NCBI RefSeq assembly: GCF_006345805.1
Contig: NC_043009.1
Coordinates: 22,134,001-22,198,000 of the forward strand
Direction: 5' to 3'
Length of the DNA: 64,000 nt
DNA from: Octopus sinensis
Taxonomy: Eukaryota
A program made the position numbers and the translations under genes. This document shows, in pieces, positions 1 through 64,000 of the stretch (position 1 is its first letter; every line of letters starts with the position of its first letter). The notes under the pieces are model-generated. The model saw nothing but the letters and a program-made list of their open reading frames with translations, was not told the DNA's origin and ran no database searches.

Positions 1-1911
1 GTCAGCATAGAGGAGCTCCCAGGGGCAACCTGTCTTGAATTCCTCTGTTATTGCCTGGAGGACTATGATAAATAGGAGGGGGCCGAGTACTGAACCCTGG
101 TGGACCCCAACCTCTACTTTGAATTCTTCTGTGTACATGTTGCCAACCCTAACCTTGCTTACGGCATCTCTGTACATGGCTTGCACAGCCCTCACCAGCC
201 ATTCATCTATCCCTAGTTTCCTCATTGACCACCAGATGAGGGATCAGGGGACCCTATCAAAGGCTTTCTCCATGTCAACGAAAGCCAGGTACAGGGGCTT
301 ATCTTTGGCTAGGTATTTCTCCTGCAGCTGCCTTACCAGGAATATAGCATCAGTAGTGCTTTTCCCTGGCACAAACCCAAACTGCATCTCATCTAAACTA
401 ACTCTCTCTCTAATTAGTTGGGCTATGACCCTCTCCGTAACCTTCATTACCTGATCCAACAGCTTGATACCTCTGTAATTATTTGTATCTAGGGCATCAC
501 TTTTACCTTTGTAGCAGTTGACTAGTATGCTGCTACATCAGTCATTGGGTATGACTCCTTCGTGTATCACCTGGTTGACTATACGGTTGACTAGGTTATA
601 GCCGACACTGCCAGATATTTTGAGCATCTCTGCAGTAATTCCTGATGGGCCTGGGGCTTTCCCTGTCTTCATGCTTCTAATTGCCTTAGCTACCACGGAA
701 CTATCAACTCGGATAGCTGGTCCCTCTGTTGGGTCAACATTCGGCAGACTCTCTTTATCCCATTCATTTTCTTTATTCAGCAACCTTTCATAGTGGCATC
801 TCCAAACCTCTCTCTTTGCATCCTCATTTAGCGCAAGTGAACCATCATCCATGCGAACACACTTCTCTCCTACCACATCACAATTCTCTCTCACACACTG
901 TCTTGCAACACGAAATACCTCAAGTCTTTCATCCTCACGGCGCAGAACATTGGCAAATTTTTTCTTATCCGCTTCCCCTCTGGCTAAATAAACCTGTCTC
1001 CTAGCTTCCCTTCTGGCTGTCTGATACAATTCCCTGCTACCACCGTTCTTACAGTCCTTCCAAGCCTGTCTCTTTTGTCTAATAGCCCTGTCAACCACAG
1101 TGTTCCACCATCATGTTACTCTGGGTTGAGATGGTACTTTGCTCCATCCACAGATCTGGTCAGTGGCTGTCAGCAGATTGTCCCGTAGAAATCTCCAGTT
1201 GTCTTCCACATTAAGTAAAGCTATATCCCCTTCTATTTCATCAAAGGCTTCGAGTAGTATGTCTCTAAATCTCTGTCCATTTGCAGGATCTTTAAGCTTC
1301 CAGACCCATCTCCTCCAAGCAGGTCTTCTTCTGGGCAACCATTTAGCTCTGATCCTGAAGTCGCTAACTACTAATCTATGTTGAGGAGTGCATTCTTCGC
1401 CTGGAAAGGTTTTGGCATTTATAATCAGCCCTCTTTCCCTTTTTCTGGCAAGGATGTAGTCAATCTGGCTGGTGTGTCTGCCAGAACGGTAGGTGACTAG
1501 GTGAGAGGAGAGTTTCCTGAAGTTGGTATTGCAGACCATAAGGTCATTTGCATCGCAGAACTCCAGCAGCCTGGTTCCCTCCTCATTACGAGAGCCGAAA
1601 CCGTAGCCTCCATGGACGCCATGGAAGCCCCCGACATGCCGTCTGACATGTCCATTGAAATCACCTGCCACGAAGAGAAGGTCACTGTCATTTGTCAACG
1701 AGGTAGTTCGCAATAGGGTGTCATAGAATTGGTCTTTTTGTCCTTCCGGTAGCCCTGGTTGAGGGGCATATGCCGAGATGATGGTAGCTGTCCTGTGGTG
1801 AAGAACTAATCTAATTTTAATTACTCTGTCACTTACTCTGATTACCTCAATTACCTTACCTACCCATTTCTCTGCAAGAAGTATACCCACGCCCCCGACC
1901 CCGTCAGTGTT
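1..1911 (-). mobile_element. RTE-clade LINE, 5'-truncated, inactivated (APE endonuclease + RT), continues off the window
   Basis: ORFs 1111-2043 (APE motifs SAYAP, GDFNGH, SQIDYIL), 538-1098 and 244-459 (QFGFVPGKSTTDA, FVDMEKAFDRV). WELLYAD is read at positions 22-1. In-frame TGA stops replace Trp at 1111 and 538. Near-identical to the copy at 42570-45380. Confidence 0.95.
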
Positions 1912-2390
1912 CCAGTATACCCACGCCCCCGACCCCGACCCCGTCAGTGTTATATATATATATATATATATATTGGAAGGTTTGGAGATGATGTACAGGT
2001 ATTTTATAATACACACACACACACATATAAGAGGGATGTCCACGTAGTGGTCATCCCTCTTATATGTATGTAATATAATTTTTCTGAATATCAGATTTTA
2101 ATATGCTAGACCACTGGTTTTAAATTGATATTAATCAAATTAATAGTCAATTTTTTCACCCTTATTATTTTGAATTTATATATATATATATTACGGAGGT
2201 GTATTTGCATAGCAAGTGACCTGATCTGGGATCGTGTGCTGAAACAGAAAGAATTGCAGCATGGAAGGTGTTTATAAGCCATTTAAAAAACACGCAAAAA
2301 CTGTTAGATTCACTTCAACATTTAATTTGCCAAAATATTTTTGTCGCTTTGAGACTGCGACCTGATCACTGACAAAATGTAGTATGGAAT

Positions 2391-2441
2391 TTTGTCAGTG
2401 ATCAGGTTGCAGTCTCAAAGCGACAAAAATATTTTGGCAAA
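2391..2441 (+). ncRNA. Minimal type I hammerhead-like motif, G3-C8 core, G12A defect (mirror copy on - strand at 2326-2376)
   Basis: tttgtca GTGATCA g gttgc agtctcaaa gcgac AAAA atat TT tggcaaa: 7-bp stem I, 5-bp stem II, palindromic stem III. Confidence 0.6.
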
Positions 2442-2920
2442 AGACATGTTGAGGCAAGTGAAATTGAAATCAAATTCAATGACTGGCATCCATGCTAGTG
2501 GAGCGCTAAGAGCATCATCCGAACGTGATCGTTGCCAGATCAGCTAACTGGCTTCTGTGCTGGTGGCACATAAAAAGCACCATTCGAGCGTGATTTTTAC
2601 CAGTGTCACCTTACTGGCACGTGAAAAAATATTCGAGTGAGGTTGTTCTCAGTGCTGCTGGACTGGCTCTTGTGCATGTGGAATGTAAAAAACACCATTT
2701 GAGCATGGCCATTGCCAGTACCGCCTGACTGGCCCTTGTGTCAGTGGCACGTAAATGCACCCACTACACTTTCGGAGTGGTTGGCGTTAGGAAGGGCATC
2801 CAACAGTAGAAATTCTGCCAGATCAGATTGCCTGGTGCAGCCATCTGGCTTGCCAGTCCTCAGTCTAACCGTCCAACCCATGCTAGCATGGAGAGTGGAT
2901 GTTAAACAATGATGATGATG
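2442..2920 (+). mobile_element. Non-autonomous RTE 3'-tail element
   Basis: Repeated gtggcac-taaaaagcac modules, gtggttggcgttaggaagggcatcc motif and (GAT)n tail, all shared with the RTE 3' UTR at 42570-43200. Confidence 0.8.
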
Positions 2921-3011
2921 AAATTTAAATTTAAATGTTGAAGTGAATCTAGTGATTTTTGTGTGTTTTTTAAATGGTTTATAAACACTTTCTATGCTGC
3001 AATTGTTTATA

Positions 3012-3057
<46 letters not shown>

Positions 3058-3060
<3 letters not shown>

Positions 3061-3896
3061 AGACCAGGCAGGACAAGTGAGCCCAGCCCACTTATGAATG
3101 CCTTTCCTCCCTTGGACACAAAGACCGGTTGAGGCAAGCGAAGTCGATATAGAACCTCATCCGACGACAGACACCCATCCCAACCCCCCATGCTTGCGAA
3201 GACATGTTGGGGCAAGCGAAATCGAAATCGAAACCGAATTGAACCAGCCAGGATCCCTGGCCTGGTGGTACGTAAAAAGCACTATCCGACTCGGGGCCGT
3301 GGCACGTAAAATACTCCAATGCGACCGTACGACAGGCACCCATGCCAACCCCCTTTGCTTGTGAAGACATGTTGGGGCAAGCGAAATCGAAATCGAATTG
3401 AACCAGCCAGGATCCCTGGTCTGGTGGTACGTAAAAAGCACTATCCGACTCGTGGCCGTGGCACGTAAAATACTCCAATGCGACCGTACGACAGGCACCC
3501 TTGCCAACCCCCTTTGCTTGTGAAGACATGTTGGGGCAAGCGAAATCGAAATCGAATTGAACCAGCCAGGATCCCTGGTCTGGTGGTACGTAAAAAGCAC
3601 TATCCGACTCGTGGCCGATGCCAGCACCGCCTCGACTGGCTTCCGTGCCGGTGGCACATAAAATACACCAATCTGACCGTGGCCGTTGCCAGCCCCGCCT
3701 GGCACCTGTGCAGGTGGCACGTAAATAGCACCCACTACACTCACGGAGTGGTTGGCGTTAGGAAGGGCATCCAGCTGTAGAAACATTGCCAAATTAGACT
3801 GGAGCCTGGTGCAGCCTTCTGGCTTCCCAGAACCCCGGTCGAACCGTCCAACCCATGCTAGCATGGAGAACGGACGTTAAACGACGATGATGATGA
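3058..3896 (+). mobile_element. RTE 3'-tail element with internal ~120-bp tandem repeats
   Basis: gaagacatgttggggcaagcgaaatcgaaatcgaa... recurs at about 3198, 3363 and 3522. Ends in the shared RTE tail and (GAT)n. Confidence 0.8.
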
Positions 3897-4880
3897 TATA
3901 TATATATTGGATGAAGTGGTGAAGAAAGATTATCGGATGCTGAGCCTAACTGAGGAAATGACAAGGGACCATGGGATGTAGTAATTTGCTGTACTTGATA
4001 AGACACATCAAACTAAGCAATATCATTATCTTCCAAACATACAGGCTTGTCCTTTCAGATGCTGGTGCCACTTACAGAGCACTTGTGCCAGTGCTGCATA
4101 GATGCACCCATGCTGGTGGCACATGAAAAGCGACCACCACACACTTATGTGGTTGGTGTTAGGATGGGCATCCAGTCGTAGAAACCATGCCACAACAGAC
4201 AGCTCCTTGTCAAACCATCCAACTCATGCCAGCATGGAAAGTGGATGTTAAATGATGATGATGATGACACATCCTCACAGGGGTGACTATAGGTGCAGGC
4301 ATGGCTGTGTGGTTAAAAAGCTTGCTTCATATCTTTGTGGTCTCAGGTTCAGTCTCACTGTGTGAAACTTCATGCAAGTGTCTTTTATTATGACCCTGGT
4401 CCAACCCAATAACCGTCTAAATTCTTTAGTGCCCGCAAGGGGTTACACACAGAGGGGACAAACAAGGACAGACAAACGGTTTAAGTCGATTACATCGACC
4501 CTAGTGTGTAACTGGTACTTAATTTATCGACCCCAAAAGGATGAAAGGCAAAGTCGACCTCGGCAGAATTTGAACTCAGAACGTAACGGCAGGCGAAATA
4601 CGGCTATGCATTTCACCCGTCATGCCGCTTTTTCTGAATATCTCCTTGTCTTAATATTGTGATAGTTGTGAGAGTGTCACTGACATACAAGCAATGTCAT
4701 TCATTTCTTATCTTAGATACTTGGCTAAAGGCAAATTTTACCTTACTTGGAGACAGGAAGAAAATCTACCTCCAGAACTTCCATTTGACCCATGCAAGCA
4801 TGGAAATGTTGGACATTAAACTGATGGTCAATATTTTGTGTGTATGTATTTGTAAGTTAGTTGTGCCTCTTGCTTTACAT

Positions 4881-5106
4881 TCAACTCTTTAGCATTCAGA
4901 CTACTCTGTAAAATAAAGCTTCTCTATTCACATTGTTTTGAATTCACCGTGCGTTATCTTGTAGCTTCAAGATTTTGAAGATGTGATAGTTTATTTTTAG
5001 AATGACATCATAGGATCGGTGTGTGAGGCTGGATCTGGGTAGTCTGAATGTAAAATAGGTAGAATATCTGAGCCAAATATGACTGGTTTAAATACTAAAA
5101 GGTTAA
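4881..5106. mobile_element. TTAA-type (piggyBac-like) MITE
   Basis: Ends tcaactctttagcatt ... aatactaaaaggttaa. Homologous copies at about 11060-11227, 27856-28910 and 53492-53721. Confidence 0.65.
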
Positions 5107-5307
5107 GAAGGATATATCTTGATAGTATTCAAGTGAAACATTGGACTGCCGGTTTGCAGCCAGTATTAAGTCTGACCTTCTGTCTATTTGAAGCAGGTCA
5201 TCTGTGTGTGTGTGTGTGTGTGTGTACAAATGTGTATATAGGTTTCTTGTGATATTTACAATTATTATTGTATGTGTAATAACTAATCTATTTATGTGTA
5301 TTTGTAG

Positions 5308-5504
5308 GTCTGTCGAGATATTTCTTCCTCCACATTTACAGTTACTGTGTACGATAAATATTTTCTCTAAAATCATCAATTGTATCAGCTGGCACCCTTT
5401 ATACACCACCAGCTACAACATGATGTCTACCTGCTCCAATTGGTTAGCTATAGGCTCCAATGATTCTGTTGTACATGTTGTCGACCTCACTATTGTCATT
5501 AAAG
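5308..5504 (+). CDS. GEMIN5: Gemin5 internal coding exon (WD40 repeats)
   Basis: tgtag|G ... AAAG|gtatgc. Translates SVEIFLPPHLQLLCTINIFSKIINCISWHP...WLAIGSNDSVVHVVDLTIVIK, resembling the remembered human Gemin5 IEIF..PNLKLICTI...ISWH...ASGSNNAVIYVHNL. Confidence 0.9.
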
Positions 5505-5980
5505 GTATGCAACCAATTTCCTTTTGCAATTTTGTGCTTTCTCCGCTCCTCTTGTTCACAGCTTTTATTCATCCCCAATTATACTAGAATCTGCTGTTCA
5601 TATGGGAGCCTTTATACTCTCGCTTGACATGCTTGAAATAGCAGCAAATTAACCTAATCAGACTCTAACTAAATATAAAAAAATATATATGTAATAATAT
5701 TTTATTAGCTTAAAACTTATAAGTGATCACTATGCCTTGACTAAGATAAAGAGTCTAATATTGGGGTGTATAAGCCCTGGAGGGAAAAAGTAGGGTTTAC
5801 CATACACATGTGTATGCTAAACTCTACCTTTTTCCATCGCTTATAAGCTTTAAGCTTATAAAATATTATTATTTACAGATTGTAAAGTTTGGCACTGACT
5901 ACCAAATAATCACACACACACACACATGTGTGTTCTGCTGTTTCTATCTATATGTGTTCTATCTGTTTCTTTATTATCAG

Positions 5981-6160
5981 TCGCCATGATAGATCGGTAG
6001 CCACTACACACATTTTTTTTCTCTCCTTGTTTCTTTCTGTGGTAGAGCGTAGGCTTGAAACGTTAAAGACTTTTTCAATTCCTGAGCGTGATACTAATAC
6101 ATCTGTTTGTTTTCTACACTACCTGTCTTCGTCTTTTGTTTTTTCCTTGAATTCTCCCTA
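5981..6160 (+). mobile_element. Short (TA)n-tailed element with degenerate hammerhead-like motif (6032-6069)
   Basis: tcttt CTGTGGT a gagc gtag gctt GAAA cg TT aaaga. Homologous to 62430-62640 on the - strand. Confidence 0.55.
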
Positions 6161-6218
6161 TATATATATATATATATATTTGAAAAAGGAGATGTGGAAC
6201 ACGAGTTGTGATATATAA

Positions 6219-6528
6219 AAAAAGGAAATGAAGAAAATGCTGACAAAATAATTTAAGTAAGGGAGAGTGTATTTAATTAGGTGAAAGTTCTTTTTACCGG
6301 TTGCGCATTTGTTATGCTTATCAAAAGATATTTTTTTAAGAGAGATAGAGTTCCTTTCTGATAGATTTTTTTCTAAAAAAATCTATCAGAAAGGAACTCT
6401 ATCTCTCTTAAAAAAATATCTTTTGATAAGCATAACAAATGCGCAACCGGTAAAAAGAACTTTCACCTAATTAAATACACTCTCCCTTACTTAAATTATT
6501 TTGTCAGCATTTTCTTCATTTCCTTTTT
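6219..6528. repeat. Perfect palindrome (154-bp arms, 2-nt centre) carrying a hammerhead-like motif on each strand
   Basis: 6219-6372 is the reverse complement of 6375-6528. The + arm contains TTGATAA gcat aacaa atgc GCAA ccgg TA (6423-6452). Flanked by TA runs. Confidence 0.9.
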
Positions 6529-7025
6529 ATATATATATATATATATATAATTATAATAAAGCAACAGATAGAACAGTGTACAATGTAGTTCTAGAAATAT
6601 AGATCATCAATAAGACAAGATGGTCAAGGGTGGAACTTCTGCTCAGTTAGAGTGGACTTGGTGCTCTAAACAACTTGAGTTACTTTTTTGTGAAGAGGCC
6701 TTAAGAATTGCTCTACCTAACTATCTCTCTGTTACCCTAGCTGGGTTTTTACTGTCGCAGCAACTGACACCAAAGTAGAAAGTGAAAAGAATGTGTTTAT
6801 GTTCGTGTGTGTGTGTGTGTGTGCGCGCATGCACATTTGGAAACATCCAGGAAGGTTTTCTATGGCCACATACTTGTTCTGTGCCTTCACTTTTCCAACC
6901 TACTAAACACACTTCCATTTACTACTCCTACCAACTACTTTTTCCACTATTTACCTATTTTTGAAAGTTCTTTGTTCATACCAGAACTCCATAGATTTCA
7001 AATGATGTTTTTATTGAAATTTCAG

Positions 7026-7171
7026 AGAAGGTTTCAGACAGCAACGAAATAGTAATAATCACTGAGAGTCTTCGCAGCCTGGAAGGTCACAGTAAAAGAA
7101 TCACTGGTCTGTGTTGGAGTACGCACAATGAAGGTCACCTAGTCACGATTTCTTATGATAAAACTGCTGTG
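7026..7171 (+). CDS. GEMIN5: Gemin5 internal coding exon (WD40)
   Basis: ttcag|AG ... GTG|gtaagt. Phase matches the previous exon. Translates EKVSDSNEIVIITESLRSLEGHSKRITGLCWSTHNEGHLVTISYDKTAV (GH...W...SYD WD40 pattern). Confidence 0.92.
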
Positions 7172-9193
7172 GTAAGTTGTCGTCACCCTTTGGAATGTGT
7201 TTTAGTTGTATAACCCGAGCTTTTTAAGTGTTCTTTCTTATGGTCCTCCTGTTTTATCCTGCCCCTCTCCCCTCCATATACTCTCTTCCGCATCTCCATT
7301 CACTCCAGTTCATTATTCATTTGTTACTATATCCCCATTACCTCTCCATCCCTGCATTATAAAATGTTAATTGGGTGCTAAAAATTGCTGCTAATATTTT
7401 TGGGAGACTGTCTTGTATTTGCTGGTTTCAGAACTGCAAGTCTATTGCATCCCTGCTTTTGGAAACAAGAAGATATATTTGAAGAATATTTGATGCTTTT
7501 ATGTTTACATAACTAAAGGAATATTAGCCAATTTTGTAGAATTGCACAGAGTTGTAGTCGGAGGTGCATGGCTTAGTGGTTCGGGTATTGGATTCATAAC
7601 TGTAAGATTGTGGTTTCAATCCCTGGACCGGGCGGTCTGTTGTGTTCTTGAGCAAAACACTTCACATTGCTCTTGTCCACTCTGTAGGAATGAGTTTAGC
7701 CTGAAGAGGGATGGGCTCTGCCAGGCTTTCTCTCCCTAGAGTCACTGCATGACTGCAGTGCCCCAACGACCCCCAAGGGGTTAAGGGATTTGTCAATTGT
7801 CAATAGAGTTGTAGTAGAATGGCATGAAATTGAAGCACAATATATGACAGGCTTTGCTAAAGGTGTAATTTGCTTGCAGTCCACCACAAAAGCATAACTG
7901 AACTTTTTGACATGTTGTGTGGCCTTTGTAAGCAAAAGGCTCATCCACACAATATCACTTGGTTCCTGTTCTTCACATAAACACGTCCAGGCTGGGAGAT
8001 TATTGACTCACTTCAAAATTGTTGAGGTTGGTAACAGGAAGGGCATTCAGCTATTGAACATCTTCTTGTCTGATACGTGCAAGCATGGAAAAGTAGACAT
8101 TAAAATGATAAGGTGATGATGATAATGCTGAGGACCCTGTCACTGCTGACTTTTATTGTTTACTGATTTCTAGAATTGCTGATACTGGCACATTAATGCA
8201 CTGGCTTCAGAAGAAGAAAAGTTGGTAAAAACACTAAACTTCATCATCATAATCATTTAGTGTCTGTTTTCCATGCTTGCATGGGTTGGACAGTTTGCGA
8301 GGAGCTGCACCATGTTCCATAGTCTGTTTTTGGCTTGGTTTCTACAGCTGAATGCACTTCCTAATGCCAACCATTTTACAAACTGTACTGGGTGCTTTTT
8401 ATGTGGCACCATCAAACAGTGCATCATTACCAGTGCTTTTAACATAGCACCATCACTCGTGCTTTAAACTTGCTATCTTCAATTTGATTTCTCTGCCGAT
8501 CCTCATGTATGGTCATGAATGTTGGGTATTGACCAAAAGGGTACACTCATAGATACAAGCAGCCAAAATTGGGTTCCTCCAAAGGTTCTCTAGAATAATG
8601 TTACTTGACAGAGTGCATAGCTCAGAGATCTGGGAATCTCTCCAGGTCAAGCTGTTGCATCTCCAAATTAAGAGGTCACAACTCTGGTACCATGGACGTA
8701 TGTTTAGAATGTTACAGGAATGAATGGTAAAGGTTGATTCTTCAAGTTGAGCCAATTGGCAGGAAACCTAGGGATAGAGCAAGAATTTGATGGTTGCTGC
8801 TTAATATCCATAGTCTCAGATGGTCGTCAGGTTTGGGAATCCAGTCAGAAAGTCTGTTAGTTACTTCTGATAGGACTCTATGGAGAAGATACCCTAGGAT
8901 TCTACCTCCACAAACCACTCGTGAATAACAACCAGAGAAAATGGATGGGTGGCCAAATCTCAAAGAAATGAAAGGCTTCTGTTTGAAGTAGGTCAAGCAA
9001 TGGCATAAAGACTTCCATGCTGGCTTATGAATGACAGTCTTTAAGGGGGTGGTGAACGGCAGATTTTAGGATATCTTTCAGGGCAACAATGTATTTTGTT
9101 TTTGACCAGGTGGCTGTTTCAGGATAGTGAAAAGTATTGGTATAAGTAAGAGTGAAAAAAAAAACAACCAATTAATTTTTTTTTTATTTTCAG

Positions 9194-9362
9194 GTGTGGG
9201 ACGTTAAGAAAGGTGAGGCCTTAGCTCATTACCGAGGCCATTCGGGTCGGTTGATGTGTGTTAGTTGGAGTTTAACTGACCCTAACCTCATATACACTGG
9301 ATCCGATGATTGTTTCCTTCATGGATGGAGAATGTCAGCACACCATTGTCAACCAAAACTTA
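9194..9362 (+). CDS. GEMIN5: Gemin5 internal coding exon (WD40)
   Basis: Long poly-T cag|GTG ... CTT A|gtaagt. Translates VWDVKKGEALAHYRGHSGRLMCVSWSLTDPNLIYTGSDDCFLHGWRMSAHHCQPKL, resembling Gemin5 VWD...[27 protein letters not shown]. Confidence 0.93.
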
Positions 9363-9639
9363 GTAAGTGAGGAAAAAAGTTTTCTATTTTTCTTTTGTTC
9401 ACCATTATATGTGTAGCTATTCACTTATTACAATAAGTAACATTTTATCATGTAATCATTATATTAAAAAAAAAATGCTGTTTTCATAGCTTTGTACAAT
9501 TGATTGTGGTTTCATTCTTTTATTTACTTTGGGCCTCTGGACATAAAAACATTTCCAGCCTGTTCACAATAAATGTTTTGCTGGCTCTTTGTTTAAAGTA
9601 TTTACTGTGGAATGTATAAAGTATGTCACTCCTCGTGGT

Positions 9640-10052
9640 TTGACCATATGTATATTAGGGCACAAATGTTTCAGAAGGCTGGTACACATCCCATACACAG
9701 AGCACAAAAAAAAACCAACTTTGATAGACAACAAGTCAATGAATACACTAGCCTACATAAACCACACCTTCTGCAGGTAAAACGAGAAAAACTTGCCTGG
9801 TGCGGTGATGAATCCCAACACAACTCCCTGTCTAAAGCCATCCTTCAGAGTACAATTGAGAGGGGATAAAAGAGAGGTAGACAGAGAAAATCCTTGTCTG
9901 ACATCATCAAAGACGACAGGTCACAACTCCACAACCTTGCTATGCATGACAAAGAACAGAGACCAGTGGCAATGGCTGACTGCAAAAGGATCTAAAGTGG
10001 CATCCCAATGACTGGCTGCCCCAGTTAAGGGATCTTGATGATGATGATGACT
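9640..10052 (+). mobile_element. Degenerate RTE 3' fragment
   Basis: Fragments KCFRRLVHIPYTEHK and SLSKAILQSTIERG resemble the RTE C-terminus; (GAT)n tail. Confidence 0.6.
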
Positions 10053-10092
10053 TCTTGGTGAAGCATGTGCTGTATAAGTTGTATAGACATTT

Positions 10093-10310
10093 TACTCTTT
10101 TATTTGTTTCAGTCATTTGACTGCGGCCATGCTGGAGCACTGCCTTTAGTCAAGCAAATTGCCCCCGGGACTTATTCTTTGTAAGCCTAGTACTTATTCT
10201 ATCGGTCTCTTTTGCCAAACTGCTAAGTTATGGGGACATAAACACACCAGCATCGGTTGTCAAGCGATGTTGGGGGGAGGGAACACAGATACACAAACAA
10301 ACACACACAT

Positions 10311-10354
<44 letters not shown>

Positions 10355-10517
10355 CGGGCTTCTTTCAGCTTCCATCTACCAAATTCACTCACAAGGCTTT
10401 GGTCGGCCCGAGGCTATAGTAGAAGACACTTGCCCAAGGTGCCACGCAGTGGGACTGAACCCAGAACCATGTGGTTTGTAAGCAAGCTACTTACCACATG
10501 GTCCCTCCTACGCCTAT
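10093..10517 (-). mobile_element. tRNA-derived SINE family A (internal TA/CA microsatellite)
   Basis: Family consensus head gtggctgtgtggtaag...gggttcagtccc (A/B boxes) and tail ...gcagtcaaatgactgaaacaaataaaagag. More than a dozen copies in the window. Confidence 0.85.
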
Positions 10518-11913
10518 AGTGCATGAATTATATTATTGATTTGAAAATGTCTTGAGTAGGGTGTGCGCTATGCCCAGCAAGGGCTATGTTTTTTTAGACT
10601 GTATTAACAGCACATACGTAATAAAATTTTTAGTGTATTAAATCATGTAGTATATAAAGCAACTTCGCACTTAATATCTTTAGCGATATTTTTGGAGTAA
10701 AACGTGTCTAATCAGCCATCACTATTGTGTAAGGGTAATATATTCAAGGGAGATGACTGGAGAAATAAAATAAAGTAATTGCGTCCCTTGACTCAAATGC
10801 TCTTTAAGTACCTCATCTTGTCCTCACTAGTTTCTGCGCTTGAATCCTAAGTTTAACTATGCCTTTTATTTTTTGATGATTGATGAAAATAAGCGCATGT
10901 CACATATTAGGATTGAGTCAATTGACTGTATCTCTTCCTTAGAAATTTAAATCTTTTTGCTAATGCAATCAGGCACAGTGGATAGGGATAAATAAAAAGC
11001 TTCATATAAGGATGTAACTAAATAGTCCTTGGGTACAGTCCCCACCTATTTCTGCTATTCTAATCTATTAGTATTCAGATTACCCTGTCAAATGTAATGC
11101 TTATTTGCTTTGAATTGCTCCTGCATATCTTATTGCTTTGTGATTTTGATGATGTGACTGTTTATTTCTGAAATGCCATTGTAGGGTCAGTTTAAGCACT
11201 GACCAGTTTAAGCACTAAAGGATTAAAGGAGCTCCAATGGGTTTTCAACCTTTAAATGACAGGGACAAAGTTACATATTTAGACTATTTGTAGTCTAAAT
11301 ATCATCATCATACTTGAGTTTTTTTTCTATGCTAGCATAGGCTGGATGAATCTTGCAACATCTCACCACTTTTGACAATGTTCTTTTTGGCACACACGAG
11401 AACAGAGAAAACTGCCAGTCATTGTGGTTGTATTTGCCTTTCTGTAATAATAATAATAATAATAATGACCTAATCATCGGTTTAACATCCACTTTTTCAT
11501 GCTTGCATGGGTGGGACAAGATCTGTTGAGTTGAATTTTTCTACAGCTGGGTGCCCCTCATGTTTCACCTGTTTCCAAGCAAAGTAATATTTCCCCATGA
11601 GCTGACATATTTCCATGGATGGCTAAAAACAACACCATTGGCATGACAGTGACACTCATTTACATCTATCCTGCAAAGTTACTGCAAGGACGCACTCAAG
11701 CATGCACCAAACTTACCCACAAGACTTTGGATGGCGCAGAGTTATTGTAGAAAGCCATAAAATTCACTCCATAATTGCCAATGGACATCTGGTGTAGTGG
11801 TTAAGAGCATGAATAAATAAAATTGAATATTAAGTATTTATGGAACTTTGATTTACTGTCAGGTGACTTTTGGCCAAACCTATATATATATATATATATA
11901 TATATGTGTATAC

Positions 11914-13089
11914 GTAAAAAAATACAAACTGGGACAAGAACGTAAAACATTTAGAAGACAATACAAAAAACACGGACGGGACATTCGAAGCCTTCAATCT
12001 TCAGTCAAGAACCGGATCATCCTTGCAATTTCAGCTGATTAATCTTGAGATCGCTCCGATCCGGCCAGCCCCAAGGAAAAACTAAGCTACGAGCATTAGA
12101 TTTCTTGGAAAAAGGATCAAATGTATACGAAACAAGGACAGAAAAACGGATGATGCCACACGAATATAAATACAAAAAACAATAATAGTAATAACAGGAC
12201 AAAAACAGCGGGTGTCTTACGACTATAGACAGTACAACTTAGCTTAGCTGGCGTATTTGGGAAAAAATGCCTTTTTCGGCAGACGAAGAAAACGATGTTC
12301 TCTTGGCGGTGGTCAGAAGCCGAAAAGCTGGTTGACCAGCGGTCACATGAGAGGAGAGGAGAGAGAAAAAAAGGGGGCAAAGGAATCAAAAAGAGAGACA
12401 AAAAGAGGGACAAATGCACCAAAGGGGGGAGAAGAGAGAGAAAGAAGGAATTAAAGAGGGGAGAAGAAAGAGAGCATGCCAAGGATTGGCTTGGCGACAG
12501 AATCAGTGAGGTGCAAAGTGAGAAAGACAGAGAAATGTGAGAGAGTGGGGGAAGAGGAGACCAAAGAATCAGAGGCGAGAAAAGGAGGAGGAGAAGAGAG
12601 AGAAAGAGAAAGAGACAGATCAAAGTGGAGTGCAAAGTGTGAAAGGCAGAGAAATGTAGGAGAGGGGGGAGAGAGAGACAGTGTTATAGAGTCGTACCAA
12701 ATTTAAAGAAATATGTACTTACATACAAGACCAAAAAGGGTACAGGCGCCGCTATATATATATATGTATATGTAAAAAAATACAAACTGGGACAAGAACG
12801 TAAAACATTTAGAAGACGATACAAAAAACACGGACGGGACATTTGAAGCCTTCAATCTTCAGTCAAGAACCGGATCATCCTCGCAATTTCGGCTGATTAA
12901 TCTTGAGATCGCTCCAATCCGGCCAGCTCCAAGGAAAAACTAAGCTACGAGCATTAGATTTCTTGGAAAAAGGATCGAATGTATACGAAGCAAGGACAGA
13001 AAAACGGATGATGCCACATGAATATAAATACAAAATACAATAATAGTAATAACAGGACAAAAACAGCGGGTGTCTTACAACTATAGACA
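11914..13089. repeat. 318-bp direct repeats (11914-12231, 12772-13089), each next to (TA)n, with a GA-rich spacer
   Basis: Direct comparison shows few substitutions; period 858 bp. Confidence 0.85.
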
Positions 13090-14499
13090 ATATATATGGG
13101 GTGGGGGCTGTTATCTTAACAGCATATAAGGGTTGTAAATGGAAGTCACTGTCGTATAAATAACAGCATTTGTTCATTTCTGTATTTACACATTGACATT
13201 TTCAACTAATGGTGATGATGTTTACACACCATACATACACCTGTATATGTGCATTTGTATATATGTTGTGGGGGTGTTTTATCTTGACAGCACACAATGG
13301 TTGTAAATCAAAATCACTGTCATATAAGTGATGTAGTGTGTTTCTAATCTTGTGAAAAACTTCTCAAGCCATAAGGAAATATTACCTTGCTTGGAAACAA
13401 GGACTGGTAACAGAAATAATATCAGGCCACAGAAAATTTGTCTTAAACTCTGTGTGACTCATCTGGCACACAGCCACTTCTCTCAGCTTAGACATCCTTG
13501 TCTTGCGAGCCATGTGATGACTTCATGGGTACTGATGCTACATAGAAAAAACACCTGTGCTTGCACTACATAAAAAGTGCCAATACTGGTGTCACATAAA
13601 AAGCACCTGTCCCAGCTTCAAGCAAAATAGCACCTGTGTCAGCACTACATAGGAGGGAAATCATACCACCGCTACATAAAAATCACCTGTACCATGTAAA
13701 AAGCACCCAATACACTCTGAAAAGTGGTTGGTGTCAGGAAGGTGCAGTATTTGGTTTGCGAGGTTCAGTCAAACCATCTGACCCATGCCAGCATGGAAGA
13801 TGGATGGTAAAAGGGTAACAGGAAAAGGGGTGTTTCTTTGGGAGACCCTTCAATGAGTAATCTTCAGGTCACCAAATGAGATTTCCATGACTTTCCATCT
13901 TTAACCACTCTCTTTGTCTACCTGCTCTGTATGAACTAACATCTAGATGGCAAAGTAGCTGTTAGAACATTCATTAGAATTCCCTGTGGAATTTGTTGCA
14001 GATCTCTGCATTGTGAGTTCAAATACAACTAAGGTCAACTCTATTTTCATTCTTTCAGGGTTAATAAAAATGTGGTAATTCAGTGTGGTGTGTTGATGGA
14101 ATTACTAAAGTTCTTTATGTAATGCCTTGTGGAATATTTACCAGCTCTTTGAGTTCTGATGCCAATACCTGCATCAAATAGCAAGAACTGGTACTAAAGC
14201 TGTAGCAGTCTTTATAGAAACCTTCTCCCTTAGACAAGGCTGGTGATGGGAAGAGGGAGAATAACTACTTGTATCCCCACTACACAAAAAACCCCTGAAT
14301 CTCAGCTCATGCTTATAGTCATTCCTAACTGCTGGAAACCCTTGAGGGAGCAACTGTGGAGTCACTCAACCTCCCAGAAATAGCAACCAAGTCTCTCACA
14401 TTGTACCCCATTTGCTTAGATATAGAAACAACATAAGATAATGTTGACCTAAATTTCTGTCTGTCTGAAGAGTCGCTCATGCCTATAATCAATCACAAC

Positions 14500-15475
14500 T
14501 GATAACCAACATCCTCAGACAATGTACAAGGAAAGCGGGGGGAGAATGTACAGAGAGTGTAGTAGCTAGAATAAGAATAGAATGGAGGAAATTCAATGAT
14601 CTTTTACTTCTATTGGCAACCAAAGGTTTCTTGCCAAGTGGAATAAAAATTATATGATGCATGTATACAGACAGCAATTCTACATAGTGTGACATGGGCT
14701 CTGAATGCAGAGAACATGCAAAAACTAGAGAGGAATGAGGCTAGTATGCTCCACCAGATGCATACTAGCCTCATTCGGATGTATACAAGCTAAATACAAA
14801 AATAAACCATCCTGTTCTGATTACACATTGCTCTACTAATATTTTTAAATGTTAATGTAAGTGTACATGTTCAATAGAATGCAAGTGTATTGAGAGAGAA
14901 GTATGGCATAAGAGGTTGCTGTGTGCAAGAGAGAAGACTGTACTGGTTTGGCCATTTGATGTGAATGGTTGCTAACAGTTCCATGAAAAAGTGCCAATCT
15001 CTCAAAGTAGATGGAACATGTGAAAGAGGGAAACCCAAGAAGACATGGGATAAAGTACTGAAGGATGACCTCAGGACACTGAACTTTTCAGATAAGATGA
15101 CAAAAGACTGAGATACTGGGTGCCTTGCTGTACACAAGAAGACCCATGCTCCACAGCAGAAGTGTTAAGGCCACTCCCATTGAATTGTACCAAATAGCAA
15201 ATAATTTCTTAGAAAAATGCGTCTCCTAGGATAAAAAAATTGTACGCCTTTTTGACTCATCCTTGTACAATAGCAGGAAGTTGGATTGGCCTGCAAGAAT
15301 CCTGTGCTGGTGCCATGTAAAAGTGCCTGTGCAGTGCCACGTAAAAGCAACCAGCATACACTGTAAAGTGGTTGCTGTTAGGAAGGCATCCAAGTATAGC
15401 AACCATGCCTAATCAGACTGGAACCTGATGCAGCTCTCTGGCTTGCCAGCATGGAAAACACATGTTAAATGATGA

Positions 15476-15480
<5 letters not shown>
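14500..15480 (+). mobile_element. Degenerate RTE 3' fragment with tail
   Basis: Homologous to the reverse complement of 43200-43750; ends in the shared tail and (GAT)n. Confidence 0.7.
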
Positions 15481-15518
<38 letters not shown>

Positions 15519-15590
15519 CTATAAGAAAAATCATTTTATTTCTTTAAGAAATATTGTTTAATTCTATTTGCTTATTTATTTAACTATTAT

Positions 15591-15690
15591 TGTTAACCTG
15601 AAGAGTGACTAAAATTTTAAATTGAATTGTTTTTCGATTAAATTTAATTGTAATTCGAATTTAAATTATAGCCATGAAACGTTTCTTTAC
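15591..15690 (+). ncRNA. Degenerate hammerhead-like motif with long stem II in a (TA)n-flanked element (15515-15800)
   Basis: CTGAAGA gtgacta...(AT-rich hairpin)...tagccat GAAA cgtttc. Stem I is weak. Confidence 0.4.
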
Positions 15691-15797
15691 TTATATATTG
15701 TTTATTCATTTTTGTACTTTTTGTGATCTAGTTATGTTTTTAAAAAATATATTTTATTTTTTATTTATTATTTGGTTTATGTCTATATTGGTTTTTC

Positions 15798-15835
<38 letters not shown>

Positions 15836-15837
<2 letters not shown>

Positions 15838-16958
15838 TCATCATCATTTAACATCCACTTTCCATGCTAGCATGGGTTGGACGATTTGACTGAGGTCTGG
15901 TGAACCAGACTCCAATCTGATCTGGCAGAGTTTCTACAGCTGGATGCCCTTCCTAATGCCAACCACTCCAAGAGTGTAGTGGGTGCTTTTACGTGCCACC
16001 AGCACGAGGGCCAGTTTGGTGGTACTGGCAACAGAAATGTCCAAATGGTGCTTTTTACGTGCCACCTGCACAGGAGCCAGTCCAGCGGCGCTGGCGCCGT
16101 CCTCGCTCGAATGTTTCACGTGCCACCATCACAAGTGCTAGTAAGGCAACGTGGTAATGATTACGCTCAAATGGTGTACTTAACGTGCCATCGGCACAAT
16201 GGCCAGTTTGTTGCTCAGGTAACGATAACGATCTCACTCGTAAGGTACTCTTAGCGCTCCAGTAGCAATGGATGCCAGTCACTGAGTTTGATTTCAACTT
16301 TAATGTCACTTGCCTCAACTGGTATTCACAAGCAGAGTTTAGTGTCCAATGAAGAAAAGGCACGCATAAGTGGACTGGTTACCCCTTAGCATAGGCCACA
16401 AGGTTATGGTCACACTTGCGCTTGCCGAGTCTTCTGCAGCACAGCATATTCCCAGAGGTCCCGGTCACTAGTCATTGCCTTGGTGAGGCCCAATGTTTGA
16501 AGGTCGTGCTTCACCACCTCATCCCAGGTTCCCTCAACTGCTAGGTTGTGGCACTTTTTCACACAGCCATCCACATCCATTCTCGCCACGTGACCATACC
16601 AGCGCAGTCGTCTCTCTTGCTCACCACATCTGATGCTTCTTAGGTCTAACCTTTCTCTCAGGGTACTAACACTCTGTTGAGTATGCACACTGGCATTACA
16701 CATCCATCGGAGCATGCTGGCTTCATTCCTTGCGAGCTTACGCATATCCTCAGCAGTCACAGCCCATGTTTCACTGCCATGTAGCATGGCTGTTCATATA
16801 CATGCGCCGTACAGTCTACCTTTTACTCTGAGCGAGAGGCCCTTTGTCACCAGCAGAGGTAAGAGCTCTCTGAACTTAGCCCAGGCTATTCTTATTCTAG
16901 CAGCTACAGTTTCAGTGCACCCTCCTGCTACTGATTTGGTCACCTAGGTAACAGAAGC
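15836..16958 (-). mobile_element. RTE LINE 3' fragment
   Basis: ORF 16410-16787 (MLHGSETWA...RRLRWYGHVARM), followed by the modular 3' UTR and (GAT)n. Confidence 0.9.
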
Positions 16959-16993
16959 TATATATATATATATACATACACACCCACCCACAC

Positions 16994-17179
16994 ACAAGAA
17001 AATGTGATGACAAAGGAACACACAATTATTTTATGACCTTCATTAGCTTACAGCATCTGCTATAAGATGCAGTGGACTCGTTGTTGACTGCTTGAGTAAC
17101 ACCTTATAGCAGAAACAGCTGTAAGTTTATGAAGTTCATAAGATAATTGTTTATTTCTTTGTCATCTCATTGTCTTGTT
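16994..17179. repeat. Imperfect fold-back element
   Basis: Arms of about 80 bp pair imperfectly. The right arm has GAAACAGCTGTAAG-TTTATGAAG. Confidence 0.65.
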
Positions 17180-18457
17180 GCTGTTCGGTACTTGACTAAC
17201 GCTTCATTCTAAAGAATATGTATATTGAGTTCTACACCTGGTTATTAGTTTCATAATGCTTATGTGAAATGTGTGTGTGTGTGTGCACACAATAGATTCC
17301 CACACCATTTCTGTCTGCTAAATCCCTCACAATGCAATGCTTACCCCTGACCTACAGAAGTTACTTGCTCAATTTGTTGCATAGTGGGATTGAACCTGAA
17401 GCCATGTGGTTTCAAAGTGAGCTTCTTAACCACAACAGCCATGCCTCTGCTTAATACTTCCTAGATATTTCTGTCTCTATAGTTTAGCAAGCTGTCAAAG
17501 TTCTTCTTGTGCAGTTTTCTTAATTACTAATTTGTGCTTTCCTGTTCATTCCACTCTGTCAATTTTACCCTGTAGTCTTCATTCTCACTTTTTTCCAATT
17601 TTTTCTTCTTTATCTTTCTATCCTCTTTTTCATCTTTCTCTCCTCTTTCTCATCTTTTTCTCTTTCTCATCCTTCTCTCCTCTTTCTCATCCTTCTCTCC
17701 TCTTTCTCATCTCCTATTCACCTTCTTCCTATTTTCTTCTTTATATTATTCTCATCCTCATTCTGTTTCCTTTATTCTTATCCTTCTCCTTCCTCTATTT
17801 CTTTTTTCTTCCTTTCCTCTTCTCTTTTTCTTCTTTCTCTTCCTCTCTCCATCTTATTTCCTTTCTTTTTCTTTGTGTCTTCTTTTCTATTCCTGCCTGC
17901 CTTCCTTCCACTTCCCCCTCTCTCTCTTTTTCTCCTTCCTCTTTTCTCTTGCGTCATCTTCTCCATCTTCACCGCCTAACCTTTTTCGTTAACATGAAAT
18001 AGTTGAAAGCAGGAAGGAAATCTAAGCATGAAGAAGCAAAATAAATAAATACACAAACAAAATACAATAAAATAAAAGCTAAATACAAAAATAAACCATC
18101 CTCTGTTCTGATTGCACGTCGCTCTACTAATATTTTTAAACGTTAATATAACAACCATACTGCAATCAGGACATCTGTACTTAGTCTCATGTCAGATCTA
18201 TGCATTTGGGTTTGGACTTGTGCCAAGAGTTGCCAGGCAATACACAGACACACATGCATACAGGCACAGGCGTGGCTGTGTGGTTAAGAAGTTTGCTTTC
18301 CAACTACTTGGTTCTAACATCTGTCCCACTGCATGGCACCTAGGGCAAGGGTCTTCTATTATAGCCCCAGGCCGATAAAATCTTTGTTCTTGGATTTGGT
18401 AGGGAGAAGCTGAAAGACACTTGTTGTGTGCAAATGTGTGCATATCGATGTGTGTGA

Positions 18458-18765
18458 AGGTGCATGGCTCAGTGGTTAGAGCATCAGGCTCACAATCATG
18501 AAGTAGTGAGTTCGATTCCCAGACTGGTCTGTGTGTTGTGTTCTTGAGCAAGACACTTTATTTTCATGTTGCTCCAGTTTACTCACCTGTAGAAATGAGT
18601 TGCAACATCACTGGTGCCAGGCTGTATCGGCCTTTGCCTTTCCCTTGGATAAACATCAGTGGAACGGAGAGGGGAGGCTGGTATGCATAGGTGACTGCTG
18701 GTTTTCCACAAGCCACCATGCTAGGACTTGTGCCTCGGAGGAGACTTTTCTAGATGGAAATTTCC
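18458..18765 (+). mobile_element. tRNA-derived SINE family B
   Basis: tggctcagtggttagagc (A box), gagttcgattcc (B box), ttgagcaagacactt core. Copies at 22506-22850, 52040-52335 (-) and 7560-7690. Confidence 0.85.
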
Positions 18766-20865
18766 AATCTTCTGTGAAAACATTTGATCATTGGGAAATA
18801 TCACCTCATGTAGAAACAAGTGAAGGTTGGCAACAGAAAGAGCATCCAGCTGTAGAAAATTCACCTCAACAAATCTTGTCTGAGTCATCCAAGCATGGAA
18901 GAGTTGACATTAAAAAATGTTTAAAAACAATGACATACTTTATCTATCCATCCATCTATCTATCCATCCATCTATCTATCCATCCATCCATCTATCTATC
19001 TATCTATCTATCTATCTATATGTCTGTCTCTCTCTATCTCTCTCTCTCACTCATCCAGGTTGGCGTTATGAAGGACATCCAGCCATAGAAACCATACCAA
19101 ATCAGACTGGAGCCTGGTGTTGCTCTCCAGCTTGCCAGTTCTGGTCAAGCTGTCAAACCCATGCCAGCATGGACAATGGATGTTCAATGATGATGAACGA
19201 TATATATGTATATATGCACACACACACACACACACGTGCTGGTGCCCTTGCAGGTGCTGGTGCCATGTAAAAAGCAACCATCCTAGTGCCACATATAAAG
19301 CACCCAGTACACTCTGTAAAGTGGTTGGCATTAAAAGGCCTTGAGCCATAGAAACCATGCTGAAACAGATAATTGGTGGCTGGTGCAACTCTCTGGCTTG
19401 TCAGCTCCTGTCAAACCATGCGACCCGTGCCAGTATGGGAAACAGATGTTAAATGATGATATCCACACTCAACATACATTCACAACATGCACATTAGTTA
19501 TAACAAATAAGAATACTCAAAATTGTAGGCAGTGGTTAAATTATATATTTGGTTATTTAGTCAGAAAACTTAAATAACCTAAAGGTTTGATTTGAGCATG
19601 AAAGAAAAGAAAAATTTAAAAAGAAAAAAACGAGTAGTTGTATGAATTTCTTGTGCTAACATGAAACCTAGGGTATCAATTTGCTATTTTGACTTCTCTA
19701 ACATGCATATATATGTATACTCTTTTACTTGTTTCAGTCATCTGACTGGCCATGCTGGAGCACTGCCTTTAGTCAATCAAATCGACCCCAGGACTCATTC
19801 TTTGTAAGCCTAGTACTTATTCTATCGGTCTGTTTTGCCGAACCGCTAAGTTATGGGGACATAAACACACCAGCATTGGTTGTCAAGCGATGGTGGTGGT
19901 GGTGGTGGGGACACAAACACAGACACACAAACATATACACACACATACAGTTTTGGCATGTTTTTTTTTACGACTGGATGCCCTTCCAAATGCCAACTAC
20001 TTCACAGTGTGGACTGAATGCTTTTTATGTGGCACCAGCAGGGTCACCAAGTAACTTTCAAGACAAGGAACTTTGGGAAGGGGGCATTGGAGGAAGTGAT
20101 ATTGTGTTAGATGATGAAAGGTTAGTGTGACAGAGTTAGTGTGTGTATATTTATATTTTGAGATGAGACAATCACTTCATAACCATGTGGTTTCAGGTTC
20201 AATCTCACTGTACAGTAGTTTGCAGGCTGTGATATGAGGGAGATTCGTTTGCTGTTTCTTATCGATTGAACGCCCAAGTACGATAGCTTGGATTGATTAT
20301 TCTAACAGTACATTATTGTAATGACTAGTTCAGATTTGCTTCTTGCAATCTGAGGAAGAAGCCTACAAGCTAACTTAATTTTCACTTTAATGCTATTTTA
20401 GCTCTCTTCTTTTAATTTTATTTCCATACAATCATCTCTCTTTCAACTCTTTCCCCTTGTCCATTGAGACTCTCACCTCTCTCTCTTCCCCGTCTTCTCC
20501 TCTCTCCTCCTCCATCTTTGAAAAGGAAGCTACCTTTAAGCGAAAGCTATACACATGTGTGCATGTTTGTAATTTAATTTCATTTCATTTTAAATCAGTT
20601 TTACCTTTCTCTGTTCAAAGTTTATTTCTGTACAATATTATGTTCATCAGTCTTCTATATTCATTTTGTTCCACTTTCCAGTGCTATCAGCTGAGCTTCA
20701 TAAAGTAGGCCCAGCTGCCATTTATATGCTAACTTTTCATCTCCCACCATTGTGACACCACTTTCCCTGTGATTGCTAAATACTCACCACTCTCACATCT
20801 CTCCTTCCCATAGCTGAGACAGTGTTACACCCATCATAGAAGCAGGAACAAATGGATATTCACAT

Positions 20866-21985
20866 GGGCACAGGCATGGCTGTGTGTTTAAGAAGTTTGC
20901 TTTCCAACTACATGATTCTGGGCTCAGTCCCACTGCATGGCAGATTGGACAGGTGTCTTCTATTGTAACTTTGGGCCAACCAAAGCCTTGTGAGTAGATT
21001 TGGTAGAGTGAAACTGAAAGAAGTCCATCGTATACATGTGTGGTAAGTAGCTTGCTTACCAACCACCTGGTTCCAGGTTCAGTTCTACTGCATGGCACCT
21101 TGGGCAAGTGTCTTCTACTACAGCCTTGGGCCGACCAAAACCTTGTGAGTGGATTTGGTAGATGGAAACTGAAAGAAGCCCTACATATATATATATATAT
21201 ATATATAGTGGGAGACAAACACAGACACACAAACATATCCACACAGACATGTGTGTGTGTGTTTTTCCCCACACCATTGCTTGACAACCAATGTCGGTGT
21301 GTTTACATCCTCTTAATTTAGTGGTTCAGCAAAAGAGACCAATAGAATAGGGAGATTTTCAGGCAGATTTTCAACATCCAGATGCTTTTCCTGTTGCCAA
21401 CCCTCACCTGCTTCCAAGTTGGATAATATTCCCTCATGAAATGGAAGATGGAAATGGATATTGCTCACATGATGGTGGCACACTTAATTATCACATGCTA
21501 ACACACATGCACGCGCACACACACGCACACACTCTCTTTACTCTTTTACTTGTTTCAGTCATTTGACTGCGGCCATGCTGGAGCACCACCTTTAGTCGAG
21601 CAAATTGACCCCTGGACTTATTCTTTGTAAGCCTAGTACTTATTCTATTGGTCTCTCTTGCCAAACCGCTAAGTTACAGGGACTTAAGCACACCAGCATT
21701 GGTTGTCAAGCAATGTTGGGGGGAAGGGGCAAACACAGACACACAAACACGCATTTATATTTACATATACATATATACGACGGGCTTCTTTCAGTTTCCG
21801 TCTATCAAATCCTCTCACAAGGCTTTGGTCGGCCCGAGGCTATAGTAGAAGACACTTGCCCAAAGTGCCACATAGTGGGACTGAACCCAGAACCTGCGCC
21901 TATATATGTATATGATGGGCTTGTTTCAGTAGTTTCCATCTGCTAAATCCCCTCACAAGGCTTTGGTTGGCCTGAGGCTATAGTA
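20866..21985. mobile_element. Cluster of SINE family A copies in both orientations
   Basis: + copies at 20866-21030 and 21037-21350; - copies at 21535-21900 and 21915-21985. Confidence 0.8.
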
Positions 21986-24220
21986 GAAGGACTTGCTCAA
22001 GGGAAGGTAAAAATGTTACCCTCATGAGTCACGCTGACTCATAAGGGCCACTTTCCTAGTTTTCATGGTGTATAAATTCCCTATCTGGACAGGGCACTAG
22101 TCTGTCATAGAGTTATTCATTTTTGCCTGTTGAAGGGACTAGTACTTTGCTGAAAAACACAACATATCGCCAGGTCCAGGAATCGAAACCACAATCTTAC
22201 TCTCATGAGTCCAACACCCTAACCACTAAGCCACACTGTTGAACCAAATGCAAAACCATGTGGTTGGGAAGCAAACTTCTTACTGCACAATCACGTCTTT
22301 GTCATACATATACCCACCCATCCACATTTTCATGGGTGAGTTGTCGGATAGAGCCTCTCAGCACTTCCTCCACAGGATTCTATTAAAAGCAACTGTCATT
22401 CGATTTTCCAGTTGGATTTCCAAGCATGAGTGTCTGAAACTAAGGATATCCAACCATTATATATATTTGACTCTGTGTGTGTGTACACACACACAAATAC
22501 ATGGTCGGAAAGCAATGCCTCAGAGCGTCAAGCTCACAATCATGAGGTAGTGAGATCAATTCCCAGACTGGGCTGTGTTGTGTTCTTGAGCAAGACACTT
22601 TATTCACATTGCTCCAGTTCACTTAGTTGTTGAAATGAGTTACGACATCACTGGTGTCAAGCTGGCTGTATTGGCCTTTGCCTTTCTCTTGGATAACATC
22701 AGTGACATGGAGAATTGGAGGGGGTGGTGGTGTTGGTATGCATAGGTAACTGCTGGTCTTTTGTAAACAACCTTACCAGGGCTTGTGCCTCAGAGGGTAA
22801 CTTTCTAGGTGGAATAACATAGTCATTCATGACCAAAGGTGTCTTTACCCTTGTTTTAAAAAGGTCCCTGGGATATCAAACTAGCTTAGAATGCACCACT
22901 TCTTGATGGAATAGATTTGTTTTACAGTTCAGTGGAGGTGGTCATCAGTTTTTATCATGTATGTATCCAGCCAGATAGTGATTGATAATATTAAAGGCTA
23001 GTTTGATCTATGCCAGATCTCATCGTTTTGTCTTCCTAAAGCTCTTGGGAGGTTACAACCTGTTGACATCTGACTTTTGTGTGGTGCGTCTTTTCATCAG
23101 TATTATTTTTTACAATGTGGTGAGCTGGCAGTATTGTTAGCACACACATCTGTACGTTCTGAGTTCAAATTCTGCCAAGGTCAACTTTGTTTTCATCCTT
23201 TCAGTGGGGTCGATGAAATAAATACCAGTTGAACTTTGGGGTTGATGTACTCAACTAGCCTCTTCCCTCCTCCACCAAAAAAAAATTTAGGCTTTGTGTT
23301 TATAATAGAAAAGACTATTACTTATTATTAGCATGCTGGACAAAATGCTTAGCAGCCTTTTGTCTGTCTTTGTGTTCTGAGTTCAAATCCCACCAAGGTT
23401 AACTTTGCCTTTAATCCTTTCAGACTCCACAGAATAAATACCAATTGGGACACTGGGGTATATGTAATGAACTAGCTTCCTCCTCTGAAATTTCAGGCCT
23501 TGTGCCTATCATAGAAAGGCTTATTATTATTACTATTACTATAATAATAATTATTATTTCTGTAGGCAACTTGCATAGAATATGTTACCTCTCAAAGCTC
23601 TCAGTCTGGCTGGTTTCCAGACAGATAGATATATGGCATAGTTTTATTGCAGTGGAAAATATAGAAACAAACTAACCTGTAATGTTACATGTACTAACGT
23701 AACTGCAATTGGCAGCAGATATTTCTACAGGAAACAAATACAGAAATAAATAACACAAATAACAATAAAAAAAAAAAAAGAATTGCAGACAAAACTTTTT
23801 CTTTAAATAGTTGACATCTGCTTTGTTGTGTTTTATTTTAATGCATTTTGTTTTAATTTCTTTATTGAAGCAAAAATAGATGTCTTTTTTTTATGTTCTT
23901 GTTTGGTTTTCTTGTTTTTTTTTTAGGGTGGCATTTTTTTTTGTAGCCAGACATACCTGCACATGCATGCACACATACACAGGTATATTAATATTCATTG
24001 CTCATCTTAATTTTTCTTTTTGTTTCTTTCTTATTAAACAGCTAAGAGAGAAAAAGTATGATGTAAATGATATAATAATAATAATAATGATAAAAATAAT
24101 CAGAAGACAGGCTGTGCCCATAGCCTTTTTTAGGCTTGTTTGACTCTGCTAGGTTGCACAGTGTGTTGTTAGTTATATATAAGGTTAGCTGTATATTGCA
24201 GTGACAAGGATAAAGAAGGA

Positions 24221-25118
24221 TTAACCGTTTCCTTACTGTATTTATTTTGAGATGCTCAGTGTTTCTCTCAATTATTTTAGATATAACAAAGAATTTAATA
24301 AAATAACTTAGTTATCATTCAGCTAGTATTAGGAACGTAAATTGTGACAAAGGTGTGGTTTTTTTTTTTTTTCTGCCTTTAACCCTCCAATGTGGAGTAT
24401 AGGCCACTTGTCGCATAATTTTTGGCTTCTGTACTTATACTCTGCCATGAATGTCCCCCTTTCTCTAGTTCATTTTTGTGTTGATCTCCGCCACGAGTTC
24501 TTAGGCCTACCTCTCCTTCTATATCCATCCGGTTTCCACTGTAAAGCACTTTTTGCTACATTTGGTGTGTCTTTTCTAATTGTGCTACCAATCCACTTCC
24601 ACTTTTTCTTAAATATTTGCTCCCTAATTGAAACTTCATTTGTTCTTTGCCATAGCTCCATATTGCTTGTGTGTTCGGGCCATCTAATTTTAAGTATACT
24701 ACGCAAGCATCTGTTGATGAATGATTGTATTTGCTTATTTGACTAAACTGTTGTTCACCATGTCTCAGCCCCATATAATAGCACCGCTTTTACATTAGTG
24801 TTAAAAATTCTTATTTTGTTCTTTATTGAAATTACACTCGCGCTCCATACTTTTTTAACAGGTGAAAAGCAGTCCTTGCCTTACTTATTCTCGTCTTAAT
24901 ATCTTATCATGCAAATCAATGCAAGTAAAAAGGATGCAAGGCAACACAATAGAACACACTTGGTCGAAAATTGAGGATGCTTATATTTCATTATTAGAAG
25001 AATGCGCAGGATATCACAAAGGTGTGGTGGAAAATTTTAATTCAAAACTTTTGAAAACAAGACATTTGTACTACAGAGCCAGAGCTGGTTTCAGCTGGGT
25101 TGGTATCAAAAGGGTTAA
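24221..25118. mobile_element. TTAA-type MITE interrupted by an RTE insertion
   Basis: ttaaccgtt... and ...ggtatcaaaagggttaa ends. A related copy ends at about 27386. Confidence 0.6.
24360..25015 (-). mobile_element. RTE 3' fragment with poly(A) tail, 5' inversion and 13-bp TSD
   Basis: ORF 24470-24706 (LKIRWPEHTSNMELWQRT...KWKWIG...RRRGRPKNSWRR). TSD acaaaggtgtggt at 24347-24359 and 25016-25028. Confidence 0.85.
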
Positions 25119-25399
25119 GACATTTCTTTGAAGGAATTCTAACAGAACATTTAACAAATCTAGTGAAGATAAGTGCATATGTAGCTGTGTGGTTAAAAGT
25201 TTGCTTCTCAACTATATGGTTCCGGGTTCAGTCCCATTGTGTAGCACCTGGGATTACCAGACATGCAAGTGGATTTGGTTGATGGAAACTGAGAGAAGCT
25301 TGTTGTATATTTGTACATGTGTGTGTGTGTGTCTGCTTGTCTTGGTATCATCACATAATTGTTGTAAATTAATGTTATTCATTTCCAATATTTTGCAAA

Positions 25400-25850
25400 G
25401 AACATGTGATCGTTGACAGGCTATTTGAGTATGATCGTTACCAGCATCGCCTTACTGGCACTTATGCCTGTGCTAGTAGGGAGCCAAGAACACCATCCGA
25501 GCGTGATCGTTGCCAGAGCAGCCAACTGGCTTCTGTACCCGTGGCACGTAAAAGGGCACCATTCGAGCGTGATCGTTACCAACGTCGCTTCACTGGCACC
25601 TGTGTCGGTGGCACGTGTAAAAGATTTGAGCGAGGTCATTGCCAGTACCGCCTGACTGGCCCCCGTGCAGGTGGCACGTAAAAAGCATCCACTACACTCT
25701 TGGAGTGGTTGGCGTTAGGAAGGGCATCCAGCTGTAGAAACTCTGCCAGATCAAGACTGGAGCCTGGTGCAGCCATCTGGTTGCCAGCCCTCAGTCAAAA
25801 CCGTCCAACCCATGCTAGCATGGAAAACGGACGTTAAACGATGATGATGT
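25400..25850 (+). mobile_element. RTE 3'-tail element
   Basis: Modules gagcgtgatcgtt(a/g)cc and gtggcacgtaaaa; shared tail and (GAT)n. Confidence 0.8.
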
Positions 25851-26056
25851 CTAGCTACAGGGAAATACTAGCATTTGAACATAGAAAATCTGCCTCAATA
25901 AACTCCATCTGACTTATGCAATCATAGAAAAGTGGACATTTAAATGATAACACCCCACCCTTCATATGTACATATATATACATACATATACACACACACA
26001 CACACACACATGTATGATTGGGAAGTAAAATTTTTGCTATGTGTCTTTATCATATA

Positions 26057-26410
26057 GGGGCGGGAGTGGCTGTGTGGTAAGTAGCTTGCTTACCAACCAC
26101 ATGGTTCCGGGTTCAGTCCCACTGTGTGGCACCTTGAGTAAGTGTCTTCTACTATAGCCTCAGGCCGGCCAAAGCCTTGTGAGTGGATTTGTTAGACGGA
26201 AACTGAAAAGAAGCCCGTTGTATATATGTATATGTGTATGTTTGTGTGCCTGTGTTTGTCCCTCCCAACATCGTTTGACAACCAATGCTGAGAGACCGAT
26301 AGAATAAGTACTAGGCTTACAAAGAATAAGTCCTGGGGTTGATTTGCTTGACTAAAGGTGGTGCTTCTGCATGGCCGCAGTCAAATGACTGAAACGAATA
26401 AAAGAATAGA
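26057..26410 (+). mobile_element. SINE family A
   Basis: Full head and tail match other copies. Confidence 0.85.
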
Positions 26411-26709
26411 AAATCTATGTTCATACTCATCTAAGACTATTCTTCATTTGAATTTATTAGTATGTCTTAACAATTTTGACAGGTTTACCTTTGGTAACTT
26501 GTGTGTGTGTATGTGCATATATATATATATATATATGCATGTATGTATGTATGTGTGTGTGTATATTGTATAGCAAATGAATATACTTTCTTTAAATTTG
26601 TGTAACAATATATTCATTACTGCAATATTTTTTTTAAATATATATATTTTTTTAAAATATATTTTTATCGTTTTTATATTTTCTTCTTGTCCTACTTATT
26701 TTATTCCAG

Positions 26710-26795
26710 ACAAAACATGTCTGGGTTTGCAAATTAAGAAAAGAAAAAAATTATTTCGCAACATTAGTGTTTTTACAGCTGGATGCACTTCCTAG
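26710..26795 (+). CDS. Candidate next or terminal Gemin5 exon
   Basis: Strong pyrimidine tract ...ttcttcttgtcctacttattttattccag. Phase 1 matches the 9362 donor, giving NKTCLGLQIKKRKKLFRNISVFTAGCTS*. Basic patch like the linker that follows the WD40 domains in Gemin5. Confidence 0.4.
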
Positions 26796-26980
26796 TAGAA
26801 ATCTGCACTCATTTAGACCATTAGCAAGTAGAAATAACATAACAAGAACACTAAATTAATGTATAATGTAAGATTTTAAAGTTTTGATTCGTGTGCTAAG
26901 AAGTTCAGTCATCTATTTTTTTTTTTGCACCACCAACAATTTTTTAATTATTATATATTTCCAGATATTAATGGAATGGG

Positions 26981-27024
<44 letters not shown>

Positions 27025-27855
27025 AAACAAATATTCTTTGAAGGATCTGATTTCTGCAATGTGTGTTTATATTAATCTTTAGATTATTGCAGTACCTGTA
27101 CTGTGTTTCCTGAGTTTAGGATGTTTACCATTTAGTATCACCTGTTTCCTCTTCCAACTTTAATCTTTTTTTCCCAATATTTTCTGCAGAAATTCATTGC
27201 TTTGTTTCAATTATGAAAATAATGAAAACTTTGGAAAAGTAACTTTGTCATTGATAGTCTGGTGTATGGAACATTAATTATCAGGGAATTTTGATTGAAA
27301 GTTTTATATCAGATATCTTTAAAACAGGAAGTCTGTATTACAGACCCAAGGGTGGTCTCAGTCAGGTTGGTATCAAAAAGGGTTAAGGTTGTGTAGCAAT
27401 AAATCTCCATCTAGGGAAGTTAAAACAAACAGCTTTATTTATTGAGAAAACGTTTAATAAAAATTGGGATCTTTTTAATGTAAGGGATCCTTAGGAAACT
27501 TATATGCTGTTAGAGAAACATTGAACATGAGGCTAACATGGTATCATATTAAATATCTAATGATTGCTGGTTGCAAATGTCATTTAGATCAGCAGTTCTC
27601 AGACTGAAAAACATCAGCCCCTACTTCCTATCTTAGTGAAATATTTTGCCCTCTGTCCCCTCACTTCTTTATTAATGAGATGATAAAATAGAATTTGCAA
27701 AGATTTGTCCATGTCACAGAGTACGTCTTAGAAGCTGGGATGTGATTTGAACACACAGTTCTTCAGTTAAGATGCTAATGTCCTTTTTTTCCATTGAAAC
27801 ACTCTTTTGCTTCTTTTTCCTTTTGTAATGGATGTACAGAGTATACATAGTCAAT

Positions 27856-28910
27856 TTAACCCTTTGGCATTCAGATTACTCTGTCAAATATTTTGCTTGT
27901 TTATTTACATTCATTATCATTGTTTAACATCCATTTTCCATGCTGGTATGGGTTGGATGGTTTGACAGGAGCTATCCAAACTCCAGTTGTCTGTTGTGGC
28001 ACAGTTTCTATGGTTGGATGCCCTTCTTAATGCCAACCATTTTACAGAGTGGGTTGGATGATTTTTAAATGCCACCTGCATGGGTGCTTTTATGTGGCAC
28101 CAGCATGAGTGTATTTCACGTGACACCAGCACCTGTAAAGGACAAGCCTGTATGAATGGATGACAGTAATTTCACTATGCTTGATGCATCTTGTCATGTA
28201 CATCAAATCGCCACAACCCCCAGTCCCTTGTTATTTCCTCAGTGAGGCCCAGCATCTGAAGATCCCTTCTCACCACTTTGTTCTGTGCCTACCCCTTCCA
28301 CGGGTTCCTTCAACAATTAGAGCTCAGCATTTCCTTACACAGCTGTCTTCATCTATACACATCACAATGACCAAACCAGCACAGTCTTTTCTCTTGCACA
28401 TTCATTATCATCATCATAATTTAACATCTGTTTTCCATGCTGGCATGGGTTGGATGGTTCGACTGGGGTCTGGGAAGCCAGGAGGCTGCACCAGGCTCCA
28501 GTCTTATCTGGCAGTGTTTCTACAGCTGGATGCCCTTCCTAATGCCAACCACTCCGAGAGTATAGTGGGTACTTTTTACATACCACCGGCACAGGGGCCA
28601 GAGGAGGCTGGCAATGACCACGATCCATGCCACTAGCATGGAAGCCAGTCAAAGCGGCACTGGCATCAGTTGCATTCGGATGGTACCTTTTACATGCCAC
28701 CGGCATGGGGATCACTACTTCAATTTCCATTTGATTTCGATTGTTTTGAATTAATCATGCATTATCTTGTGGTTTTGTGATTTAGATGATGTGACAGTTT
28801 ATTTTTAGAATAACATTGTAGGGTATGTGTGAGAAGCCAAAGCAAGCTGATTTGATCATAAAATAGAATATTTGGGCTAGATATACCTGATTTAAATACT
28901 AAAGGTTTAG
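27856..28910. mobile_element. TTAA MITE split by nested RTE-tail elements (27914-28740, - strand)
   Basis: MITE left part ends ...atttacatt and resumes ttgttttgaattaatcatgc, colinear with the 53492 copy. Confidence 0.75.
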
Positions 28911-29540
28911 TCAAATATGGTACTACACTAAAATGCACCCAGCAGCTTGTGTGAAGTGGATGGGTAATGTGTAGAGACAACAAAGAGTAGAGAGGACACT
29001 TGGAGAAATTGTCATGTCACAGACATGGCAACTTCTTCAGTGCTGGTGCCCTGATAAAATGCATCCAATGCACGCAATAAAATGGTTGGTGTTATGAAGG
29101 GTATGAAGCTGTAGAAACCAGGCTCTCTTAAGAAAAAAAAAAATCTACGAGTGACTATTCCAAGGAGAGCAATAACTTGAAATAGAACTGGCCTGGACTG
29201 TAGCCACGTGTCCAACCCATGCCAGCATGGAAAGTGGACATAAAATGTCAATGACCACCATCATTGCTGCTGCCACCACCATTCATAAGGGTTTCACCCT
29301 CCACTTCATATCTGCCAAAAATGAAATACAAAAATTGGCTCCAGACAGAATTGTACTTAGGAATATAACTGTTACAAAGCTAAATAAAGTATTTAGTTTG
29401 GTGTTCTACCATTTCTACAGATTAGCCCCAACCAATAGCTCATTCTTCTTCAATCTAAATGTGTAAATATAAAAAAAATAAATAGAATGTTACTCACTAA
29501 AAGAAATACTATATAATTGTTTTCTTGGAATACCAAAATA

Positions 29541-29600
29541 GTAGATGGAAGCTTATTTCAGTAGATGGAAGCTTATTTCAGTAGATGGAAGCTTATTTCA
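29541..29600. repeat. Perfect 3 x 20-bp tandem repeat
   Basis: gtagatggaagcttatttca three times. Confidence 0.95.
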
Positions 29601-30502
29601 GGGTTTGTCTAAGAAAAACGTTATTATGACACAGCATTTTGTTTTGTTCATTAATATCATAATTTGTTCATATTATCATATTCTGAATTCTTTCTGGTAG
29701 GGTAGTGGTGGTGATGATGTTAATAATATGGAAGTGTTATCATGTACATTGTTTTGTCTTGGTATAAAAGATGGGCTACAGCAACTATTCTGCTCAATAT
29801 CACAGATTTGCTTGTCAGTTGCTTGACCTTCATCAATTGAGCATGCCCCTTAGTGGCTGATTATATGTGCATCTCTGATCATGAGCAGAAGTAGTGGAGG
29901 AACATCATAGCCATGTGTTGAGGAATTCTTTGGGATTTGGATAATTCACCTCTGGAAACATAGGTGTTTTGTTCATCATCCTTAAACAAACCTTATTCAG
30001 GGACCTTTTGAGAGGGATGGGTTACTCAACCTGAAGAAAATTCTAACTGGGCCCCACCTGCAAGGTTATACACTATTTTTCTTGATATAAGATCACCATA
30101 TCATGCACATATGATTGTGATGCATGTGTCTGGTGTACCCTTATCAGACGGGTAGTCATGATGGGTGTATTGGGATTTGTCTGTTTGTACCCCAGTGTCA
30201 CTTTTATCACATTCGTTGCTCTCTTACTCAATAATAATGATGATAATCCTTTCTACTATAGCCACAAAACCTGAAGTTTTCGGGGAGGGGATTAGTCAAT
30301 TACATCGACTCCAGTGCATAACTGGTACTTATTTCATTGACCCTGAAAAGATGAAAAGCAAAGTTGACCTCAGTGGAATTTGAACTCAGAACATAGCAAC
30401 AGGCAAAATACCACTAAGCATTTTGCCTGGCATGCTCTTAATTCTGCCAGCTTTACTCTATAATAATAATTCTGCCAGCCTTACTCTATAATAATAATAA
30501 TA

Positions 30503-30538
<36 letters not shown>

Positions 30539-30544
30539 TCAAAA

Positions 30545-33045
30545 TTTTGCATTTCTCACATCTTGTACACAATACCGCATTTGTCATTACCTTCCTCCCA
30601 CATACACCACATGGATCCACCTTACTCACTAACACTTCTCCTTCCAACCTGCTCACCATCACCTCTGTCTTCCCAAGATTTACCTGCAAACCTTTGCTTT
30701 CAAATGCCTCCTTCCATTTCCAAAACTTCACCCTCAATCCCTCCATCATCTCACTCATGAGAGCAAGGTCATCTGCATACAGTATCTCCATTATCAATCC
30801 CTCTCTTGCACTCTCTGTCACCACATCAACCACTATTGCAAACAACGGTGACAACACAGATCCCTGATGCACAGCAACTTTCACTGCAAACTCCTCCAAC
30901 AGCTCTGACTCAAATCTAACTCTTGTCATTACTCTGTCATACAAACTCATCACTACTCTCACTATTACCTCTAGTTTACCTGTCTTCCTCAACACCCACT
31001 CAATCACCTTCCTTGGAACCCTATCAAATGCTTTCTCCAGATCAACGAAGCACATGTACAACTCCTTCTCTTGATATTCCTCTTGTAATCTCTTTACAAT
31101 GAACACTGCATCTATTGTCCCCCTTCCTGGCATAAAACCAAATTGCATCTTGTCCACATCCACCCCTTTCTGAATTCTTCTCTCCAACACCCTTTCCACT
31201 ATCTTCATTTCATGCTCCAATAACTTCACTCCCCTATACGCCCCACAACTCATCACATTCCCCTTGAAGATTGGTACCACCACACCTAGTGCTCAATCAT
31301 CTGGCATTCCTCTTCCATCCAGCACACCCTGGCAGAGCTCCACCACAACAATCCCTATCTCTCCACTTGCAGTTATCATTTCCACACTTCAGAGGGACCA
31401 GCTGACTTTCTTGTTTTCATTTCCTTCATTGCCTCCACTACTTCTTCCCAACTGACCCTCTCCCCTGGCCCCTGCACCACAGCAACTTCCACCCTCTGAT
31501 CCCATTCATTTTCCTTGTTCGTAATTTCATAATTCCCTCCATATGCTCCTTCCATCAGTTCCCCTCATGCATCTCTTCCCTCTTTTTTCATTGATTTAGT
31601 AAACCTAAACACTCTATCTGGGTTCTCATCCAGCCTGCTCAACCCCTCCTCAGCTTCCTTCCTCATAGATCTCGCAACCACCCTCTTTGCACGATTCTTC
31701 ATATTATTATACTTGGCTTTCATTTGGTCAGTCCTATTATTATACAAAGCTTTGTGCACCTCCTCCTTCGTTGTTATCACATCCCTCACCTCCTTGTTCC
31801 ACCACCACGTATCTCCTCGATCTCTCCTACCTTTCATCCTTTTACACACTTCCTCACATGCCTTTAGTACTCCTTCTTTAAAAGACTTCCACAAATCTGG
31901 TGCATCAATGCTTACCAACTCCTCAAACCTTGCTCTTGTTTCTTCTTCAGTTTCCACACCTTTCTCCTCTCACCCATTCCCTTTCTCATACACTTAAATT
32001 TCCTCTTATCCAAGTCAACAACCACCAACCTGTGCTGCAATTCCCCTGGTATTGTCTTCATATCTCTCAGATACTTTCTGTTTTTCCTGCCAGCCAACAC
32101 GAAATCAGTCTCTGTCTCATTCCCTCCTACTCTAAAAGTCACCTTCATTTTCTCTGTTTTCCTAAACCACTTATTCGCCACACACAACTCTTTCTCATCA
32201 CGAAACTCCAATAGCATCCTTCCTTCTACATTTCTCTCCCCAATTCCATTTCCCCCATGCACACCCTCAAAGCCCAGGATCCATTTCCCAACAGGTCCAT
32301 TAAAATCAGCCTTGCCCAAAACTAATTCATCTACCCTATGTAAGTCCCACTGATTCACCATTTCATCAAAGAACTGTTCTTTCTCAGTGATCCCTCTTCC
32401 ACTTTGCAGACCATACCCAAAAATCACCCTCACCACTTCTTCCTTAAATGCTAACACTACTGTCATCACTCTGTCAATCTTTCTCCTGACCTCCACCGCC
32501 TTCTCACAGATTTCTTCCTTCACCAAAACTCCCACACCTCTAGTCCCCTTGCTATTTCCCGACCACCACAACTTGTACATTTTCCTCTTGATCCCCACAA
32601 ATCTTGCACCCTGGTCCCTCCACCTAGTCTCCTGTATACAGCACACATCCACCCTCCTCTTCCTCAATTCATCACACACCTCAGTTCCCCTTCCACGCAG
32701 ACTGCCCACATTCCAACTTCCCAACCTCACACTAGGCTTCTCCTCAGGCTGCCGGCCATCATATGGCAAGTCATGTTTGCACAACCCAGGATGAGAGTTT
32801 GCCCCTTCCTTTTTGAGTTGGGTGGCTGGCTGGCGCCCATTCTCCTTTGCTATCATGAGGCTTTCTCGGAGCTGGATTTTCGACGGGGAGCAAGCCCTTG
32901 CTTACCCCCAACCACAGTTTCTAAACATGAGTGGTTCTGAGACCAAGGCCTCGACCACGATTTTTAAGAAATGTGGTGGGAAACTAGCTCAAGAAGGCAG
33001 GGACACTACTCCCTGAGACCTCTCTTGGAGCCCCGCCTATCTGAT
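30545..33045 (-). mobile_element. Second-family RTE LINE with 5' UTR, APE and RT; frameshifted, 3' end missing
   Basis: ORF 31912-32856 (GSWNVGSL, CIQETRW), 31565-31957, and 30534-31283 (QFGFMPGRGTIDA, HQGSVLSPLF, LYADD). Confidence 0.92.
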
Positions 33046-33358
33046 ACTTATTTTATTGACCCTGAAAGGATGAAAGGCAAAGTCGGCTTTTACAGAATTT
33101 GAACTCAGAATGTAAAAGATGGATGAAATACCAGCATAAAACTGAGAAAAAAAAAACAGAAAAAGATAACTGAATCTCCACTATTTTGGAGCTGCAGAAA
33201 GACACCAAGAGAGTTGAGTACATGGATATGAACATGAACACACATACACATGCATTAAAAAATACACACCCACCCATATACATACTGATGTCTTACAGTG
33301 TGTTTTCTAAAGAATTTTTTTTTACTAGCAGTTTACATTCATACATAATTTCATCTCT

Positions 33359-33401
<43 letters not shown>

Positions 33402-33873
33402 ACCTCATTTGCTCATTTACCCCTCCTTTCTCTTGATGTAGGGGTGTCTAGGTGAAGGAGCATTTACCAATCTCAAGATGTGTTTGTACTAACTTTTGAT
33501 AAAAATATGAGAAACCAGCCCTAATTTAGCCCCAAATCTGTCATCAGATGTGTGATAATCTTCATATCTGCTTGAGGTATTTCTTTTCAAATTTCAAAAA
33601 CAGGTTTTCAATCTTACACCTATATGAGATTTTAAGTGATGCAGTGTATAGATGTGTGTGTGTGTATAATACATATAGATGTAGGTATGTACATATATGT
33701 ATGTATATATGCATGTTTTATTTATTATTTTGTGTGTATATATATATATATAGAGTGAGAGAGAGAGAGAAATATACACACGCACACACATTATATACAT
33801 ATATATACAAACACATTACATACATGTGCAATATATATATATATCATCATCATCATCATATATATATATATGC

Positions 33874-33915
<42 letters not shown>

Positions 33916-34489
33916 TAACATATATATGCATTTGTGTATATATACATTTACACAAACATACACGCTTCTGTATGTAATACTGTGAATTGGCAAAATCATT
34001 AAAGCATTGGATTTAGAGTATTTCAGTATCTATTCTGATTCTCTGCTATCTGATATCAAATTCCACCAAGCTTATCTTTGTTATTCATCCTTTCAGGGTC
34101 CACAAAAAAAATTGACCATTCTTGGGCAGTGAATTGACAGAAGGGCAAGACGAAACTCAATGCTTTTTAGTGTTTCTTCTGGCCCTCAGTGTCCTGTATC
34201 AGTTTCCACCTGTAAGCCTAAAACCCACCCTTGCCAACTCAAGGCCCTAGCCTTGTTAGTCAAATCCTTGAAACAAAGGGCAGCATGAAATAGTGTTAAA
34301 TGAGGTTGGAGAAGCAGTACCTTCAACTGGAAAGACATACTCTGAGTAATGAGTGAGTGAATGTGTGTGTGGAGGGTGTGCACAGTTCCTTATAGCCAAA
34401 ATAGTTGTAAGTTAATGAAGATGATTATATAACTCTTACTCTTTCATCAGTTATGTCTATGTGTGTGTGTGTGTGTGTGTGTACACACA

Positions 34490-35101
34490 CGTGGCTGTAT
34501 GGTAAGTAGCTTGTTTACAAACCACATGCTTCCGGGTTCAGTCCCACTGCGTGACACCTTGGGCAAGTGTCTTCTACTATAGCCTCAGGCCGACCAAAGC
34601 CTTGTGAGTGGATTTGGTCGACAGAAACTGAAAGAAGCCCGTTGTGTATATATATATATATATCATCATCATCATCATCATCATTTAGCGTCCGTTTTCC
34701 ATGCTAGCATGGGTTGGACGGTTCAACTGGGGTCTGGGGAGCCCGAAGGCTGCACCAGGCCAGTCAGATCTGGCAGTGTTTCTACAGCTGGATGCCCTTC
34801 CTAACGCCAACCACTCCGAGAGTGTAGTGGGTGATTTTATGTGCCACCGACACAGGTGCCAGACGAGGCTGGCGAACGGCCACGCTCGGATGGTGTTTTT
34901 ATGTGCCACCGTCACAGGTGCCAGACGAGGCTGGCAGACGGCCACGCTCGGATGGTGTTTTTATGTGCCACCGACACAGGTGCCAGATGAGGCTGGCAGG
35001 TGCCAGACGAGGCTGGCAGACAGCCACGCTCGGATGGTGTTTTTATGTGCCACCGACCCAGGTGCCAGATGAGGCTGGCGGACGGCCACGATCGGATGGT
35101 G

Positions 35102-35147
<46 letters not shown>

Positions 35148-35372
35148 ATGTGTGTGTGTGTATGTTTGTGTGTCTGTGTTTGTTACCCCAACATCGCTTG
35201 ACAACCGATGCTGGTGTGTTTATAACTTAGCGGTTCGGCAAAAGAGACCAATAGAATAAGTACTAGGCTTACAAAGAATAAATCTTGGGGTCGATTTGCT
35301 CGACTAAAGGTGGTGCTCCAGCATGGCCACAGTCAAATGACTGAAACAAATAAAAGAGTAAGAGTAAAGAGA
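34490..35372 (+). mobile_element. SINE family A with nested RTE-tail element (34663-35100, - strand, ~55-bp tandem units)
   Basis: SINE head 34490-34645 and tail 35160-35372 flank an insert starting with (CAT)n and containing repeated gtgccaccgacacaggtgccagacgaggctggc. Confidence 0.85.
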
Positions 35373-35574
35373 GAGTATACATATATATATAAATTTTTTT
35401 GTAGAAGATAAAAATTTCAGTTGTCAGTACTTTACATCCAAAACCAAAACCGTGCTTATAGTAATTTATAAGACTTGGATGGGATATATGTTTATATTAA
35501 AAAATCAAATAATACAAGATTATATATATATATATATATATATATATCATCATCATTTAACATTTGCACCAGCC

Positions 35575-36500
35575 ACAAATTTGACCTGTAGCTCTTAATA
35601 AGCTATCTCATAGGAACTCCCAGTTGTCCTTTGTTATATGTCTCTATCTCTTCACCTTATTAAATGCTTCAATTAAGATGTCTCTAAATCTCTGACTATT
35701 CAAAGAATCCTTAAGCTTCTAAATCTTACTTTTCCAGACTGGTTTGCTTCTTGGAGTCCTTCTAGCCTGGAGTTTAGACTAAACTATGTTGAGGAGTACA
35801 TTCTTCATTGGGGGAGTTTTTTTTTGCATCTATGAGCAACTGTCTATCCTGCTTTCTGTTGAGAACATAGTTTAGTTTGTGTGACCACTAAGATTGATAG
35901 GTTATCAGGTGACTGTCTGGTTTCCTTAAGTTAGTGTTGTAGATCATTAGGTCATTTGTGTCACAAAACCCCAATAGCATTGTTCCCTGCTCATTTCAAG
36001 AAACAACTCCATAGCCTCCACGCATACCTTGGAAGCCAACAGGATGCTGCCCAACATGCCCATCAAAGTCACCAACCATGAACATAAGGTCACTGTCAAT
36101 AGTAGTCTAGGTTTTGGAAAAGATTTTCATAAAATTGATTCTTTTGTTCATTTGGTAGTTGAGAAGTGTAAACTGAAATAATAGTTTCTGTTCTAAGCAT
36201 AATATCTTATTGCATACTCTGACTACTTTGATTACCTTATCCACCCATTTCTTAGCTAAAAGTATGCCCACACTCTGTACCTCCTCATTACTTCCTTCCT
36301 AGAAGATTTTATGCAGTATTCTTTGCTTGTGAAGAACCTGGTTGAGGCTTTCCTCCACTTTACTTTCTGAATGCAATACACATCTATATGCCTCTGTTCT
36401 TGGATCTCTACAATTTCACCAGACCTACTTTTCAATGTGCCAACATTGACTGTGCTAATTCTAAGGGGTGATGAGTGAACAGGGAGATAAAGAGCAACAT
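35575..36500 (-). mobile_element. Degenerate RTE APE-domain fragment
   Basis: LRISTVNVGTLKSRSGEIVE...CIQKVKWR. Colinear with 1290-1890. Confidence 0.75.
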
Positions 36501-37480
36501 TCAACACCTGAAAAGGAGAAGGTTTGCACAGACATTTTCCAGCAGTGGTAGCATACCACCAGTTTGTCCCTGGTGCACTACCACTGCTGGTAAATGATAA
36601 TTTACTATCATTCATTTGCTTCACACTTGCTGCACCTACCAGAGAAAGGGTGTTGCATAAAACCATTCATCATCATTTAACGGCCAGTTTTCCATACTGG
36701 CACAGGGTGGATGGTTAGACAGAAGCTGGCAAGTCAGAGGGCTGTGCCACTATGTGTTTTGGTTTCTATGACTGGATGCCCTTCTTAATGCCAACCACTT
36801 TATGAAGTGTACTGGGTGCTTTGTGGTGCCAGCATGGGAGCTTTTTTATGTGGCATCAACATAGGTGCTCTTTATGTGGCACCAGCATCGGTGCTTTTAC
36901 CATGATGCCAGCAAAGGTGCATTTTACGTGTCACCAGCATGGGTGACTTTTTAGTGGCACAAGCATTGTTAATACAAAAAAAATAAGTGTTTAATTAATT
37001 AACTAGAAAGCATCTATAATTCACTTACACTTCCAATGCAAGGGGTGTTACCTATGCCTTTATATTACTGTCAATAGGGTTCTGATGTAGGTGAGGAGGA
37101 TTTGGGGACAGAAGAAAGGTCCCTAGTATAGGTGGTAGGGGTGAAAATGGGTGGATGAATCATAAACAAGCGAGCTACATACATTGATGAGGAATATATG
37201 AATTTATGAGAAAAACATGATCTACAGATTTTCAACAAGTCTACAAATTTCATTGGACAAATATATCTTTATATTTTATCTTTCACTTGTTTCAGTCATT
37301 AGATTGTGACCATACTGGGGCATCGCCTTGACATATTTTTAGTTAAATGAATTGACCCCAGTACTTTTTTTTTTTTTGTGCCACTGTGTGGAACTTTGGG
37401 CAAGTGTATTCTACTATAGCCTTGGACCGATCAAAGCCTTGTGAGTGGATTTGGTAGATGGAAACTGAAAGAAGCCCATC

Positions 37481-37524
<44 letters not shown>

Positions 37525-38995
37525 CTGTGTTTAATCCCCCAACATCGCTTGACAACCGATGCTATTGTGTCTACGTCCCCGTAACTTAGCGGTTCGGCAA
37601 AAGAGATTGATAGAATAAGTACTAGGCTTACAAAGAATAAGTCCTGCGGTCGATTTGCTCGACTGAAGGTGGTGCTCCAGTATGACCACAGTCAAATGAC
37701 TGAAACAAATAAAAGAGTAAAAGAATACTTATTCTAGCAGTTGCTTTGGCAAACTGTTTCAATTCAGGGACATAAACACTCCACCACTGGGTACAAACAC
37801 AGGTACAACCCCCACATATATACACGACGGCTATCTTTCAGTTTCTGTCTACTAAATCTACTCCCAAGATTTTGGTTGGCCTGAAGCTAAAGTAGAGGAC
37901 ACTTGCTCTAGACACCATATAGTGGAACTGAACCCGGAACCATGTGGTTGGGAAGCAAATCTCTTACCACACAGCCACTTCTGTGTATATGTGTGCATGA
38001 ATGTGTGTGTGTATACATGTGCATGCACACATACACACACACTCTCATACACACACTATTACTATAATATTTATATATATATATACTTGTATGCACACTA
38101 AAATTCTCTCTATGATTTGCTATATTTCATTGTGGAGAGAAAATCTAACCATATTATTAATGTGAAGTCAATGAACTTCTGAAATAAATGTTTTCATCTG
38201 ACAAGTTCATGGCTACAATGATTGCTGTCTTAGTTTAGATTAGATAATACTTACACAGCTTAGTTAGCTTGTAAGTTAGGTATAATATGCATATATATTT
38301 ATATTAATAAATGTGTTTGTGGTGACACAATCGAGTATATTTAGTTTTCCTGCAAGATTAGGCCTCATAGTTGGAATATTACATGTACACTATCAATGCT
38401 GAGTACAAGCGAACTGACAGGAGTCAGCAGCCGTGTTGCAGCATATTTAAATAGCTGCACTAATACCACCACCAGCACTAACGACACCCTCCATCTGGGC
38501 CCACCTTGCATGTTTGTCCCTCTTCACATATTTGTCTCTCCTCCTGTTCTTTTCTGACCTTCCCTTGCAGCATCTTGCATTGCCCACCCAATCCAGCACA
38601 GTTTTTCTTCATTCTCTTTTCCACCCATAGAACCTTTCTAAAACCACCTTCTCATCCCCTATTTTCATGCAGACATTTGATTTACCTATTTTCGTACTGA
38701 ACATTAACCCTTTTGCTTGTCCAAAGCATTTTTCATAAGTGTAATCTAAACATCCCTGCTTGTCTTCAAACTTATAACCATTGGCAGTTTATTTGGTTTA
38801 GTTGGGGTGTAATATGTGATCATAAAATGTATCACATGCAATAAAAACATGTATCATATGTGATCTACAGGGTGCATAATAAATCATTTTTAATGCAACT
38901 GATGCATGTATCATACGATAAACACGTTTTATTTGAGTGAGATAAATTCTGCAACCACATGCAATGTGCTGTATATATATATATGTGTGTGTGTG

Positions 38996-39859
38996 TACGA
39001 GGAGGTACCCAAAAGTGTATGTACGAAGGGGTACCTAAAAGCAACCAGAAATGTTCTCTGTTGTAGTTGAGGCTTCTGCCACTAGAAACCACTTGACGTG
39101 ATCCTCAGGCATCAGTGTGCCAACTGGCGTCATACTGCCACATGGTATGTCTTTGTTTTGCAGTGCTTCTCCCTTGTTCATTGATTTTTGTAATGGCTGA
39201 AACAAAGGTACAGCGTGCTTTCATGAAATTCTCTTTTCTTCTGGGGAAAATGTTATATTGCTTCAAACAGCTTACAAGGATACTGTCAGGAGCAAAACAC
39301 AAGTTTATGAGTGGTTTCCACACTTTAGGAGTGGTCACGTGTTGCTTGAAGTCCAACCTTGTTCAGGACAACTCTCAATGCCCTGAAAGAATAAAAACAT
39401 GAAAATTCATGATTTGATCTTGGAAGACCATCACCAAACAATTGACGGACTTGTTTGTATGACTGGTGTGTCCTGGAACTACTGCCAATGAATTTTGAGT
39501 GAGGAATTGTGAACGAAAAGAGTTGCAGTAAAATTTGTGCCTTGCTTGCTCATGGAAGATCAAAAGTAGTCACGATTGAATTCAAGGAATAGTTGAAAGT
39601 TGATCCGGACCTTTTTGTGACAAAAGCTGGTGCTATGGAATTTGCAGATGTGTAAGAGGTGAAGGAAAATACAACGGAGGTGTTAAAAGGCATCACTTTG
39701 CAAGATTTCCAGCACTGTTTTGAATAGTGGAAAACATGCCTGGAATGATGCATTGCGTCAAATGGAGAATACTTTGAAAGCAATAAACGTGTAAACATAC
39801 AAAACTAAAAGAATAAAATAATATCGCAAAATTCTGGTCTCTTTTGGGTTCCCCTCATA
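38996..39859 (+). mobile_element. Internally deleted mariner element with doubled left TIR
   Basis: TIRs tacgaggaggtacccaaaag / cttttgggttcccctcata. QRAFMKFSFLLGK resembles the N-terminal motif; the C-terminus resembles CIASNGEYFE. Confidence 0.75.
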
Positions 39860-39964
39860 TATTGTTGTGGCGAGAGTCATTGACACTCCTGGCAGATATT
39901 ATCTATAAAATATATGTTAGGTTGGCAACTAAGTTCTCACCTTTTTTAAAATTTATATACACAT

Positions 39965-40534
39965 GTATATAAATTTTCTACTGGGAATGACCAATTTAAA
40001 AAATCTGCTGGATCTCACTCATAAGAGAATCTTAAATTGCTTCTAAACTTTATATTTGGATGGACTCATTTTAAACTCTGTTGGACTTTTGGACTTTACT
40101 CATACAATATTGGAATATTGCATATATATCATTATGCCTAAAAAATGGATTTACAACTTCAATACCCACACATATCATGCTTCTATTTTCTTTCCTCCAC
40201 CTCACTCTCCATTTTGTATCACATCTAAACTAACTATGACTTAACTATCCTCTCACACCGTCTCCGATGAAGGGATATAATTAATAAATATCCTAGAAAC
40301 AGCTGTAAGGCCTATTTATAAATGCTCTAATATCTACACAGCCTTGATTTTTTATCTTATTACGCAAAACATTCTTATATACACATGCTGACATAGAACC
40401 AACGTTGAACCCTTTATTCGCAATATTACCGAATCTGGAACTTAACTATGGTCTGTCTATAGCACTTATTCAGCATTACCTGACACCTTTGGGTCTCAAT
40501 GACACCATTATCTCTTATAACCTCAACTTCTCAC

Positions 40535-40538
<4 letters not shown>
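39965..40538 (+). mobile_element. Penelope-like element 3' remnant
   Basis: Decayed GIY-YIG-like end (RES*IASKLY..DGLILN, about 40024-40078), then HHR motif, then (TA)n. Confidence 0.55.
40260..40311 (+). ncRNA. Minimal hammerhead motif, C3-G8 core with U4C
   Basis: gtct CCGATGA a gggatat aattaataa atatcct a GAAA cagctg TA aggc. Confidence 0.6.
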
Positions 40539-40578
<40 letters not shown>

Positions 40579-40580
<2 letters not shown>

Positions 40581-41158
40581 AGAATCACTCTACATAAGGA
40601 GCAAATCCGTTTCCCGCAATAGACAAATTCCTCTTAGTGAACACATAGAAAAATGTGCAGGTAACATCAAACCAAATTTCACTGTCTTCCCTTTCTACCA
40701 GTGCAAAGACGCAATCTCTCAATTAGAATGCTTAAATAAAGAAGCTTTTTTCATTGAAAAATACAAAACACATCTTAATATGCACGCATAACCAACTTTT
40801 ATATTTTCATATATTCCATTCACGATTACATCACTGTACGTAAATTCCCTACTAAACAAGGTTTTTTTAAAAACCTGTCTCTTTTCTGTACACATATTTA
40901 ATCCCCACCCATTACCGAACCTGAACAGTTATCTCCCTTACACAACAATAACAATAATAACAACCAATTACCTCCCTTTATTTGTCTACTTGTGAAGTCA
41001 TTCATTCCTGAATTTCATCACACACAACATGGACCAAATTTCTTAAGAAAAAATATATATTCAAATAAATTAAACATAATATCATGAATAGCGATAGCGA
41101 AACCGGTCGATATATTAAAACCATGTAAGTGTGCATATTTTCCTTTTTAATTTCTTAT
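40579..41158 (+). mobile_element. Penelope-like element 3' remnant (GIY-YIG C-terminus + 3' region)
   Basis: RQIPLSEHIEKCAGNIKPNFTVFPFYQC...LNKEAFFIEKYKTHLN (H...E..FI..Y...LN pattern of PLE GIY-YIG ends). (TA)n on both sides. Confidence 0.75.
41079..41113 (+). ncRNA. Minimal type I hammerhead, A3-U8 core
   Basis: atatc ATGAATA gc gata gc GAAA ccgg TC gatat. Confidence 0.7.
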
Positions 41159-41252
41159 ATATATATATATATACACATATATACATATATATGTATATAT
41201 ATATATACATATATATATACATATATATATACATATATACATATATATATAC

Positions 41253-41305
<53 letters not shown>

Positions 41306-42491
41306 TGCAGTCAAAATGGCTGAAACAAGTAAAAGAGTCAAAGTAAAAGAATGTGCAAACATGGTTGTATGGTAAGGAGCTTGCTCCCCAACCACATGGT
41401 TCTGGGTTCCATCCCACTGCCATGGGCTGATCAAAGACTTGTGAGTGGACTTGGTAGATGGAAACTGAAAGAAGCCTGTCATACATATGTTTGTGTGTGT
41501 GTTTGTCCCCCATCATCACTTGACAACTGGTGTTGGTGTGATTACATCCCTGTAGCTTAGCAGTTTGGCAAAAAAAAAAAACAAAAAAAAACAAACAAAA
41601 GATGGAAGATGTACCAGGTTTAAAAAAGGAAGCAATAAGTACTAGAGCCAATTCATTTGACTAAAAATGATTCAAGGCATTACCCCAGCATGACCTCAGT
41701 CTAATGACTGAAAGAAATATAAAAACAATACATGCACACACACATTTCATATATTCTGAGTAATACAAAGCTTTCCTGTCATAAGTCCCAAGTTTCTCTG
41801 GTGGTTGAAAAAAAATTTGAGATGTTTGTCCCAGAACTGGGCAAGATGGTGTGAGGGTGGTTACTTTGGCATTGAGGTAGATCTGGCCACCCCCATTAAC
41901 AGGACAAAATCCGAATTTAAAACACTTGATGATGATGATGTCTGCTTTTCTCTTTTAGATGAGGCCTCTTCTACACAGCGTCCTAAAGCAACAACACTTG
42001 CATTTCTTTGTCATCTTTATGGGGTTTGTCATCTTGTGATTAGCTTGCACTGCATCTGTTTATATTTACTTCGGTTCCTCCTCTTCCACTGTTTCCTTCA
42101 TGTGTCTCCTGAAATTCATTTACCAGCATTCATACACATCACATGACTGTATTGTCAATGCAGTTGTCTTTGTGGTGTATGCAATGTCTATTTGGGTGTT
42201 GAGTGAAAATCTGCTCATCTCCTTGGTAGCAGAAGGTAAGGTAACCATGACAGAAGATGATGACGAATAAAAACAGATGGAAAGATGTGATGTAACATGT
42301 GCAATAATACATCAGGATCTCAGACATCACACATGAGATGACACAGAGTTGATGAGATGAGAAGTGACATCCAACCCATTTCAGCATTGTGTGTGTGTGT
42401 GTGTCTGTATGCATGTATATTCATATGTACTTGCCTACACACATATACATGCATACACACAAACATTTATATATATATATATATATATATA

Positions 42492-45400
42492 CATTGGGTC
42501 ATTCCATAAATAATGTGTTGTTTTATACTTTTTATTTTTCAAAATTAAGATAAACAAAGTTCTTTTTTATCATCATCATCATCATCATCATCATCGTTTA
42601 GCGTCCATTTTCCATGCTAGCATGGGTTGGACGGTTCTACTGGGGTCTGTGAAGCCAGAAGGCTTCATCAGGCCCAGTCAAATCTGGCAGTGTTTCTACG
42701 GCTGGATGCCCTTCCTAACGCCAACCACTCTGTGAGTGTAGTGGGTGCTTTTTACGTGCCACCCGCACTGGTGCCAGACAGAGCTGGCAAACGGCCACGA
42801 ACGGATGGTGCTTTTTATGTGCCACCGGCACGAGGATCAGGCGAGGCTGGCAACGGACACGAAACGGGGTGGTGCTGGCAACGGTCGCGAAACGGAAGGT
42901 TCTCTTACATGCCACCGGCACTGGTAACACATCTGCAATTTCCATTGATCAATTTCGATTCTGATCCTCACTTGCCTCAACGGGTCTTCACAAGTAGAGT
43001 TTCGACATGCCACCGGCACTGGTAACACATCCGCAATTTTGCATTGATCGATTTCGATTCTGATCCTCACTTGCTTCAACACGTCTTCACAAGTAGAGTT
43101 TTGTGTCCCAAGAAGGGAAGGTATGCATACGTAGGCTGGCTCCATCCCATGTAGAAGGCCACGGGTTATGGACTCACTTGTCCTGCCGGGTCTTCTCGCG
43201 CACAGCACACTTCCAGAGGTCTCGGTCTCTAGTCATTTCCTCAGTGAGACCTAAAGTTCGAAGGTCGTGCTTCACCACCTCGTCCCAGGTTTCCTGGGTC
43301 TACCTCTTCCACAGGTTCCCTCAACCGCTAGGGTGTGGCACTTTTTCACACACAACTATCTTCATCCATTCTCGCCACATGACCATACCAGCGCAAACGT
43401 CTCTCTTGCACACCACAACTGATGCTTCTTAGGTCCAGCTTTTCTCTCAGGTACTTACACTCTGCCGAGTGTGAGTACCGACATTACACATCCATCGGAG
43501 CATACTGGCTTCATTTCTTGCGAGCTTACGCATATCCTCAGCAGTCACGGCCCATGTTTCACTGCCATGTAGCATGGCTGTTCGTACACACGCATCATAC
43601 AGTCTGCCTTTCACTCTGTGCGAGAGGCCTTTTGTCACCAGCAAGGTAAGAGCTCTCTGAACTTTGCCCAAGCTATTCTTACTCTAGCAGTTACACTTTC
43701 AGCACACCCACCCCCCCTGCTGACTTGGTCACCTAGGTAACGGAAACTATCAACTATTTCTAGTTTTTCTCCCTGGAAAGTGACGGAAGTTGGTCTCAGA
43801 GCATTTTCAGTGTTTATTGTTCCTGAGCATCTGCCACATACAAAAACCATCTTCCTAGTTAGCCTTCCTTTGACATTGCTGCATCTCTTATGTGTCCATA
43901 GCTTACACTTGGTGCATCTTATAGAGTTTTCTACCTACACCTTTTCTACAGATCGAGCAGGGCCATCTACCTGAAGGCGTTTGTGATTTGTCTACCTTCC
44001 TACTGATTACGACTTTGGTTTTAGCTAGATTGACTCTGAGGCCCTTCGATTCTAATCCTTGTTTCCACACCTGAAACTTCTCCTCCAGTTCTGATAGCGA
44101 CTCAGCAATTAGAGCAAGGTCATCAGCATAGAGGAGCTCCCAAGGGCATCCTGTCTTGAATTCCTCCGTTATTGCCTGGAGGACTATGATAAATAGGAGG
44201 GGGCTGAGTACTGAGCCTTGGTGGACCCCAACCTCTACTTGGAATTCTTCACTGTACTCATTTCCAACCCTCACGCTACTAGCAGCGTCCCTATACATGG
44301 CCCGCACAGCTCTCACTAACCATTCATCTATCCCTAGTTTCCTCATTGCCCACCAGATAAGGGATCGGGGGACCCTGTCGAAGGCTTTCTCCATGTCAAC
44401 AAAAGCCAGGTACAGGGGCTTATCTTTGGCTAGGTATTTCTCCTGCAGCTGCCTTACCAGGAATATAGCATCAGTAGTACTTTTCCCTGGCACAAACCCA
44501 AACTGCATCTCATCTAAACTAACTCTCTCTCTAATTAGTTGGGCTATGACCCTCTCCGTAACCTTCATCACCTGATCCAATAGCTTGATACCTCTGTAGT
44601 TATTTGTATCTAGGGCATCACCTTTACCTTTGTAGCAGTTGACTATTATACTGCTACACCAGTCATTGGGTATGACTCCTTTGTGTATCACCTGATTAAC
44701 TATACGGGTGACTAGGCTATAGCCGACACTATCAGACATTTTGAGCATCTCTGCAGTGATTCCTGATGGGCCTGGGGCTTTTCCTGTCTTCATGCTTCTA
44801 ATTGCCTTAGCTACCATGGAACTATCAACTCGGATAGCTGGTCCCTCTGTTGGGTCAACATTCGGCAGACTCTCTTTATCCCATTCATTTTCTTCATTCA
44901 GCAACCTTTCATAGTGGCATCTCCAAACCTCTCTCTTTGCATCCTCATTTAGCGCAAGTGAACCATCTTCCATGCGAACACACTTCTCTCCTACCACATC
45001 ACAATTCTCTCTCACACACTGTCTTGCAACGCGAAACACCTCCAGTCTTTGGTCCTCACGGCGCAGAACATTGGCAAATTTTTTCTTATCTGCTTCCCCT
45101 CTGGCTAAATAAACCTGTCTCCTAGCTTCTCTTTTGGCAGTCTGATACAATTCCCTGCTACCCCCATTTTTCTAGACCTTCCAAGCCTGTCTCTTTTCTC
45201 GAATAGCCCTGTCTACAATATTGTTCCACCACTACGTTATTCTAGGTCGAGAGGGGACTTTGCACCAGCCACAGATCTGGTCAGTGGCTCTCAGCAGGTT
45301 GTCCCTTAGAAACGTCCAGCTGTCTTCTACCCCCTGTGATGCTCTATCCCCTTCTACTTCGTCAGAGGCTTCAAGTAATATTTAATCTAAATATATTCTC

Positions 45401-45937
45401 CTTCATTTTCTACAATGCTCTTCCATCTATTTGTTAGACTTGCAAGGCCCCTCTTTCAAAATGCATTTGTCTGTGACAAAAATACTCCTCCAGTATTGTT
45501 CTGACCTTGTCTACAGAATTCATAATTTTTGAAGACTGCAGAATATATGATAATCAGATGGAGCAATGTTCGGCGAATATGGTGGGTGGAACATCATTTC
45601 CCATTCAAACTGCTCCAGCCTTTGGAATGTCATCCTCAATGTTTGTGGCTAAACCTTTTGTCTTGAAACCAAAGATGGTGGGTTTTTTTCTAGTGGTGAC
45701 TTAAGCTGCTCAAGATGCTCACAGTAGATCTCCTTTGCTATCATTTGGTTTGGCTTTTAAAAGTTCAAAGTGGACTAAACCTTTCATCAAACCATGCTCT
45801 TCAAAACTTGCACTAAGTATACAAGGTAAAATTACTACTTGTTTTTATAGTAAGCTGATGCTGGTAGTTTATCCCGCCCCCTCCTACTTTCAGTTCATAC
45901 AGTTGAAAAACCGCATTATTTATGGGATGACCCAATA
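42492..45937 (-). mobile_element. Deleted mariner element split by an RTE insertion
   Basis: TIRs attgggtcattccataaataatg (42493) and cattatttatgggatgacccaat (45914-45936). Transposase C-terminus NRWKSIVENEGEYI on - strand at about 45390-45432. Confidence 0.85.
42570..45380 (-). mobile_element. RTE LINE, 5'-truncated, with RT, C-terminus, modular 3' UTR and (GAT)n tail
   Basis: ORF 43903-45150 (415 aa; YRGIKLL, QFGFVPG, HQGSVLSPLLF, LLYADD). Frameshifted continuation 43635-43850 and 43447-43671. Confidence 0.95.
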
Positions 45938-45949
45938 TATATATATATA

Positions 45950-47326
45950 TATATACAAATTGAGATAGGGGTTGTAAATGCAACTCTCCATGGGATAACA
46001 TATATCCAATATACTGCTAGTGAAGTACCCAACAAACTTAATACATAAATGTTAAGAATTGCGATGCAATTAATTCATTTACTGTATTATATGGGTAAAG
46101 GTAAAATGTTTTACCACAAATTCATAATACAAAATAAGAAAATGGAGAAATACATCCAAATCAAATATCAATTACCAGATAATACCCAATCACATACTTT
46201 ATTAAACCACCACATAAGAAAATAAGTACAATATGTATAAGAGAATATAAATATAAGTAAATATAAATATAAATATAGACTACATCTTACAGCTGTTTCA
46301 GCCATGCAGATAAGTATGTCTCATTTTACTTATATTAGCCATTTGTGGTAGGTCAATACGTAGTTATAAATGAGACATTTACAAAAATATCCTAAGGCCT
46401 CTTCGGAGAATATGTGATACAAATCAGATTACATACACACTTATATAGGTGTGGGTACATACCCATAATAAAACATATGCATATACATATGAGTGCATAT
46501 ACTCATACTCCTATACACATAAATATACATATACATAATAATATAAATCAATAAACATACATATGTTCCACATTCAATGTTACAGTTTTCCAACTTAATA
46601 TTGTGATAATTACAATGTAGAAAAACATACACATATTAATACCCAAATGCAGACATACAGAGTCAAGAGTACATTATATTAATTCTTATTAATTTCCAAA
46701 ATGTCATTAATGTTAGCATCGTTATCATTGTCATTACCACTAATGCTACCAATATCATCATTCATATTATTATTAATAACACTAATACTAGAAAAACAAT
46801 ATATAGATTCCATTATTAGCAATATAGTCACAATAGTACTACAATACCATGCAAAACGTTAAATATCTGCATATACATACGAAATATGAAACAAAAGCAT
46901 TCTGTTTACACAACATTAAGATCCACAGGTGCACAGATGTATGTCCGAGTTGAAATTTATAATTTCCATTGTGACACAAATACACTATTACTTTCAGAAA
47001 TAGTTACGAATCTAGCGCTAAAATATGATTGGCTTGTGGATTTAAATTTAAATTACCATTGTCTTCTTTACGGTTGGTTTGTTGAGAGCGTTACATTTCC
47101 ACTAAACCAGCTTAGGCATGGGAGACCTATACCAACAATTATACACACACATACACACGCACATCCGCACATATCTATAAACATTTATATTTATATTTAC
47201 TTATATTTATATTCTCTTATACATATTGTACTTATTTTCTTATGTGGTGGTTTAATAAAGTATGTGATTGGGTATTATCTGGTAATTGATATTTGATTTG
47301 GATGTATTTCTCCATTTTCTTATTGT
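45950..47326 (-). mobile_element. Non-coding Penelope-like element with 142-bp inverted duplication
   Basis: 46133-46274 is the reverse complement of 47183-47324. HHR motif inside; (TA)n on both sides. Confidence 0.65.
46282..46415 (-). ncRNA. Hammerhead motif with U4C core and long stem II insert
   Basis: On - strand: atattct CCGAAGA ggcc ...(about 90 nt incl. hairpin atgtctcattt/aaatgagacat)... ggct GAAA cagctg TA agatgt. Confidence 0.55.
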
Positions 47327-47374
47327 GTGTATATATATATATATATATATACATACACATACACATTTTTACTA

Positions 47375-47538
47375 ATTTCACTCATTAGACTGTGGCCATG
47401 CTAGAGCATTGCCTTGAAGGGTTTAGTCGAACAAATCAACCCTGGTACTTATTCTATCAGCCTCTTTTGCTACACCACTCAGTTAGAGAGCTGTAAACCA
47501 ACCAACATCAGTTGTCAAGCAGTGGTAGTGGACAAAAA

Positions 47539-47570
<32 letters not shown>

Positions 47571-47730
47571 GATGGGCTTCTTTCAGTTTCTGTCTACCAA
47601 ATCCATTCACAAGGTTTTGGTTGGCCCGAGGCTAGAGTAGAAGACACTTGCCCAAGGTGCCATGCAGTGGGACTGGAGCTGAAGCCATGTGGTTTGGAAG
47701 CAAACTTTTTACCACACAGCTATGCTTGCA
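47375..47730 (-). mobile_element. SINE family A
   Basis: Matches other copies. Confidence 0.8.
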
Positions 47731-48439
47731 TCCATCCATCCATAGCTACAATCATCTGTCTTTATGTTCTGAGTTCAAATTCCCCTGAGGTTGACTTTGC
47801 CTTTCATCCTTTCGAGGTCGATAAATTAAGTATCAGTTGTGTACTGGGGTCGATCTAGTCAACTGGCCCCTCCCCAAAAATGTCAGGCCTTCTGCCTAGA
47901 ATAGAAAAGGATATAGATATACATAGATATACATACCCACAGAAATGGAAAAACATGGACACAAAAATTACGACATTGATAATCATAATCATGACCATTG
48001 CACTCTTTTTTATTTCTTTTTTGGTTTTCCTACCATTTTTCAATGATTTAGTCAGTCATTGGAAGAACGGTAGTTCCAAGGACAGTTAGGGTTCAAATCC
48101 CATGGGCAAGTTTTGACATTTTTCCATCCAAGGTGGCTTTTATTTTAAAACTCAGTATTTACTCACTATTATTTATAGTTCTATCTATTTCAAGTTCCAC
48201 TGCTGAAAACGATTTATTATCTGTTGAATTTTCTAAACTTTTATGATGTAAATAATTAAATAAGAATGGAATTACACCAGACCATTAAACCCCATCTTAA
48301 GTGATGGGAAATATTTACAATGTTTACGTCTATGTGGAATCTCAATCTGTTTGGTCTCCATCTGTCATCGGGTGTCCTATTCCTAGATGTGTGCTTGCCA
48401 TAATACAACTACTATGACTGCTGCTACTACAGGCGTATC

Positions 48440-50143
48440 GATTGAGGACCCTTATCAACAGAGTCAGTTATTTCCCGAGGCCTTTTCAACTATTTTCAAA
48501 CAAGTTGATGGTCGTGAACCCCCTCCATTTGATAGATTGGTACCTCCAATGCTTAGATTGGTCATCACTCAGGACGAAGTCGAACGCGTTATTCAAGGCC
48601 TCGATGTCAAGAAGGGTCACGGCCCTGACGGCATACACCCACGGGTTATCAAAGCGTTGGCTCCGGTCATCTGCAAGCCTTTAACACATCTATTCAATAT
48701 GTCATGGGCGACGGGTGTTATACCTGCAGACTGGAGAACAGCGATAATCTGCCCAATTTTCAAGAAAGGGAGCTGTGAAGACCCGCTTAACTACCGACCG
48801 GTTTCCCATGCTTCAATAATCAGCAAGATGTTCGAAACCATCCTTAAGAAAAGTATGATGCGCCACCTCCAAAACACAGCCTCTATTTCTAATTCCCAAC
48901 ACGGCTTCGTGCCGAAGAGATCATGCTTGACCAACTTACTGGTAATGGAGGAATTGGTGACGCGTATCCTGGATGATGGTGATGCTGTTGACATCGTTTT
49001 ATTGGACTTTGCCAAAGCTTTTGACTTGGTAAACCACCGCCTATTACTTGTCAAGCTTCAAGCATTTGTTTGTTTTCATCCAGATATTGTACGATGGGTT
49101 GGTGCCTTCCTCTCAGATCGCTCCTTCCAAATCCAAGTTAATGGTTCGCTGTCCAATGTCTCCAGTGCGAGCAGTGGCGTGCCTCAAGGTTCAGTGCTTG
49201 GGCCCTTATTGTTTTTAGTCTTCATAAATGACTTGCCCGACGACCTCACGCAACACACCCTTCTATTTGCCGATGATGTCAAACTGGTCGCTCCTCGCAG
49301 TGATATAGAGGATCTTCGTCGATGCCTCCACCAAATTTGGAGATGGTCTAATGAATGGGACCTGTGTCTGAACTTGTCAAAGTGCTGTCATCTGCCTGTT
49401 GGCTCTTCTCCTGCAACTCAACTTGATTTCGAGCCGGGTCGTCTGCTTCTGGAGAGGACCGACCAGGTAAAGGAACTGGGTACCTTGGTGGATTCTTCCT
49501 TTTTGCCTTCGGCCCATGTGCGTCCATGCTGCCAACAAAGCATGCGGAGTTCTGTTTTTGATTCGATGGTCATTCGGAATGCTCACAGCAGCCATATTCC
49601 TACCGCTCTATGTCACGCTGGTGAGACCCATATTGGAGTACGGGATTCATGCCTCTTCTCCTTATCTCCTCAAAGACATACAGCATCTCGAAAGAGTCCA
49701 GAAGCTGGCTACCCGCATGGTTCTTGGTCTCAAGCATTTGTCTTATAAAGAAAGGCTGAAGACGCTCGACCTTTATTCTCTAGAAAAAACGCTGCCGCGG
49801 TGGTGATCTCCTTCTTGCTCACATCATAAGCGGAAAGTGTAACCTCTCGAAAGAGCTGTTCTTCACTCCTGCTCCAGAGCGTCGGCTGCGGGGTCACTCT
49901 GAAAAGCTCTATCTGCAACAATTTCATCTCAATCGAAGGAGAGGGGCTTTCTCCGTCCGGGTTGCAGTTCCGTGGAATAAGCTGCCCGACGAGATAGTGA
50001 AGATGCCGACGACCGCTCGGTTCAAAGTCTCCCTTGAGCACAAGTGGCCTGATCTCTTTACATGAACACCACCCTGTACATAACTCCATGTCCCCTTATA
50101 TGGCCTTGCTTTTCGCTTTTTGAGCCAAAAAATTAACTAACTA
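48440..50143 (+). mobile_element. CR1-group LINE, 5'-truncated, frameshifted
   Basis: ORF 48387-49748 (GPDGIHPRV, NYRPVS, QHGFVPKRSCLTNL, DFAKAFD, GVPQGSVLGPLLF, LFADD). Continuation LYVTLVRPILEY...LERVQKLATRMV. Tail aattaactaacta. Confidence 0.93.
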
Positions 50144-50556
50144 CTACTAGCACCACCACTACCATCACCCCTTCTACTACTACTACCACTACCTCTACTA
50201 CTACTGCCACCATCATTACTATTGCTGCTACTACTACTACTACCAGCACCACCACCTCTACTACTATTGCCACCATCATTATTACTGTTGCTGCTACTAC
50301 TACTAATGCTGCTGTCACCACCACCACTACCCCCACTACTACAACTACTCCTGTCACCATCATTACTGCTGCTACTACTTGTGCTACTGCCACTGTCACC
50401 ATCACTACTACTACCACCACCACCACGAGTACTACTGCTACGACTCCTACCATAATTATTACTGCTGCTGCTACTACTACTACTACTGCTACTACTACTA
50501 CTATACTGCTGCTGTTACCACCACCGCTACTACTTCTACCACCACTACCACCATTG
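50144..50556. repeat. Degenerate (ACT/ACC/GCT)n trinucleotide tract
   Basis: Direct reading; abuts the CR1 tail. Confidence 0.9.
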
Positions 50557-51463
50557 CTCTCAGAGTCAAAGGTGACTAGGTAGCATGTACCATGCTTTTG
50601 ATAATTGTTTTACATGCCTTTGTAGTCACAAAAGCAAACACAAACATCCCTCCCCAACTGCGATCCAGTGCAATGTCCATCCCACCCTCGGTCTGGCGGA
50701 ACATCTCTCCCACCCTCGATTCAGTGGATGTGACTGCAAGAGGGAGAGAAAGAGGGAGAGGGCTACACCGATACTCAGCTGGTGCTTAACGTAATAGCAG
50801 ACTAAACATGAGTCGAGAGCTCAGAACCTGTAATATTAAACTAAGGGCAATATGGTTATTATCCCCTACGCTGCTGGAGCATGAAAATGTCCTTCTTTTC
50901 TTTTTTTTTTTTTTAGAATTTTGTAAGAAATTTGATTAGATTGAGATGAAAAAAATTTTTTTTTTTACTGTTTTACTATATTACCAGTTTGTTTCTTGGT
51001 GGTGGTAGTGGTGGTGGGTGTTTCTATTTTATGTAGCATGGGTGGTAGACTTATTTTTCTTCTCACAGTTGCATTTACTTCTCAAGCATGAAGTAGGAGT
51101 GGAAGACGATGTTTAAATGTTAAGTAAACTGATGTAAGACAAAGTCTTGTTTATAGCTAGTCTGGGGGGTGAAGTGGGGATGGTGAGAAGATGTCGTTGT
51201 TGTCGTTATTCAACGTCCTCGTTTCTGTGCTGCTTGCATGGGTTGGACGGAGTTTATTCGAGACAGATTTTCTGTGGTTGGATGCCTTTCCTGTCACAAA
51301 CCCTCACCTTTTTTCAAGCAAGGTAAATATTTCCCCATGGCCAGACATGTTCTCACAGCATATTGGAAATGAACAACACCGCTTGTATGACAGTGACACT
51401 CATTTACAACTATCATTATGTAATGTTAAAACGAGGAGACACAGACTTGCATATACACATAGA

Positions 51464-52033
51464 TATTGGGTTGTTCGGAAAGTTTGTGCCAATTTTTAAA
51501 GGAAAGAAAAATGTCAATAAATACTTGCCATTACATTTTTAATCAACTAAATATGAATCATTTTGTTGCACAATGTGTCTCCATCTTTCCTTTAACTTGA
51601 AAATACCCTCTTCCCAGAATTGAGGTGGTGTCATGGAAAAGAATTCATCAAGGTAACTTTTTATGTCATCCAAGGAATTGAAATTTTTACCATTAAGACT
51701 ATTCTGCAGAGACCTGAATAAGTGGAAATCCGAAGGAGCAATATCTGGTGAATATGGAGGGTGGGGTAACACATCCTAGCTGAGCTGCAGCAATTTTTGT
51801 CTGGTTCCCTAAGCATCAAGTGCCGCAAATGAACTTTCTTATCTTCCATTTTAAAGGGTTACAGAATTAACACGGGTTATAGGAACATAAATCTTCTTCC
51901 ACGAAAAGATAGCTTAAACTGTGCTCTAAATGGAGGTGTAGTCAAATCCTATTTTATGGACTCAACCATGTTCTAAAATAAGTTGAAAGGTAAGCTACTA
52001 TAAATCGGCATGAAATTTCCAGACAACCCAATA
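51464..52033 (-). mobile_element. Internally deleted mariner element
   Basis: ORF 51539-51772 (LPHPPYSPDIAPSDFHLFRSLQ...ERWRHIVQQNDSY). TIRs tattgggttgttcggaaagtt / aaatttccagacaacccaata with TA ends. Confidence 0.92.
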
Positions 52034-52874
52034 CATAAAAACATCCTTCGGTCACAAATGAGATTGCACCTAGAAAGTTCCCCTCCAAGGCACAAATCTG
52101 GGCAGGGTTATTTTGTGGAAGACCAGTAATGGCCCATGCATGCCACACCACTGATATTATCCAAGGGAAAGGCAAAGGCACCAGTGACGTTGCAACTTAT
52201 TTCTACAGTTCAGTGAACTGGAGCAATGTGAAATTGTCTTGCTCAAGAACATAACACAGTCCAGTCTGGGAATTGAACTCACAACCTCATGATTGTGAGC
52301 CCAGTGCTCTAACCACTGAGCCATGTGCCTTCACATATGTACATACATATTGTTATATTTGGGTATGATTATCTTTTGCTGATTAAACACACTATTTAAT
52401 CTTCACTTCAGATTTATTATTTTTATGTTTGCTTTGTCAGAGTTCTTTAAATCACACATATTCTGTGACCTCTTCAGCGACTTTCTGTTCCATATGTCTC
52501 CTCTTGTCATGTCTGTTTCCATACACACACACACACACACAATGGTGTTCTTTCAGTTTCCAAATGCCAAATCCACTCCGAAAGCTTTCTGGTTGGCCCA
52601 GAGCTATAGTGAATGACACTTTCCTAAGCTGTCACATCATGGGACTGAACCCAGAACCATGGGGTTGGGAAGCAAACCTCTTAACCACAGAGCCATGTCC
52701 GCACAATTTACAGTAAATTATAGCAAGATTTTAACTTTGTCTCGTTGGTCAATAACCTAGCACCATAATAACAAGACCATTTTATTTTACACATACATTT
52801 CTAGAAAATCTTCTTTAGCATGGCCACAGCCCAGAGGCTGAAACTTGCAGAATAGTATTATGTCTCTCTCTCTT

Positions 52875-52917
<43 letters not shown>

Positions 52918-52934
52918 TTCTCTTTCTCTCTCTC

Positions 52935-52965
<31 letters not shown>

Positions 52966-52979
52966 CTCTCTTTTTTTCT

Positions 52980-53016
<37 letters not shown>

Positions 53017-53491
53017 CCTCTCTGGTACACCTGATATTTTTTCAAAAAAAAAAAAAGAAAAGAATTGCAGGTGATGATGTGCTGGAGTGAAAATATTTTG
53101 CGACATTGGCAACAACCTAATGATAAACAAATACATTTTGAGACAGTCATGTTTAAGAAAACACAATTCCTAAGGCTTCAAGACATCTTGCTGTTAGATT
53201 AAACAGATGTTGTCACCATCACCGCCACTGCTACTTTTCTGAATGTTGCAGCATAAATCCATGTTGATGTGGTTAAACAGACGGATGTTAAAACAGTAAT
53301 GGTGTTGGTTATTGCTAGCCTTGTGTAGCTGCAACCTCCTTGTTTTCCCTTAGTGCATGCCAAGCAAATTATTTGAAGGGACTTTTTATGTAAAGAACAA
53401 AGCTAAAACCATCTGAGAAAAGTCTTATTACACCTCATACAATGTCTAGTTACTAACTGCCTAATTACATCTAATATCAAGTTTTTTTTCT

Positions 53492-53721
53492 TTAAACCTT
53501 TAGCATTCACATTATTCCATCAAATGTAATGCTTTATTTATTGACATTGTTTTGAATTAATCATGAATTATCTTTTTTTGTTGATATTTCGATGGTGAGC
53601 TTATTTATTTTTAGTATAACATTGTAGGGTAGGTGTAAGAGGCTGAATAATGGCTAACCTGTACATAAAACAGGTATAATATTTGGGCTGAATGTGGCTG
53701 GTTTAAATGGTAAAGGATTAA
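53492..53721. mobile_element. TTAA-type MITE
   Basis: ttaaacctttagcatt ... aatggtaaaggattaa; same family as 4881-5106. Confidence 0.65.
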
Positions 53722-53763
53722 TAAGAATTTCATAACTTCACAACTAATAAACTAATATTCCAT

Positions 53764-53834
53764 GGGCATAAGGTGTAGTGGTGAAAAGCGCAGGCTACTA
53801 ACCTCAAGATTCCGAGTTCGATTCCAAGCAGTGA

Positions 53835-53872
<38 letters not shown>

Positions 53873-54048
53873 TCGAAAAATACCTTAGGAATGAGAACCC
53901 AGGTTCGAAATTCCCCCAAGACACCTTATGAAGGCTGGAGGGTATATCAGCTGAAACGTTCTGTTAACAAAAAACAAGATGAGGACAAATATCCGTCAAA
54001 TGTAAGTAATGTAAATAATTCCTCATCTCTTAAATATAGAACTGAATA
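53764..54048 (+). mobile_element. tRNA-headed SINE-like element with hammerhead-like tail
   Basis: A box ggtgtagtggt, B box gagttcgattcc, (AAT)n, then gacac CTTATGA a ggctg...cagct GAAA cg TT ctgtt (53920-53965). Confidence 0.65.
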
Positions 54049-54116
54049 AACTAATACAAAAGTGCATCAAAACATATATATCAATTTAAACTCCTATGTA
54101 TATATGCACATGAATG

Positions 54117-54188
54117 GGTCTCATGGTGTAATGGTTGGCACTCTGGACTTTGAATCCAGCGATCCAGGTTCAAATCTCGGTGAGACTT
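54117..54188 (+). tRNA. tRNA-Gln(TTG), variant or pseudogene
   Basis: GGTCTCATGGTGTAATGGTTGGCACTCTGGACTTTGAATCCAGCGATCCAGGTTCAAATCTCGGTGAGACTT. Anticodon arm CTGGA-CTTTGAA-TCCAG is intact; A-C mismatch in the T stem; T5 run about 15 nt downstream. Confidence 0.85.
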
Positions 54189-54552
54189 TGGTGCTTTATT
54201 TAATTTTTAGGTGCAGGCATGGCTGTATGGTAAAAAGCTTGCTTCCTAACAACATGGTTCCAGGCTCAATCCCATTGTGTGGCACCTTGGGCAAGTGTCT
54301 TCTACTATAGCCTCAGGCTGACCAAAACCTTGTGAGTGGATTTGTGAGATGGAAACTGAAAGAAGCCTATTATATGTATGTTTATGTTTTTCACTGTTTG
54401 ATTTGCCTAATAGTGGTTTTATCTCTAATTTAATTTATATTTATATTATAAAATTAGATTTAATCCTAAATCTAATTTTTCCCTGTAAGTTTGGATTTAC
54501 TCCCTAATATTATTATTATTATATTTATTTTTATATATATATATATATATAT

Positions 54553-55063
54553 AAAATAATAGTTAACGCCATACTAATATGGCATTCTTATAAAAATAAG
54601 AATAAAGCTGTCCGCTTATTAGCTCCATGAGGCCATCGCCTTAAGTTAGCTATTTGATACACAAACTGTATCCATATAACCTTCGAACAAGGGAGGTCAG
54701 TCGCTCCACACTACTTGACCGGCAGCTACAGACGCGTTTCGGGGTATTGCCCCTTTTCAATGCAGCGTAGCCAGCCAGTAGGTGTCGCTTCCGACAATCT
54801 CTGTTCGATGGTTTTATTTACCTAGTTTCGGTGGAATACATCCACTTGTTTTCAATAATAGAAATATTAAAATTACTAAGTCTCTCTAAAAGAGAACAGC
54901 GGCAGCGTTCCCTGAAAATAATAGTTATCGCCATACTAATATGGCATTCTTATAAAAATAAGAATAAAGATGTCCGCTTATTAGCTCCATGAGGCCATCG
55001 CCTTAAGTTAGCTATTTGATACACAAACTGTATCCATATAACCTTCGAACAGTTTGTGTATCA
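54553..55063 (-). mobile_element. Retrozyme-like / Penelope pLTR-like unit: 362-bp monomer with 137-bp terminal redundancy
   Basis: 54553-54689 repeats at 54915-55051. One HHR per unit. A 14-bp fold-back at 55050-55063 and (TA)n at the other end. Confidence 0.8.
54725..54766 (-). ncRNA. Intact minimal type I hammerhead ribozyme, U3-A8 core
   Basis: On - strand: gctgca TTGAAAA gggg caata cccc GAAA cgcg TC tgtagc. Confidence 0.85.
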
Positions 55064-55384
55064 TCTAGCCATAGAAACCATGCTGAAGTAGACAGAACTC
55101 AATGCAGTCATTGGATGCATCAGATGTTGTCAAACTATTGAACCCATGTCCGTATGGAACATGGACAGTAAATAATGATGGTACACTTTTAATATATGTA
55201 CAGAGTATTTTGCCAAATATAGAAGCAGTATATTAACTTGTATATACCCACCTATCACATCATGTGCAGACAAGTACCATCAGTTACTTGTCTCCAGAAT
55301 TCCATCTTGTACATCGCTCTTGGTAGGTTGTTCTTCAGTTGGCCAGAATCTTCAACCAGTTTGTCAAGAAGTGTCCTGGCAGTT

Positions 55385-55965
55385 ACGTATTTTATTTTTT
55401 ATTTCACCTAGTTTCAGCTCACGAGCTGTGGCCATACTGGGGCACTGCCATTTGGTGTTGCTACATAATTTTACTTCAGGAATGCTTTTTAGCAATTTAC
55501 ATTTGGTGCATAAGAGAGTTTCATGTAGCTGCCCTCATCTGCACCACCTGCCGCGAAGTTGGTTCATCTGGGACACCTGACAGGAAGAGGTCCAGCTTTA
55601 TTTTGAAGACACCTACATCCACCCCATGCAGGTCTCTCAGGTCCTTCGGGAGGATATTGAAGAGCTGTGGACCTCTGAAGCCCAGGCTATCACAGTATCT
55701 TGTCCTACATCTTGATGGCAAATTTGGAGTCCTTGGCACTATGCAGTGGCACCCAGTTCTAGTATTTGTGTAACTCTTGATGCCAAAGTTTCAGACAAGT
55801 CCTTCCAGGATCTTCCAGATGTATATTATGGCATATCTTTCTCACCTACGCTCTAAGGAATAGTCTTAATCTCTTGAGTCTTTCCCAATAGCTTATATGC
55901 TGCATAGAGGCTATCTTCTTTGTGTAGCTTCGTTGGATTGCCTCAAGTTCTGAGATTAATTTGAC
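55385..55965 (-). mobile_element. CR1-group LINE 3' fragment
   Basis: RGPQLFNILPKDLRDLHGVDVGVFKIKLDLFLSGVPDEP, plus an upstream LERR..RYAIIYIWKIL-like stretch. Confidence 0.75.
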
Positions 55966-56052
55966 ACCATATTTTAACATGTATATACACAATACTTTAA
56001 CAAGTATATACACTGTATTTTAATAAATGTATATTCTAAATTGTAATACATA

Positions 56053-56266
56053 TACTAGTGGGTGCTGAAAAGTACCTAGCTTTGTGAAAAAGAAAATACA
56101 GGAGTTAATTATGATTTTATTCAACATGTACCCTCTCAGATCCACACACTTATTGCAGCAGTCCTTCAGTTTTTCTAAGCCCTGTGAAAGAACTTGGAAG
56201 GTTGGGCCTCCAACCAGGCCTTTTGCTATACCCTTAAAGCCAGGAACTTTCTAACACCCCCTTGTA
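56053..56266. mobile_element. Mariner-type MITE inside a degenerate AT-rich minisatellite (55966-56410)
   Basis: Ends tactagtgggtgctgaaaagtacctagcttt / aaagccaggaactttctaacacccccttgta. Confidence 0.7.
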
Positions 56267-56410
56267 TATTCTATATTTTAACAAGTATATATACTCTATT
56301 TCAACAAGTGTATATATACACAATATTTTAACTGTATAAACACTGTAATTTTAACAAGTATATACACTGTATTTGAAGAAGTGTATACACAGTGTTTTAA
56401 CAAGTATATA

Positions 56411-56790
56411 CTCTTTTACTTGTTTCAGTCATGCTGGAGCACCACCTTTAGTCAAGCAAATCGACTCCAGGACTTATTCTTTGTAAGCCTAGTACTTATT
56501 CTATCGGTCTCTTTTGCCGAACCTCTAAGTTACGGGGACGTAAACACACCAGCATCGGTTGTCAAGCGATGTTGGGGGGGGGGAGACACACAAACACATA
56601 CACACACATACATATATAAATATATATATGTATGTATATATATATATATATATATATATACATACATACGTTAGGCTTCTTTCAGTTTCTGTCTACCAAA
56701 TCCACTCACAAGGCTTTGGTTGGCCCGAGGCTATAGTAGAAGACACTTGCCCAAGGTGCCACATAGTGAGTCTGAACCCACTCCTGCGCC
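56411..56790 (-). mobile_element. SINE family A
   Basis: Matches other copies. Confidence 0.8.
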
Positions 56791-58299
56791 ACATATATAT
56801 ATATACATATTAAATTGGAAAATCTTTGTAGTTACACTATTGATTGATCCACAGAGCAGAAGTTGATATAAACATTAATTAAATTTTTTAACAATTTGCT
56901 TGACTCCAAATCTTTGATTTTGGGTAGAAAAGCTAATTCACCTAGTGTTGTTTAATTGATATAACATGTATTTTTGTTCTAATAATAGCAATGTTTGTGC
57001 AGAATGACTCGAGCAATTCTTCAATCTATAATTAATGTCTTCTAATTGTGTCTTAATGCATTGTCAGAGATGAATTTAGAATCGGATTGCATTCTAAAAA
57101 TATAGGTTAAATATTTGGATTTACAGAATGAAAAATGTGCTTCGGCATTATTGTTTTGGATACCTTTCTGAATAACCAGCCTCATCCAATTTGTTGTTGC
57201 TTGATGTAACTAATCAGATGTTAGAAATCTGATTTGACTGATTTTAAAATGGTTTGCCTGAATTTAGTCTTGGAGCTGTTCTTTACATACCATTATAAAG
57301 AGATGAATTGGGTTGGGTTACGACAGGTGAAGGCTGGTAGGTTGGATCTAAACCATCTAGTTTGCTGTTCAATATATTTTCATATATCTGGAAGTTTTAG
57401 TTAAGATTTTAAACTAAAGTTGCTAAGCAGGGCTTGGTGTCCATATAGAAGCCTTGTTTTTCTTTTCTTTTCTGACTTGAATCAGTCATCAGACTGCTGC
57501 CATGCTGGGGCATCGCCTTGATGAAATTTTAATCAAATGAATTGAACCCAGTACTTACAAATTTTTTAAAGCCTGGTACTTATTCTGTTAGTCTCTTTTG
57601 CTGACCCACTAAGTTATGGGGATGTAAACAAGCCAACACAAGCCAATACTCTTTACTCCCTTTACTTGTTTCAGTCATTTTGACTGTGGCCATGCTGGAG
57701 CACCGCCTTTAGTCAAGCAAATCGACCCCAGGACTTATTCTTTGTAAGCCTAGTACTTATTCTATCGGTCTCTTTTGCCAAACTGCTAAGATACGGGGAC
57801 ATAAACACACCAGCATCAGTTGTCAAGCGATGTTGGGAGGACAAACACACACACATATGGGATAGTGTATTGCTGAGGCTCAATGCTCAAAAGGTGCTTC
57901 TTACGTGCCACCAGCATGGGTGCCAATTATGTGACACCAAGCATCGGCCATGACTATGATTTCACTTGGCTTAACAGGGAGTTGCCAAATACAGATCAAG
58001 TTTGTTTTGCTCACTTTTAATTGATCTCACCACATAAACGATTCACTTGTAATGAAAGCATGCTATAATGCAACTTGATGCATTATGTTTAAACAGACAC
58101 GTCTTATTGCACTCTTCACAAATAAACAACACTGATAGTGTCTGAGCAAAATGACCGAAGCATGACATATAAAGAGTGCAGGACTTATTTGGTAATTCCA
58201 AATGTATGCTTTAGGTCTCATCAACAAAAAATTTGAAACTACTATTGGCAGACTAAATGCTTCTTGTTTATCTTTCCCATCTAAGCTGTAAAAGAAATA

Positions 58300-58515
58300 A
58301 TCTTTTCTGTTATAGGCACAAGGCCTGAAATTTTGGGGGAAGGGGTAAGTCGATCGCATCGACCCCAGTACTCAACAGGTTCTTAATCTATTGACCTCGA
58401 AAGAATGAAAGGCAAAGTCAACCTCAGCGGGATTTGAACTCAGAACGCAGCGGCAGACGAAACACCGCTAAGCATTTCGCCTGACATGCTAATGATTCTG
58501 TCAGCTCACTGCCTT
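58300..58515 (-). mobile_element. SINE family C
   Basis: Family consensus on - strand: gtgagctggcagaatc...ttctgagttcaaat...gactttgcctttcat. Copies at 4440-4630, 23117-23520, 30250-30480, 47750-47910 and 58780-58950. Confidence 0.75.
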
Positions 58516-59019
58516 GTAAAAGGAATAATAAAATCATCCACACACATATGAAAACAAACTGGAGAGCAGCCTGTTGGAATAGACCCAAATTTGTTACATT
58601 GCACTCAAAACATCTATAATGGTTGTATGATGGGATATGTGCAACATGATCCCAGAAAAGACTAGAGTATAATATGTTGAAGGTTTTCGGAACACGAGAG
58701 TGAAGGAATGTGATCTAGTGGTTAGGGTGCTTCACTTATGATTGCAAGATCATGGTTTCATATTTCTTGATTGCCCACATGGGGCTAAACATAGAGAGGA
58801 CAAACAAGAACAGACAAAGGGATTAAATCGATTACATCGCCCCCAGTGCGTCACTGATACTTTATTTATCGACCCCAAAAGGATGAAAGGCAAAGTCAAC
58901 CTTGGTGGAATTTGAACTCAGAACGTAACGTTTCTCCCAGCTTGCCGCAAGATCATGGTTTCAATTCCTGGACTGGGTGGTGTGTTGTATCTTTGAGCAA
59001 TACATATATACACATATAT

Positions 59020-59559
59020 AAGATGGGCTTCTTTCAGTTTCTATCTACCAAATCCACTCACAAGACTTTGGTCGGCCCGAGGCTATAGTAGAAAACACTT
59101 GCCCAAAGTGCCACGCAGTGGGACTGAACCCAGAACCATGTGGTTGGTAAGCAAGCTACTTACCACACAGCCACTCCTGTGCTGTGATGGGGAACAAACC
59201 ACAGACACACACACACACACATGACAGACTTCTTTCAGTTTCCATCTACCAAACCCTCTCACAATTCTTTGGTTAGCCCAAGGCTATAGTAGAAGATGCT
59301 TACCCAAGGTAACTCACACCTCACACAGTGGAACTGAACCAGGATCATGTGGTTGGGAAGCAAACTTATTACCATACAGCCATGCCTGTGCTATTGAGTG
59401 GCTGTGTGGTAAGTAGCTTGCTAACCAACCACATGGTTCTGGGTTCAGTCCCACTGTGTGGCACCTTGGGCAAGTGTCTTCTGCTATAGCCCCGGGCCGA
59501 CCAATGCCTTGTGAGTGGATTTGGTAGACGGAAACTGAAAGAAGCCTGTCGTATATATG

Positions 59560-59608
<49 letters not shown>

Positions 59609-59810
59609 ATATATATATGTATGTATGTGTGTGTGTTTGTGTGCTGGTGTGTTTACATCCCCGTCACTTAGCGGTTCGGCAAAAAGAGACCGATAGAATA
59701 AGTACTGGGCTTACAAAGAATAAGTCCCGAGGTCGATTTGCTCGACTAAAGGCGGTGCTCCAGCATGGCCGCAGTCAAATGACTGAAACAAGTAAAAGAA
59801 AGAAAAGAAA

Positions 59811-59812
<2 letters not shown>
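59020..59812. mobile_element. Head-to-head SINE family A cluster
   Basis: - strand heads at 59020-59180 and 59222-59390; full + copy at 59397-59812. Confidence 0.85.
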
Positions 59813-59853
<41 letters not shown>

Positions 59854-59887
59854 CATACATACATACATACATACATACATACATACA

Positions 59888-59918
<31 letters not shown>

Positions 59919-61276
59919 GTGTGTGTGTGTGTATGTGTATATATATCATCATCATCATTTAATGTCTGTTTTCCATGCTGGCATGTGTTTTATACATGGT
60001 CTGATCGATAAGTATCAGGACTGTTGCCATAGCAACGAAGCTAAAGTATGCCAAGTGAAGCTGCTTGGCACAGATTGACCTTAAACTCTGCTGTGAATGG
60101 ACACTAAGTTTTAACATTCTAGCTCACTTCTGCTGAAAACTGACAACACTGCCTGTATGATAGTGATGCTCATTTACAGCTATTACATGATTTTAAGAGA
60201 AGGCCACACACACAATATTCTTTCTTAATCGAAGACAGCAAGGTGTGATTTGAAGGATATTTAGCTGCTGTTACTAGTAGGTCGAGCAAGTATTTATAAC
60301 TCCAATGTAGTGATGCTAATATTGGTGTTGAAGACAAGAATCAAAATATTCATTAATTTAATTACTCAGAGAACCATCACATGCAAATAAACTTCAAGTG
60401 TGCTTCATTAAATTGGAAAATATACAATTGAACAATTTTCAATAATTTCAAAAATTCTTCGCTTTAATGAGATCTACCTAGACGTAACTAAATGTCAAGG
60501 CCTGCTATTGTTGCTGCTGCTTGGCCACGACCACCTCATTACTGTCAACAATAATGCTACAGCAGTCATCACCACTAATACCATCGCTATCAGTACCATT
60601 TCCATGGCCACTGCCATTGCCACCACCGCCACTAATAGCATTGCCATCACCACTGCCACCGTCACTATCTCCACCACCACTGTGTAAACAACACTACATC
60701 CTTACCATTAACTATATACCATTTCCATAACTGCCTGCCTCTTCTACTCCTACCACTACCACCAGACACATCCCTCCTCCTACCGGCCCTTCTATGCTTA
60801 TTGTTCATCTTGTTAGAAATAGCAGCCAAGTGTCCCTGTCTAATCAATGTGTAGATAACAGATGTGGTGGCCATGGCTGGAATTTCTTTGGTCATCATAG
60901 GCTTATTCAGTCAGGGCTGAGTTGGCAGGGGTTAAAATACATGATCATCACATTGCCAACATCACTGTCACCGCCAACACCACCATCTTCATATCAACTA
61001 CCACCACCTCCAGAATCACATCTTTCAACAACTACTACCACCACCACTGTCATCTTCATACCAACTATCACCATCATCACCATCCCATCCATCACCACCA
61101 CCACTATCTCATCCACCACCATAATTGTTGTTTGAAATTCAAAATCAAATTTCAGGATGAGCAGGCTGTATTTTTATACCCAGTTAACATTTCTTAAAAC
61201 TAACAATTTTAGTGTTTAATTAACTGTACTAATGACATGTTTAGCTTACCACAATACATAGACAAGGCACAGAGAG

Positions 61277-61314
<38 letters not shown>

Positions 61315-61892
61315 GGAGGACAGAGAGACTGTGTGCAATCCTTCTTCCTCTCCTCATATTACTCCTCCTCCGACACCGCCACTGTTGCTGACATCACAAC
61401 AGCAAGAGAGTCGCCATGCATCCTGCAATTAGCGATTGTGGGTACCGAAGACAATGATGTGATGATTATAGTGATGGTGGTTGTGATAAGGATGGTGGTG
61501 GTTGTGATGATGATGATGTTGATAGTGATGATGATACTGGTGATGAAGATGATGATAGTGTTGATGGTAGTGATTGCTTTCTTTCTTTCTTAATAATATC
61601 TTTTATTGGTTGCAAGGACCGAAGATTTTGGGGAAAGTACAAAGATAAGATACAAAAACAATATAAAAAAGACAGTAGGGGATGGGATTTATATTGAGTT
61701 AAGAGGCAGAATTAACAATATATTTAAAGAAGAACAACCTGTATTAGGAGATGTTGCTTGTCATTAATTTGAAAAGGGTTTGTTTTATATATCTTCGTTA
61801 ATTAACGACAAAACTAGTGATAGTGAACAATTTCTGTGTGCATGCATATATTCACAAATATACACATGCATGCACATATATATATGTGTGAG

Positions 61893-61936
<44 letters not shown>

Positions 61937-61937
<1 letters not shown>

Positions 61938-62265
61938 GTGCAGGAGTGGATGTAAGGTAAGAAGCTTGCTTTCCAACCACATGTTTCTGGGTTCAGTTCC
62001 ACTGCGTGGCACTGTAAGCAAGTGTTTTCTTCTATAGCCTTGCGCTGACCAAAGCCTTGTGAGTGGATTTGGTAGACAGAAACTGAAAGAAGTCCGTCAT
62101 GTGTATATGTGTATGACTTTGTTTTCTGTATTTGTCACCCCGTCACTGCTTGACAACTGGCATTGGTGTGTTTGTGTCCCCACCGTAACTTAACGGTGTG
62201 GCGAGGGAGTCCAATAGGACAAGTCATGGCAGTGCTCCAGCATGGCCGCAGTCAAACAACTGAAG
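61937..62265 (+). mobile_element. SINE family A
   Basis: Matches other copies. Confidence 0.8.
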
Positions 62266-62533
62266 CATACTGCTAGCAATTTCTTTACCTTCTTTGGACT
62301 TTCTCGCTCTCTCCTTTCTGATGCTGAGCTATGCTCAAAATGTCAAACTCTCTTTTCATCAAACATCAAGCTAATACATTCCTTGTGTCTATCCTCTTGT
62401 TTGTTATTTTCATTTGTTTATTTGATTTGACTACACACACAGATAGTTGAAATTTATAGAAAAACAAAAAACAAAGACAGGTGTATGAACAACAAGCTGG
62501 TGTATTAGTTTGGTGCTCGGAAAAATGGCTAAA

Positions 62534-62572
62534 TCTTTTACGTTTCGAGCCTACGCTCTTTCAACAGAAAGG
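62534..62572 (-). ncRNA. Hammerhead-like motif with A6U core
   Basis: On - strand: cttt CTGTTGA aa gagc gtag gctc GAAA cg TA aaag. Confidence 0.5.
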
Positions 62573-62682
62573 AATAAGAGAAATTAAACAGAGAAAAAAA
62601 AAACATACTGATCGAGCAGTCAAGCATGGTGAATGATTATATATATATAAAAGTTTGGATGTGTGGTGTTCAGTTACTCATT

Positions 62683-62958
62683 AAATGAAAAATCCATTAA
62701 AGAGGAAATGCCATACATTTTGGGTAAACACAGAAGGACCCTAATTCTACATCAGTTATCGACCGAAATAGCAATATACAGTTTCGTACCTTTCACAATC
62801 AGACTGAGAACCTCGAAGGTGCCGCCAATATGCGAAGTTCTATCTTATCATTAAAGGCATGAAACTGTGTCTTAGTATTTCTGTCAATAACTGATGAAGA
62901 ATTAGAGTCCTTCTATGTCTGTCCTATGTGTACATCTTTTAGTATTTAATGCATTTTT

Positions 62959-62963
<5 letters not shown>
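62683..62963. repeat. Imperfect fold-back element between (TA)n runs
   Basis: agaaggaccctaattctacatcagttatcgac...gtaccttt pairs with aaaggcat...gtcaataactgatgaagaattagagtccttct; the outer arms also pair. Confidence 0.75.
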
Positions 62964-63018
<55 letters not shown>

Positions 63019-63061
63019 TTGTGTGTGTATGTGTGTGTGTATATGTGTGTGTGTGTATATA

Positions 63062-63092
<31 letters not shown>

Positions 63093-64000
63093 GTGTGTAT
63101 ATATGTATAGTGAGTAGTTTTTGTATTGATTGAGATCCTTTTCATTACATACTATAGAAGTTGGGTGAAGTTTTGGTATGCATGTATGTATATATGCATG
63201 AACATTGTCCAACCCATACCAGCATGGAAAATGGGCATTAAATGATGGTAGAGTATGAATGTGTGGTTAAGAAACTGGTTTAGGTTTTGTCCTATTTTGC
63301 TGCATCTTGGGGACAGACATTTTCCACTTTAGTCCCAATATGAATAAAGCCCTATAAGTCAATTAGTTTGATGGAAGCTGAAAAACGTCCATAACATATG
63401 TATATAAACTGGAAGCTTAAAGACAAAGGGACCAGTTTTGACATCAAATGGCAAATCTTCTCAAATGTTCAGTATGTTCTCTTGAAAAACTGTATCTCTT
63501 AGCGAACTAGAGAACCTCTAAATGCATAAATTCCAGGAACGAGATTTTTTTCTGTATGTTTGCATTTCAAGAAATACATCTTGTCCGAAAATTAAAAGTA
63601 GATCATCTGACATTTAGTAAACCATTGTCTTATTTACATCTGCTTGATATTGAATTAGTGTACCATTGATTATCTCCCTTGTATTTTTCTTTTTGTCCTT
63701 CCCAGCATCTCTTTCTTTAACATCATCTGTTCAAAACACAACTGACAAACTATCTTGTTCTCGGCTTAAAAAATGGTGAACTAAATTATTATTTTGACCA
63801 CGAAACACTGGGTAGCTGTATGTAACAATATTTGTGATGTTTATAAGTATGAATGTGTATATATATATATATATATCTGTTTGTGTTTGTGTTGTCTTTG
63901 TGTGTACTCTTTTCTAGACATCACATGATAGTTATAAATGAGCATCAATATCATAGAAGCAAGGATGTTCATTTCCAATCTTCCATAAAATGTCTGGCCA

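Follow-up and report, generated by a model that had tools for sequence, protein, structure and literature searches.

Hammerhead motifs of Penelope-like elements in Octopus sinensis: four Watson-Crick states of the core 3-8 pair, by repeat family

Several repeat families represented in a 64,000-nt stretch of Octopus sinensis DNA (NC_043009.1; hereafter the window, to which all positions refer) carry minimal type I hammerhead motifs, located at the ends of Penelope-like retrotransposons and of their non-coding derivatives, with the 3-8 pair fixed as C-G, U-A, G-C or A-U by family; judged from sequence, the likely cause of this distribution is selection for a cleavage-competent fold in the copying lineages, with predicted cutting in dimers that is possibly helped by an element protein. 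The window copies themselves are mostly decayed minimal type I hammerhead motifs. Positions 3 and 8 pair in the active core, and minimal structures in the ground state are described as lacking this pair (PMC3884650). Where two positions bound up with the active conformation covary in nature, this provides an independent argument for selection on catalysis. Penelope hammerheads may cut in vivo and may matter to transposition, but their activity in vitro is weak and mutants were without effect on insertion in the one reconstituted system. The features of the window are listed by position and strand.

2174..2375, minus strand: inverted partner copy, a short non-coding G3-C8 element (core 2363-2369), also with G12A
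2391..2441, plus strand: G3-C8 hammerhead motif, predicted dead (core 2398-2404, stem I of 7 bp, bulged G, stem II of 5 bp, palindrome AUAU, UU; G12A)
6211..6538, no single strand: two 3' ends (pLTR) of a young Penelope-like family in inverted arrangement (second core 6318-6324, minus strand)
6421..6454, plus strand: U3-A8 hammerhead-like motif (core 6423-6429, palindrome CCGG, UA; A13C family-fixed, stem I of 2 bp)
15517..15793, plus strand: repeat 3' end with C3-G8 hammerhead (core 15598-15604, long stem II; cut site deleted, 8 nt)
40260..40311, plus strand: C3-G8 hammerhead, U4C as family state (core 40264-40270, palindrome CAGCUG, UA; element about 39951-40381)
40579..40791, plus strand: GIY-YIG endonuclease, C-terminal piece, belonging to the Penelope-like element with the A3-U8 hammerhead
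41079..41113, plus strand: intact A3-U8 minimal hammerhead motif (core 41084-41090, stem I of 5 bp, stem II of 2 bp, palindrome CCGG, UC; predicted cut after 41108; element 40578-41164)
54553..55051, minus strand: young 360-bp tandem repeat (retrozyme-like), 1.4 units, containing the U3-A8 motif
54725..54766, minus strand: intact U3-A8 hammerhead motif (core 54760-54754, stem I of 6 bp, stem II of 4 bp, palindrome CGCG, UC)
62535..62571, minus strand: hammerhead-like motif, C3-G8 and A6U (CUGUNGA), from the family of another Penelope-like element

The sequence-only reading from which this analysis started had named six core heptamers, all of which are present at the positions that it gave, and had placed every one of them in a full hammerhead pattern (stem I - NUGANNA - stem II - GAAA - palindrome - UH - stem I'). 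Taken strictly, this pattern is found at two of the six named cores, 41084 (A3-U8) and 54760 on the minus strand (U3-A8). At 2398, AAAA replaces GAAA in both arms of the inverted pair, and the family, a short non-coding element of about 170 or 230 bp, reads GAAA; the copy at 15598 has lost the 8 nt that held half of the palindrome and the cut site, and its family is complete; at 6423, GCAA replaces GAAA in all near-identical copies and stem I has two contiguous pairs; and 40264 fits only with U4C and stem II bulges, both of them family states. The proposed panel of all four pair forms consequently survives at the level of families, but three of the six window copies break the pattern. A canonical minimal type I core is found in the family states of 2398, 15598 and (with U4C) 40264; the families of 6423 (A13C, 2-bp stem I) and of 62571 (A6U) fall outside canonical membership and are termed hammerhead-like. 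The latter, with core CUGUNGA, is a seventh family, on which the end coordinate of the earlier panel (62572) falls. Each of the six named cores belongs to a repeat family with more than 1,000 candidate copies. Shuffles of the window (n = 60) contained on average 0.13 pattern matches, and zero in all 60 if the palindrome had at least 4 nt; a Rfam scan of the window returned zero hammerhead families among 147 matches with E up to 10.

The pairing of positions 3 and 8 was examined with both positions left free, in a blind sample of 1.4 Mb (140 stretches). Here, 33 of 35 strict motifs were paired at 3-8 (C-G 22, U-A 6, G-C 5; the others C-A 1 and G-G 1), against 0.6 matches per shuffle of the 1.4 Mb. 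The relaxed set formed 21 clusters, of which 20 had a paired majority, one was tied and none showed an unpaired majority; the seven clusters departing from C-G moved to paired states (one tied). The expected enrichment of complementary states over shuffled sequence is thus borne out, the shuffles at both scales lying far below the real counts, and the two positions covary within one family. A search for CUGANGA alone had been predicted to miss most of these motifs; it misses about half, finding 18 of the 35 strict blind matches, and "most" holds only when the abundant A6U family is added.

Genome-wide searches used exact family patterns, again with positions 3 and 8 free, and backward-pattern controls. 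The G3-C8 family yielded 6,441 matches, with G-C in 93 of the first 100, and the A3-U8 family 363 matches, with A-U in 91 of the first 100; the backward control was 0 for either family, and 0 to 32 overall against 213 to 6,441 real matches. The 3-8 states are family traits. A3-U8 is retained in three or more families, the stems of which have diverged through compensatory changes, and G3-G8 copies recur (2/100 in the first 100 of the G3-C8 family, 2/100 in the mixed family described below). Descriptors of the form CUGANGA or YUGANRA miss thousands of motifs; the G3-C8 family by itself gave 6,441 exact matches. As a caveat, these copies share ancestry and are not independent, as do the C-G clusters of the blind sample, and the counts rest on few swap events; of the earlier proposal of compensatory swaps in several lineages, the complementary states are real, but the independent swaps amount to a handful, not one per copy. 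A search for near-identical ancestral-state sisters of two window families found none (no C-G among 19 double changes; no U-A, with one double change). Variants listed within the A3-U8 motif, from the contigs of one run, lie where change is tolerated: at N7, in loop II, at position 17 (C to U), and on the two sides of a single stem I pair. Three further runs gave no useful coverage of the A3-U8 core, and on the G3-C8 element the core fell near contig ends, so that the contigs were uninformative about it. G5, A6, A9, G12-A14 and NUH, letters that the search patterns fixed, are invariant while the stems turn over.

One Penelope-like family related to the A3-U8 family has both G3-C8 and A3-U8 (213 matches, control 0); its endonuclease ends are 51-60% identical to that of L321, a representative of the A3-U8 family. 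A hand count of the first 100 of the 213 gave 58 A-U and 36 G-C, together with 2 G-G and one each of A-C, G-U, A-G and U-C. Three A-U and three G-C copies have flanks that are 88-95% identical, and the occurrence of both states in flanks this alike points to a direct compensatory switch. A single G-C to A-U change in this family was not rejected (p-AU 0.37), on a 14-row tree that excluded 6 of 20 mixed-family copies with truncated flanks and all other families; no rooted path through C-G, U-A, A-U and G-C is claimed, because the wider tree was weakly supported and built on flanks that were truncated. In an alignment of 28 distinct motifs, which are related sequences chosen by pattern, 90.2% of cells are paired and both-side changes occur in 60 cells, against 17.4 in shuffles; all five stem I pairs covary, and seven of the eight pairs of stems I and II change on both sides. 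Between the short G3-C8 element and those copies of the coding family that are G3-C8, the likeness is limited to about 12 letters at the core, with no match in the flanks, so that a common origin is not shown. Base 3 may avoid pairing with base 17: all 11 G3-C8 rows (A17) and 17 of 18 A3 rows agree with this, but U3 with A17 in the 6423 family and L184 contradicts it; it is kept as a lead.

The proposed assignment of the motifs, as minimal type I hammerheads belonging to Penelope-like elements and to a tandem retrozyme-like repeat, is supported. In the 41084 family, L321 has a frame of 635 aa, with reverse transcriptase (RT) followed by a C-terminal GIY-YIG domain, that ends 285 nt before an A3-U8 motif; GIY-YIG scores 28.8 bits, above its cut-off of 22.6, and RVT_1 scores 28.6, below its curated cut-off of 29.6. 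The A3-U8 element is an endonuclease-bearing member of the Penelope-like elements and is probably Neptune-like, a label that rests on a Cys-rich linker as in PMC8557442. The U3-A8 family of 6423 is tied via L139 to the GIY-YIG frame of L143; its endonuclease end is 57% identical to that of the 41084 element, so that the description of the window's elements as unrelated was not fully right. For the families of 2398, 15598, 40264 and 54760, the shared upstream sequence of the loci examined held no RT or GIY-YIG frame. The insertion pattern is of Penelope type, with an inverted 5'-joined partner, (TA)n sites and two 3' end points. At 54553-55051, the non-coding tandem unit lies within the 150-400 bp of retrozymes and carries one type I hammerhead per unit; in L059 the repeat has a period of 360, 4.9 copies and 98% matches. 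The young 6423 family has amplified despite A13C and a 2-bp stem I, as has the very abundant A6U family; the cores of both look damaged.

Unconstrained co-folding of two natural copies predicted a dimeric hammerhead for 41084, 54760 and L350, in part only for L341, and other structures for the short G3-C8 family, 40264, 6423, L029, L168 and L347; the palindrome duplex of stem III is predicted at -7.5 to -11.1 kcal/mol in five window families and at -0.2 kcal/mol in the short G3-C8 family. Copy 5' ends showed no pile-up at the predicted cut, except at one 6423-family locus with partner copies starting there. In the proposed mechanism, two transcripts (or two tandem or inverted copies) would pair through the palindrome to form stem III; G12 would serve as base and the 2'-OH of residue 8 as acid, whatever the base at position 8, and cleavage of the RNA would follow H17. 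A swap made up of two transitions (from C-G to U-A, or from G-C to A-U) would have a wobble pair as its intermediate; a step between pyrimidine-3 and purine-3 would require a mismatch intermediate.

The same observations have to be weighed under other explanations. Chance matching to the pattern in repetitive DNA rich in A and T would agree with the Rfam result and with the shortness of some stems, but is refuted by the shuffles, the backward-pattern controls and the fixed place of the motifs behind GIY-YIG frames, which leave it a negligible probability. Alternatively, the swaps could be neutral accidents in a few master copies of inactive motifs that were later amplified, the panel being a product of chance and of choosing paired cases; the few independent events, the three broken copies among six and the two window families that have no near-identical ancestral-state sister would fit. 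Under neutrality, however, single changes should outnumber double ones, the blind scan found 0 of 21 clusters with an unpaired majority and departures from C-G ending in paired states, and A3-U8 persisted in at least three families through compensatory stem changes; this account is largely refuted and very improbable.

A structural role appears unlikely to us, with evidence on either side; here the fold would be conserved for binding or positioning the RT/endonuclease protein, pairing at 3-8 would serve its shape, and there would be little cutting, or cutting of no consequence for transposition. In the anole element, ribozyme mutations left insertion in vitro unaffected, and none of the RNA reads had its end at the cut (PMC11167929); minimal motifs have low activity in vitro (PMC4209133), Naiads thrive without canonical hammerheads (PMC8557442), and the A13C and A6U families have amplified. 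Conversely, the catalytic letters are invariant as the stems turn over (with the pattern-fixing noted above), N7 and H17 vary as catalysis permits, and the pair belongs to the active core. Selection for a cleavage-competent fold remains our preferred reading; against it stand the lack of a pile-up of copy ends at the cut, the co-folds other than the hammerhead dimer, the weak stem III duplex of the short G3-C8 family, the recurrent G3-G8 copies, the small number of swap events, the amplified A13C and A6U families and the anole results. A bolder version, held tentatively and with somewhat less than even confidence, is that Penelope-like elements of this genome may have sampled every Watson-Crick combination at 3-8, that their G3-C8 and A3-U8 motifs would be the first natural ribozymes active with these pairs, and that one autonomous family would show a recent G-C to A-U double switch; a pair present only in the active fold would then be genomic proof of selection for cutting, and weak A3-U8, A6U and A13C cores might work as the element protein props the fold. 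In the Anolis Penelope hammerhead, single mutants at 3 or 8 abolish cleavage and C3G/G8C partly rescues it, with the element protein needed (PMC11167929). A3-U8 activity may be weak, because a pairwise mutant scan of another hammerhead found the 3-8 pair rescued only by the G:C swap (PMC9901934). The G3-C8 and A3-U8 copies in the same context are a matched natural pair for a direct test.

U3-A8 is an already published natural state. No natural G3-C8 or A3-U8 was found in print in a comparison that did not extend to the largest survey of these ribozymes, and a prior description is possible. Lunse, Weinberg and Breaker reportedly described, in 2017, Penelope-associated hammerhead variants with reduced stem III and dimer cleavage, and their alignments may include G3-C8 or A3-U8. 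The closest known system is the minimal hammerhead that Cervera and de la Pena (2014, PMC4209133) described from pLTRs in Penelope-like elements of metazoans. It shares with the octopus motifs the type I order, a short or absent stem III with palindrome, the extra base after A9, G10.1-C11.1, the place behind the RT/GIY-YIG frame, neighbouring copies in inverted orientation, a genome with many divergent families and a U3-A8 variant (there in Schistosoma). In contrast to the 56 representatives in Fig. S3 of that study, none of which has G3 or A3, G3-C8 and A3-U8 are family states here and interconvert in one family; the A6U, A13C and U4C family states differ as well. Among natural core variants (Perreault et al. 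2011, PMC3088659), U3-A8 covariation and natural U4C occur as here, together with an A6C of low activity; in the text compared here, which excludes its Fig. 5, U3-A8 is the sole variant named for the 3-8 pair, whereas G3-C8 and A3-U8 are present here too. The Poseidon hammerhead of Anolis (PAc, PMC11167929) has two 3' end points (tail), as do families here; its G3-C8 is an engineered mutant, and the octopus G3-C8 is natural, in thousands of copies. Finally, the repeat at 54553-55051 resembles metazoan non-LTR retrozymes, as described in PMC7229834 and 10.64898/2026.07.22.740005, in its tandem non-coding unit of about 360 bp with one type I hammerhead per unit; it differs in its U3-A8 core, its 4-nt palindrome and its Penelope-type paired 3' ends.

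All six core heptamers named by the sequence-only reading are present in the window, at 2398, 6423, 15598, 40264, 41084 and 54760 (minus strand). Its panel of all four Watson-Crick versions of the pair between core positions 3 and 8 (the 3-8 pair) holds at the family level; within the window itself, a strict descriptor with both positions free matches only 41084 (A3-U8) and 54760 (U3-A8), on a background of 0.13 matches per shuffle of the window (60 shuffles), and an Rfam scan of the window returned zero hammerhead matches. The window, from a genome of 2.72 Gb, is rich in repeats and (TA)n, and contains the following features, listed together with one family from outside it:

2174-2442, short non-coding G3-C8 element with the core at 2398 (also L091-L120); stem I of 7 bp, bulged G, stem II of 5 bp, GAAA, AUAU, UU; the window pair has G12A
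6421-6454, U3-A8 motif with the core at 6423 (also L121-L150); stem I of 2 bp; GCAA replaces GAAA (A13C, fixed) in a near-identical young family
15598, core of a C3-G8 family with long stem II; the window copy lacks 8 nt, among them the cut site
40264, core of a family with C3, U4C and G8 as family state; stem I GUCU/AGAC
41084, core of the A3-U8 family
54553-55051, young retrozyme-type tandem repeat (360-bp unit) with the 54760 (-) motif (also L031-L060)
6033-6060 (+), A6U Penelope-like family (also L002, L183, L306, L102, L283)
62535-62571 (-), A6U Penelope-like family
54117-54188 (+), tRNA gene, anticodon UUG (55.2 bits)
538-2097 (-), 30534-32901 (-), 43903-45171 (-), broken endonuclease and reverse transcriptase frames of LINE type, recognised by eye in translations
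48387-49748 (+), broken frames of the same type, recognised likewise
Outside the window, L324-L330, L334 and L340-L351, mixed Penelope-like family with both G3-C8 and A3-U8 copies

The four cores missed by the strict descriptor were interpreted via their families, taking the best 30 loci from a genome search per site (1,002 to 2,798 candidates each). The fetched loci had been selected for resembling the window copy; among them, positions 3 and 8 read A-U in 35/38 (41084), G-C in 44/46 (2398), C-G in 36/38 and 33/41 for the two C-G families, and U-A in 40/40 and 38/38 for the two U-A families.

Complementary 3-8 combinations are enriched over shuffled sequence, as the sequence-only reading had proposed to check. 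In a blind 1.4-Mb sample (140 segments of 10 kb each, placed at round coordinates across 25 contigs), the pair was formed in 33 of 35 strict matches (22 C-G, 6 U-A, 5 G-C, 0 A-U; the exceptions were one C-A and one G-G), with 0.6 matches per shuffle; 39 relaxed matches fell into 21 clusters (14 C-G, 5 U-A, 1 G-C and 1 tied between U-A and C-A). The suggestion that a CUGANGA-only search would miss most of these ribozymes appears overstated here, as CUGANGA alone covers 18 of the 35 strict matches. In genome-wide searches, exact patterns matched the G3-C8 family context 6,441 times and the window A3-U8 family 363 times, with no match for the backward-pattern controls; hand counts of the first 100 matches by position, used for all listed matches, found G-C in 93 and A-U in 91, respectively. 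Double-changed copies numbered 19 and 1 in these families, and none carries the presumed older pair.

Covariation also occurs within one lineage. A generic pattern (CCGG palindrome, no U at position 3) had 1,493 matches genome-wide (control 32), the first 100 listed comprising 70 A-U, 11 C-G, 1 G-C and 18 unpaired; 13 of these 18 were X-A8, the state expected of decayed copies from the excluded U3-A8 families. At least three families carry A3-U8, and in the fetched examples their stems are set apart by compensatory changes; the endonuclease ends of the further families share 50-63% identity with the window A3-U8 family, and the single G-C copy belongs to one of these A3-U8 families. The mixed-family pattern had 213 matches (control 0), with 58 A-U, 36 G-C and 6 others among the first 100 listed; three G-C and three A-U copies have identical stems and flanks 88-95% alike. 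In a tree of 14 of the 20 fetched copies (six with truncated sequence omitted; positions 3 and 8 masked), the deeper branches are G-C copies and the A-U copies lie within a young group (bootstrap 82-85%); a single 3-8 switch was not rejected (p-AU 0.37). In an alignment of 28 distinct motifs from this clade, 90.2% of cells were paired, compared with 26-43% in a slid-partner control, and the 3-8 pair was A-U in 15, G-C in 10, U-A in 1 and other in 2. Both-sided changes occupied 60 cells vs. 17.4 in shuffles (0/500 as high), a comparison that yields no probability since the rows are related and were chosen by pattern.

The 41084 motif sits 295 nt behind a GIY-YIG end, and in a longer copy, reverse transcriptase, GIY-YIG and a Cys-rich linker share one frame of 635 aa; by its sequence, this carrier is a Neptune-like Penelope element. 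The 6423 motif is the terminus of a relative, and another relative (L029) has U3-A8 and an equally tiny stem II. Most copies of the short G3-C8 element start about 20 nt ahead of the core; the 3' end falls at either of two points, followed by (TA)n. The copy number of this element is about 27,000, extrapolated from 14 matches in 1.4 Mb. The 3' ends of the 360-bp repeat cluster at two places relative to the predicted cut (+171 to +176 and +233 to +236), resembling a Penelope tail; the repeat also occurs in sequencing runs of six organisms. In all five families examined, the 3' ends are paired or fixed in the Penelope manner and inverted partners occur; no coding partner of the 2398, 15598, 40264 and 54760 families was found in the fetched loci. 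The very abundant A6U family (CUGUNGA, N7 variable, 2-nt palindrome; 25 matches in the blind sample by hand count) lies behind GIY-YIG ends at five loci. At L287 and L330, further hammerhead units occur in tandem, repeating about every 535 and 575 bp.

By established chemistry, these motifs would be cut after H17, the nucleotide preceding the predicted cut, upon stem III formation, and the active core includes the 3-8 pair (PMC3884650, available part). Two-copy co-folding of natural sequences predicts a dimeric hammerhead for 41084, 54760 and the mixed-family copy L350, a partial one for L341, and none for six others; the palindrome duplex of the short G3-C8 family is predicted to be very weak. 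Among the variants listed from one run's contigs, those in the A3-U8 motif affect N7, H17, loop II and the two partners of a single stem I pair. At one locus of the 6423 family (L122), inverted partner copies start exactly at the predicted cut. In the accessible text of PMC11167929, a Penelope hammerhead dependent on its protein is partially rescued by C3G/G8C.

Several observations speak against cutting: a G:C swap was the only rescue of the 3-8 pair in a pairwise mutant scan (as far as the available part of PMC9901934 reports), insertion in an anole system did not need cleavage (PMC11167929, same text), the A13C and A6U families have been amplified in this genome, and the ends of the copies examined showed no footprint of cutting. 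The fold may instead be kept for a structural, protein-binding role, which we consider rather unlikely. We favor, with reasonable confidence, selection for a cleavage-competent fold and real cutting that is probably slow and assisted; the catalytic interpretation originally given to the panel appears likely.

Natural U3-A8 hammerheads have already been published (PMC3088659; PMC4209133; available parts), and G3 or A3 occurs in 0/56 representatives in the PMC4209133 supplement. Our literature search found no report of natural G3-C8 or A3-U8, although the largest Penelope hammerhead survey (Lunse et al., 2017) may contain cases. That the natural G3-C8 and A3-U8 states represent a real variant of the known hammerheads is well supported.
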